The notes beneath the pieces were generated by a model. The model did not search any database. It worked only from the letters and a program-made list of their open reading frames with translations, and was not told where the DNA came from. 64,000 bases of DNA, taken from Ranitomeya imitator. Lineage: Eukaryota. Both the position numbers and the translations under genes were made by a program. Shown piece by piece: positions 1-64,000 of the stretch (the first letter of the stretch is position 1; each line of letters begins with the position of its first letter). The stretch lies in assembly GCF_032444005.1 (NCBI RefSeq), contig NC_091286.1:584660001-584724000 (forward strand), written 5' to 3'.

Positions 1-414
1 AGATGACACACAGCAGGTATATACTATATACAGGGGAGATGACATACAGGTATATACTATATACAGGAGATGACATACAGGTGTATACTATATATAAGGG
101 AGATGCAAACATGTATATACTGAGGAGAAAATGAGGGGTGTGAGGTGAAAATGAAAAGGTGTGAGTGCAAAATGAGAGGAGCGAGGGAAAATAGTGGAAA
201 TGACAGATGTGAGGTCGAAATGACAAGTGTTAGGGGGGAATGAGGAGAGTGAAGGAGAAAATTAGAGGTGTGGGAGAAAATGAGAGATGTGAGAGGGAAA
301 ATGAAAGATGTGATTGGGAAAATGAGAGGTGTGATGGGAAAATAAGAGAAGTGAGGTGCTATAACTAACCACAGATATTTACTATGCCCAGGCAACGCCG
401 GGCTCTTCAGCTAG
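1..414 (+). mobile_element. Helitron-like element, 3' end
   Basis: Subterminal hairpin gcccaggcaacgccgggc (386-403), then CTAG (411-414) followed by T, which is the canonical Helitron terminus. Upstream are ~30-nt agatgacatacaggtatatactatatac repeats and purine-rich low-complexity DNA. Confidence 0.6.
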
Positions 415-712
415 TCATCAATAAAATGTATACATTTTTATTGCTCTGTGATCCAGTTTTCTGTTTTGGGTTATCACAATCAAAAAGAATGCATTGCAGG
501 TGGAGCACAAGGACATGCAGCAAGGAAACAAAAAGGGGGATTACACTCAGCCCAGACTCATGTCTTCTCAATGTGGATTGGTAGGCAATAAGGAGGAGGA
601 GGAGGAGAAAGAACAGGAGCTACTTTCATGCGCTATAGACGGTACTACAAACACATCTGTTTTAGCGTCTGTTCAGCGGGGATGACCTGAGGACAGGGAG
701 GAGGAGGACAGC

Positions 713-1416
713 ATGGTCAGTCATCCTGTTGGTGAGGACACGGAAGTCTTGCCTGTTAGCAGTCTGGCATGCATGGCTGACTTTATGTTGCGATGCATTT
801 CACGTGACCCTCGGATTATCAAAATTTTGGGTGACACTCATTACTGGTTGGTGACACTTCTAGACCCACGCTACAAGGAGAACTTTCAATCTCTTCTGCC
901 TGAGGCAGAGAGGTGTACTAAAATGTTGCAGTACAACAGGGCCTTGTAGCGGAATTAGTTAGAGAATTCCCATGTGAGAACACTGGCAGCAGACATCAAA
1001 GTTTGTTGTACAACCAAGGACTCTAAGCGAGAGAGACAGAAGTAAAATCCAGCACAGGCAGGGGAACAATGGCCAAGTTTTGGGACAGTTTTCTCAGACC
1101 CTCCCATCGTGGCGGCACAGAGGCAAGGGGTGCTGTCACAAGAAGTGCAATGTTTGGGAAGATGGTGAGGGAGTACCTTGCAGATTGTACAAACGTCCTC
1201 CGTGATTCCTCTGTGCCTTTTAATTATTGGGTATCCAAGCTGGACACGTGGCATGAACTGGTTCTCTACGCTTTGGAGGTCCTGGCCTGCCCTGCTGCTA
1301 GCGTTCTGTCAGAGAGGGTTTTTAGTGCCGCTGGTGGAATTATAACAGATAAGCGCATCCACCTGTCAACTGAAAATGCTGACAGGCTAACTCTTATCAA
1401 AATGAACACGGCCTGA
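713..1416 (+). pseudogene. hAT transposase C-terminal relic (dimerization domain)
   Basis: ORF 713-949 has YWLVTLLDPRYK. ORF 1069-1416 has PFNYW..WHELVLYALEVLACPAASVLSERVFSAAGGIITDKR..LIKMN, the hAT C-terminal signature. The reading frame is broken by stops. Confidence 0.85.
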
Positions 1417-1434
1417 ATTGGGAAAGACTTCTCT

Positions 1435-4400
1435 TAGACTCTAGACTTAGACTCTTCTCTTAGACTTCTATTAGACTCGAACAAAGACGACCCAGGAAAA
1501 CATACTCAGAAGGGAGGTAAGAACATTTCTAAAACAATCCACAGTGAGGAGATTGGAACAAAACAAAATCCTCTAAACTGCATGCTCGCAAACGCCAGAA
1601 GCCTGACAAACAAGATGGAAGAACTAGAAGCAGAAATATCTACAGGTAACTTTGACATAGTGGGAATAACCGAGACATGGTTAGATGAAAGCTATGACTG
1701 GGCAGTTAACTTACAGGGTTACAGTCTGTTTAGAAAGGATCGTAAAAATCGGAGAGGAGGAGGGGTTTGTCTCTATGTAAAGTCTTGTCTAAAGTCCACT
1801 TTAAGGGAGGATATTAGCGAAGGGAATGAGGATGTCGAGTCCATATGGGTTGAAATTCATGGAGGGAAAAATGGTAACAAAATTCTCATTGGGGTCTGTT
1901 ACAAACCCCCAAATATAACAGAAAGCATGGAAAGTCTACTTCTAAAGCAGATAGATGAAGCTGCAACCCATAATGAGGTCCTGGTTATGGGGGACTTTAA
2001 CTACCCGGATATTAACTGGGAAACAGAAACCTGTGAAACCCATAAAGGCAACAGGTTTCTGCTAATAACCAAGAAAAATTATCTTTCACAATTGGTGCAG
2101 AATCCAACCAGAGGAGCAGCACTTTTAGACCTAATACTATCTAATAGACCTGACAGAATAACAAATCTGCAGGTGGTTGGGCATTTAGGAAATAGCGACC
2201 ACAATATTGTGCAGTTTCACCTGTCTTTCACTAGGGGGACTTGTCAGGGAGTCACAAAAACATTGAACTTTAGGAAGGCAAAGTTTGAACAGCTTAGAGA
2301 TGCCCTTAATCTGGTAGACTGGGACAATATCCTCAGAAATGAGAATACAGATAATAAATGGGAAATGTTTAAGAACATCCTAAATAGGCAGTGTAAGCGG
2401 TTTATACCTTGTGGGAATAAAAGGACTAGAAATAGGAAAAACCCAATGTGGCTAAACAAAGAAGTAAGACAGGCAATTAACAGTAAAAAGAAAGCATTTG
2501 CACTACTAAAGCAGGATGGCACCATTGAAGCTCTAAAAAACTATAGGGAGAAAAATACTTTATCTAAAAAACTAATTAAAGCTGCCAAAAAGGAAACAGA
2601 GAAGCACATTGCTAAGGAGAGTAAAACTAATCCCAAACTGTTCTTCAACTATATCAATAGTAAAAGAATAAAAACTGAAAATGTAGGCCCCTTAAAAAAT
2701 AGTGAGGAAAGAATGGTTGTAGATGACGAGGAAAAAGCTAACATATTAAACACCTTCTTCTCCACGGTATTCACGGTGGAAAATGAAATGCTAGGTGAAA
2801 TCCCAAGAAACAATGAAAACCCTATATTAAGGGTCACCAATCTAACCCAAGAAGAGGTGCGAAACCGGCTAAATAAGATTAAAATAGATAAATCTCCGGG
2901 TCCGGATGGCATACACCCACGAGTACTAAGAGAACTAAGTAATGTAATAGATAAACCATTATTTCTTATTTTTAGTGACTCTATAGCGACAGGGTCTGTT
3001 CCGCAGGACTGGCGCATAGCAAATGTGGTGCCAATATTCAAAAAGGGCTCTAAAAGTGAACCTGGAAATTATAGGCCAGTAAGTCTAACCTCTATTGTTG
3101 GTAAAATATTTGAAGGGTTTCTGAGGGATGTTATTCTGGATTATCTCAATGAGAATAACTGTTTAACTCCATATCAGCATGGGTTTATGAGAAATCGCTC
3201 CTGTCAAACCAATCTAATCAGTTTTTATGAAGAGGTAAGCTATAGGCTGGACCACGGTGAGTCATTGGACGTGGTATATCTCGATTTTTCCAAAGCGTTT
3301 GATACCGTGCCGCACAAGAGGTTGGTACACAAAATGAGAATGCTTGGTCTGGGGGAAAATGTGTGCAAATGGGTTAGTAACTGGCTTAGTGATAGAAAGC
3401 AGAGGGTGGTTATAAATGGTATAGTCTCTAACTGGGTCGCTGTGACCAGTGGGGTACCGCAGGGGTCAGTATTGGGACCTGTTCTCTTCAACATATTCAT
3501 TAATGATCTGGTAGAAGGTTTACACAGTAAAATATCGATATTTGCAGATGATACAAAACTATGTAAAGCAGTTAATACAAGAGAAGATAGTATTCTGCTA
3601 CAGATGGATCTGGATAAGTTGGAAACTTGGGCTGAAAGGTGGCAGATGAGGTTTAACAATGATAAATGTAAGGTTATACACATGGGAAGAGGGAATCAAT
3701 ATCACCATTACACACTGAACGGGAAACCACTGGGTAAATCTGACAGGGAGAAGGACTTGGGGATCCTAGTTAATGATAAACTTACCTGGAGCAGCCAGTG
3801 CCAGGCAGCAGCTGCCAAGGCAAACAGGATCATGGGGTGCATTAAAAGAGGTCTGGATACACATGATGAGAGCATTATACTGCCTCTGTACAAATCCCTA
3901 GTTAGACCGCACATGGAGTACTGTGTCCAGTTTTGGGCACCGGTGCTCAGGAAGGATATAATGGAACTAGAGAGAGTACAAAGGAGGGCAACAAAATTAA
4001 TAAAGGGGATGGGAGAACTATAATACCCAGATAGATTAGCGAAATTAGGATTATTTAGTCTAGAAAAAAGACGACTGAGGGGCGATCTAATAACCATGTA
4101 TAAGTATATAAGGGGACAATACAAATATCTCGCTGAGGATCTGTTTATACCAAGGAAGGTGACGGGCACAAGGGGGCATTCTTTGCGTCTGGAGGAGAGA
4201 AGGTTTTTCCACCAACATAGAAGAGGATTCTTTACTGTTAGGCCAGTGAGAATCTGGAATTGCTTGCCTGAGGAGGTGGTGATGGCGAACTCAGTCGAGG
4301 GGTTCAAGAGAGGCCTGGATGTCTTCCTGGAGCAGAACAATATTGTATCATACAATTATTAGGTTCTGTAGAAGGACGTAGATCTGGGTATTTATTATAA

Positions 4401-4474
4401 TGGAATATAGGCTGAACTGGATGGACAAATGTCTTTTTTCGGCCTTACTAACTATGTTACTATGTTACTATGTT
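1435..4474 (+). mobile_element. CR1-clade LINE, 5'-truncated, inserted just after the hAT ORF
   Basis: APE+RT ORF2 and a 3' tail (actatgtt)x3 at 4451-4474. A short ttctct/ctct duplication flanks it (1429-1434 and 4473-4478). Confidence 0.9.
1582..4362 (+). pseudogene. CR1 ORF2 (endonuclease + reverse transcriptase) with one in-frame stop at 4021-4023
   Basis: Motifs NARSL, GITETW, MGDFN, SDHN, GVPQGSVLGP and FADD. The frame continues after TAA 4021 into the ORF annotated 4096-4362 (LFSLEKRRLRGDLI). Confidence 0.9.
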
Positions 4475-4669
4475 CTCTACACCACCAAGTGAAAACAGCG
4501 AAACATAATCTCAAATACATTCTCTCTTTTGGGGAGGTGTATAGTCATGCACCTCTTCACAACCACACATGGGTATATGCTTCCAGATTTGTTTTTATCC
4601 TCCTCCTTATCCTCATCCTCCTTATCCAGAACCACTGTATCACCAGGGTGCACGTGGTCTGTACGGTGC

Positions 4670-5026
4670 AAATTGGCCATGGGTGCTGTGATGGCACTTT
4701 TAGTTTAAAAAAAAAGGATTTTACATTGAAGAATTGGGCATGACATTACATTGGGCCGACTTCTTAACTCTGTCTCCTGCAATCTGTCCTGTACCTGCCA
4801 GTAGATCACCAGGGAGAACGTGCTCTGTACGGTGCTCGTTTGCCAAGGGGCCTGTGATGGCACTCTTTTATATAAAAAAAAAGGATTTTACATTGGGGAA
4901 TTGGGCATGACATTTCTTTGGGCCTACTTCTTAACTCTGTCTCCTGCAATCTGTCCTGTACCTGCCAGTAGATCACCAGGGTGACCGTGGTCTGTGCGGT
5001 GCATTTTGGCCAAGGGGACTGTGATG
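4670..5026. repeat. ~165-bp tandem repeat (probable hAT subterminal array), left part
   Basis: Recurring unit ctgtgatggcact..aggattttacattggggaattgggcatgaca..tgtctcctgcaatctgtcctgtacctgccagtagatcaccaggg. It is interrupted by Gypsy A and resumes at 15616. Confidence 0.8.
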
Positions 5027-5837
5027 TGTTGTGAATTCTGTGGCAGAGCTCCCTCCTGTGGTCACAAGTGGTACTTCGGCTGGTTCTCTCTGTGAGCTTC
5101 TGTTGGTGGAGGAAAGTGGTACTGCGGCTTCTGAGTTTCCTTCCTCAGGTGATGTGGTGAAGTCGTTAGGTGCTGCTCTATTTAACTCCACCTAGTGCTT
5201 TGATCCTGGCCTCCAGTCAATGTTCTAGTATTGGACCTGTTTCCTCCTGGATCGTTCCTGTGGCCTGCTGCTCTGCATAGCTAAGTTCCTCTTTGCTATT
5301 TGTTTGCTGTTTTTTTCTGTCCAGCTTGTCAATTTGTTTTTTTCTGCTTGCTGGAAGCTCTGGGACGCAGAGGGTGTACCTCCGTGCCGTCAGTTCGGTA
5401 CGGAGGGTCTTTTTGCCCCCTTTGCGTGGTGTTTGTAGGGTTTTGTGTTGACTGCAAAGTTACCTTTCCTATCCTCGCTCTGTTCAGAAAGTTGGGCCTC
5501 ACTTTGCTAAATCTATTTCATCTCTACGTTTGTCTTTTCATCTTTACTCACAGTCATTATATGTGGGGGCTGCCTTTTCCTTTGGGGTATTTCTCTCAGG
5601 CAAGGTAGGCTTATTTTCTATCTTCAGGCTAGCTAGTTTCTCAGGCCGTGCCGAGTTGCATAGGGAGCGTTAGGCGCAATCCACGGCTGCCTTTAGTGTG
5701 GTTGGAGAGGATTAGGGATTGCGGTCAACAGAGTTCCCACGTCTCAGAGCTTGTTCTTGTTTTTTGGGTTATTGCCAGGTCACTGTATGTGCGCTGACCT
5801 CTATGTCCATTGTGGTACTGAATTACCTTTCGTAACA
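5027..5837 (+). repeat. Gypsy A 5' LTR
   Basis: tgttgtg...gtaaca with a TATA-like tatttaa at 5179. About 9 substitutions by eye versus the reassembled 3' LTR. Confidence 0.95.
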
Positions 5838-5973
5838 GTACTGGAGGCCAAAAGTACTAATGATTCCCAATAGAGGGAAAAAAGAAGTTCTGAGACCATT
5901 TTTTTTTCTTTGCACTGTGTTTTGCCTTTTTTTTCCCCTAGACATTTGGGTGGTTCAGGACACAGGTGTAGCA

Positions 5974-8592
5974 ATGGACATTAAAGGTCTGTCTTCATGT
6001 GTGGATCAGCTAACGGCAAGAGTACAAAGTATTCAAGACTTTGTGGTTCAGAATTCTATGTTAGAACCGAGAATTCCTATTCCTGATTTGTTTTTTGGAG
6101 ATAGAACTAAATTTCTGAGTTTCAAAAATAATTGTAAACTATTTCTGGATTTGAAACCTCGCTCCTCTGGTGACCCAGTTCAACAAGTTAGGATCGTTAT
6201 TTCTTTTTTGCGTGGCGACCCTCAGGACTGGGCATTTTCTCTTGCGTCAGGAGATCCTGCATTAAGTAATATCGATGCATTTTTCCTGGCGCTCGGATTG
6301 CTGTACGATGAGCCTAATTCTGTGGATCAGGCAGAGAAGAATTTGCTGGCTCTGTGTCAGGGTCAGGATGAAATAGAGGTATATTGTCAGAAATTTAGAA
6401 AGTGGTCCGTACTCACTCAGTGGAATGAAGGTGCGCTCGCAGCTATTTTCAGAAAAGGTCTCTCTGAAGCCCTTAAGGATGTCATGGTGGGATTTCCTAT
6501 GCCTGCTGGTCTGAATGAGTCTATGTCTTTGGCCATTCAGATTGGTCGACGCTTGCGCGAGCGTAAATCTGTGCACCATTTGGCGGTATTACCTGAGCTT
6601 AAACCTGAGCCTATGCAGTGCGATAGGACTTTGACCAGAGTTGAACGGCAAGAACACAGACGTCTGAATGGGCTGTGTTTCTACTGTGGTGATTCCACTC
6701 ATGCTATCTCTGATTGTCCTAAGCGCACTAAGCGGTTCGCTAGGTCAGCCACCATTGGTACGGTACAGTCAAAATTTCTTCTGTCTGTTACCTTGATCTA
6801 CTCTTTGTCATCGTATTCTGTCATGGCATTTGTGGACTCAGGCGCTGCTCTGAATTTGATGGACTTGGAGTATGCTAGGCGTTGTGGGTTTTTCTTGGAG
6901 CCCTTGCAGTGTCCTATTCCATTGAGAGGAATTGATGCTACGCCTTTGGCCAAGACTAAGCCTCAGTACTGGACCCAGCTGACCATGTGCATGGCTCCTG
7001 CACATCAGGAGGTTATTCGCTTTCTGGTGTTGCATAATCTGCATGATGTGGTCGTGCTGGGGTTGCCATGGCTACAAGTCCATAATCCAGTATTAGATTG
7101 GAAATCCATGTCTGTGTCCAGCTGGGGTTGTCAGGGGGTACATGGTGATGTCCCATTTCTGATTATTTCATCATCCACCCCTTCTGAGGTTCCTGAGTTC
7201 TTGTCTGATTACCGGGATTTATTTGATGAGCCCAAGTCCGATACCCTACCTCCGCATAGGGATTGTGATTGTGCTATCGATTTGATTCCTGGTAGTAAAT
7301 TCCCAAAAGGTCGACTGTTTAATTTATCTGTGCCTGAGCACGCCGCTATGCGGAGTTATGTGAAGGAGTCTTTGGAGAAGGGGCATATTCGCCCGTCATC
7401 GTCGCCATTAGGAGCAGGGTTCTTTTTTGTAGCCAAGAAGGATGGTTCACTGAGACCTTGTATAGATTACCGCCTTCTAAATAAGAGCACGGTTAAATTT
7501 CAGTACCCCTTGCCATTGTTATCTGATTTGTTTGCTCGGATTAAGGGGGCTAGTTGGTTCACCAAGATAGATCTTCGTGGTGCGTATAATCTTGTGCGTA
7601 TTAAGCGAGGCGATGAGTGGAAAACTGCATTTAATACGCCCGAGGGCCATTTTGAGTATCTAGTAATGCCATTCGGACTTGCCAATGCTCCATCAGTGTT
7701 TCAGTCCTTTATGCATGACATCTTCCGAGAGTACCTGGATAAATTCCTGATTGTGTACTTAGATGACATTTTGATCTTCTCGGATGATTGGGAGTCTCAT
7801 GTGAAGCAGGTTAGAACGGTGTTTCAGGTCCTGCGTGCTAATTCTTTGTTTGTGAAGGGATCAAAGTGTCTCTTTGGTGTTCAGAAGGTTTCATTTTTGG
7901 GGTTCATCTTTTCCCCTTCTACTATCGAGATGGACCCTGTTAAGGTCCAAGCCATCCATAATTGGACTCAGCCGACATCTCTGAAAAGTCTGCAAAAGTT
8001 CCTGGGCTTTGCTAATTTTTATCGTCGCTTCATCTGCAATTTTTCTAGTATTGCTAAACCATTGACCGATTTGACCAAGAAAGGTGCTGATTTGGTCAAT
8101 TGGTCTTCTGCTGCGGTGGAAGCTTTTCAAGAGTTGAAGCGTCGTTTTTCTTCTGCCCCTGTGTTGTGTCAACCAGATGTTTCGCTTCCGTTCCAGGTCG
8201 AGGTTGATGCTTCTGAGATTGGAGCAGGGGCTGATTTGTCGCAGAGAAGTTCTGATTGCTCGGTGATGAAACCATGCGCCTTCTTTTCCAGGAAGTTTTC
8301 GCCTGCTGAGCGAAATTATGATGTGGGCAATCGAGAGTTGCTGGCCATGAAGTGGGCATTCAAGGAGTGGCGTCATTGGCTTGAAGGAGCTAAGCATCGC
8401 GTGGTGGTCTTGACTGATCATAAGAACTTGACTTATCTCGAGTCCGCCAAGCGGTTGAATCCTAGACAAGCTCGTTGGTCGTTGTTTTTTGCCCGTTTTG
8501 ACTTTGTGATTTCATACCTTCCGGGCTCTAAAAATGTGAAGGCGGATGCTCTGTCTAGGAGTTTTTCTCCGGGTGTATCTGAGCCGGCGGGT
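5974..8592 (+). pseudogene. Gypsy A gag-protease-RT-RNaseH, truncated by internal deletion
   Basis: Zinc knuckle CFYCGDSTHAISDC, protease FVDSGA, RT YLDD, RNase H VDAS/TDHKNL. Likely start MDIKG at 5974, within the ORF 5860-8667. Confidence 0.9.
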
Positions 8593-9069
8593 GGGTCCCC
8601 GACTTCGGGTTGGGGACTTGGTTTGGTTATCTTCTCGTCATATTCCTATGAAGGTTTCCTCTCCTAAGTTTAAACCTCGTTTTATTGGTCCGTATAGGAT
8701 TTCTGAGGTTCTTAATCCTGTGTCTTTTCGTCTGACCCTTCCAGATTCTTTTTCCATACATAATGTATTCCATAGGTCATTGTTGCGGAGATACGTGGCA
8801 CCTATGGTTCCATCTGTTGATCCTCCTGCCCCGGTTTTGGTGGAGGGGGAGTTGGAGGATATTGTGGAGAAGATTTTGGATTCTCGTGTTTCAAGGCGGA
8901 AACTCCAGTATCTGGTTAAGTGGAAGGGTTATCCTCAGGAAGATAATTCCTGGGTCTTTGCCTCTGATGTCCATGCTCCCGATCTTGTTCGTGCCTTTCA
9001 TATGGCTCATCCTGGTTGTCCTGGGAGCTCTGGTGAGGGTTCGGTGACCCCTCCTCAAGGGGGGGGTAC
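8593..9069 (+). pseudogene. Gypsy A integrase C-terminus (GPY/F + chromodomain), out of frame after the deletion
   Basis: KPRFIGPYRI and IVEKILDSR..QYLVKWKGYPQEDNSW occur in ORF 8546-9250. Confidence 0.85.
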
Positions 9070-9131
9070 TGTTGTGAATTCTGTGGCAGAGCTCCCTCCT
9101 GTGGTCACAAGTGGTACTTCGGCTGGTTCTC

Positions 9132-12100
9132 TGTTGTGGATTCTGTTTTTGGGCTCCCTCTGGTGGTTACAGATGGTACTGGGTGACTTGTGTTTTCTGC
9201 GGTCTCTGGTGTCCACCTGTTCTATCAGGATATGGGAGTTTCCTATTTAACCTGGCTTTCTTGTCATTTCCTCGCCGGCTATCAATGTAATCAGTGTGTC
9301 TTGTTACCTCTGCTTCCCGCTTCTGTAATCTTCAGGACAAGCTAAGTTTTTGATTTTCCTGTTCCACGTTTTGCTTAATTTTTGTCTTAGTCCAGCTTGC
9401 AGATATGTGATTCCTTTTTGCTGGTTGCTCTAGTGGGCTGATATTACTCCTCATGTTCCATGAGTTGGCACATGAGTTCAAGTAATTTCAGGATGGTTTT
9501 TTTGTAGGGTTTTTCGCTGACCGCGCAGTTCACTTTTGTATCCTCTGCTATCTAGCTTTAGCGGGCCTCATTTTGCTGAATCTGTCTTCATAACTACGTA
9601 TGTGCTTTCCTCTCATTTCACCGTCATTACATGTGGGGGGCTGCTATTTCTGTGGGGTGTTTCTCTGGAGGCAAGAGAGGTCTGTGTTTCTTCTAATAGG
9701 GGAAGTTAGTCCTTCGGCTGGCGCGAGACGTCTAGGAATCATTGTAGGCACGTTCCCCGGCTACAGCAAGTTGTGTGTTTAGGTTCAGGATCGCGGTCAG
9801 CTCAGTTTCCATCACCCTAGAGCTTGTTTTGTTTTTTGTGCTTGTCCTTTTGTGATTCCCTGCCTTTGGGATCATGACAGTATAGCCGGACAAAAAGTGG
9901 TAATCGTATTGGCTGAAGTAGGAGGAAAAGTAGTCTGAGGAAGTTTTTTTTTTTTTTTTTTCCCCCTCAGAGTTTGCTGCCTAGCCTTAATTGCAGCCTG
10001 GCTGCGTCTTACCTCCTCTTAATCCTTGAATGGCTCTGACCTCAGCTGTTTATCATGGACATCCAGAGTTTGGCTTCCAGCCTGAATAATCTTGCTGCTA
10101 AGGTTCAAAATATACAAGATTTTGTTGTACATGCTCCTATGTCTGAACCTAGAATTCCTATCCCAGAGTTTTTTTCTGGAGATAGATCTAGTTTTCTGAA
10201 TTTTAGGAACAATTGCAAGTTGTTTCTTTCTTTGAAATCTCGCTCCTCTGGAGACCCTGCTCAGCAAGTCAAAATTGTTATATCTTTCCTGCGGGGTGAC
10301 CCTCAGAATTGGGCATTTGCATTGGCACCAGGGGATCCTGCGTTGCTCAATGTGGATGCGTTTTTTCTGGCATTGGGTTTGCTCTATGAGGAACCTAACC
10401 TAGAGATTCAGGCTGAAAAAGCTTTATTGGCTCTCTCTCAGGGGCAAGATGAAGCAGAAATATATTGTCAGAAATTTCGGAAATGGTCGGTGCTTACTCA
10501 GTGGAATGAGTGCGCCCTGGCTGCAAGATTCAGAGATGGCCTTTCTGAGGCCATTAAAGATGTTATGGTGGGGTTCCCTGCGCCTACAGGTCTGAATGAG
10601 TCTATGACTATGGCTATTCAGATTGATCGGCGTTTACGGGAGCGCAAACCTGTGCACCATTTGGCGGTGTCTTCTGAACAGGCACCTGAGACAATGCAAT
10701 GTGATAGAATTCAGTCCAGAAGTGAACGGCAAAACTATAGGCGAAAAAATGGGTTGTGTTTTTATTGTGGTGATTCAGCTCATGTTATATCAGCATGCTC
10801 TAAACGCACAAAAAAGGTTGATAAGTCTGTTGCCATTAGTACTTTACAGTCTAAGTTCATTCTGTCTGTGACTCTGATTTGTTCATTATCAGCCATTTCC
10901 GTCGATGCCTATGTGGATTCAGGCGCTGCCCTGAGTCTTATGGATTGGTCATTTGCCAACCGCTGTGGGTTTAGTCTGGAGCCTCTGGAAATCCCTATTC
11001 CTTTGAAAGGAATTGACTCTACACCTTTGGCTATGAACAAACCTCAGTACTGGACACAAGTGACCATGCGTATGACTCCCGTTCATCAGGAGGTGATTCG
11101 CTTCCTGGTACTGTATAATTTACATGATGTCTTAGTGCTTGGTCTGCCATGGTTACAAACTCATAACCCAGTCTTGGACTGGAAAACGATGTCTGTGTTA
11201 AGCTGGGGATGTCAGGGGGTTCATGATGATGCACCTCCGATTTCTATCGCTTCATCTACTCCTTCTGAGGTTCCTGTATTTTTGTCTGATTATCGGGATG
11301 TTTTTGAGGAGCCTAAGCTCAATTTGCTTCCTCCTCACAGGGATTGCGATTGTGCTATAGATTTGATTCCTGGCAGTAAATTTCCTAAAGGACGTTTGTT
11401 CAATCTGTCAGTGCCAGAGCATACTGCTATGCGGGATTATGTTAAGGAGTCCTTGGAAAAGGGACATATCCGTCCATCTTCGTCCCCTTTGGGAGCAGGT
11501 TTTTTTTTCGTGGCCAAAAAAGATGGTTCCTTGAGGCCTTGTATAGATTACCGTCTTTTGAATAAGATTACAGTCAAATATCAGTATCCTTTGCCATTGT
11601 TGACTGATTTGTTTGCTCGCATTAAGGGGGCTAAATGGTTCACTAAGATTGATCTTCGGGGTGCGTATAATCTTGTGCGGATAAAGCAGGGTGATGAGTG
11701 GAAAACCGCATTTAATACGCCTGAGGGCCATTTTGAGTATTTGGTGATGCCTTTTGGACTTTCTAATGCTCCTTCTGTCTTCCAGTCCTTTATGCACGAT
11801 ATTTTCCGTGAATATCTGGATAAATTTATGATTGTGTATTTGGATGATGTTTTGGTTTTTTCTGATGACTGGGAGTCCCATGTTCAGCAGGTCAGGAAGG
11901 TGTTTCAGGTCCTGCGGGCCAATTCTTTGTTTGTAAAGGGTTCTAAATGTCTCTTTGGAGTCCAGAAGATTTCTTTTTTGGGGTATATTTTTTCCCCTTC
12001 TACTATTGAGATGGATCCTGTCAAGGTTCAGGCTATTTGTGACTGGACGCAGCCTACATCTCTTAAGAGTCTACAGAAGTTCTTGGGCTTTGCTAATTTT

Positions 12101-14860
12101 TATCGTCGTTTCATAACTAATTTTTCTAGTGTTGTTAAGCCTTTGACGGATTTGACTAAGAAGGGTGCTGATGTTGCTGATTGGTCTCCTGCGGCTGTGG
12201 AGGCCTTTCAGGAACTTAAGCGCCGGTTTTCTTCTGCTCCTGTGTTGCGTCAGCCAGATGTTTCGCTTCCTTTTCAGGTTGAGGTTGATGCTTCCGAGAT
12301 TGGAGCGGGGGCGGTTTTGTCGCAGAGAAGCTCCGATTGCTCAGTGATGAAGCCATGTGCGTTCTTTTCTAGAAAGTTTTCGCGCACTGAGCGGAATTAT
12401 GATGTTGGTAATCGGGAGCTTTTGGCCATGAAGTGGGCATTTGAGGAGTGGCGTCATTGGCTTGAGGGTGCTAGACATCGTGTGGTGGTCTTGATTGATC
12501 ACAAAAATCTGATTTACCTTGAGTCTGCCAAGCGTCTGAATCCTAGACAGGCTCGTTGGTCACTGTTTTTCTCCCGTTTCGATTTTGTGGTTTCCTACCT
12601 GCCAGGTTCAAAGAATGTGAAGGCGGATGCTCTTTCTAGGAGTTTTGTGCTTGACTCCCCTGGAAATTCTGAGCCCACTGGTATCCTTAGGGATGGGGTG
12701 ATTTTGTCGGCTGTCTCCCCAGACTTGCGACGTGCTTTGCAGGAGTTTCAGGCGGATAAACCTGATCGTTGTCCGCCTGAAAGACTGTTTGTTCCGGATA
12801 ATTGGACCAGTAGAGTCATCTCCGAGGTCCATTCTTCTGCGTTGGCAGGTCATCCTGGAATATTTGGTACTAGAGACTTGGTGGCCAGGTCTTTTTGGTG
12901 GCCTTCCTTGTCGAGGGATGTGCGTTCTTTTGTGCAGTCTTGTGAAGTTTGCGCTCGGGCTAAGCCTTGCTGTTCTCGGGCCAGTGGATTGTTGTCACCT
13001 TTGCCTATCCCGAAGAGGCCTTGGACGCACATTTCCATGGACTTTATTTCGGATCTCCCTGTCTCTCAAAAAATGTCCGTCATCTGGGTTGTGTGTGACC
13101 GCTTTTCTAAGATGGTTCATCTGGTACCCTTGCCTAAGTTACCTTCCTCCTCTGAGTTGGTCCCTCTGTTTTTTCAGAACGTGGTTCGTTTGCATGGGAT
13201 TCCGGAGAACATCGTTTCTGACAGGGGATCCCAGTTTGTGTCTAGATTTTGGCGGACGTTCTGTGCTAAGATGGGCATTGATTTGTCCTTTTCGTCTGCA
13301 TTCCATCCTCAGACGAATGGCCAGACGGAACGAACTAATCAGACCTTGGAAACTTATTTAAGGTGTTTTGTTTCTGCTGATCAAGATGACTGGGTTACCT
13401 TTTTGCCGCTTGCCGAATTTGCCCTTAATAATCGGGCTAGTTCTGCTACCTTGGTTTCTCCTTTCTTTTGTAATTCGGGGTTTCATCCTCGTTTTTCCTC
13501 TGGTCAGGTGGAGCCTTCTGATTTTCCTGGAGTGGACATGGTGGTGGATAGGTTGCATCAGATTTGGAGTCATGTGGTGGACAATTTGAAGTTGTCCCAG
13601 GAGAGGGCTCAGCAGTTTGCTAATCGCCGTCGCCGCGTGGGTCCTCGACTTCGTGTTGGGGACTTGGTGTGGTTGTCTTCTCGTTTTGTTCCTATGAAGG
13701 TCTCTTCTCCTAAGTTCAAGCCTCGGTTCATCGGTCCCTATAGGATCTTGGAAATTCTTAACCCTGTGTCGTTTCGTTTGGATCTCCCGTCATCGTTTGC
13801 TATACATAATGTGTTCCATCGGTCGTTGTTGCGGAAGTATGAGGTACCTGTTCCTTCGCTTGAACCTCCTGCTCCGGTGCTGGTGGAGGGAGAATTGGAG
13901 TATGTTGTGGAGAAGATCTTGGATTCTCGTGTTTCCAGACGGAAACTCCAATATTTGGTCAAGTGGAAGGGTTATGGTCAGGAGGATAATTCTTGGGTGG
14001 TTGCCTCTGATGTTCATGCTGCTGATTTGGTCCGTGCATTTCATAGGGCTCATCCTGGTCGCCCTGGTGGTTCTCGTGAGGGTTCGGTGACCCCTCCTCA
14101 AGGGGGGGGTACTGTTGTGGATTCTGTTTTTGGGCTCCCTCTGGTGGTTACAGATGGTACTGGGTGACTTGTGTTTTCTGCGGTCTCTGGTGTCCACCTG
14201 TTCTATCAGGATATGGGAGTTTCCTATTTAACCTGGCTTTCTTGTCATTTCCTCGCCGGCTATCAATGTAATCAGTGTGTCTTGTTACCTCTGCTTCCCG
14301 CTTCTGTAATCTTCAGGACAAGCTAAGTTTTTGATTTTCCTGTTCCACGTTTTGCTTAATTTTTGTCTTAGTCCAGCTTGCAGATATGTGATTCCTTTTT
14401 GCTGGTTGCTCTAGTGGGCTGATATTACTCCTCATGTTCCATGAGTTGGCACATGAGTTCAAGTAATTTCAGGATAGTTTTTTTGTAGGGTTTTTCGCTG
14501 ACCGCGCAGTTCACTTTTGTATCCTCTGCTATCTAGCTTTAGCGGGCCTCATTTTGCTGAATCTGTTTTCATAACTACGTATGTGCTTTTCTCTCACTTC
14601 ACCGTCATTACATGTGGGGGGCTGCTATTTCTGTGGGGTGTTTCTCTGGAGGCAAGAGAGGTCTGTGTTTCTTCTAATAGGGGAAGTTAGTCCTTCGGCT
14701 GGCGCGAGACGTCTAGGAATCATCGTAGGCACGTTCCCCGGCTACAGCTAGTTGTGTGTTGAGGTTCAGGATCGCGGTCAGCTCAGTTTCCATCACCCTA
14801 GAGCTTGTTTTGTTTTTTGTGCTTGTCCTTTTGTGATTCCCTGCCTTTGGGATCATGACA
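9132..14860 (+). mobile_element. Ty3/Gypsy chromovirus B, apparently intact
   Basis: LTRs 9132-9879 and 14113-14860 are both 748 bp, TG..CA, with about 7 substitutions by eye. PPT lies at 14101-14110. Duplication gttctc at 9126-9131 and 14861-14866. Confidence 0.95.
10055..14167 (+). CDS. Gypsy B single gag-pol polyprotein (1370 aa) with chromodomain
   Basis: CFYCGDSAHVISAC, YVDSGA, YLDD, RNase H, integrase HHCC (H..GHPG..CEVC), D-D-E (MDFIS, SDRGSQF, QTERTN), GPY and chromodomain are all present with no internal stops. Confidence 0.95.
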   Translation: MDIQSLASSLNNLAAKVQNIQDFVVHAPMSEPRIPIPEFFSGDRSSFLNFRNNCKLFLSLKSRSSGDPAQQVKIVISFLRGDPQNWAFALAPGDPALLNVDAFFLALGLLYEEPNLEIQAEKALLALSQGQDEAEIYCQKFRKWSVLTQWNECALAARFRDGLSEAIKDVMVGFPAPTGLNESMTMAIQIDRRLRERKPVHHLAVSSEQAPETMQCDRIQSRSERQNYRRKNGLCFYCGDSAHVISACSKRTKKVDKSVAISTLQSKFILSVTLICSLSAISVDAYVDSGAALSLMDWSFANRCGFSLEPLEIPIPLKGIDSTPLAMNKPQYWTQVTMRMTPVHQEVIRFLVLYNLHDVLVLGLPWLQTHNPVLDWKTMSVLSWGCQGVHDDAPPISIASSTPSEVPVFLSDYRDVFEEPKLNLLPPHRDCDCAIDLIPGSKFPKGRLFNLSVPEHTAMRDYVKESLEKGHIRPSSSPLGAGFFFVAKKDGSLRPCIDYRLLNKITVKYQYPLPLLTDLFARIKGAKWFTKIDLRGAYNLVRIKQGDEWKTAFNTPEGHFEYLVMPFGLSNAPSVFQSFMHDIFREYLDKFMIVYLDDVLVFSDDWESHVQQVRKVFQVLRANSLFVKGSKCLFGVQKISFLGYIFSPSTIEMDPVKVQAICDWTQPTSLKSLQKFLGFANFYRRFITNFSSVVKPLTDLTKKGADVADWSPAAVEAFQELKRRFSSAPVLRQPDVSLPFQVEVDASEIGAGAVLSQRSSDCSVMKPCAFFSRKFSRTERNYDVGNRELLAMKWAFEEWRHWLEGARHRVVVLIDHKNLIYLESAKRLNPRQARWSLFFSRFDFVVSYLPGSKNVKADALSRSFVLDSPGNSEPTGILRDGVILSAVSPDLRRALQEFQADKPDRCPPERLFVPDNWTSRVISEVHSSALAGHPGIFGTRDLVARSFWWPSLSRDVRSFVQSCEVCARAKPCCSRASGLLSPLPIPKRPWTHISMDFISDLPVSQKMSVIWVVCDRFSKMVHLVPLPKLPSSSELVPLFFQNVVRLHGIPENIVSDRGSQFVSRFWRTFCAKMGIDLSFSSAFHPQTNGQTERTNQTLETYLRCFVSADQDDWVTFLPLAEFALNNRASSATLVSPFFCNSGFHPRFSSGQVEPSDFPGVDMVVDRLHQIWSHVVDNLKLSQERAQQFANRRRRVGPRLRVGDLVWLSSRFVPMKVSSPKFKPRFIGPYRILEILNPVSFRLDLPSSFAIHNVFHRSLLRKYEVPVPSLEPPAPVLVEGELEYVVEKILDSRVSRRKLQYLVKWKGYGQEDNSWVVASDVHAADLVRAFHRAHPGRPGGSREGSVTPPQGGGTVVDSVFGLPLVVTDGTG

Positions 14861-15615
14861 GTTCTCTCTGTGAGCTTCCGTTGGTGGAGGAAAGTGGTAC
14901 TGCGGCTTCTGAGTTTCCTTCCTCAGGTAATGTGGTGAAGTCGTTAGGTGCTGCTCTATTTAACTCCACCTAGTGCTTTGATCCTGGCCTCCAGTCAATG
15001 TTCTAGTATTGGACCTGTTTCCTCCTGGATCATTCCTGTGGCCTGCTGCTCTGCATAGCTAAGTTCCTCTTTGCTATTTGTTTGCTGTTTTTTTCTGTCC
15101 AGCTTGTCAATTTGTTTTTTTCTGCTTGCTGGAAGCTCTGGGACGCAGAGGGTGTACCTCCGTGCCGTTAGTTCGGTACGGAGGGTCTTTTTGCCCCCTT
15201 TGCGTGGTTTTTGTAGGGTTTTGTGTTGACCGCAAAGTTACCTTTCCTACCCTCGCTCTGTTCAGAAAGTTGGGCCTCACTTTGCTGAATCTATTTCATC
15301 TCTACGTTTGTCTTTTCATCTTTACTCACAGTCATTATATGTGGGGGCTGCCTTTTCCTTTGGGGTATTTCTCTGAGGCAAGGTAGGCTTATTTTCTATC
15401 TTCAGGCTAGCTAGTTTCTCAGGCCGTGCCGAGTTGCATAGGGAGCGTTAGGCGCAATCCACGGCTGCCTTTAGTGTGGTTGGAGAGGATTAGGGATTGC
15501 GGTCAACAGAGTTCCCACGTCTCAGAGCTTGTTCTTGTTTTTTGGGTTATTGCCAGGTCACTGTATGTGCGCTGACCTCTATGTCCATTGTGGTACTGAA
15601 TTACCTTTCGTAACA

Positions 15616-16150
15616 GTGATGGCACTCTTTTATTTTGTGAAAAATGGACAACACATTGGGGAATTGGGCATGGCATTACATTGGGTCTATTTCCTAACTC
15701 TGTCTCCTGCAATCTGTCCTGTACCTGCCAGTAGATCACCAGGGTGAACGTGCTCTGTACGGTACATGTTTGCCAAGGGGCCTGTGATGGCACTCTTTTA
15801 TATATAAAAAAAAACGGATTTTACATTGGGGAATTGGGCATGACATTTCTTTGGGCCTACTTCTTAACTCGGTCTCCTGCAATCTGTCTTATACCTGCCA
15901 GTAGATCACCAGGGTGAACGTGGTCTGTATGGGGCATTTAGGTCTAGGGGGCTGTGATGGCACTATTTTAATCAGTCCAAAAAGGACCCCACATTGGGGA
16001 ATTGGGCATGGCTTTCCATTGGGCCTACTTCTTAACTCTGTCTCCTGCAATGTCTCTTGAATAACTGCCATAGATCACCAGGGTGAATGTGCTTTGTACT
16101 GTTATAGGCTGGTGAAGTTTGGTCAAGAGGGGCTGTGATGGCACTAGTCT
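15616..16150. repeat. ~165-bp tandem repeat, right part
   Basis: Same unit as 4670-5026, continuing after Gypsy A. Confidence 0.8.
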
Positions 16151-16361
16151 ATTTTTACAAAAGGTACCCCACATTGGTGAAACCACATCCTTGTTGGAAA
16201 AGACTTCATAGTATTTGTGTACCTTAAAGAGCTCACTTGGGGGGTGTGGCTTAGGCACCATCAGGAGAGGAAGCTTCTTCCAGGAGCTCCTGATCTCCAG
16301 CCTGGAAATCAACATCCATCGGCAACACTGCTGCTGTAAATCATCTTGTCTTACCATCTAA

Positions 16362-16778
16362 AGGTACCTTCACACTCAGCAACTTTACAACGAGAACGAC
16401 AACGATCCGTGACGTTGCAGCGTCCTGGATAGCGATCTCGTTGTGTTTGACACGCACCAGCGATCTAGATCCTGCTGTGATATCGCTGGTCGTTGCTGAA
16501 AGTCCAGAACTTTATTTGGTCGTCAGATCAGCGTGTATCGTTGTTGTTTGACAGCAAAAGCAACGATGCCTGCAATGATTTACATGGAGCTAATGACCTG
16601 TGACGACCTGTGAGAACGATAAGTGAGTAACCCTTACGTCACTGGATCGCTCCTGCATCGTTCTGGAGCTGCTGTGTTTGACATCTCTACAGCGACCTAA
16701 ACAGCGACGCTCCAGCGATCTAGTTTAGGTCGGATCGTTGTCTATATCGCCGGAGCGTCGCTAAATGTGACGGTACCT
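16362..16778. mobile_element. PIF/Harbinger-like MITE in the L1 5' UTR
   Basis: TIRs aggtaccttcacac / atgtgacggtacct and a TAA duplication. Confidence 0.75.
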
Positions 16779-16956
16779 TAAGCCTCCATGAGAGTATGCT
16801 GCATCTGGTGGACCACAAGAAAATAGCTTTTACAGAGTGTGAAGGGATCTCTGGAGCCTGAGCCTCGAGGCCTGGTGAGTGTAACAGGCCAGTGCTTCTC
16901 CTGTGGGGGAGGGCCTGTGATTTGCTCTCTGCACCTCTCGCTTCCCAAACATCTAA

Positions 16957-17693
16957 GGGTACCGTTACACTATACGATTTACCAATGATCTAGACCAGCG
17001 ATACCACCTGGCCGTGATCGTTGGTAAGTCGTTGTGTGGTCGCTGGAGAGCTGTCACACAGACAGCTCTCCAGCGACCAACGATGCCGAGGTCCCGGGTA
17101 ACCAGGGTAAACATCGGGTTACTAAGCGCAGGGCCGCGCTTAGTAACCCGATGTTTACCCTGGTTACCAGCGTAAAAAAAAACAAACACAGTACATACTT
17201 ACATTCCGGTGTCTGTCCCTTGCCGTCTGCTTCCCGCACTGACTGACTGCCGGCCGTAAAGTGAAAGCACAGCACAGCGCGCTGTGCTCTGCTTTCACTT
17301 TACGGCCGGCAGTCAGTCAGTGTGGGAAGCAGACGGCAAGGGACCTGACGGACACCGGAATGTAAGTATGTACTGTTTTTTTTTTTTACATTTACGATGG
17401 TAACCAGGATAAACATCGGGTTACTAAGCGCGGCCCTGCGCTTAGTAACCCGATGTTTACCCTGGTTACAAGCGAACGCATCGCTGGATCGGTGTCACAC
17501 ATACCGATCCAGCGATGACAGCGGGAGATCCAGCGACGAAAGAATGTTCCAAACGATCTGCTACGACGTACGATTCTCAGCAGGGTCCCTGATCGCTGCT
17601 GCGTGTCAGACACAGCGATATCGTATGGATATCGCTGGAACGTCACGGATCGTACCGTCGTAGCGACAAAAGTGCCACTGTGAGACGGAACCC
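16957..17693. mobile_element. PIF/Harbinger-like MITE with nested palindromes, in the L1 5' UTR
   Basis: TIRs gggtaccgttacac / gtgagacggaaccc and a TAA duplication. Internal hairpins at 17038-17077, 17097-17168, ~17170-17395 and 17399-17469. Confidence 0.8.
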
Positions 17694-18276
17694 TAACAGC
17701 AGAAACACCAGCACTTTTATCATCTTCCAGAGGTTTCCTTAATCCTTCTCTGCCCACAGTCAGATCTATTAGGAGATTCCCCCTGAGCAGAGAGGTGATT
17801 ACAGCCTGCACAAGCTTGCAATAGCCCTGTTCTCATAGTGGGGGGGGGACCAGGACAAATCCTCCTCTGCTGAGCAAACACGACTCCAGTGTGAGAGATA
17901 AGAGAGGCTGACAATATCCCTTCTAGTCAACAGAAGCTGATCGTCTACCACTGTCACTCTCCTCCATAAGAGAAGATAAACCATTTCTTTGGAATCCCAT
18001 CCCTTTTCCTGCAGCAGCACCCAGGAGAAAAATAAGACATATATCAGAGACAGTGTGCTTCCTGTATGTGTTTTCTCTGCTTCTACAACATCATCACTGA
18101 GTTGTACCCTCAAGTACACTGTCCTGGGCTTGTCCCACAACTAACCTTGTCATGCTGGACCTAAAATGAGGTGACGAGCTTTAGCATCACCAGACATAAC
18201 GCGGCTCATACCTGCTTTCACTGACTCTACTGACCGCTGAGGTGCTTACCGCTAGAACCGCAGCACGACTGGGCAC

Positions 18277-19251
18277 ATGATGACCCGAGGCAGATCTAAT
18301 AAGAAGGCCTCTCCTCCTCGCCTGCCAGACTTCTTTCCGCGGTCTCAAACCGCACATGCCGCAGGGAAAATGGCGCGGGCTTCTCCCTCCAGATCATCAC
18401 ACTCCTCCCGCGGCTCCCAGGATTCAGAAAGAGGTGAGACCTCAGCGGGAGCACAATATAGCAGCTCTGCACCTATGACCAGGGGGGATATGAAAGAATT
18501 CCTCACATCTATACGCGCCTCATTAAAAGAGGATATGCAGGACATGTTGAAGGAGATAAGAGGAGACATTAACTCCTTAGGGGCCCGCACGGATCATTTG
18601 GAAAACAAAATGTCCGAATATGTCTCTGTAATTAACGCTCTGGTGGATGAAAACCAAGTTATAAAAGGCAAGTTAGCAGGGGCATTTAATAAATTGCACG
18701 ACTTAGAGGACAGATCCAGGAGGAACAATATTCGTGTGAGAGGAATCCCTGAGAATGTTGCAGATAAAGATTTAGCTGCTTTGATCCAGAATTTTATGCA
18801 GGCTGCCCTGCCCTCACTTTCCTCGAGAGATCTACTGGCGGAGAGGGGACATAGAACACCCAAGCCCAAGCATCTAGACCCATCTCTTCCTAGAGACATC
18901 CTTGCACGGATTCATTTGTACACTACTAAAGAGACATTCCTGCGGCAGATAAGGAGCCCCCCTAACCTTCCCCCTGAATTCCGGGATCTCCAGGTCTTCC
19001 CGGATTTGTCAGCTGCTACTCTGGCCAAAAGGAGAGAATACGCCCATGTCTGTAAAGCATTGAGGGACATCAACATACGTTACCGATGGGGGTTTAATCC
19101 TGTGCGTTTGATTATCACTTATGAAAGACGCACGGTCGCCTGCCCCTCGCCTAAACAGGCAGAGGAGAGGCTTACGGCCTGGAATATACCCTTTGCTCCC
19201 AGACCTGCGGATACAGGAAAGAAAATAGCCTCAGACTGGTCTACGGTTTGA
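18277..19251 (+). CDS. L1 ORF1p (coiled-coil + RRM), 324 aa
   Basis: LEDRSRRNNIRVRGIPE, PRDILAR, FPDLSAATLAKRR and YRWGF motifs. Confidence 0.9.
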   Translation: MMTRGRSNKKASPPRLPDFFPRSQTAHAAGKMARASPSRSSHSSRGSQDSERGETSAGAQYSSSAPMTRGDMKEFLTSIRASLKEDMQDMLKEIRGDINSLGARTDHLENKMSEYVSVINALVDENQVIKGKLAGAFNKLHDLEDRSRRNNIRVRGIPENVADKDLAALIQNFMQAALPSLSSRDLLAERGHRTPKPKHLDPSLPRDILARIHLYTTKETFLRQIRSPPNLPPEFRDLQVFPDLSAATLAKRREYAHVCKALRDINIRYRWGFNPVRLIITYERRTVACPSPKQAEERLTAWNIPFAPRPADTGKKIASDWSTV

Positions 19252-19655
19252 CAGTGCCACACGGACGGTGTCCGGATTGCTGAGCTCTCCTACTGCACCC
19301 CTCAGTGGGCCTTTGGATTGTGAACCTCTCACTTCCACCCCTCCACGCAGATTCTGTTTTGCGGACTGTCTGGACTGTTCCGGACGTTCCTACGAGGATT
19401 CCTCGTATATTGACCTATGTTTTGTTTTGTTTTCCTTTGTTTTTACTTTTTATTTTTTGGTTCTTTTTACTACATACTTGCCCTTCCCCTTTCTTCCCTC
19501 CAGGTTTTTTCTCTCCAAATCCCCGGGCATTCTCTGTCTATATTGATTTTTGATTGTTATTATGGAACTGGCAGTTATTTGTATATAAGTTTTGGTACAC
19601 TGCCAGTGGGGTCACTGGGTAATACCAGCAGTATAGACTTTAGTATAATGGTACC

Positions 19656-22600
19656 ATGACTTTACAAATTCTTTCTTTGAATGTCAGGGGTTTAAACTCC
19701 CCTGACAAGAGATCTATGATGTGGAGGGAGGTGAAGCGGTCGAGGGCAGATATTATCTGCTTGCAGGAGACCCATTTGTTGGTCGAGGATAATTTTAGGC
19801 TTCGTCATCCCCTCTTCCCACACATTCTATTTGCTAATGGCCCAACCAAAAAGGCTGGTGTGTGCATCATGGTGAAAAATACAATCGCTTTTAAATTGAT
19901 AGCGCAAAATAATGACCCCATGGGTAGGTGCTTAACTATCACGTGCTTATTGAATGGTGAGTTGCACACGTTGACAAATCTTTATGCTCCCAATGAGGGA
20001 CAACATAAATTCCTGAGAACAACCCTTCATGAGGTCTCTGAGAATGTGAAGGGCAGCAATATAATATGTGGTGACTTTAATCTCCCCATGCATGTGGACC
20101 TTGATTGCTCTTCTGGTAGCAGACGACCTAGAGGGGACTTGACTCTCCTCACAGGCGAATTTCACCTGCATGATTATTGGAGATATTCGCATGCATCTGA
20201 GAAGGATTATACCTTTTACTCTTCCAGGCATTCCACATACTCCCGTATTGATTATTTTCTAACAGACAGTGCAACCTTGTCCAGATGTAGATCCGCAACT
20301 ATAGGCTTAATAACGTGGTCTGATCACGCTCCCATCACTCTAACTCTTACTTTAGCACACCAAGCTAACCCAGCCTTTAGGTGGCGATTAAACGACGCAC
20401 TGCTGTTGAATGGGGAGGTGTTAGATAGAATCTCTTCGGAGTTGGAACACTACTTTCAGATAAATGATAATGGAGAGGTTTCTGATGAGTCCTTATGGTT
20501 GGCACATAAAGTAGTGATTAGAGGTGTGCTTCTCCAACAAGCTTCCTACCTGAAAAGGAAGAGGGAGAGTGGCAGAGAGGCTTTACTTTCCCACTTGCAA
20601 TATTTAGACAATATCAACAAGTCTGCTCCCACGCCTTCTATCTCTGAGGAGATCTATCAGATTAGGTTTAAATTGAGAGAAAATCTCTTGGCCAGATATG
20701 CACATAACATGAAGAAATTCAAGACTAATCTATATGCCGCAGGTGATAGGGCAGGTGCACTCCTGGCACGCAGAGTACGTAAGAGGGAAGCTATGGACCA
20801 TATCTTAGATAAAAATGGGAAGGTCCTCAGGAACCCTCAGGACATAGTCCAAGCTTTTGCAGAATATTATACCGGCTTGTATAATTTAAAAGATGACCCT
20901 TCTACTCCCCAGCCGGATCACCAATCTATTTATAAATATCTAGACTCTATAAAATTACCCCGTATTACATCTGAGCAGCTAAACTACCTTAATTCTCCCT
21001 TCACAGATGTAGAAATTAACTCGACGATTAAACAAACTAAATCTCATAAGGCCCCAGGCCCAGACGGGTTGACGAATGACTATTATAAATCCTTTTATCT
21101 GTTGCTGACTCCATATTTGCAGAGATTATTCTCGGTGTGGAGAGACTCGGGTACTGTGACGGCTCCTGGTTTGGAAGCTACCATATCTACCATACCCAAG
21201 CCTGGGAAACCCCTCACACACCCTGGTGACTTTAGACCCATTGCTCTGCTCAATTCGGATGTCAAAATATTCACTAAAATTATAGCGTCCAGACTAAAGC
21301 TTATTATCCCAACTATAATTTCACCGGACCAAGTGGGTTTTGTGGCCGGACGTGAGACGAAAGATGGGGTGCGGCGCATGCTGAATCTGATTAAAATAGC
21401 CGAGCTGTCTGGCCTACTCAGTGCATTCCTGTCGCTTGATGCTGAGAAGGCTTTTGACAGGGTGCACTGGGGGTATCTTTGGGCAGTATTGGAAAGGTTT
21501 GGACTGTCAGGCCCAATATTCTCAGCAATCTGTGCTATGTATTCGACTCCTTGTGCCAGGGTCTTGACATCCGGTTTTTTATCTGGTCCGTTTCAGATCA
21601 CAAATGGCACTCGTCAGGGTTGCCCACTCTCTCCTATTATTTTCGCACTGTGCATGGAGCCGCTCGCTGAACGCATAAGAACCTCTATTAATATCACCGG
21701 CATCAGGGTTGGACAGATGGAGTACAGAATTGGCTTGTATGCTGATGATGTTATTCTATCCTGTGTCAACTTGGAGACATCCTTGACAGCTATTACCTTG
21801 GAACTCAGGGAATTCAGTAATGTGTCATACTACAGGTTGAATCCCACGAAGTCCTTGTTGTTTCCAGTGGTGGTTCCGTGTGCGGCCAAGTCGAAAATGG
21901 AGGCTGAGTTACCATTTAAATGGATGACAGAGGGTATCCCGTACTTGGGAGTTATATTGACGGGCTCTGAACAGATTGTCGAGAAGAATTTCTCTAAATT
22001 GATCACACAGGTTAGGGTACAACTTAACCATTTTCACAAAGTTATGACATCCTGGATTGCCAGGATTAATGTTTTCAAAATGATGATCCTGCCTAAAATA
22101 CTGTATCTCCTTAGGTGTATCCCATTAAAAATCCCCAAACGTTTGATTTTGAAATTACAAACTATGACATACGATTATATTTGGTCACACAAAAAATCCA
22201 GAATCTCTAGGACCTTGAAGTACTATCCGTACAAACGGGGAGGGCTGGGAATGCCGAACCTCATGCTGTACCATAGAGCGGCCATACTAACTGGACTTAG
22301 AGACTGGTGGCAGGCAGACAAAGACCACAGATGACTCAAAATAGAAAACTATTATGCCAAAACTAGATCTACCCGTACAATTCTTGAGGCTGAATCTATT
22401 GCAATCACTGATTATTCCCCTCCCTTACCAACCATGAAAATCGCGCTCCACTATTGGAGGACACTGGTCCCTTCCTTGATTAAATAATCTCATGACTCCC
22501 TATCCTTAAAAGCCCTTGAGACACACATCCCATTTATTAATCTCCAGCCTTGGGTTGATGCTGGAATCGTAACATTACGGCAGATATTGGATGCCGCTGG

Positions 22601-23423
22601 CCTTGTCCCCTTTGACCGCTTGGCCTCCAACTTCCCGAATGTCCGGAGATATTTCTATCAATATTTGAAGATACGTCATCTACTTCATAATTCCCCAAAC
22701 TCGCCTTTCTTCAACTCCCATTTAAATAACAGGGTTAATGGTTATTTCTTGTTGCCTGACTCTGGCCCTAAGGGAATTTCAATATTATATAAATCCTTAA
22801 ACGACCCAGCAGAAGATGTTAAACTGCCATATATGATCAAGTGGGAACAGGATCTGGACTTCCTATCGGACCCGATAGATTGGGAGGAGGGACTGGGTGA
22901 AGTATTACGGGTATCTGCCTGCGTCAATCATCTCGAACAATTGAAATAAGTACACCTTAGATGGTATCAATATCCGGTTCAGGTGGCTCACTATGACCCT
23001 ACCGGGTCAGACAAATGCTTGAGGGGGTGCGGTCACAGGGGAACTCTGGAACACACCTGGTGGTCGTGTCCAATTCTTCAGCCCTGGTGGAGAGATATGG
23101 ACCTTTTAATTGCACAAGTCTTGGGGATCCAGCTGACTATGTCACCTAGGCAGGCCATTCTTCACATCTGCCTGGAGGACATTCCACACATACTTCGAGG
23201 TACACTATCACATATTCTAATAGCTGCCAGGTTATTAGTCCCCTCAAGATGGAAAGACACTAATCCTCCCAATATTAGTGACTTAATTAATAAACTTAAT
23301 TTCCACTGCCAATATGAACTCGCTTTGGCTCACTCCATGACTGCCAAAACCAAAAGACAAAATGTTTGGCACCCTTGGCTACATAGTGGTCATTCCTCTA
23401 TTGACCCGCACCACCTTGTTTGA
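19656..23423 (+). pseudogene. L1 ORF2p (APE endonuclease, RT, CCHC), three nonsense codons, frame intact
   Basis: LNVRGLN, LQETH, GDFN, SRIDY, SDHAP, RQGCPLSP, YADD and CLRGC..HTWWSC. Stops at 22332, ~22485 and 22947. The downstream ORFs starting at 22587 and 22983 are in the same frame. Confidence 0.9.
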
Positions 23424-24806
23424 TCGTTTACTTGAGTGGGAAAAAGAAAGCATAATTGACATGTCTGTTTTTGTGTTTGTAATATTCTTATTCTGCCATA
23501 GTTTGCCAGAACCCCTTGTCTATAACTGAATTGCTAGATAATGTCTTGTGAATGCCTATACTCCTTTCCTCCCCCCCCATTCCCCCTACTGTACCTATCC
23601 CTCCCCCCGCCTCTCTCCCCTACTTCTTCCTTTCTGATTGATTTGGTTTTTCTCCTTACTTATTTCTGGTCATTTTTAGTTGACCTCTGTTACTGTTATT
23701 ACTGTTTGACTGCACTGTATTGTTTTGGAAATCTTCAATAAACACTAATTGATAAAAAAAAAAAAGAGCTCACTTGAAAAGCTCCTTTTTGTGTTGCCTG
23801 TTTGCTAACATTGGACACAATTCACTTCATATAAATTTGATAAAGCAATGCTGTTACTTTGCCTCAGTAGTTCATTAAAAATATAGCTTTGTCCACTATA
23901 TTTGCTTTTCTTCTTGCGAACCTTAACTTTGTCTGCCTCAAATGTACAAATGGAGAATATACACATGGCGATTTGTAAACAAGATTGAAATACTGTATAC
24001 CGAATGCATTCAGACAATCACATAGCTTCATTTCTTGTAACACATTTAGAGATGTGACAGACAATGCTCATAGTGACACAATCTTGAGAAATGTTTGTTT
24101 ATTCTCTTCACAAACAGTTCTATATGTTTGCTGTTTGTCATTGTAAAATATTAAGGTTTACTGAAACTATGCCGGTGGTGGTTTGATCTAAATCCTTGTG
24201 GCTTTTATTTTCTAGGGGTTTATGGCCCCTCGTCTGATGACTCCATGATATCTCAGTTTCATCCAACCTTGAAAAGTGGTTACTTGAAGGTGTTAGTGAA
24301 ACTAGAGATACTACATAGTGTTGTTCACTATATAAGACCAGAGAAAAATGACTAAGACAGATGACAAAGCTGGGGTACCTGTACATGTACAGTGTGCTGA
24401 TACCTGCATAAATGAGGACGCCCATGCAGTGTAGGTAATCTCCCAGGGGTTCTCTGTCTTGGTGTTGCTTCTCTGATATTCAAGAAGATATATAATCCAC
24501 ATGGAAGAAGGTCCCCCAAAGAGTTCTCCTCAAAAGTCAAATACTGCCCTAAGCAGATAAGTCCACTGATATACTGATCTCTAATATAAATCACAAAGAG
24601 CAACAGTACAAATAACTATACCAAAGTTAAAGTCTGCCATAACCTAAGTCCCTATGGCGTATAATAAGATCAGCATAATGGCCAACAATAAGAAAAAACG
24701 TACCAGAGCACACATTACCAGAATAAGCTCCCAATGGACATGCCCATAGTTGATCAGATCACTGAGGAGAACAAAGTAGCTAGGGAATCAGCCCCCATGT
24801 GGCCCA

Positions 24807-24844
24807 CCCAACACGTATCGTCACATAAGTGACTTCATCAGGGG
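24807..24844 (-). ncRNA. Degenerate minimal hammerhead ribozyme motif (Penelope-type)
   Basis: The minus strand reads ccc CTGATGA a GTCAC ttat GTGAC GATAC gtgt t ggg. Stem II is perfect, but the core GAAA is mutated to GATA. Confidence 0.6.
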
Positions 24845-26365
24845 TAATGATAGTGTGGTGTCTACCAGCCTGATTTATATAGTACTTACTAATTGTGCAA
24901 CAGAGAACAGCTGCTGGAAATCTCCCATGAGGGAGCAAGCAACACCACTGAGCCCCAGCTTCCTGGCGTCCCGGAAGTATCTACTGCGCATGAACAATAG
25001 TAACCTAGGTGATAGAGCGAAGCTATTAGGTAGGCGCACATACCCGGCCGCATGATCAATAGTAACCAACGTGGTACAGCGACACTACTGCATACACGCA
25101 CCAATCCAGTTAGCGGCTGGAATGGGGAAGTCCCCCCAGTCAGACTAACTGCTAGCCACACGCTTATGAGGCCGGATTCCCAGCGCCCGTGGAAGCACAG
25201 TTTCACAATACGTCACCACCGCTCCAGTTCCAGGGCATGATCGTGCATGCCCGAGAGTATCAGATCGCGCCGCAGTGCAGAAGGAATGGTCTCCTAGATA
25301 ACACCTCCAGCGTCGCCTGTATGCGCAGGCACCCCTTGTGTCCTAGGTACAGAGCTTAAAGCGCAGCAGTAATCTAATACCCCGAGACCGAGAAGGACGC
25401 CCGGATGGTGTGCTGCTGTGAAGGGCCCAATCAAGCAGGCACACCATCATCGCTTCCTCCAAGCCCCAGAGGTAATAACTATGTCTATACAGTCACTAAA
25501 AGGAGTATCCCGTCACCAATATTAGGTGCATAGGTCTCTCACTGCCATAAGGTTACCACTGTGACCGCATATCTATCTTACAATGCATCTCCCAGACATT
25601 GTCCCAAGATGAAAGACAATATGTATTTCTGCTACACAAACCCCATATAGTTCAAACACTACAGTGTTGTACCTACATCAGAACCTAAAGTTCCTCTATA
25701 GTGGTGCACTAAAGGGGGACCCCTAATGTCCCTCATCACTGCATGTGAGTCATGTTGTAAACACAAGGAAAAGAGAAGACTGCTGTCACTACCCATCAAC
25801 CTTTGTATGCAGGACACTGTACCACAGTGCTTCTATAGGCCCTTCCAATCCCTGCACACTAACAAGTGTGGGCAAAAGAGGGAGATTCATTAATCCCATA
25901 CAGATCTTATAGGGGGAGGGTGAACTCACATCACCTAAACAAACAAGGGCTACGTCCTTCCCATCCTAATGGGGGGATACTCTTTTCAGGTTATAACAAA
26001 TCTCACAGAAGAGATGAGACGACCTATTGCCTCTCATTTTGTATGGTGGTCATTCCAACAAGAAGATACTCATCCAAATCATTAACCTCCCAAAGGGGCC
26101 TGTCAACAGGACATCAAACCATAGGCAAATGGACTATAAACCAGTCTCTCAATTCGCATACTAAAATTTATTATTTATATTTCCAATGGAGAATATGGTT
26201 TCGCAGCAGAAGAAGGTATCACCCTCCTATGCTAGGTACAAAAAGACCGGGGAGGAGGGATAAAATAGAAAAATACAAGTTGCTAAACCCATGGCTCCCC
26301 TCCACATATATCCAAAACATCCCACATTCACATGATCAATGCAAGTAATGAAAGTGTATAACGGT

Positions 26366-26514
26366 ACTATAGTATCAACGTAACCATCAGAGGTGGCAAT
26401 ATCACTAACCAACTACTAAGATGTGAATCAAAGTGGATTTACAGATTACGGAGCCTTGCACCAAGAGGACTTAACGAAGAGCTCCTGTTTACGGGGTTCT
26501 ACAAGCAACTATAA
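26366..26514 (+). pseudogene. Penelope-type endonuclease C-terminal fragment
   Basis: Translated by hand: RGGNITNQLLRCESKWIYRLRSLAPRGLNEELLFTGFYKQL*. This matches the RGG..WI..L.TL.P.GLN tail of PLE GIY-YIG domains. Confidence 0.75.
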
Positions 26515-27204
26515 AATGTTCTTTGTTTCTTTCCCCCACCGTTATACACTTTCATTACTTGCATTGATCATGTGAATGTGGGATGTTTTGGATATATGTG
26601 GAGGGGAGCCATGGGTTTAGCAGTGATCTGATCAACTATGGGCATGTCCATTGGGAGCTTATTCTGGTAATGTGTGCTCTGGTACGTTTTTTCTTATTGT
26701 TGGCCATTATGCTGATCTTATTATACGCCATAGGGACTTAGGTTATGGCAGACTTTAACTTTGGTATAGTTATTTGTACTGTTGCTCTTTGTGATTTATA
26801 TTAGAGATCAGTATATCAGTGGACTTATCTGCTTAGGGCAGTATTTGACTTTTGAGGAGAACTCTTTGGGGGACCTTCTTCCATGTGGATTATATATCTT
26901 CTTGGGTAATCTTTCTATGTTTTGTTTTTTAAATTTTTTTTAAATGTTTTTAAATTTGTATAGTGTGTGGTTTAAAGACTTGTAATTAATAAAAATTTGT
27001 TATATTTGGCGATCCCTGCGTTTATGCATGTTTCTTTTTCTGTGTTTGCCATATCTGTATCTGACATACAGCGGGTTGAGCGCATAGATGATCATAGATG
27101 GTGCCCTCTATCAAGTAGTTTTGCTTCTCTGATATTCCAGACGGATGATGTTTAAAAGCCTCTTGGTGATGATCTAAAAGCCTCTTGGTGATAGTCAAAC
27201 TGAC

Positions 27205-27745
27205 TATGCAGCAGAGCTAGCCATGCCGCCAATGTGTAAAACAAAGGAGTATGGAGTACAAAATGCATATTTTGAAGTGGATTTTCCTGGGCCCATCCAC
27301 TATGTGGGTTCCAAAGTCTAATGGGGTGCATATGACTATGCAGCAGGGCTCGACTTCCTGCCAATGTATAAAACAAAGGATTATGGAGCACAAAATGCAT
27401 ATTGTGAAGTGGATTTTCATGGGCCCATCCAGTATTTGGGTTCCAAGGCGTAATGGGGTGCATATGACTGACTAAGAAGCAGGGCTCACCTTCCTGCCAA
27501 TGTATAAAACAAAGGAGTATGGAGCATAAAATGCATATTGTGAAGTGGATTTTCATGGGCGCATCCACTATGTGGGTTCCAAGGCCTAATGGGGTGCATA
27601 TGGCTATGCAGCAGGGCTCGCCTTCCTGCCAATGTATAAAACAAAGGAGCATGGGAGCACAAAATGCATATTGTGAAGTGGATTTTCCTGGGCCCATCCA
27701 GTATGTGGGTTGCAAGGCGTAATGGGGTGCATACGAATTGGTAGC
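27205..27745. repeat. ~130-bp tandem repeat, about 4 units
   Basis: Unit cagcagggctc..ttcctgccaatgtataaaacaaaggagtatggagcacaaaatgcatattgtgaagtggattttc..; probably subterminal to the hAT end at 28556. Confidence 0.8.
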
Positions 27746-28556
27746 AGGGCAGGCCTTGAATTCAATGCAACAGTTTTTCAGGAGTCCCCCATGGACATCA
27801 TATGACAGGGGCATTGTCGTGCGTCGTAATTTTTGGCAGCCCATCCACTCACAGCATAGGCTACAACAGCTTAGGAGACCCACTGTTTCATAATGGCCCT
27901 TTAAGAAGATTAATGCCGCCTGATGCACCAGTAAAAATAGGCTCTGTGACTTTAAAAGTCCCTCATTCGTAAATGAAACAAGATGGGTCTGCTTATGTGT
28001 CACATACCACATGGCCAGCTAGGGTTGTTAAATGTTACAGTGACATTTCACAGTGAATGCATTTGTAGTGGTTGAAAGCAATGTTAAAGTTGAAAAATGC
28101 TTCAAAAACGCTGTGTCTGAACTAAGACTAAGTGAGAGAGGAAATTTTCGGTCTGGGGTTAAATATTTGGCCGTATAGGCAAGTCATTAACCTGCAAAGG
28201 ATGTACCTTGACATATTTCCAAGCAAAACCCGGTTTGGTTTCGTTTCCATGTGTTTTTTTTGGCACTGGGAAAAATGGCATGAATCTCAGAAAAAAATTA
28301 TTAAGGCTGTGAACTAGGAGTCAGGAATGATTCCAGGGGCGATTCCCATGAGGTCTCTGTGTCATTTGAGCAGTGTTTCCATCATTTTCAGACTTTTTTT
28401 AGACCTTAAAAGGACCCCCGGGGGGATCGCAGTAAAAATACTCGGGTCTCCCATAGACTTACATTAGGTTCGTTGTTCTGGCTGAGTACCTGAGTATTCC
28501 AATTTGCTCGACCCGAGCAACGAGCACCCGGGCATTTTAGTGCTCGCCCATCACTA
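27746..28556. mobile_element. hAT-like element terminus
   Basis: Ends in gtgctcgcccatcacta, the same TIR family as the 53731-54025 element that has an 8-bp TSD. The other end was not identified. Confidence 0.55.
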
Positions 28557-28703
28557 TTAAGTATATAATTCTACATGTGTTAATTCATAGTTTTGATGCC
28601 TTCTGTGTGAATTTACAATTTTCATAGTCATGAAAATACAGAAAAATCTTTAAATGAGAAGGTGTGGCCAAAGTTTTGGTCTGTACTGTACTGATGGCTG
28701 CAT

Positions 28704-29340
28704 ATGGTCCGTGACATTGGAGACTATATTCGGGTGCGTGTCTCCAGCGCCAAGAATAAGTTTCCTCGACAACGGCCTGCTGGGTTACTTTACCCCCTGT
28801 CGGTGGCAGACAGGCCCCGGGAAATGGTCAGGATGGACTTCGTTGGGGGCTTACCCAAGTCCCGTAACTGCACAATTATTTGGGTAGTCACCGACCACTT
28901 TTCCAAAATGGTGCACTTGGTGCCTCTTCCACGGCTACTTTCTGCATATGCCTTGGCAGTGTTGTTTATCAAGCATATTTTACGCCTACACGGTATGCCA
29001 GATGAAATTGTCAGTGACCGGGGTACCCAGTTTGCATCTCAGTTCTGGAGAGAGCTTTGTCGTCTACTCAGCATAGAGCTTACTCTCTCTCTTCAGTATA
29101 CAATCCCGAGACGAATGGGTTGGTAGAGAGGGCCAACCAGACCCTGGTCACATACCTGCGACATTTTGTTCCAGCCAGGCAGGATGACTGGGCATCCTTG
29201 CTACCGTGGGCGGAGTTTGCACTGAACAATGCAGTAGCCAACTCCACTGGGCAAACCCCTTTCCTCCTTAACTACGGCTAGCATCCGTGGGTTCCTGGGG
29301 CCATGCCGGTGTCGTCCACCGACGCTAGGGTGGCAGAATC
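28704..29340 (+). pseudogene. Gypsy integrase core fragment
   Basis: MDFVGGLP..VVTDHFSKMVHL..HGMPDEIVSDRGTQF and PETNGLVERANQ..WAEFALNN, separated by a frameshift. Confidence 0.85.
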
Positions 29341-29369
29341 GGCTGTGGAGGCACATGACATTCAAGTTT

Positions 29370-30789
29370 GCTTCCTTATATAGCAGGTGAAGATAACCCG
29401 TGTGTGTTCACATTATACCGTCATATACTGTGCGCCATTACCGATCAGCAGGTGTAATCTCTGCACGGTGGACCCCGGGCTGCAAACACACCTTATACCA
29501 TACTTATAATTATTTGGTGCATTCTGCCAGCGCTAACATCTGATTTTTTTTTTTTAATATAAAAATGAGTTTAACAAGGCTAGCAGACAGAACTGTGCAA
29601 CTTATGCCTGCAAAGCTACGATTTTTTCACTACAGATACACTAGGCCTCAGCCTCCCATAACAGACTGTATACATTTTTTGTTTTTTTGCTGATTTAAAA
29701 AAATAAATAAAAAATGAGTTGAACAAGGCTAGCAGACAGAACTACGCAACTCATGCCTGCAGTGCAATGATTTTTCGACCACAGATACACCAGGCCTGAG
29801 TCTGACATAACAGACTGTATAATTTTTTATTTTTTTTTTAAATTAAAATGAGTTGAACAAGGCTAGCAGACAGAACTATGCAACTTATGCCTGTGAAGCT
29901 ACGATTTTTCCACCACAGATACACCAGCTGTCAGCCTGAGATAACAGACTGATCTAAATGTGGCCTTGATTTTTTAGGGCACAACTAAATTGTGTCAACA
30001 AGTTGGCTATGACACAAAAAAAAATGTTGGTGCACTCACATCTGATGCCTAGTACAAAAAAAATTATTAGATTTGCAAGCTCTCTACATTGGAATAATCT
30101 GGCTGTAGTCTGCAGCGTGACCAAGCAAATAAATGTAGAAATAAGAGGGCTACGGATTTAGAATAAAAGGAGCAGGTATAAGATGAAAAAAACAAAATTG
30201 CCACAGATAACTGCAGCTAGGTATATATTAAATAAGCAGCAGCAGCAGACAGTTATGGAGCTTTTGGAGGTATGCAGTGAGACCTATGTACTCACATACA
30301 GTGCCTGCAGGCCTTGCACTGATATGGATATGTGCACATAGACTCCCTTGCCTACCTAGCGCTGCAATCTCGGGATGCCAGAATTAGCCCTGAAAAGGAC
30401 TGTTGGTTTCTCAGGAGTTGCGGACTGAACAGTTGCAGACCTACACTAACTATTAAAAGCACGATTCTGACCCTATCTCAGCAGCAGCTCTCCCTATACT
30501 CGCTAAGTCCGGAGCAGAATGCGGCGAACAGGGCGACGCCAGGTCTCTTGTAGACCTGATGACGCTCTGCAGCCAGCCAATCACTGTAATACCACAACAA
30601 AGATGGCTGTGGCATTACAGTGCATGGCAGACAATCCCTGCATTGTCACTGGCGCTCTAAAAAGTGACAGAATTGCAGGGCGGAGACCTGAGCTACCGCC
30701 GAATGATTCCGGAAATACTCGGTGCTCGCCGAGCATAGTGATACTCAGGCGAGTATCAAGTAGTGTCGAGCACAAATCTCTCATCACTA
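29370..30789. mobile_element. hAT-like element terminal region with ~140-bp tandem repeats (29560-29950)
   Basis: Repeats aaaatgagttgaacaaggctagcagacagaact..cataacagactg; ends in ctctcatcacta. Confidence 0.55.
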
Positions 30790-31825
30790 CACCTTATCGA
30801 TCCTTTATTTTTTAGTTCTAAAAGTTATCAGGTAAAGTAAATCAAGTAAAGTTTTTCATCCAAATTTATAAAGAAAAAACAGGAAAGTTCGGCGTCCGTA
30901 CCAAACACCTACTGTTTGGGCACAGACACCGAACACAGACTTCTCCAAACTGCCCGAACACTGGGTGTTTGTCATGCTGTCATGTGCATAAAACAGTGCG
31001 GCAAACACTGCTTCTGATCGGCAGCAAAATCATCCCCGCTGGTCAGTGAGCCACAATTCCCACGCTGTTAAATGACAGTGTGAGCGCTCAGCTGTGATCA
31101 GAGGTATAAAGTTTACCTCCGGTCACTGATGTCAGCTGGTGAGACTACAGCTCCCATCATCCGACATCTGCTGCCGATAATAACAGTGAGAGCAGGATCG
31201 GCTGATGGGAGAATTCATCTGCCGCTCCTGCACTGTAAATAAATAATTTTTAAAAATCCTGGCGTGGGTTCCCCTGTATTTTTGCAAACCAGCCATGCAA
31301 AACTCACAGCTGGAGGCTTCAACCCTCAGCTGTCAGCTTCAGAAAAGGCTAGTTATCAAGAATAGAGGCCCGGCTCTTCCCACTGGCCCTGTAGCAGTGG
31401 CAAGTGGGGTGATAGTTGAGGATGTTGATGTCACCTTTGTATTGTCAGGTGACATCAAGCCCCGAGGTTAGTAATGGAGAGGCGTCTCTAAGACACCTAT
31501 CCATTACTAATCCTATAGTGACATTGTAAGTAAAGACACAGCCTGAATAAAGTCCTTTAATTGAAAAAATTACAGTCTCTTAATAATCTTAATTAAACCA
31601 TACTTACAACCTCGCCTAATTCCACAGAAGCCCTCGATCTCCTGTGATAAAACTAAAATTAAAAAAAATATATACCATACCTGTCTGTAATTCTGTCCCA
31701 CGCCGTAATCAATGTTTGGGGGATAAACAGTTTTCAACATGGACGGCGCCAAGATGAGACCGTCCCACCTAAAAACCACTGGTGACCGAACTGCTGCGAG
31801 CGCAGCCTCAGTGACTAGCGGTGAC

Positions 31826-31975
31826 GTCACTGAGGCTCCATTCCTAGCTGGGCTGAACTGCGGTGACCTCGGTGAGATCCCCGCAAGCACTGTGAGGAAA
31901 AACTCTCACGGTGCTAGCGGGGATGTCACTGAGGTCACAGCAGTTCAGCCCAGCTAGGAACGGAGCCTCAGTGAC
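31826..31975. repeat. 150-bp imperfect hairpin
   Basis: gtcactgaggctccattcctagctgggctgaactgc.. pairs with ..gcagttcagcccagctaggaacggagcctcagtgac. Probably internal to a non-autonomous DNA transposon. Confidence 0.85.
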
Positions 31976-32349
31976 TGGAGGTAACCTCGATGATGGCACC
32001 ACTGTATATACAACATACAATGGTCTCTTTGAGGCCTTTATGCAATGATACCACATTTATCATATGATAACACTACAGACACTGTGGATCTGTGACGCCT
32101 GTGATCTGTAAGAAGATGAATTATCTTCAGCCCAAGAGCATTACACTGGCAAAACACCAGTATTAGTGACCTACATGCCCTGGTTGGCATCTAGCAGTGC
32201 CTCTCTACAGTACAGTGCTACATGTTCCACTGACATGTGTTTCGCCACCTGGGCTGAACCCTCAGTCGTTCCTCTGCAGATAAACATCTGGCAATTAAAG
32301 TTTGAAATTGGCAGAACTCTGTTGATGTCACATGAAAGAATAAAAATGT

Positions 32350-32500
32350 CTTTGTGCAAAATAAAACATACTCTATCAACAAAAAAGTGACAGAGGTGAA
32401 TGGGTCTTGTTGAGAAACTTTTGTGCAAATAACCCAAGGACATCTGATCTGCTCACTCAGCCGCCCCCTCATCAATAGAAAGAGAGGTTATAAGAGGCAA
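32350..32500 (+). promoter_or_regulatory. Putative proximal promoter of the saxiphilin-like gene
   Basis: TATAAG at 32489-32494, 56 nt before the ATG. GC box gccgccccc at 32460. TTGTGCAA (C/EBP-like) at 32352 and 32421, the latter overlapping gcaaataa (FoxA-like, reverse strand). Motif calls are by eye only. Confidence 0.55.
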
Positions 32501-32544
32501 ACAGCAGCTGGATGAGACGCTCTTCGTATGCTGCCTTGTAGGAA

Positions 32545-32587
32545 ATGAGGATGACTCTTCGAGTGCTGCTATGTCTCAGCCTGTGGG
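32545..32587 (+). CDS. Sxph: Saxiphilin-like exon 1 (signal peptide MRMTLRVLLCLSLW)
   Basis: 43 coding nt, as in transferrin exon 1, with a G|gtaagt donor in phase 1. Joins exon 2 to give the signal ..SLWALSSA followed by mature APNTR. Confidence 0.85.
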
Positions 32588-32766
32588 GTAAGTACATGTC
32601 CATACAAGCTCATGATGGAATATGTCAATTTGCATATTTAAAATGTTGTTTTTGCCACTGGTTCCCAGCACTGATAACCTCCAAAATCCGCTGTTATTGC
32701 TGATCCTGTCACTGTACAGTTATTCATGTAGTGAGCTAAATCCTGCAAAGATGAACATGAGCATTA

Positions 32767-33094
32767 GGCTACGTTCAGACTAGCGTTGTGCGCCGCTGCG
32801 TCGGCGACGCAACGCACGACACACGCAAAAACGCGGCAAAACGCACGCAAAAACGCTGCGTTTTGCGACGCGTGCGTCGTTTTTTCCGAAAATCGGACGC
32901 AAGAAAAATGCAACTTGTTGCGTTTTCTTGGTCCGACGCTTGCGGCAAAAAAGACGCATGCGTCGCACAACGCAACAAACAAAAACGCATGCGTCCCCCA
33001 TGTTAAACATAGGGGCGCATGACGCGTGCGTCGCCGCTGCGTCGCCCGACGCTAACCCGACGCACACTAGCACAACGCTAGTCTGAACGTAGCC
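32767..33094. mobile_element. Harbinger-like palindromic MITE (intron 1)
   Basis: TIRs ggctacgttcagactagcg / cgctagtctgaacgtagcc and a TTA duplication. Confidence 0.85.
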
Positions 33095-34384
33095 TTAGTG
33101 ATGAGTAAATCTGACTATAATTGAATTCGATAGTTTGCTTGAATTTGGCAAGAAAATAACATTCAGATTAGTTATATTTGAAGCTAATGAAATGTATATT
33201 ATTGTGCCCTGAGGTTTCTCCAGAACATAATAAACATATGTGAAAAAATTATACTTGCCTTTCCTGCTGTGCAGCCGCACTCTGGCCCAATCCTTCTCTC
33301 CAGTCCGTTCTTCACTGGGCTATCCTCGACATCTTCAAGCACACAGTATCTTTGGCATCTTCCGGCCACTCTATTGATCGTACCAAAGATATGAGAGGGC
33401 CAGATGAGTATTAATTATCTTAAATTTTTTTTTAATCCCTACACTTCCTGTCCCGGCTAGTGGCAATTTTATTGAATTCGCATAAATGAAATTGCCAAAA
33501 AAAAATTGAGATTCTGTGGAATCTAATTTTTTGTAAAACTCAAGACAAATTGACTTCACCTTAAAGCCATTTTCTCATTTCTATAATTGTAATAATTTTT
33601 ATAAATAATATTATCATTACAGAATAAAACAAAAATATATATTTGTCTTTGCATGTGACGTGTTTTAGAAATAATATATTATTTCTAACAATACAATTCA
33701 GGGCCTCACACTCTTGAATGGTCATGCTCCTCTGTACTTCTGTTGAGCCCTGTGTCGCTTCTGAATAACTTCTTCTCAGGACAGTGAGTTGGCAAATACC
33801 TGATAGCAATAGATTGATCTCCACATGGGCAATTTTAATTGATTTCTTTGGATGAGGTGATCATTGATAGTTTTGAATGTATCAACTGTGACTCACTATT
33901 TGAGCAATATTCATTACTTTAGAATTCCACATTTCATTGGTAGCTCATGGGGATCTTCAGAGAATGACCACCCTCTCCCCAGCATGCATAACAGAGCTGC
34001 ACATAGAATAGCTGAGCTGGGCTACAACCCACTTATCAGGGAAATAACAATTTTGTAGAAGGGTCTGGGGGATATTATTTTTTGTTTAAAGGTTCATTGG
34101 TGCATTTGTTTTTTTATGAAGTAGATACGGTCATTAGGTGTAAATGTAGCTGGTATCAGAGGGATATTCAGCATACCATAGCTGAGCTTTGCTTACAACC
34201 CAGATGTTAGATATTTTATTAGAATAAACAATAGGGCCCATACAACTTTAGTATATACCTACAATATGCGCAGTCCCAGATTGGCCATCTGCCTGACCTG
34301 GCAGATTCCCGGTGGGCTGCAGCTCTGAAGAAAAAGTGGGCCGGGGCCCTGTTTTGTGGCCACTGGCCCTTTAAATTTTCTTCT

Positions 34385-35044
34385 TGTCAGACAGTCTGCA
34401 CAGAACTTACAGGCTAGCCTTGTGCGGGTGTCCAAAGTAGGAATGGCAGAGTTCGGGGCAGTCCAGGCTACAGGAGATGTGGAGCGGCGGTGAAGGGGAG
34501 ATGTGCTTCAGGCAAGCGTGACCAAGCACGTGATCGCCAGTGGGAGTGGCCGGAGGCGGAGACTGCACCCTGAAACCCAGAGAGCAAAGCTCGGGTGGAC
34601 GGAGTAGTAGACATGTCGGAAAGGCACAGGACACGACCAGAGGACGGCACAGATACCAGAGGGTCAGACAGAGACATAGTCAGGGTCAGGCCGGGGTCAG
34701 AACCAGAGAGATAGGTGCAGTACCAAAGGGCCCACACAGAGCGGGTAGTCAGAAATTCAAGCAGAAGTTAACACCAATCAAGCCAGAAAACAGTACCAAG
34801 ACAGTATACGAACTCACAACACAGGGACAAACTGGGTCAGAACCAAGAGATCAAGCACGATAAGAGGCACAAGGCACAGGCACACAAGGGTCAACCAACT
34901 CAGCTGAGGGCAGAAGTATAACTGACACCGGACCTAGGTAGATTGGCAACTAAATAGCCACCCACTGCCATAGAGAGGCAGATACATTTAACCCCTGTCT
35001 GACCAGGATGGGAAAAAGACAAAACCCCGTCCTGGATCATGACA
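34385..35044 (-). mobile_element. Solo LTR, probably Gypsy (intron 1)
   Basis: tgtcag...catgaca termini, a minus-strand tatttag TATA-like box, and near-duplicated flanks cttct/cttca. Confidence 0.65.
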
Positions 35045-35578
35045 CTTCATATTGTCAAGGTGTATGTGTGTGCACACACAAAGCCACTGCGGTACATGGG
35101 GCTGATTCTAAGCCTTTCCTTCTCTGTACAAAAAGCAATGGATGCACTGAAGCCTTTCATCTGCCTTCATCTCCACAATCTGGGAAAGTCCTATAGAGAT
35201 AGAGCCTTTTTATGTATACTTCTGTCCTAATGTCTCGTTTATGTGTACACCAAACCCAGTGTTTCCTATATATTGTATATACACCAATCTCAGGGTCTTC
35301 TATGTAATGTATATACAAGAGTATCTGATATAATGTATATATAGCAGTTGCAGTCTCCTATGTGATGTATATACAGCAGTCATAGTGTATTGTGTATGAT
35401 GTGACTTTTTGTTAAAAAATATTAATTAAGTACTTTATGTTTTTATAGCTGAGTTCATGTATTCATTAATCGCAGTGTGCTGATGTATTATGTATGCTTA
35501 GGGTCATTAGGGTCCTCTGAGCATGCTTGAATGAAATGTATGTTTTATTGTCACACCTAACATGGCTTACTCTGTATA

Positions 35579-38500
35579 CAGTGGGTACCGAAAGTATTCA
35601 TACCCCTGTAAATTTTTCACTCTTTATTTAATTGCAGTCATTTGGTAAATTCATAAAAGTTCATTTTTTCTCATTAATGTACAATCTGCACCCCATCTTG
35701 ACTGAAAAAACCCCAGAAATGTAGAATTTTTTGCAAATGTATTAAAAAATTAAAACTGAAATTTGACATGGTCATAAGTATTCAGACCCTTTGCTCAGTA
35801 TTGAGTAGAAGCACCTTTTGAGCTAGTACAGCCATGAGTCTTCTTGGGAATGATGCAACAAGTTTTTCACACCTGGATTTGGGGATCTTCTGCCATCCTT
35901 CCTTGCAGATCCTCTCCAATTCCATCAGGTTAGGTGGCAAACGTTGGTGGACATCCATTTTCAGGTCTCTCCAGAGATGCTCAATTGGGTTTAGGTCAGG
36001 GCTCTAGCTTGACCAGTCAAGAATGATCACGGAGTTGTTCTGAAGCCACTCCTGTGCTATTTTAGCTGTGTGCTTAGGGTCATTGCCCTGTTGGAAGGTG
36101 AACCTTCAGCCAAGTTTGAGGTCCAGAGCACTCTGGAAGAGGTTTTCATCCAGGATATCTCTGTCCTTGGCCGCATTCATGTTTCCTTCAATGGCAACCA
36201 GTCGTCCTGTCCCTGTAGCTGAAAAACACCCCATAGCATGATGCAGCCACCACCTTGTTTCACTGTTGGGATTCTATTGGGCAGGTGATGAGCAGTGCCT
36301 GGTTTTCTCCACACATACCGCTTAGAATTATCATCAAAAAGGTCTATCTTTGTTTAATCAAACCAGAGAATCTTTTTTCTCATACAACCCCTGGCAAAAA
36401 TTATGGAATCCACCGGCCTTGGCGGATGTTCATTCAGTTGTTTAATTTTGTAGAAAAAAATCAGATCACAGACATCGCACAAAACTAAAGTAATTTCAAA
36501 TGGCAACTCTCTGGCTTTAAGAAACACTAAAAGAAATCAAGAACAAAAAATATGGTAGTCAGTAATGGTTATTTTTTTTAACCAAGCATAGGGAAAAAAT
36601 TATGGAATCACTCAATTCTGAGGAAAAAAGTATGGAATCATGAAAAACAAACAAACAAATTCCAAAACATCACTAGTATTTTCTTGCACCACCTCTGGCT
36701 TTTATAACAGCTTGCAGTCCCTGGGGCATGAACTTAATGAGTGTCAAACAGTACTGTTCATCAATCAGGCTCCAACTTTCTCTTGCAATGGACCATTTTC
36801 TTCAACTTCCACCAAAGATTTTCAGTTGGATTGAGATCCGGAATATGTGAGGGCCATGACATTGACCTTATGTGTCTTTTTTCAAAGAATGTTATCACAG
36901 TTTTTGCTCTATGGCCGGATGCATTATTATCTTGAAAAATGATTTCATCATCCCCAAACATCCTTTCTTTTGATGGGATAAGAAAAGTGTCCAATATATC
37001 AACATAAACTTGTGCATTTATTGAAGCTGTAATGACAGCCATTTCCCCAGTGAATTTACCTGACATGCAGCCCCATATCATCAATGACTGTGGAAATTTG
37101 CATGTTCTCTTCAGGCAGTCATCTTTATAAATCTCATTGGAACGGTACCAAACAAAAGTTCCAGCATCATCACCTTGCCCAATGTTGATTCGCGATTCAT
37201 CACTGAATATGACTTTCATCCAGTCAGCCACAGTCCATGATTGCTTTTCCTTAGCCCATTGTAACCTTGTTTTTCTCTGTTTAGGTGTTAATGATGGCTT
37301 TCGTTTAGCTTTTCTGTATGTAAATCACATTTTCTTTAGGCGGTTTCTTACAGTTCAGTCACAGACGTTGACTCCAGTTTCCACCCATTCGTTCCTCATT
37401 TGTTTTGTTGTGCATTTCCTGTTTTGGAGACATATTGCTTTAAGTTTCCGGTCTTGACGCTTTGATGTCTTCCTTGGTCTACCAGTATGTTTGCCTTTAA
37501 TAACCTTCCCATGTTGTTTGTATTTGGTCCAGATTTTAGACACAGCTGACTGTGAGCAACAAATATCTTTTGCAACATTGCGTGATGATTTACCCTCTTT
37601 TAAGAGTTTGATAATCCTCTCCTTGGTTTTAATTGACATCTCACGTGTTGGAGCCATGATTCATGTCAGTCCACTTGGTGCAACAGCTCTCCAAGGTGTG
37701 ATCACTCCTTTTTAGATGCAGACTAACGAGCAGATCTAATTTGATGCAGGTGTTATTTTTGGGTATGAAAATTTACAGGGTGATTCCATAATTGGTTCCT
37801 CAGAATTGAGTCATTCCATAATTTTTTCCCTATGCTTGGTTAAAAAAAGTAACCATTACTGTCTATCACATTTTTTGTTCTTGATTGCTTTTAGTGCTTC
37901 TTAAAGCCAGAAAGTTGCCACTTGAAATTTTGAAATGACTTTAGTTTTGTGCCATGTCTGTGATCTGCTTTTTTTCTACAAAAATAAACAACTGAATGAA
38001 CATCCTCAAAGGCCGGTGATTCCATAATTTTTGCCATGGGTTGTAGTCTGGGAGTCCTTCATGTGTTTTTTAAGCAAACTCTATGCTGGCTTTCATATTT
38101 TTTGCACTGAGGAGAGGCTTCCATCGGGCCACTCTGTCATAAAGGCCAACTAGTGAAGGACTGCAATGATAGTTGACTTTGTGGAACTTTCTCCCATCCT
38201 CCTACTGCATCTCTGGAGCTCAGCCACAGTGATCTTGGGGTTCTTCTTTACCTCTCTCAACAAGGCTCTTCTCCCATGATTGCTCAATGTGGCTGGATGG
38301 CCAGGTTTAGGAAGACTTCTGGAGGTCCAAAACTTCTTCCATTTAAGGATTATGGAGGCCACTGTGCTCTTAGGAACCTTAAGTACTGCAGAAATTCTGT
38401 TGTAACCTTGGCCAGATCTGTGCCTTGCCAGAATTCTGTCTCTCAGCTCCTTGGCCAGTTCCTTTGACCTCATGATTCTCATTTGGTCTGACATACACTG

Positions 38501-38842
38501 TGAGCTGTGAGGTCTTATATAGACAGGTGTGTGTCTTTCCAAATCAAGTCCTCCAATGAAGGAGTAGAACCATCTCAAGGAGGATCACAAGGAAATGAAC
38601 AGCATGTGACTTAAATATGAATGTTTGAGCAAAGGGTCTGTATACTTATAACCATGTGATATTTCAGTTTTTATTTTTTAATAAATATGCAAAAATTTCT
38701 ACATTTCTATTTTTTTCAGTCAAGATGAGGTGTAAAGTGTACATTAATAAGAAGAAAATGAACTTTTTGAATTTACCAAATGGCTGCAATGAAACAAAGA
38801 GTGAAAAATTTAAAGAGATCTGAATACTTTCCATACCCACTG
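35579..38842 (-). mobile_element. Tc1-like transposon A (degenerate), split by Tc1 B
   Basis: TA|cagtgggtac..cccactg|TA with long TIRs. Minus ORF 38150-38578 reads MRSKELAKELRDRIL..GYNRIS..VPKSTV..WK. Confidence 0.9.
36385..38043 (-). mobile_element. Tc1-like transposon B nested in Tc1 A
   Basis: TA|caacccctggcaaaaattatggaatc TIRs. Minus ORFs 37355-37657 (GRPRK HTH region) and 36761-37231 (IFSDES, FQDNN, PDLNPTENLW). Confidence 0.9.
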
Positions 38843-38998
38843 TATATAGAAAACTGGGAATAACCATATAGGTCATTGCCATTTTAGGGGAAAAAAGCAC
38901 TTGTGAGACAAAAATAAATGCTTGTATTTATTAGAAATATACATTTTTATGAATAATATGTCATTTCCTTGTATAATCTTTATTCTGAAATTTTTCAG

Positions 38999-39162
38999 CT
39001 CTAAGCTCTGCAGCTCCCAATACAAGAAACGTACGTTGGTGTGTGACATCAGATACTGAAGAACAAAAGTGCCATGATCTGGAGACCTCTTGTCATGTAG
39101 ATGAGATTCTACTAAAATGTGTGAAAAAATCCAGCACTGAGGACTGTGTGAGAGCGATCAGT
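38999..39162 (+). CDS. Sxph: Saxiphilin-like exon 2 (N-lobe start)
   Basis: ttcag|CT..AGT|gtgagt. Encodes (A)LSSAAPNTRNVRWCVTSDTEEQKCHDLETSCHVDEILLKCVKKSSTEDCVRAIS, with the transferrin VRWC..E..KC..CV..C..AI pattern. Confidence 0.95.
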
Positions 39163-39829
39163 GTGAGTACATCATCATGGAAGTCCACTTGGTAGAAGTG
39201 TCCATTGATATTCAGCTGATCACATAGTGTCTCGCCTGCAGGGGCAGGGTATAATCCTTGGGAAAATGAAGCATTACACAAAGCCCAATAAAATCAATGT
39301 TTTTTGTGATGCAGTACAGCACAGGTCCTCCCAGGTGTGAGACCATCTTTGTAGGTAGTCTCCTTTCTGGCCAATGGAATGAAATTGGGCATATGAAAAT
39401 GGATAGTCTGACTTTAACTGATTCTTTCCAACTCTCCTAGAATATCTGAAATATAGACCTCAAGCATTTGGTTCCAGAATTGGCAAATCTCCTCTCGAAA
39501 CTTTGCAGCGGAAGGTTTCATTGAGTGGAGACCTCCTTCACAATAAAGATTTTAGCTTTTACACACATTATAAATAGTGATTTATCACTTAGAGAGAAGA
39601 TAACCACGTGATTCTGCTCCTTTAATCCATTTTTGTACGGCAATACATTTAATATTCAGCTATTTTGTTTTCTAGAAGAATTTAAAAAAAAATAAGTATA
39701 ACTATGGTATTAGCTTTTAATATTGATTAAAATAGATTTGAAAATGATTAGAAATAAATCATTTAACACTGAAAGAGTAAAGATCTGGTGTATTCACTGT
39801 CTAGTCAAAGAAGCATTCCATCAAGGTTT

Positions 39830-40020
39830 TTATCTTCTTAATATATTGCAAAGTGAGAAGGATGGCACTCCTGTGAAGTCTCTTGGTGCACGGATAGGGT
39901 CCCAACCCGTTACGTATTAACAGTTCAAGAATCCAGCACCCAATCTGGTGAATTTATTTACAATGTGTAGAACGTGTACAAAATGTTTTGGTCATTAGAC
40001 CTTCATCAGTTTTACACTAA
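39830..40020 (-). mobile_element. Penelope pseudo-LTR remnant with fossil hammerhead (intron 2)
   Basis: The minus strand reads gtgtaaaa CTGATGA a GGTC taat GACC AAAAC attttgtacac. Confidence 0.6.
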
Positions 40021-40635
40021 ATTGTTCCAATAGCGTCAGCAAAAGCTTGTTTTAAGGATATGGTGAGCCTATGGTAGCCTGCCGCCTGGCGACTCCTGAT
40101 GCTGCAGTGACCATTGCTCATTTTGCCCTTCTACCCAGCTAATTCTTCTCTTTCCCATTTGGGTCTATGATATCACTTGATTAAAAAAGACTAGCTGAAT
40201 CCTGCTAAAATCTATGTAGAAACAGGAAGTCTCTTTTCCCTGTATGAACCATGAGTCACAGCAAAAGTCCCTGGCAGGGGGAAAGAAAGGAGCAGTTGGG
40301 TCAGGAGCTGAAGAGGATTTTTGTAGGGAAAAGAAACTCGCTGTTTCTATATAAAGCAGAGAAAATAGATTAATTTATTGGATCTAAATATTGCAAAAGA
40401 GCGGATTCCCTGATCAGGAATTTATTAGCCAAAGCACTTTATGGCTACAAAGGGGTTCACTCTAATGACTATGTAATATTTAATCTATCCTCTTGGGGCA
40501 CTGCAGAAAATCAAGCATTTATTGATATATTCACCTGATCGCTGCAGATTGTTGCGGTCATCTCATAGTCGGAGACCCTTTTAACAAAAGCGAATACTAG
40601 AAATCATTATCAGTAATGACCCTTTTGCTTTTCAG

Positions 40636-40741
40636 AATGGAGAAGCAGATGCTATTTCTCTGGATAGTAAAGACGTTTACAAAGCTTCATTAGATCCTTT
40701 TAATTTGAAGCCCATCATGACTGAAGCTTATTCTGAGAGCG
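40636..40741 (+). CDS. Sxph: Saxiphilin-like exon 3
   Basis: ttcag|AAT..AGC G|gtgagc. Encodes NGEADAISLDSKDVYKASLDPFNLKPIMTEAYSES, with the transferrin ADA..LD..Y.A..P.NLKP motif. Confidence 0.95.
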
Positions 40742-41972
40742 GTGAGCACTAAATTATTTTACTTATCTAGAATCAACTCTCAACAATCAGAAATGAACAT
40801 TTCTATGGTCCTATCCTAACCAAGATATTGGATTTATAAAACACAATAAAGTCAGTTCACCACCGCTAAGAAACTGCAAAGAAGGTACACGCACGAAAAA
40901 GAAGACGCGACAAAAGTCAGCAGAATTTCGATGGTTTGAACGGTTATATCAAACTTTCAACTTTATTTTGCATTTTTCTTTTCTTTATGCTCAGCTATCC
41001 TTCAGGACTCCTGAATTTTATTTTTTCTTTTCTATATTTAAAACTCCATTACGCATTATTCAGGAGTAATGGAGATTTTAAATATAGAAAAAATAAAACT
41101 TTTCTGTAATTAAAATTTAGCCACTGATGAGTGTCACTACTATGGCTGAAACATAGTAGCTTCATCACAGGCTCCTGTTCTGTTTTCATGTTTTTATTAC
41201 AACAGGGAATAGAAGAGATGTTTTTCAGCAAATCCAGCAATGAAGGCATTTCCTTTTTTTTCTGGCCTCATTGTGTTAAAGCTATAAAAATAATATGATT
41301 AAGCATCCTAAAAGAAATGTAAATTAAAAATGCCAGAATGCCGTATTATTCAGATTATAAGATGCACTTTTTTCCCTCAAATTCGGGATGAAAATGGGGG
41401 AGCGTCTTATAATGCAGATATACCTTTCCTGCTGCAGGTTGGGATGAGGGGGTGTTTGGATGTGTGGTGCGGCGCACCACTGCGGGTGTCCGGTGCTGCG
41501 GGTGTCCGCTACTACAGGTGTCCAGTGCTGCGCTGGCTCTGCCGACATCTTGTGAAAGCCCAGACCCCAGCAGTCACATGGCTTCCTATGCGGTGGACTG
41601 GACTCCGGGAAATTGTCTGCCGGCCAGGGGCGGTGCATGTACAGATGATAATTATTTATTTGTGTCTTAAGGCAATGTTCATATTGTGTGCAGTCCACAT
41701 GTCAGTCTCTCTGTCGGGGCTTCTGTCTGAAGCCCTGGAATACAGGATTCGGACAGAACCTCTGAAGGAGCCATTCGCTGTGAGGCAGACATAGTCAGGT
41801 GACAGCTCCCATCTGTTTCTGTAATACTTTGGAGGTATTTACTTTCTATGTCAGTATCATGACAACTTGTTATCTAGATCCTAAAAATAAGGTAATCTTC
41901 AATTCGCCATGAAACAGCATCTCTATTATGTGAATAGTCTTTCTTCTCTGATAATTTGTTTTATTTGGATAG

Positions 41973-42188
41973 AACATACCCCTTGTATGAGGCATCGACA
42001 GAATGTGCTCGGAGGAAAAATAATGAAAATAGGGGCATTTGTACCAAAATGTGATGAAAAGGGAAACTACGTTCCAAAGCAGTGTCATGGCAGCACCGGT
42101 TATTGTTGGTGTCTTAACGAAAATGGTGAAGAGATTGAAGGAACAAGAACTCCACCAGGAAATCCGGGCCTAACATGTGAAAATAAAG
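41973..42188 (+). CDS. Sxph: Saxiphilin-like exon 4: Thy1 domain 1 (6 Cys)
   Basis: 216 nt, phase 1/1. Encodes (E)[59 protein letters not shown]. Confidence 0.95.
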
Positions 42189-42289
42189 GTACTAACCCAT
42201 TCTATCAGTGTTCTCACCTCAGTCTCTACATTGGGTTAGTTATGCCCTTACTTACTATAGGTCATTCTTTACAATTAGGAGTCAGTTAA

Positions 42290-43613
42290 AGGGAACCTGT
42301 CACCTGTTTTGGCCGATATTAGCTGCGGCCACCAACTTTCACTGCTTATCGACAGCATTCTTTAATGTTGTAGATAAGCCCCCGATCTGACCTGCAAGAG
42401 AAGAAAAATAAGTTATATTATACTCACCGGGGGGGAGGCAATCCTGTGCATTCCGGTCCGATGGGTGTCGTAGGTCCGGGTCCGGCACCAGGAAAGGTCA
42501 GAGAGGCCCAGCGCCAACACACTGCAGTACTTTGCTCTGCCCTCAACACGGCAGAGAAGTACGCGTGTGCAGGAGCGCGATGCCAGGGAGCAATGAAGAA
42601 GCAGAAGAGCTTCGTCACAAGAAAATGGAAGGTGCCGGACCTGCAACACCCATCGGACCGGACCGCCCCCCGGGTGAGTATAATATAACTTATTTTTCTT
42701 CTCTTGCAGGTCAGATCGGGGGCTTATCTACATAAGCATGGCCGGCTCCAGGTTTTTGAGGGCCCCGGGCGAAAGAGTCTCAGTGGCCCCCCCTTAACAC
42801 ATACCACGATTCATGATGCCCAGATACAGCAGAGAGATATAGGTATAGTACAATGCCAGATTTCACTTCTTACATGAGTGATAGCTATTGGAAATTCTGC
42901 AGTGTGTATATACAGGACAGGAGGAGTGGTACTGTGCAGTGTATATATACAGGACAGGAAGAGTGGTACTGTGCAGTGTATATATACAGGACAGGAGAAG
43001 TGGTACTGTGCAGTGTATATATACAGGGGGAGTGATACGGTGCAGTGTATATATACAGGGGGAGTGGTACTGTGCAGTGTATATATACAGGAGGAGTGGT
43101 ACTGTGCAGTATATATATACAGGAGGAGTGGTACTGTGCAGTGTATATATACAGGAGGAGTGGTACTGTGCAGTGTATATATACAGGAGGAGTGGTACTG
43201 TGCAGTGTATATATACAGGAGGAGTGGTACTGTGCAGTATATATATACAGGAGGAGTGGTACTGTGCAGTGTATATATACAGGAGGAGTGGTACTGTGCA
43301 GTGTATATATACAGGACAGGAAGAGTGGTACTGTGCGGAGTATATATACAGGGGGAGTGATACGGTGCAGTGTATATATACAGGAGGAGTGGTACTGTGC
43401 AGTGAATATATACAGGGGGAGTGGTACTGTGCAGTGTATATATATATAGGGGGAGTGGTACTGTGCAGTGTATATACTTCAGCAGCCACCCAGTCCAGGC
43501 CCCTAGCACCTGTCCTGTATATATATTATATATACTGTATCTATACAGGCTGTATAAATACAGTATATACAGGACAGGTACTGGGGCCGGGGCTGGGCGG
43601 CTGCTGAAGTATA

Positions 43614-43644
<31 letters not shown>

Positions 43645-44054
43645 CAGCTGCAGCCGCCCAGCCCATGGCCGCCCCAGCTCACCCAGACTGTCAGAATACT
43701 GCGATATCATTGCACTCACTCAGGTGCGGGTAGGAGCTCCTCCAGAATCATCCTGATAAGTTCAGCAGTGCAGCCAGGGGCGGGAGAGCAGAGCAGGAGA
43801 ACGTGCTCTCTCCGCCCACAAACAATGTCACGCTGGCTGCGTTCTTAACCCCTATGTGCCTGCCTGCACTGAAGATGCTTGTGCCAGCTCCCACTGCCCG
43901 CACCTGTAAGACCGCCGTGCCCACAAATTGAAAGTGTAAGCGGCAGGAAAAACAGCGGGCAAGCGACAAGATAGATCTATGACAGCGTGAGTGGGCCCCT
44001 CGTTTCGCCAGGGCCCCGCAGATAATATCGGCTAAAACAGGTGACAGGTTCCCT
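42290..44054. mobile_element. T2/Kolobok-like MITE with a hAT-like insert at ~42737-44020 (intron 4)
   Basis: TTAA|agggaacctgtcacc..ggtgacaggttccct|TTAA, with an internal inverted repeat around 42380-42730. The insert begins catggccggctccagg. Confidence 0.8.
42900..43480. repeat. 32-bp minisatellite, about 17 units
   Basis: Unit gaggagtggtactgtgcagtgtatatatacag. It generates the spurious repetitive ORFs in the track. Confidence 0.95.
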
Positions 44055-44267
44055 TTAAATTATCTACAGTAGTTACAGAAATACATTTCATAAGGTTAGG
44101 GATGAAACATTCCACATAATAAATAGCAAGTGGGGGTGAGTAGCGGTCTCTATAATGTATGCTACCACAGGGCTATAGGGAGGGACACAGGGGACCATCT
44201 GAAAACATTTATTCTGAATACCTATAAGTGATTTACTAAGTAAATGGCTCTCCTATCCAAAATATAT

Positions 44268-44716
44268 AACCTACAAAAAAGAGGCGTACTAAGCCAATGT
44301 AAAATATTTAATCTTTATTAATTACATAGTTAAATAGAAATATACAAATAAAATAATTTAAAAAGTACTATAATACATTACCGATATTCATCTCTACAAG
44401 AGAGTATGATATGAATATATGCCTTACTAAGTCCAGTTCCCATATAGGTGTTACCAAAATATGTAGTGCCACCTAATGAACAGTATAGGCCTATGCACAT
44501 ACACCGGTAACCAAAATATGTCCTTTGCTCAGAACAAAATCCAGCTCTTAGGATACAATATTTTGGATAACAAAGTTAGTGTCAAGTGTATATGACTACA
44601 CGACAGTGGACGTTTTCTCTTTTTTAAACAATTTTATGTGTATATTTCCATGTAACTATGTAATTAGTAAAGATTAAATATTTTATATTGGCTTAGTACT
44701 CCTTTTTTGTAAGTTA
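44268..44716. repeat. ~62-bp inverted repeat pair (44268-44332 / 44652-44716)
   Basis: acaaaaaa..gtactaagccaatgtaaaatatttaatctttattaattacatagtt and its reverse complement. Possibly a truncated Penelope or MITE. Confidence 0.7.
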
Positions 44717-45365
44717 AACATTTATTCTGAGTTGGTCAGTGTAATTATCCCAGGTGAAGGAGAGAGGGTGAGGTTTGCCAACACTGAAGGGAGTGGGAGT
44801 GAAGATTGTATCCACCACGAGGGTAATGATTAGCTGCCCTCATAGGGAATATAAGGGGTATCACACTAGACGTGGCAGGAAGACTGGTATATGTGTGAGG
44901 CATACATTCCAGCTTTTTCTAGTCATCCTATGCCAAGAACTAAAAAGTTTACTGTATTTTCCTTTTCCTTTTGGGTCCTATCTCTTCTCTGTACCACAAT
45001 GATTCTATGTAACGGCTTAAAAGGAAATTCTCATTTGGACTCTTCTGCTGGGCCTTGGTATGCCTCTGATTTCACACCAAATTTTCATGTATGGTTCCAT
45101 ATTATTCATTGGTTTTTGGAGAGCAAACACATTGGCACACAAGGAGTACAATGGAGCCGCTACAGTACTGACTGTACTCCTTTGGATTAAATCTTTACAT
45201 TATATTAAAAGTAGCCATCAATACAGAAACTACAACTTTAATCTCTATTTAAAAAAAAAAACATGCAATGCTTCAGGACCTTCGTTACCACAGTTAAGAT
45301 TATATGATACAACATACATAGCAATAAACGGCTTCATAAACTCTTGGTTATATATCCATTTTTAG

Positions 45366-45572
45366 CAAACAAACCTCCCTGCTTGAAGGAACGTCAGAAA
45401 CTGCTCAGTGCTAAACCTTCACCAGCAGTTTTTGTGCCGGAATGTGATGAAAAGGGCAACTATCGACCTCAGCAGTCCCATGTCTACTCCTGGTGCGTGG
45501 ATGAATATGGGGAAGAGGTTTTTGGCTCCAGAACTTTCCCTGGAAAACCACCAAATCCATGTGAAGCTTCTG
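45366..45572 (+). CDS. Sxph: Saxiphilin-like exon 5: Thy1 domain 2 (4 Cys, 3-aa loop deletion)
   Basis: 207 nt, phase 1/1. Encodes (A)NKPPCLKERQ..FVPECDEKGNYRPQQSHVYSWCVDEYGEEVFGSRTFPGKPPNPCEAS. Confidence 0.93.
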
Positions 45573-45661
45573 GTAAGAATCTACTTCACTCTTCCATCCT
45601 CTCCCTGTGTATAGATGTTATTACAGGCAGTGATTACAGATATAACACTACACGGAGTCAC

Positions 45662-46080
45662 TATTATTATTATTATTTATTGTTATAGCGCCATTTATTC
45701 CATGGCGCTTTACATGTGAGGAGGGGTATACATAATAAAAACAAGTACAATAATCTTAAACAATACAAGTCATAACTGGTACAGGAGGAGAGAGGACCCT
45801 GCCCGCGAAGGCTCACAATCTACAAGGGATGGGTGAGGATACAGTAGGTGAGGGTAGAGCTGGTCGTGCAGTGGTTTGGTCGATCGGTGGTTACTACAGG
45901 TTATAGGCTTGTTGGAAGAGGTGGGTCTTCAGGTTCTTTTTGAAGGTTTCGATGGTAGGCGAGAGTCTGATGTGTTGTGGTAGAGGGTTCCAGTGTAGGG
46001 GTGATACGCGAGAGAAATCTTGTACACGATTGTGGGAAGAGGAGATAAGAGGGGAGTAGAGAAGGAGATCTTGTGAGGAT
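45662..46080 (-). mobile_element. L2/CR1-group LINE 3' fragment (intron 5)
   Basis: Reverse (TAA)n tail followed by tatagcgccatttattccatggcgctttaca..gctcacaatcta, typical of L2-type 3' ends. Confidence 0.6.
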
Positions 46081-46302
46081 TTATCACTGATACATTGTGA
46101 CTCTATAATTGTGTAATATCATTGTTGGGCTCCTTGTTATTGTATGCAGAAGTGATAGAGAAGAAGGTGGATCTAAGCTCAGCCTACAACAGCTCTGATG
46201 GGCTGAGAAATATTTGATGAAAGTATGGTATGAAGGTCATCCTACAATATAGTCAGGAATATACAGAAAATAACAACAATTCTTCTATATTTGTCTTATC
46301 AG

Positions 46303-46518
46303 GTGAAACGCTCTGCATAAAAGAACGTAATAAAGTGCTCAGCGCAGCAGAACCTTTACGAGGAGCCTTTGTACCGGACTGTGATGAAAATGGCTACTTT
46401 AGTCCATTGCAGTCCCACGGCAGCACCGGATACAGTTGGTGTGTTACCAAGAATGGTGACGAGATAAAGGGCACAAGGACTGGACCGGGGCAGACACCCC
46501 CTACGTGTGAGGTCCCAG
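46303..46518 (+). CDS. Sxph: Saxiphilin-like exon 6: Thy1 domain 3 (4 Cys)
   Basis: 216 nt, phase 1/1. Encodes (G)ETLCIKERN..FVPDCDENGYFSPLQSHGSTGYSWCVTKNGDEIKGTRTGPGQTPPTCEVP. Confidence 0.95.
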
Positions 46519-47240
46519 GTGAGGAACTACAGAGTATGTCAGGCATCACATTTGTGGGACACCGGCTGACCAAGGCCACTTTTCTAAGCCCCAACACAAC
46601 TACTGAATAAAATAGCGTGCCGGCACCAAAAAAATACTACTTTTTGCGTAATATACCATATTTTGCAACTTCTTAACACTATAAATCATAAAGATTTGAT
46701 AAATTCTCTTCTTAAAGTTCAATTCAATATGAAAGATCGCATAAAATCTTTGCTCTGATATTTATGTCCTCTTTTTGGACCTTTGCCTTCCACGCTCATT
46801 CATTTTTTAAATTAGAAAAACTTTTTATTAAAATGTTTTGTTACCCAAACAGAAAAACACAAAACCCCCAATCCTGCCCCACGCTCAGCCATTTGGTCCT
46901 ACAGTGAAGCATCATACTTGGCAGTGGAAAGTGCAATAAGCCGTCCCCGCTTAATTGTAAATTGCTGCGGAATATGTTGGCGCTGCAAAAATACAATTTG
47001 TAATATTATTGTTAAGCTCTAGTATTTCATACTGTGGTTATCTACTTGAACATTGTGCATGCCACCCTTGTCTATGCCACCTTAACTACTCTACCTGCCT
47101 AAGTGGATCAAGAAAGATACGTACTAGTCATATTCTCTATATTTGTTTTTTAGTTCTTTTAGTTTTTGTTTTTATTAATGTAAGATGAACAAAGCACTTA
47201 GTTATTGCCTGTCTGTTCCAATTGAAACAATTATTGAGAG

Positions 47241-50200
47241 TGTTCTGTCTTCATACATGTTGATACGGTGTGTGATCCAACATACAGCATAAACCATTTC
47301 TGTCTTCCAAATAAGCAGACTGTTCTCTGTAGTCTAACTTGTTTATTGGTAACAGGTATTGAAATGCGGTAAAACTAAAGGAATACAAATGACATATATA
47401 AGTATTGGGCTAAACAATCACACAGCTGCTACTTTACAACTGACAAAGAAAGTATACAGTATGATGCAACCTAAGTACATAACTACATACAGTAAGTCGC
47501 TGGTAATCACATTTCCTGTGTACTGACTGCTATACAGTTAATCACATTCTGTACAACACTACATTGCAAGAACAGGGATAATGATCTTACCGGATAAACT
47601 TAACCAGGATGGCAAGTAAGTGAGGTAGTTCCAACACAGCAGAAGAACACGTGTGTCCAGGAAGAACACAGGGAGAAAATGGAGGTTCCTCATCCCAAAA
47701 TGCCTTGGTTCAATCCCACAATGCAACACTCTAATTATTACTAAAAAACACAGGTAATAAATTTAGCCACCACTGGGTGGTGCTATAACACAGCAAAAAT
47801 TGGAATCATACTGTCCTTTTGAATGGACAGAACACTCCCCGCTTGGCATCAACCGATGCCACACACAGCTCTTTTGGCGAAAACAGTAATACAAGTTCCG
47901 CAACTGGTCTGAGGAATTAAACGAACGAGGGCACAAACAAGTGAGTTCCAAGTTGAGAACCTGTTGAAACGGTGGGATTTGAGGTGATTGTCTTTAGCCA
48001 CCATACGTAGAACGGATACCTGAGGGCGGATTTCCCCATCTGCCTCTGGATCCACCAATTCAAAGGTGTTTGACTCGTCAATGTATGGCGTCGAACAATA
48101 TAAGAATGTAGGGCCAGTAAACCTGGTTGAGTCCTTAAGATGTCTTGCTTCAACAGATCTGGTTGCATGGTCCGCAGGATTGTGTTGTGTGGACACATAA
48201 TGCCACTGTTTAGGGTCGGTGGATCTCCTGATCCTTAGCATCCGATTGCTGACAGACATAAAAGCGACGAGTTTCATTGGAAATGTACCCTAGCACTACC
48301 TTGCTGTCAGTGTAGAACTCGACTTCTTTGACGTCCAGGTCCATTTCTGTCAAGATAAGTTCAGCTAACTCTACCTCTAGCACAGCTGCACAGAGTTCCA
48401 GTCTGGGTACTGTGTGTTCATGGAGTGGGGCCAGTTTTGTCCGGCTCATAACAAGCCTTACATGGCATTGTTCGTTGATGTCGGTAGTTTTCAAATACGC
48501 TACTGCTGCAATTGCTTTGGTTGAGGTATTGCAGAAGATACAAAGCCTTTGCATCTCAACTTCTGTTGATGGCACGGAAGCATATGGTCGTGCCACGTAG
48601 AGACTTGGCAGGGCTTCTAACGAGTTCTTCCATCTTACCCATAAGTCTCTTTTCTCGCTGGGAAGCGGATCATCCCAATTGGACATCTCTTGGGTGAGGG
48701 CTCTCAACATCATTTTACCTTGGATAGTTACAGGAGTTACAAATCCCAGAGGATCGTACAAGCTGTTTACTACGGACAGGACGCCTCTGCGCGTGAAGGG
48801 TTTCTCTTCTTCGCTGATCTGGAAGGTGAATGCATCCTTTTTCAAATCCCAGAGTAAACCAAGGCTCCGCTGCATAGGAAGGGAGTCCATGCTTAAATCC
48901 AAGTCTTTTAAATCGGTTGAGTAATCTTGAGAGGGAAATGCTGCCATTAGTTTTTGGCTGTTGAAAGCAATTTTGTGCAACCTCAAATTGGACGAAGCGA
49001 GCATTTCTTGTGCCCTTCTTAGGAGACTGACTGCCGACTCATCTGTGGGTGTGGATTTCAGTCAGTCATCTACGTAGAAATCCTTTTCCACAAAAGATCT
49101 TACATCCGATCCATACTTTGCTTCACCCTCTCTGGCTGAATGTCTAAGGCCATAGATAGTGACAGCAGGGGAGGGGCTGTTCCCGAAGATATGTACCTTC
49201 ATACGATATTCCACGATATCCTTGTAGGGGTCATTATCGCGGTACCAGAAGAACCTCAAGTAGTTTCTGTGTTCTTCTTTAACAAGGAAGCAGTGAAATA
49301 TCTGTTGGATGTCGGCCATAAATGCTACTGCATCCTTGAGGAAGCGAAGAAGTACTCCCAGAAGTCGGTTATTGAGGTCTGGACAAGATAGAAAGACGTT
49401 GTTTAATGAAACACCTTTGTATCTGGCACTTGAGTCAAATACTACTCTTATCTGACCTGGTTTCTTTGGATGATACATGCCGAAAATAGGTAAGTACCAA
49501 CATTCCTCAGAATCTTGAAGTACAGGTGCAATTTCCGCGTGGCCACTCTGGAATATTCTCTCCATGAAGGTAAAGCAGTGTTCCTTTGTCTCTGGTGTCT
49601 TCTGCAGTTTGCGTGTAAGGGAGACAAATCGACTGTAGACAAGTTCTCTGTTGTTGGGTCAGCGTTGCCTCTGTGGTTTGAATGGTAAAGGTGCAACCCA
49701 ACTCTTTGATTCATCTCTTACTATCTCTTGCTCCATGATGTCCAAGAACAGTCTGTCCTCTATGGACGTTGCTACCTGGTTGTTTTCTCTTGTCCTGTGG
49801 AAAACTGTGCACCCTATATGATCTTCCTCACCGTCGCATGCATGGTCTTCACAGGAAGGATCAGCTAACGGACGAGATGGAGGGGCGTTGTGTGGCAATT
49901 CTTTAATCAGGAAACTGCTCTCGCATGGCTGGAAGAGAGACAGACGTCCATTTTCAAGAGTATTGGTGAGCATATTGTTGACTGATGTCGGCCTGTGTGC
50001 TCCACCCAAACAGACGTCTCCCACGATGACCCATTCTAGGTCAAGTCTCTGAGCATATGGGGCGTTCTGTGGGCCGTTAATCTGTCCTCTAGCCTTGTGG
50101 ACCCGTAGTATGTCTCTTCCGAGGAGTAAGACAATTGGAGCTCCTTGGTCCAGTTCCGGTATCAGGTGAGCTATACGTTTCAAGTGGGTATGATGAGCTG

Positions 50201-52200
50201 CTACCTCTGGTGTAGGTATCTCAGACCTGTTGTCGGGAATCTGGTTGCACTCCAGTATTGATGGCAAGGATAAGCAGGTTTGACCATCCATAGACTCTAC
50301 CTTGAATCCGATCGCTTTTCTCCCCGTTGTCTCGACAGTACCTGCACATGTCTTCAAGGAGAACAGAGAGCCGGGACGGGCAATGTTGAAGGTGTCGAAG
50401 AGAAAGGACTTAGCTAGGGACCTGTTGCTCTGATCGTCCAAGATTGCATATACCTTGATTGCCTTATCCCAATGGCTCGCTGGGAATACTCTGACAAGAC
50501 ATATCTTCGAGCAGGATCTTCCTGCTACAAGTTCCTTGCAGATCTCTGTACACTGAGAAGTGGCCACGGGGGTGTCTATGTCAGGGTCCATCTGTTTTTC
50601 GGCAGACTCTTCTACTTGTGACAATACCCCTGAGGGTGGTCCAAGGTGTAAGGCCATGTTGTGCTCCACACTACTACATTCTGCGTATTTCATACTGGTT
50701 TCACAGTTCTTGGTGAAGTGTGAGGTCGTCGCGCAGCATCTGAAGCATATCTTGTTTTCCTTTAGGAAACTCTTACGGTCTTCTAGAGACTTCTCCCTGA
50801 AGGCTCTACATTTTAGTAGAGGATGAGGTTTCTTGTGTAGGGGGCAGTGTTTGCTGAGATCCTGAGGTTTGTCCTCTTCTGGAGATGACTTACCTGCCCT
50901 GTAAGGAAAACCTGTGGAGGTAACATTAGTTTTGTGGTCTCGCTCAGATTCCGGAAACTCCACGGCTTCTAAGATCTCAGCTTTGGCTATTGCGGCTGCT
51001 GCTTCTTTTTCAGTGGAAAGTCTTTCCAAAGTTGCTCGCAGGCGTGCTGTATCTGCGTCTCTATCAGCTTGCAGGCGGGCTCTTTCTGCTTCTTGCTCTG
51101 CTTGCAGGCGGTCTCTTTCTGCTTCTCTATCTGCTTGCAGGCGAGCTCTTTCTGCTTCTTGCTCTGCTTGTCTTAACTTTAACTGCATCTCTTGTGCAGC
51201 GAAGGAGGATCTTCCTTTCGCCGCCTCAGCTTCTGCACGGGCGAGGGTGACAGACCTTTTCGAGGAAGACTTGCTAGAGCGGCTTGTTTGGGACCTCGTC
51301 CCGAGTGAAGATGCTCGACTTGAAGACATTTTGTGTCCGTTTGCAAGATGTAGGACGTCTCAGAGCGGGTAGAAATGAACTTCAGCATGGACTGAGACGT
51401 GTCGCGCTTGGTGGGCTGTACTCTCTGTACTTGTGGCTGTATGGCGGCCGCTGCAGTATCTGCAGGCAGTGCGGTGTGGTACAAGTGGCTGTGTAAGTGG
51501 TATTTGCTATCGTTGGCGTCTAGCCTGGTATTACTGCTATCGCTGGTGTCTAGCATCCGTTTTACTGTTCTGTCTTCATACACGTTGATACGGTGTGTGA
51601 TCCAACATACAGCATAAACCACTTCTGTCTTACAAATAAGCAGACTGTTCTCTGTAGTCTAACTTGTTTATTGGTAACAGGTATTGAAATGCGGTAAAAC
51701 TAAAGGAATACAAATGACATATACAGTATAAGTATTGGGCTAAACAATCACACAGCTGATACTTTACAACTGACAAAGAAAGTATACAGTATGATGCAAC
51801 CTAAGTGCATAACTACATACAGTAAGTCCCTGGTAATCACATTTCCTGTGTACTGACTGTTATACAGTTAATCACATTCTGTACAACACTACATTGCAAG
51901 AACAGGGATAATGATCTTACCAGATAAACTTAACCAGGATGGCAAGTAAGTGAGGTAGTTCCAACACAGCAGAAGATCACATGTGTCCAGGAAGAACACA
52001 GGGAGAAAATGGAGGTTCCTCATCCCAAAATGCCTTGGTGCAGTCCCAAAATGCAACACTCTAATTATTACTAAAAAACACAGGTAATAAATTTAGCCAC
52101 CACTGGGTGGTGCTATAACACAGCAAAAACCAAAACGCTAATAGTAGTGAACTTTTAATGCATAATTGGAATCATACAGTCCTTTTGAATGGACAGAACA
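47241..52200 (-). mobile_element. BEL/Pao LTR retrotransposon, degenerate, antisense in intron 6
   Basis: LTRs 47241-47834 and 51566-52200 (TG..CA). TSD gagag at 47236-47240 and 52201-52205. Minus-strand PPT gcggggag. Confidence 0.93.
47849..51329 (-). pseudogene. BEL/Pao gag-protease-RT-RNaseH fragments; integrase largely missing
   Basis: Triple Cys-His knuckles (CPLHKKPHPLLKC, CFRCC..HFTKNC), ILDDQSN, WYLP..RVVFD..YVDD and PRLELCAAV. Confidence 0.9.
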
Positions 52201-53730
52201 GAGAGAGGTCTCATTCATATGACTGTGTTGCACGTCTGTGTTCTACCAGTGCTTTTCATGGATACAGCACCTACCCATTACTGTCTATGGGGCTGTTCAC
52301 ATGTTAGTTTTTACAGCAACAGATATGAAAAGACCCAATGCACGTCTATTAACATTGTAAAGTATAATAAAAGCTTGATAATCTATTTATTTATCCATAC
52401 GTGAAAAATACTGATGACACATGGATCCAAAACACTGATGACACACAAAACCAAACACCGATGAAACACTGACCAAACACTGAGGACACACAAGATTAAG
52501 GCCATGTGCACACGTTCACTATTTTTCGCATTTTTTTTGCGTTTTTTCGCTATAAAAACGCGAAAAAAACGCTTACATATGCCTCCTATTATTTAAAGTG
52601 TATTCCGCATTTCTTGTGCAAATGTTGCTTTTTTTCGGCGAAAAAATTGCTTTGCGGACAAAAAAGCAACATGTTCATTAAATTTGCGGAATTGCGGGGA
52701 TTCCGCACACCTAGGAATTCATTGATCTGCTTACTTTCCGCATGGGGCTGTGCACACCATGCGGGAAGTAAGCAGATCATGTGTGGTTGGTACCCAGGGT
52801 GGAGGAGAGGATACTCTCCTCCACCCTGGGTACCAACCGCACATGATCTGCTTACTTCCCGCGGCCACTGACATCAGCGAATATTTCAGCTCGATCTGCA
52901 TCCTTGGACGCACATTCAGCTGACATATATTGCAGCGTTGGTGATCCGCCAGTTCCGCTGCAGTACACGCCGCTGACCAATTTGCATCCAGCATCTGACC
53001 TCAGTGTGTCCATGACTGGGGGACATATGGCAGTGATGACAAGTCAGCTAGCGGCTCTTGCGCCGGTTGCAGAAGAGGATGCCGTGTGGCATGGGAGCGG
53101 AGAAAGGTGAGTAGAATCGAGTTTTTTTCCATGAGTTGCAGAAGAACAAGGCAAATTCAGAAAGGGGCATGTAGCGCTATGCCTGACATGGTGTCCCCTA
53201 CTCCCTCCATGCAGGGACACCAGCTTACTCCCCGGACCATGGCACTGTCTCCAGCATGCTCCTGCCTTCTACCTCCACTATGCACGCTGCACTGTGTCCC
53301 GATGGCGTGCCTAGGGTGCATGTGTGCGCACTCCCCTGTTCTAAAAGGGGCAGCACATACACATGGTAAATGCTCAGCTGGGAGGCATTTAGTTAAATGT
53401 GTGTTCACTTGCAACATGTCTCCCAGCGAAAAGCGTGGAGACATCTTGTATAAAAAGCACCCTCCTCAGTAGGGAGGTGCCTGAGCAATCCCTATAGTTA
53501 CAGTATGTTAGGTGTGTATGCAACTGTATGTTGCCAGGTCCCCCATCCCTAGTCTGATATAGTATCCCATATCCCATACCCTGTGTACTGTTATTAGTGC
53601 TCGCTTCCTGTGACTGCTTCGGCGGTGTCCGTATCCTGAAATCGCATCTGTGGTACTGGTACCCTCCCGTCCCTTATTACGTAACATCCTCTCTATTTAT
53701 GTATGGTGCCGTCCTTTATTATATAGCGTC

Positions 53731-54025
53731 TAGTGATGAGCGAGTATACTCGTTACTCGAGATTTCTCAGAGGTCCTCAGAGTATTTTTTTAGTGCTCGG
53801 AGATTTAGTTTTTCTTGTCGCAGCTGAATGATTTACATCTGTTAGCCAGCATAAGTACATGTGGGGGTTACATGGTTACTAGGGAATCCCCACATGTACT
53901 TATGCTGGCTAATAAATGTAAATCATTCAGCTGCGGCAAGAAAAAGTAAATCTCTGAGCACTAAAAAATACTTGGAGGAGCATGCTGGAGAAATCTCGAG
54001 TAACGAGTAGATTCGCTCATCACTA
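53731..54025. mobile_element. hAT MITE
   Basis: TIRs tagtgatgagcgagt / ttcgctcatcacta and a perfect 8-bp TSD atagcgtc. Confidence 0.92.
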
Positions 54026-54558
54026 ATAGCGTCCTGTTATGTGGAGCGACGTCCAGTATTACCCAGTATCATCTCTTGTCATCTACAGCACCGTCCCTTA
54101 CATTGAGTATTCTCATTATTTTTGTTATTCACAGTGTCTTCTCTTTATTGCATGGTGTCCTCTCCTGTAAAATGACTGCTGAGAGAGCAGCATCTGACCA
54201 GAAGACCAGTCCATCAGCCGCATCCATCACAAAAGAAGCTTTCCCATGCTCCATCAGCCATCATTTCAGTTTATGTCTAACAGGAGTGGATGATATGTAA
54301 TAAAGAACAGAGAGGTATAAATAACAAAAATAATGAGAATCCGATATGTAAGGGACAGTGCTGTACATAGCAAGAGGGAACTATATGATACGGGACGGTG
54401 CTATACATAAAGAGAGAGCACTGTTTAATAAGGGCGGCAATATATATGAGAGGAGACTGTAAAAAAAATATGTATATCTGTAGCTTGGTCGAGATGAAAG
54501 GAGGGGGGCCCAGATACATTTCTTGCACAGGGGCCCTAAGCTGTCTGTGTCCGCCCCT

Positions 54559-55657
54559 GGGGCCCAGCATATACTGGAGGCCCAAAATATACTGGAGCAG
54601 TATATGGAGACCAACATATTCTAGAACATTATATGGGGACAATTTTTTATGGAGCATTATATGGGTCCCGGCATATACTGGAGCATTATTTGGAACCCTG
54701 CATATATTGGAGCATTATCTGGAGCCCAGCATATACTAGAGCACTATATGGGGCCCAGCATATACTGAAGCATTATATGGGGCCCAGCTTGTACTGGAGC
54801 ATTATAGGGAGACAAGTATATACTGGAGCATTATATATGGCCCATCATATACTGGAGCATTATATTGGGCCCAGCATATAATGGAGAATTATATGGGGCC
54901 CAGCATATACTGGACCACTATATGGGGCCCATTATATACTGGACCATTATATGGAGCCCATTATATACTGGAGCTTTATATGGGGCCTAGCATATACTGG
55001 AGCATTATATGTGGCCCAGCATATACTGGAGCATTATATGAAGCCAAGTATATACTGGAGCATTATATGGGGCCCATCATATACTGGAGCATTAAATGAG
55101 GCCCAGCATATACTGGAGCATTATAGGGAGCCAAGTATATACTGGAGCATTATATGGGGCCCAAAATATACTGGAGCATTATATGGGGACCAATATATTC
55201 TAGAACATTATATGGGGACCATTTTTTATGGAGCATTATATGGGTCCCGGCATATACTGGAGCATTATATATGGCCCATCATATACTGGAGCATTATATA
55301 GAGCCTAGTATGTACTGAAGTATTATATGGGGCCCATCATATACTGGAGCATTATATGGGCCCAGCATATACTTGACCATTATATGGAGCCCATTATATA
55401 CCGGAGCATTATATGGGGCCCAGTTTATGCTGGAGCATTATATGGAGCTCAGTATATACTGGAGTATTATATGGGGCCCATCATATACTGGACCATTATA
55501 TGGAGCCCATTATATACTGGACCATTATATGGAGCCCATTATATACTGGACCATTATATGGAGCCCATTATATACTGGAGCATTATATGGGGCCCAGCAT
55601 ATTCTGGAGCATTATATAGAGACTAGTATATACTGGAGTATTATATGGGCACCATAT
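54559..55657. repeat. ~30-bp minisatellite
   Basis: Unit ggggcccagcatatactggagcattatat with variants. Confidence 0.9.
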
Positions 55658-56539
55658 AATTGGTAAAAAAAAAAAAAAGAATTAAAATAAAAAATAGTGA
55701 TATACTTACCCTCTGATGGCCCCGGAGTCTTCCCGCCTCTCATCGGTGCATGCTCTCTCTTCCATTCCTATAGATGCTCTGTGTGAAGGACCTGCGATGA
55801 CTTCGCCGTCTTGTGATTGGTCGCGTGACCGCTCATGTGACCGCTCACGTGACCGCAACGTCGTCGAAGGTCCTGCACACACACACCATCTATAGGAACG
55901 GACGCCGCTGAGGAGATCGGCTGTCTGCAGGTAAGTATAACCTTTTTTTTTTTTTTTTTTTTTAATTATTTTTAAACATTCTATCTTTTACTATTGATGC
56001 TGCATAGGCAGCATCAATAGTAAAAAGTTGGTCACACTTGTCAAACAGTATGTTTGACAAGTGTGACCAACCTGTCAGTCAGTTTTCCAAGCGATGCTAC
56101 AGATCGCTTGGAAAACTTTAGCATTCTGCAAGCTAATTTCGCTTGCAAAATGCTAAAAAAAAGCAAAAAAAACGGGAAAAAAAACGAAAAAAAAAATACG
56201 GATTTCTTGCAGAAAATTTCCGGTTTTCCTCAGGAAATTTCTGCAAGAAATCCTGACGTGTGCACATACCCTAAACACTGATGAAATACTAACCAAATAC
56301 TGATGACACACAAGACAAAATGCTGCTGACACACTGTGAACACTGATGATACACTGACCAAACACTGCTGACATACAAGGCCAAGCACTGATGAAACACT
56401 AACATAAACACTGATGATGACAAACTGGAAAAACAATGATGACACAAAAAAAACAAATACTGATGATAAACTGACCACACACTAACACTTGGAGAAAACA
56501 CTGATCACACAATTACCAAACACTGATATGTTACCCATA

Positions 56540-56900
56540 TTTCTGTATGTAGTACTATATGGGGTCCATAATACTGTATGGAAGACTATAAGGAGCACAT
56601 AATAATGTATGGAGGACTATATGGGACCCATAATATTGAGGACTATATGGTACCAATAATACTATATGGAGGACTATATGAACCCATAAAAATGTTATAA
56701 GGACTATATGGGACCCATAATACTGCATAATACTGTATGGAGGACTATATGGGGCCCATAATGCTATACAGAGGACTATATGGGGCTCGTAATACTGTAA
56801 GAAGGACTATATGGGGCCCATAATACTGTATGGAGGATTATATGAAGCTCATAATATTTTATGGAGGACTATGTGGGACCCATTATACGGTTTGCATAAC
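56540..56900. repeat. ~30-bp minisatellite
   Basis: Unit ggaggactatatggggcccataatactgtat. Confidence 0.85.
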
Positions 56901-57579
56901 TACATGGGGTCATTATACTGGTTGGAGATCTATGTGAAGGGGTATTATGCTGTTTTCAGGTATATGTGAAGGGGCTGTTATACTTTTAGCCAGTGTCTGT
57001 GTGTGTGTGTGGGGGATGGGGGATTATACTGGCTGCAGGTGTATGTGGGCAGCCATTATATTGTTTGCAGGAATATGTGAAGGCCATTATACTGTTTGCA
57101 CGTCTATGTGGGACTGCTATTATACTGTTTGCAATGCTATGTGGGGTCCAGTATGCTTTTTGGAGGGCTAAGTGGGGGCCATTAAACAGTGTGAATGGTT
57201 ATGTTAGGACCATCATACTGAGTGGAGGGTTGTGGGGGCCATTATACTATATGGAGGCACATTATGCTGTGTGGCGATCACAGTTGGGGCAACATACTGT
57301 GTTCGGGTCAGCATACTTTACCGAGCGAGTTTGTTACAGTAGGGTCATCATGCCATGTGAAAGAATTGAGGGTACTGTGGAAGAATTCACTGTGGGTGTA
57401 TCATACTGTGTTTGAGGGAGACACTATTGTCTCTGTGTGCATACATCGGACTGCAATGATATTTTACTCGCATGATTGATTGTCTGTTGCTGATCGGCAA
57501 GAGAAAAATTGGGGCGAGTGCTGTCCGGTAAAACATCAGATAGCACTTGGCTGTCTTATACGTTAGTATGAACAAGAGG

Positions 57580-57883
57580 ATGTCTTTGTGGTAATTTTCC
57601 TGATGAAGGGGTAGACCCGGAAACGTGTTGAATAAACCACCAGAATTCTTCAATATATCTGAATTTGTATCATTGTGGCAGCGCGGATTTTATCCACAAA
57701 CTATCCTGTACAACGTCTCTGAGAAGATCGCATGGGCGGCCTGTAGATCTGCACCAGCCGATACACACATGCTTTTGCTTTATGCCATCAGGTGAGCAGC
57801 TCATTGTTAAAAACTATAATTAATCCGAAGGATAAGACCCTATTTGCGCTTTTTTTAATCTCCTTAATTTACTAAACAAGTGG
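57580..57883 (+). mobile_element. Penelope pseudo-LTR remnant with hammerhead-like motif (57588-57640)
   Basis: gtggtaattttc CTGATGA a GGGG taga CCCG GAAAC gtgtt gaataaaccac. It interrupts one copy of a local duplication. Confidence 0.6.
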
Positions 57884-58422
57884 TAGTAATGGCAGAAATA
57901 TCAGTATTTGAAAAAGGCTGGATGTTTTTCTCTAACCTAATTTCTCCATCTTCTCCATTGTCTCTGTGCACAAACATCGGACTGCAATGGTATTTTAAAC
58001 GCAACCAGCATGTTGTGATTGTCTTCTCTTGCTGATTGGCATGAGAAAAATTGGGGCGAGTGCTGTCCGATAAAACATCAGATAGCACTTGGCCATGTTA
58101 TACATTAATATGAGCAAGAGGCAGTAATGGCAGATATATATCAGTATTTGAAAAAAGGCTGGATGCTTTTCTCTCAACAAATAGCATTGTGGGATATAGA
58201 TAATCTAGAGATAGAGGTGAACCTGATGGGCCTATGTCTTTTTTCAATATATGTAACTAACTATATGTTGTTGTTTCAAAGCCTAAAAGGTGTTTCCTTT
58301 CTATGCTATTGAAGGTGTAGTCATGTTATCAAATTTTTTTTGTCCATTTTTTTCATGAAAAATAATTATTAAATATTTATAACATTCTTATACATTATTG
58401 CCTCATTACTTATGTATTTCAG

Positions 58423-58614
58423 CTCCTGTGACGCTGCACTATGCCGTCGCTGTGGTTAAAAAATCGAGTAGCTTCCATCTTGATCAATTGAAAGGCAAGA
58501 GATCTTGTCATTCTGCGGTGGGAGAGGCAGCAGGTTGGGTCGCTCCTTTGAATGTACTCCTTAAGAAGAAATTACTGTTGTGGGAAGAACCGGAACCAAA
58601 AACTATTGAAAAAG
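58423..58614 (+). CDS. Sxph: Saxiphilin-like exon 7 (N-lobe resumes)
   Basis: ttcag|CT..AAA G|gtacaa. Encodes (A)PVTLHYAVAVVKKSSSFHLDQLKGKRSCHSAVGEAAGWVAPLNVLLKKKLLLWEEPEPKTIEK. Confidence 0.95.
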
Positions 58615-59169
58615 GTACAAGCGGGTTCGGGTACAAGGGAGTATGAGGGAAGCACCAACATCAAAGTTTAATACCATTTTATAAGCTAAAACAATCAAAT
58701 GCAGTATTTAGTTTGGTACGACTATGGCCGAGCTGATGGCTCAAAGTCCAATGCGGCTAGCGGAAGCAATGTTGACTCTGCAGCATCGCAAAAGTGCTCC
58801 GGACAGCATCGGGAGCTAGAGATTCGGCTAACTTCATATCAGCGCTTACAAGATGAACGTCAATCAGCTTACAAGTGCTATATCCTTCCCTATATCCTTT
58901 CCTCTGAGGTGGCCGGTAGCCCAGGCAATGTGCAGAAACTATAGAAGTAAAAATCCCTTCATTCTTGACAACAAAAATATTTTATAAGTAAATCGCAAAG
59001 TGTTTTTACAAGGAATTTGCAAATTCATCCATTTTAGAAAATAAGAAAATCCTTTTAAGGATATTTTTCACAGATACAAAATTTGCAATCCATAGGAATG
59101 TATTGGCCCAGACTGCACACATGTGCATGGAGAATATACACTTCTCCACAGGGCACCAGACAGTCCCTA

Positions 59170-59525
59170 GGCTAGGTTCACATTGCGTTAGTGCAATCTG
59201 TTTAGCGGATACGCTAACGGAGTGCGCTAACGCAATGTCCAAAAAGGGATTGCGTTTGGCAATCCCGCTAAAGCAGATGCCCGATCTGCGCTAGCGAAGA
59301 ACGGACCCTGAACGCTGCAAGCAACGTTCAAAGTCTGTCAGAAAATAACGGGACATCGCTACCGCATGCCAAAAATGGCATACGTTAGCGAGGCGTTAGA
59401 TTGCGTTAGTTCCATTTCGGTCAATGGGTGCGCTAATGGATCTGTTACACTGCGTTAGTTGCGACATTTGCGCCATGTAACGGAGTCCGTTAGTGGACAC
59501 CCACTAATGCAATGTGAACCCAGCT
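59170..59525. mobile_element. Harbinger-like palindromic MITE (intron 7)
   Basis: ggctaggttcacattgc / gcaatgtgaacccagct; the TSD is imperfect. Confidence 0.7.
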
Positions 59526-60587
59526 TAAGGCCCTCTGCATGTCTAATGTATGGATTCGTGTACATCATATTGTGAATGGGCAAATTTGATCAGTTAAAAT
59601 CACTGAAACTCCATTTGGAAATACGATATCTTTACTGGAACAATAAATATAGAGATACACTTCAAATTCCTACAGCTGCTAATGGAGCATTCTCAACTGA
59701 AGATTTCCAGTCTATTGACTAATTTAGAGATGAGTGGATCAGGCAAAATTCTAATTATTTTTTCCCGGGAAACTCAATTCACAGTTAAGATTTTCTCCAC
59801 TAATTTAATCTCCTTTATTATAATCTGGGCTCTAGAGAGATCCCAGTGCATAGCAAACATAAGATGTAAAAAATACTTATACTCACCTTACCTTTCACCT
59901 CTCCGGCTCCTCCGCTTCTCTCCATCACCAGTTCGGTCCTTCTTATCATTGCTGAGAGCGCTGAATCCCCGGGCTATCTCCCAATAGGATTTTGCGTGCT
60001 CTCATATAAGGTCACGACATGCACCATGACCTTGCACGCACAGGTGCTGAACTCTCCTGAGTCTCTCACTGAGCTGGGACTAACAGGTCTGATTCAGCCC
60101 AGGACAAATCTGCGCAATCAGCTTGAGCAGAGCCCTAGCGTGAGGAGACCCTGGGATTTCAGCGCTAGTGGCGGTGATAAGAAGATGTAACAAGGAGTGG
60201 ACGGATGATGCTAAGGAAAGAGGGGCAAGAGAGGTGAGAAATAAATAGAGCATAAGTATTTTTTTAACATTTTTATGACCTTTTACGGTGCAGAAAAATG
60301 GAAGCCAGAGATCACTATATTATTGGATTCGCGCAGAAACGATTACAAAAATTTGTGTAGAATTCCACTCCACTCGAACATATTTATTCATCTCTACTAA
60401 TAATTTATTCCTAATGAAATTTAGTTGCAATGTACTATCAGGTCCTTTTCAGGTTGTCTATTAATACCAAATAACAGATGTTTTTTGAAGTTTTTTACCG
60501 GTATTCGAGTAAAAAATAGATAGTGCTCACCGATCTGTATTTGTGGCGTAATCTCTATAAGTTGACTACATTCTGTTTCCACCATAG

Positions 60588-60723
60588 TTGCCTCAGAGAT
60601 CTTCTCAGCGAGCTGTGCCCCAGGAGCCCAAGAGGAGAACCTGTGTGAGCAGTGTGCAGGCCAGGAAGATAAGTGCACACGTGGTCCTGGAGAGCCGTAC
60701 TATGGGGATGAAGGTGCCTTTAG
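60588..60723 (+). CDS. Sxph: Saxiphilin-like exon 8
   Basis: catag|TT..TTT AG|gtgagg. Encodes (V)[44 protein letters not shown](R). Confidence 0.95.
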
Positions 60724-61385
60724 GTGAGGTACAATGCAACTTTTAAGGTTGTGCTTCCACAGGAGTTTTTAGTGAGTTTTTGATGCTACTTATTTTCGCT
60801 GCATTACAATTCAATGTTTGTCTAACTTTTGAAATTTACCATTTGACTCTTATTATCCCCGAGACTTTTTTCTTGCACTTTGTTTGACAATACAAATACA
60901 ACCAGGTTCAAGGGAGCTTGACAAAGCATAATTCCATTCTAAAGAAACAACATAACCAAGTAAGGCATTTTTCCCAAAGAAAAATCAGTCACACCTTTAG
61001 ACTCAAAATCTGTCATCAAGATTAATAGAGAATAAAAAAAATCAAGCCAATCAATTGAGTGGAAATCTGTTCTGTAGTGAAAACTGCAGCAAATCAGCAA
61101 CCACTGGTGGGTGAAGAGGTCACGTGACACCAATGTCAAGTGACTACTAGGAATTGCTGCAGCAATATCATTGCAATGGCGCCGCTCTGTGAGGTCAGCA
61201 TCAAGCATTTTTACATTATGAGGGGCTCTGGAACAATTAAGGAGCAATTGCCTAGCAGTATTCAGCCTCTTCAATGAACCCATGTACATTAGATTAAAGT
61301 AGTCCAAATGTCCCGATTTTGATGGCATCGATCCATGGTGTAATGCAGTGTTTCCCAACTCCGGTCCTCAAGATCTGCCATCTGA

Positions 61386-62589
61386 GGCCGGCCTCACACT
61401 AGCGAGTTTTACGGACATATGAGAGGTGCAGAAAATACGGATTGCACACGGTACAATGATTCTCTATGGCCCAGCTCCTATCTGCTGTATTTTACTGATC
61501 CGTATTATACGGTGTTCTACGGCCGTAGAAAATCTCAGCATGCTGCGTTTGTCACCGTAAAAAATACGCCAATGAAAGTCAATGGGGGCGAGAAAAATAT
61601 GGATTACACACGGACCAACAGTGTGACTTGCGAGAAATACACAGCTGTGTTCTATAGAAAAGCCGGCAATTCAGCGCGGTGTACAGTAAAATCACACTGA
61701 CAGGGTAGAATAGAATAGCTATTAGCTAAGATAAATGTCTACACATAGTATAGGGGTATATATATGTATACAGTATATATTTATATGTCAGTGAGACACT
61801 TATATGTATATATATTAATATTTCATACAGCACGAGATAGCTTAAAAGCCGGTAATTCAATTGCCGGCTTTTCCTATCGCCTTCTCAAACTCGACATGAT
61901 ATGAGACATGGTTTACATACAGTAAACCATCTCATATCCCTTTTTTTTTGCATAATCCACACTACTAATGTTAGTAGTGTGTATGTGCAAAAGTTGGGCT
62001 CTGTAGCTATTGAATTAAAGGGTTAAATCGCGGAAAAAATTGGCGTGGGCTCCTGCGCAATTTTCTCTACCAGAATGGTAAAGCCAGTGACTGAGGGCAG
62101 ATATTAATAGCCTGGAGAGGATCCATGGTTATAGGACACCCCCCCCCCGGCTAAAAACATCTGCCCCCAGCCACCCCAGAAAAGGCACATCTGGAAGATG
62201 CTCCGATTCTGGCACTTAGCCACTCTCTACTTATTCCCGTGTAGCGGTGGGATATGGGGTAATGAAGGGTTAATGTCACCTTGCTATTGTGTGTATATGT
62301 GTGTCTCACTGACATATATATATATATATATATATATGACAGTATATATGTCTTTACGATTATTTGAGCCCATGGATCCATTGTATGTCCGTATGTCGGT
62401 TTTGCAAGCCGTTGAGAAAGTCTCGCAGTACGGATGTCATGCGGATTACATACGGAGGATGCCATGCGCAAAATACGCTGACACAAACTGCCTACGGATG
62501 ACATACAGATCACTATTTTGGGGACTTTTCTGCGTATTATGGCCGTAAAAAACGGACCATATTTTTCTACGCTGAGTGTGAGGCCGGCC
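61386..62589. mobile_element. Harbinger-like MITE (intron 8)
   Basis: TGA|ggccggcctcacac .. gtgtgaggccggcc|TGA. Confidence 0.8.
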
Positions 62590-62639
62590 TGAGATCCGCC
62601 ATCTGGTTATGTTTTCAGAATTTCCCTAGTATTGCACAG

Positions 62640-62850
62640 GTAACATAGTAACATAGTTTTTAAGGTTGAAGGAAGACTTTACGTCCATCTAGTTCAACCC
62701 ATAGCCTAACCTAACATGCCCTAACATGTTGATCCAGAGGAAGGCAAAAAAAAAAAACATTTGGCAAAGAGTAAGCTCCACATTGGGGAAAAAAAATCCT
62801 TCCCGACTCCACATACGGCAATCAGACTGGTTCCCTGGATCAACACCCTA
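62640..62850 (-). mobile_element. CR1 3' end fragment
   Basis: Reverse tail gtaacatagtaacatagt, the same octamer tail as the CR1 at 4451. Confidence 0.75.
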
Positions 62851-62996
62851 AGGGTATGTGCACACGATGTGGATTTTGTTGCGGATCCGCAGCGTTTCCG
62901 CAGATTTTCATTGCTGTCAAAGGGTAGATGTAATTTCTTAAAAAGTCATGCCCACTGAGTGTTTAAAGACGCTGTTGATGTGAGCATTTGGGGTCT

Positions 62997-63037
62997 TTGC
63001 CTGATGAAGAGACATATGTAGTCTCGAAAGCTTGCAA
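62997..63037 (+). ncRNA. Minimal type-I hammerhead ribozyme motif with intact core
   Basis: ttgc CTGATGA a GAGAC atatgta GTCTC GAAA GC T T gcaa: 4-bp stem I, 5-bp stem II and a palindromic AAGCTT stem III. Confidence 0.7.
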
Positions 63038-63454
63038 TTTGTTACCATCTTTTCAGTTAGCCATTAAAAGGTATCAACCACTGAGGACTCTCAATTCAAA
63101 ATATTTAGCATTTTTGGTGTTTTTTTCTCTATAGGTTTCTATGGGGAGCATGAGAAACACGCATAAAAATGATGCTATGTTTTGAAGTTGTTGTTTGATA
63201 ATTCATTCATCAAGTGAGCATGGCTCGAGATTGCACCAAAGGTCATTAAATAAATAAATAATTATTGAAATCAAAGAACCCAACACCCCTTGCCTGTGTC
63301 TCCTCTTCTCACTTCCACAGCACTGTGGTCACTCAAATAATACATTATACATAACATAATTTCTACAAACTTAGTGTATCTAAAAGTAAATTATCTTTTT
63401 AGCAAATACCTCCCCACTGGGATAATCTATAAGCATCAAACTTCTATTGCCTAA

Positions 63455-63668
63455 AGCTGCCCATACACATTAGATGGCTGTCTGACGAACAGTGTTTCTC
63501 ACCGATAGTCCCATATTACCATAGTTCCTTGACTGAATGATCGTTCCTGTGTTCTCTATAAGAAATCTGCTGGCTGACACCTTGGCACCCACACTCACAT
63601 TAGACAGTCGGCTGAACCTGTTGATATCGGTGGTTTTGGCAGACATTAGGCTAATGTGTATGAGGGCT
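63455..63668. mobile_element. Small MITE
   Basis: agctgcccatacacattag / ctaatgtgtatgagggct, flanked by TAA-like sequence. Confidence 0.6.
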
Positions 63669-63781
63669 TTTATGGTGAATCTAGCTCTGGCAGACACTAA
63701 GTCATATGCAGTATTTATTACGGCTAAAACAGGGAGTATAAAATAATGACTTATGAATGCATGCTTTTTTTCTTTGGTCAG

Positions 63782-63837
63782 GTGTTTGAGAGAGGATAAA
63801 GGAGATGTGGCTTTTGTAGAAGACACAGCATTAACAG
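63782..63837 (+). CDS. Sxph: Saxiphilin-like exon 9; the gene continues beyond the window
   Basis: gtcag|G..ACA G|gtaatg. 56 nt, like transferrin exon 6. Encodes (R)CLREDKGDVAFVEDTALT. Confidence 0.95.
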
Positions 63838-64000
63838 GTAATGTAATTTAGGTGTAATTTTTATTGTTGTACTATGACGTATGCAGCCATATCACCAGGG
63901 CTCTGCAAAGTGACAAGAGCAACACTACAGTACTCTAGCACAACATGTCCAGTGCATTTCGATTCATAATGTTTGATTGCTATTGAACAGTATGCAGGTA

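Follow-up and report, generated by a model that had tools for sequence, protein, structure and literature searches.

Among vertebrate "toxin sponges", saxiphilin is the best understood, and it serves as a template for saxitoxin sensors and antidotes. The largest share of its saxitoxin binding energy is given by position 540, which is canonically Glu. Dendrobatid saxiphilins contain three Thy1 domains and the bullfrog protein contains two, and saxitoxin binding was demonstrated for one expressed dendrobatid member, RiSxph (Chen et al. 2022, PMC9636910). In the same report, OsSxph and RiSxph bind saxitoxin, not tetrodotoxin (PMC9636910). The Thy1 repeats of bullfrog saxiphilin inhibit cathepsins and papain at nanomolar concentrations (PMC6584486). 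No relevant report on saxiphilin paralogues or duplication was found in the literature searched, which was a limited library.

Here, a window of 64,000 nucleotides from Ranitomeya imitator was analyzed. We are highly confident that it holds the 5' half of a saxiphilin gene that is intact and transcribed, namely the Glu540/Phe782 partner of RiSxph (Asp540/Val782), whose product would serve as a saxitoxin sponge and protease inhibitor. Nine + strand exons, all with AG acceptors and GT donors, lie between 32545 and 63837. Their sum is 1336 nt, i.e. 445 codons plus one base, and it is free of stops. The features in the window are as follows:

Coding exon 1, 32545..32587, + strand: start codon and most of a putative 19-residue signal peptide; phase 1 end, donor GTAAGT.
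Coding exon 2, 38999..39162, + strand: start of the transferrin N1 subdomain; Pfam Transferrin profile 1-44; AG acceptor, GTGAGT donor.
Coding exon 3, 40636..40741, + strand: remaining N1, up to the Thy1 insertion point; Pfam Transferrin profile 46-80.
Coding exon 4, 41973..42188, + strand: Thy1-1, type 1A with six Cys; 216 nt, phase 1-1; Pfam Thyroglobulin_1, E 3.6e-21.
Coding exon 5, 45366..45572, + strand: Thy1-2, type 1B with four Cys; 207 nt, phase 1-1; Pfam Thyroglobulin_1, E 2.1e-15.
Coding exon 6, 46303..46518, + strand: Thy1-3, type 1B; 216 nt, phase 1-1; Pfam Thyroglobulin_1, E 3.4e-19.
Coding exon 7, 58423..58614, + strand: start of N2; Pfam Transferrin profile 83-147.
Coding exon 8, 60588..60723, + strand: N2, with Asp at the Tyr188 ligand position.
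Coding exon 9, 63782..63837, + strand: final coding exon inside the window.

The original prediction, a single open frame of 445 codons spliced from nine exons, was reproduced exactly in start, end and codon count. An in-frame TAG (32539-32541) precedes the ATG at 32545, and the hydrophobic 19-residue N-terminus aligns with the signal peptide of bullfrog saxiphilin, in whose mature numbering residue 1 is chain residue 20. The predicted domain order of signal peptide (by alignment), N-lobe start and three Thy1 domains was recovered as well; the rest of the N-lobe had also been placed in the window, but in the full protein the Transferrin match of the N-lobe extends as far as residue 549, and the window stops at 445. 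The identity with the saxiphilin of E. tricolor is 83% for exon 2 and 89% for exon 8 (residues 391-435), while the best match of exon 7 among solved structures is saxiphilin chain residues 251-317 (E 8e-29).

Eleven further exons were found in the downstream DNA, giving 20 coding exons over about 82.6 kb, with the coding end at window-equivalent position 115101 (C5:584775101):

Coding exons 10-12, window-equivalent 73055-73218, 86962-87109 and 87213-87364, + strand.
Coding exons 13-15, window-equivalent 87479-87575, 90621-90662 (a 42-nt mini-exon) and 91063-91227, + strand.
Coding exons 16-18, window-equivalent 97217-97367, 112165-112229 and 112889-113073, + strand.
Coding exons 19-20, window-equivalent 114471-114669 and 115070-115101, + strand.

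In this 20-exon model all introns (19 of 19) are canonical GT-AG and no stop occurs. The frame is intact over 911 codons, and its translation equals RefSeq XP_069584020.1, "saxiphilin-like [Ranitomeya imitator]" (911 aa), residue for residue. RefSeq therefore already lists the gene, with a correct annotation, and the family to which it belongs has been described. It had been called invisible to the ORF track, which is true for a bacterial-style ORF list only, since the public annotation has the gene.

Two other joints were considered and rejected. Use of window-equivalent 91021 as the acceptor after exon 13 yields 14 residues unlike any relative and lacks Tyr558; this segment of 14 residues is conserved in all relatives and is encoded by the mini-exon at 90621-90662, which has good splice sites, and the exon 13 donor is common to all four copies of this genome. 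Reading through the exon 19 donor would give a 917 aa protein with another C-terminus, whereas comparison with the RefSeq proteins places the end in a twentieth exon of 32 nt.

In the full protein, Pfam reports Transferrin in three stretches (E 8e-153) and three Thyroglobulin_1 domains. Because exons 2, 3 and 7 match profile positions 1-44, 46-80 and 83-147, the Thy1 block is inserted between Transferrin positions 80 and 83, and the insertion column is that of the bullfrog, N. parkeri and dendrobatid saxiphilins. The insert adds about 210 residues, with each Thy1 exon covering nearly the full Thyroglobulin_1 length and showing a type 1A or 1B Cys pattern; in Thy1-2 the inter-strand Cys pair is replaced by Ser/Ser. 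In the alignment, seven iron or carbonate ligands are changed (Y95H, T120S, R124E, Y188D, R456D, Y517H and H585Q), of which exon 7 encodes the His, Ser and Glu for Tyr95, Thr120 and Arg124, while frog and turtle transferrins retain Y/T/R-or-K/Y/R/Y/H in these columns. Only Asp63, His249, Asp392, Tyr426 and Thr452 are left, a complete set in neither lobe. The iron site is lost in both lobes, which sets the protein apart from iron-binding transferrins.

The search of solved structures by sequence scored saxiphilin at 1144 bits and the best true transferrin at 554 bits. In a fold comparison, the predicted structure (mean pLDDT 77.5) matched saxiphilin crystal structures best, all of the top hits being of this kind, and transferrins came next. 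Global superposition on the saxiphilin crystals gives TM-scores of just about 0.5 and a large rmsd; these values were set aside, since they probably reflect how uncertainly the model places the five modules of the protein relative to one another (pTM 0.46) and not a difference in fold.

The identity of the window protein is 83-95% to dendrobatid saxiphilins versus 49-55% to frog transferrins, and in the comparison with anuran saxiphilins and transferrins the closest proteins are saxiphilins, with the exact match to XP_069584020.1 noted above. In a maximum-likelihood tree of 29 proteins, the window gene falls within the dendrobatid clade (support 98/97), which holds PtSxph (P. terribilis), OsSxph (O. 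sylvatica), DtSxph (D. tinctorius) and RiSxph; every characterised dendrobatid saxiphilin lies in the clade of the window gene. The gene model, this clade and the published domain counts (PMC9636910) agree with the earlier assignment to the dendrobatid type, with three Thy1 domains compared with two in bullfrog.

The saxitoxin pocket had been expected in the C-lobe, outside the window, and this was borne out: its residues are encoded in exons 13-15 and 19, all downstream, with the Tyr558 codon in the 42-nt mini-exon. Scoring of the retrieved exons found an intact code (E540, Y558, F561, F784, D785, D794 and Y795), i.e. the "EFDD" motif (Glu540, Phe784, Asp785, Asp794) plus Tyr558, Phe561 and Tyr795. 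By alignment, 12 of 12 pocket positions are present and identical to the saxiphilins of O. sylvatica and E. tricolor. By analogy with solved homologues and with assays on near-identical proteins, from which both toxin binding and protease inhibition are inferred, one saxitoxin per protein would sit in a pocket on the surface of the C1 subdomain, making the protein a secreted plasma "toxin sponge". Coordination of the two guanidinium rings would fall to Glu540 and Asp794, and Phe784 would add a cation-pi contact, with Tyr558, Phe561, Asp785 and Tyr795 probably lining the pocket. The three Thy1 modules may inhibit papain-like cysteine proteases in the manner of a wedge.

The window gene is transcribed, and its Thy1 exons are correctly spliced: copy-specific spliced contigs are found in RNA-like public runs. 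In runs X1-X3, the three Thy1 exons are covered by contigs at a depth of thousands to tens of thousands, against zero on unique intron sequence, although the RNA nature of these runs is a guess and they are stored as contigs, a form in which depth is a poor measure of abundance. Contigs identical to the window copy span exon 4 and contain the GT..AG joint from 42188 to 45366 (exons 4-5), the joint from 45572 to 46303 (exons 5-6) occurs in all four runs examined, and a loose end past 46518 reads the first bases of exon 7 (runs X1-X3). Among the proposed splice junctions, the contigs support only exons 4-5 and 5-6, plus the loose end from exon 6 into exon 7. Some contigs run without mismatch across sites that separate the window copy from its neighbour, and the variants of both copies occur in 3 of 3 runs X1-X3. 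At diagnostic sites the letters of the neighbour have the greater contig depth, which suggests that the neighbour is the more abundant transcript, with no quantitative claim attached.

On its chromosome, the window gene closes a tandem array of four saxiphilin genes, which is flanked by true transferrin-like genes. The neighbour copy, XP_069584019.1, has the same orientation and 95% protein identity, and its coding start lies about 171 kb upstream of the window gene's; the two more distant copies are covered by exon loci from genome searches and by RefSeq proteins. The biochemically assayed RiSxph (UZF13187.1) corresponds to the neighbour (99.4% identity, versus 95% to the window gene). The original prediction of an intact saxiphilin stood, with the further corrections that the gene is one of four tandem paralogues and is not the assayed RiSxph. 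The four copies vary at pocket positions 540, 563, 727, 782 and 795, and Val occurs at the key Glu540 position among other array members.

Adjacent copies in the same orientation, with proteins 95% identical, could also be two haplotypes of a single RiSxph gene placed side by side by the assembly. We regard this as extremely improbable: the introns differ by 6.7% where they align and greatly in length (the exon 13-15 span is 3.4 kb in one copy and 27.6 kb in the other), the same Glu540/Phe782 and Asp540/Val782 pair is annotated in R. variabilis and D. tinctorius, and both variants are present in every one of runs X1-X3. Informative sites group the window copy with R. variabilis XP_077147379 and the neighbour with XP_077147378 by 10 to 1, which dates the retention of both copies to before the split of R. 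imitator and R. variabilis. This retention also bears on whether the window gene is a redundant recent duplicate, open and transcribed but released from selection and heading to a pseudogene. Such a fate is very unlikely, although synonymous divergence from the neighbour is only about 5%, the neighbour has the deeper contigs and dN/dS reaches 0.55 in the C-lobe half. Over the whole gene, 43 non-synonymous and 30 synonymous differences separate it from the neighbour, a dN/dS of 0.39 that is significantly below the neutral value of 1 (p = 1.4e-4), so purifying selection acts, though one copy could be less constrained because the ratio averages over both. The intact 911-codon frame, the 19 canonical introns and the very high depth of copy-specific spliced contigs likewise speak against decay.

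A further alternative accepts the family and disputes the ligand, which would mainly be dietary lipophilic alkaloids, or the protein would chiefly be a three-headed cysteine-protease inhibitor. Decahydroquinoline shifted saxiphilin, among other proteins, in thermal proteome profiling of O. sylvatica (bioRxiv 10.1101/591115), natural exposure of these frogs to saxitoxin is uncertain (PMC10783871), and the five pocket positions named above diverge among the four copies. However, all saxitoxin hot-spot residues are kept in the window protein, the 12 pocket residues equal those of OsSxph, a tight saxitoxin binder, and the protein that chiefly binds alkaloids in poison frog plasma was identified as a serpin unrelated to saxiphilin (PMC10783871). 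We consider this alternative unlikely, and an intact, transcribed saxiphilin with a probable role as saxitoxin sponge remains our reading of the gene.

Taken as originally stated, the finding adds nothing new, and the paralogue context is a useful by-product. The "RiSxph" biochemistry covers just one of four tandem genes, and the window gene is the copy with canonical Glu540, other than the assayed one. Studies of expression, plasma abundance and affinity of dendrobatid saxiphilins must separate copies that are 95% identical. Tentatively, the Glu540/Phe782 and Asp540/Val782 copies might be a paralogue pair kept distinct by selection at two affinity-tuning positions; both pocket types also occur next to each other in R. 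variabilis and D. tinctorius. If so, poison frogs would carry a toxin-sponge repertoire differing in affinity or congener selectivity, and, in part, the "species differences" published for position 540 would reflect different paralogues.

Compared with known systems, the Thy1 type of thyropins (e.g. the p41 invariant-chain fragment) recurs in the window protein, where it is embedded in a transferrin scaffold as a putative inhibitor. Serotransferrin, the vertebrate iron carrier, resembles the window protein in its two-lobed fold, its exon layout and its framework of conserved disulfides, but has iron/carbonate ligands and no Thy1, whereas in the window protein the ligands are replaced in both lobes and Thy1 is inserted. 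Bullfrog RcSxph (PDB 6O0D, 6O0F) is the best solved-structure match by both sequence and fold (58% identity); it likewise has no iron sites, a Thy1 insert between N1 and N2, and Glu540/Phe784/Asp785/Asp794 with Tyr558/Phe561/Tyr795. In contrast, RcSxph has two Thy1 domains instead of three, its Thr563, Pro727, Ile782, Gln787 and Lys789 at the pocket periphery become Ser, Asn, Phe, Met and Arg, and both cysteines of its specific disulfide Cys234-Cys825 are absent from the window protein. OsSxph (91% overall identity) and EtSxph (83%) share the three Thy1 domains and all 12 scored pocket residues; the third disulfide of Thy1-2 is kept in EtSxph and absent from the window protein and OsSxph. RiSxph has the same 20 exons, three Thy1 domains and lost iron ligands, but differs from the window protein by 44 amino acids, most of them in the C-lobe, and carries Asp540/Val782 in place of Glu540/Phe782.

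Exons were located by alignment to a 919-aa relative, obtained from a single-exon search, and all GT/AG combinations were then scored at each junction. The original prediction, nine exons at 32545-63837 splicing into one 445-codon open frame, was recovered independently with the same coordinates and codon count: the exons total 1336 nt (445 codons plus one base) on the + strand and contain zero stops. Two intronic tandem arrays, listed with the exons, produce long spurious entries in the mechanical ORF list.

Exons of the saxiphilin gene in the window and tandem arrays in its introns
32545-32587, +: exon 1, from alignment and GT/AG scoring
38999-39162, +: exon 2, Pfam Transferrin profile positions 1-44
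40636-40741, +: exon 3, Pfam Transferrin profile positions 46-80
41973-42188, +: exon 4 (Thy1-1), 216 nt, phase 1 to phase 1, Pfam Thyroglobulin_1
42917-43476: tandem array in intron 4, 32 bp x 17 copies
45366-45572, +: exon 5 (Thy1-2), 207 nt, phase 1 to phase 1, Pfam Thyroglobulin_1
46303-46518, +: exon 6 (Thy1-3), 216 nt, phase 1 to phase 1, Pfam Thyroglobulin_1
54566-55649: tandem array in intron 6, 29 bp x 37 copies
58423-58614, +: exon 7, Pfam Transferrin profile positions 83-147
60588-60723, +: exon 8, from alignment and GT/AG scoring
63782-63837, +: exon 9, from alignment and GT/AG scoring

The remaining exons were sought in the 100 kb 3' of the window (coordinates beyond 64,000 are window-equivalent). 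A 42-nt mini-exon (90621-90662) codes for a conserved segment including Tyr558, and a 32-nt exon 20 (115070-115101) is required for the C-terminus. A model without the mini-exon, in which the 14 residues before exon 15 resemble no relative, is ruled out by the mini-exon and by the exon 13 donor, identical in all four saxiphilin copies of the R. imitator genome. With canonical GT-AG in all introns and no frame break downstream, the 20 exons encode a protein identical to XP_069584020.1 ("saxiphilin-like [Ranitomeya imitator]", 911 aa). The gene is therefore intact, as predicted, and already in the public RefSeq annotation; as the family is also well described, the finding in this form is not new.

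Upstream of the start codon lies a nine-codon reading frame (32512-32541), whose TAG stop is three bases 5' of it. The adjacent copy likewise has a stop just before its start, and the published cDNA protein of RiSxph, the R. imitator saxiphilin expressed by Chen et al. 2022, reads through with an 11-residue N-terminal extension. Intron 6 also holds remains of a Pao/BEL-type retrotransposon (47849-51329, - strand; Peptidase_A17, E 1e-44) with long ORFs adjoining, and intron 1 two Tc1/Sleeping-Beauty-like transposase fragments (36761-38578, - strand).

The predicted identity, a saxiphilin with three thyroglobulin type-1 (Thy1) domains, is supported: exons 4, 5 and 6 each carry one full Thyroglobulin_1 domain, and among solved structures the saxiphilin chains score 1144 bits, against 554 bits for the best true transferrin. 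Fold matches 1-15 of the predicted structure (mean pLDDT 77.5) are all saxiphilin entries, and a maximum-likelihood tree of 29 proteins places the gene inside a well-supported clade that also contains the Chen et al. 2022 saxiphilins from P. terribilis, O. sylvatica, D. tinctorius and R. imitator. Both lobes carry substitutions of the iron and carbonate ligands of transferrin (Y95H, T120S, R124E, Y188D, R456D, Y517H, H585Q).

In mature bullfrog numbering (chain index minus 19), the published binding code's 12 pocket positions, scored from the downstream exons, are E540, Y558, F561, S563, N727, F782, F784, D785, M787, R789, D794 and Y795, identical at 12 of 12 to OsSxph and EtSxph, the O. sylvatica and E. 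tricolor saxiphilins. OsSxph and RiSxph bind saxitoxin and not tetrodotoxin (Chen et al. 2022, PMC9636910). From such near-identical relatives we infer that the window protein would bind saxitoxin and inhibit proteases.

Four public sequencing runs kept as contigs (X1-X4) were picked, each holding about the exon share of sampled words of the stretch, and their contigs were placed on 41800-46700. In X1-X3 the depth is thousands to tens of thousands over the three Thy1 exons and essentially zero on unique intron sequence (44096-45243); other intronic depth belongs to multi-copy repeats. Contigs carry GT..AG joints from 42188 to 45366 and from 45572 to 46303, and loose ends past 46518 read the first bases of exon 7, so the predicted exon 4-5 and 5-6 junctions occur in spliced transcripts. 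Although the runs are only guessed to be RNA, the spliced joints and empty introns make a genomic DNA source impossible. Several contigs are mismatch-free at sites separating the gene from its neighbour (one spanning the exon 4-5 joint, two the exon 5-6 joint), and the alternative letters at seven diagnostic sites are those of the neighbouring copy, indicating that both copies are transcribed and spliced as modelled. In summary, the gene is a real saxiphilin with three Thy1 domains; it is intact and transcribed, and its saxitoxin pocket is complete.

Record 25 of X4, a 1461-nt contig whose organism label differs, runs through the three Thy1 exons in their genomic order. It swaps the last 29 bases of Thy1-1 (42159-42188) for 27 other letters and has the neighbouring copy's letters in Thy1-3, and these differences indicate an origin in another copy or a relative.

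A protein search of the whole 5.96-Gb genome revealed four saxiphilin-like exon series on one strand of C5 (about 583.49-583.67, 584.29-584.44, 584.52-584.64 and 584.69-584.78 Mb), with transferrin-like exons at 584.17 and 585.00 Mb; the window itself covers 584.66-584.724 Mb. Exon peptides assign the four R. imitator saxiphilin-like RefSeq proteins to these copies: XP_069584007, XP_069584018, XP_069584019 (RiSxph) and XP_069584020 (the window gene). In the tree they fall into three paralogue clades common to R. variabilis, D. tinctorius and P. terribilis. The adjacent copy, fully rebuilt, yields XP_069584019.1, which shares 99.4% identity with the expressed RiSxph. Compared with it, the window gene is 95% identical (dS 0.052), with dN/dS of 0.39, significantly below neutrality; the introns show 6.7% mismatch where aligned and differ greatly in length. 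The RiSxph pocket has Asp540 and Val782, whereas the window gene has Glu540 and Phe782.

XP_069584007 (583.49-583.67 Mb) and its R. variabilis and D. tinctorius relatives have Val in place of hot-spot Glu540 and either Ala or Val in place of Tyr795, and retain Phe784, Asp785 and Asp794. Judging from these residues, this clade may bind saxitoxin poorly, or bind another ligand.

Both 540/782 pocket types are present in R. variabilis and in D. tinctorius. Informative sites pair the window gene with R. variabilis XP_077147379 and RiSxph with XP_077147378 by 10 to 1, so the duplication is older than the R. imitator/R. variabilis split. Against D. tinctorius, three sites pair by pocket type (two being positions 540 and 782) and 35 group by species, a pattern for which an old duplication with gene conversion is one possibility and repeated independent change another. 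No paper on saxiphilin paralogues was found in a literature search. It is of modest interest that the window gene is the Glu540 twin of the assayed RiSxph, and that dendrobatids hold a small tandem saxiphilin family with differing pocket residues.

According to Chen et al. 2022 (PMC9636910), the saxiphilins of bullfrog, N. parkeri and Mantella have two Thy1 domains, those of dendrobatids and the cane toad three, and those of Bufo 15-16; the numbers given in the original prediction for bullfrog and dendrobatids agree with these. One R. variabilis saxiphilin-like gene (XP_077147354 to XP_077147360) has predicted isoforms of 910, 838, 803, 769, 762, 748 and 676 aa; some of the size steps (72 and 141 residues) approximate one or two Thy1 units, which skipping of phase 1-1 Thy1 exons would give. 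No exon-skipping joint for the window gene was seen in the X1-X4 contigs placed on 41800-46700.

Bullfrog saxiphilin has a disulfide specific to it, Cys234-Cys825, which ties the start of the N2 subdomain to the C-terminal tail; the window protein has no counterpart, with Leu at the first position (58423-58440) and a tail (115070-115101) without the final Cys. In Thy1-2 (45366-45572), Ser replaces both Cys of the inter-strand disulfide, as in the O. sylvatica, D. tinctorius, P. terribilis and R. imitator saxiphilins and the Val540 clade; E. tricolor, A. femoralis, Anomaloglossus and the third dendrobatine clade retain the pair, making this a paired loss that converted a type 1A domain to type 1B. 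Thy1-1 of the window gene has six cysteines (type 1A) and Thy1-2 and Thy1-3 four each (type 1B), in line with the 1A/1B division known from bullfrog saxiphilin (PMC6584486).
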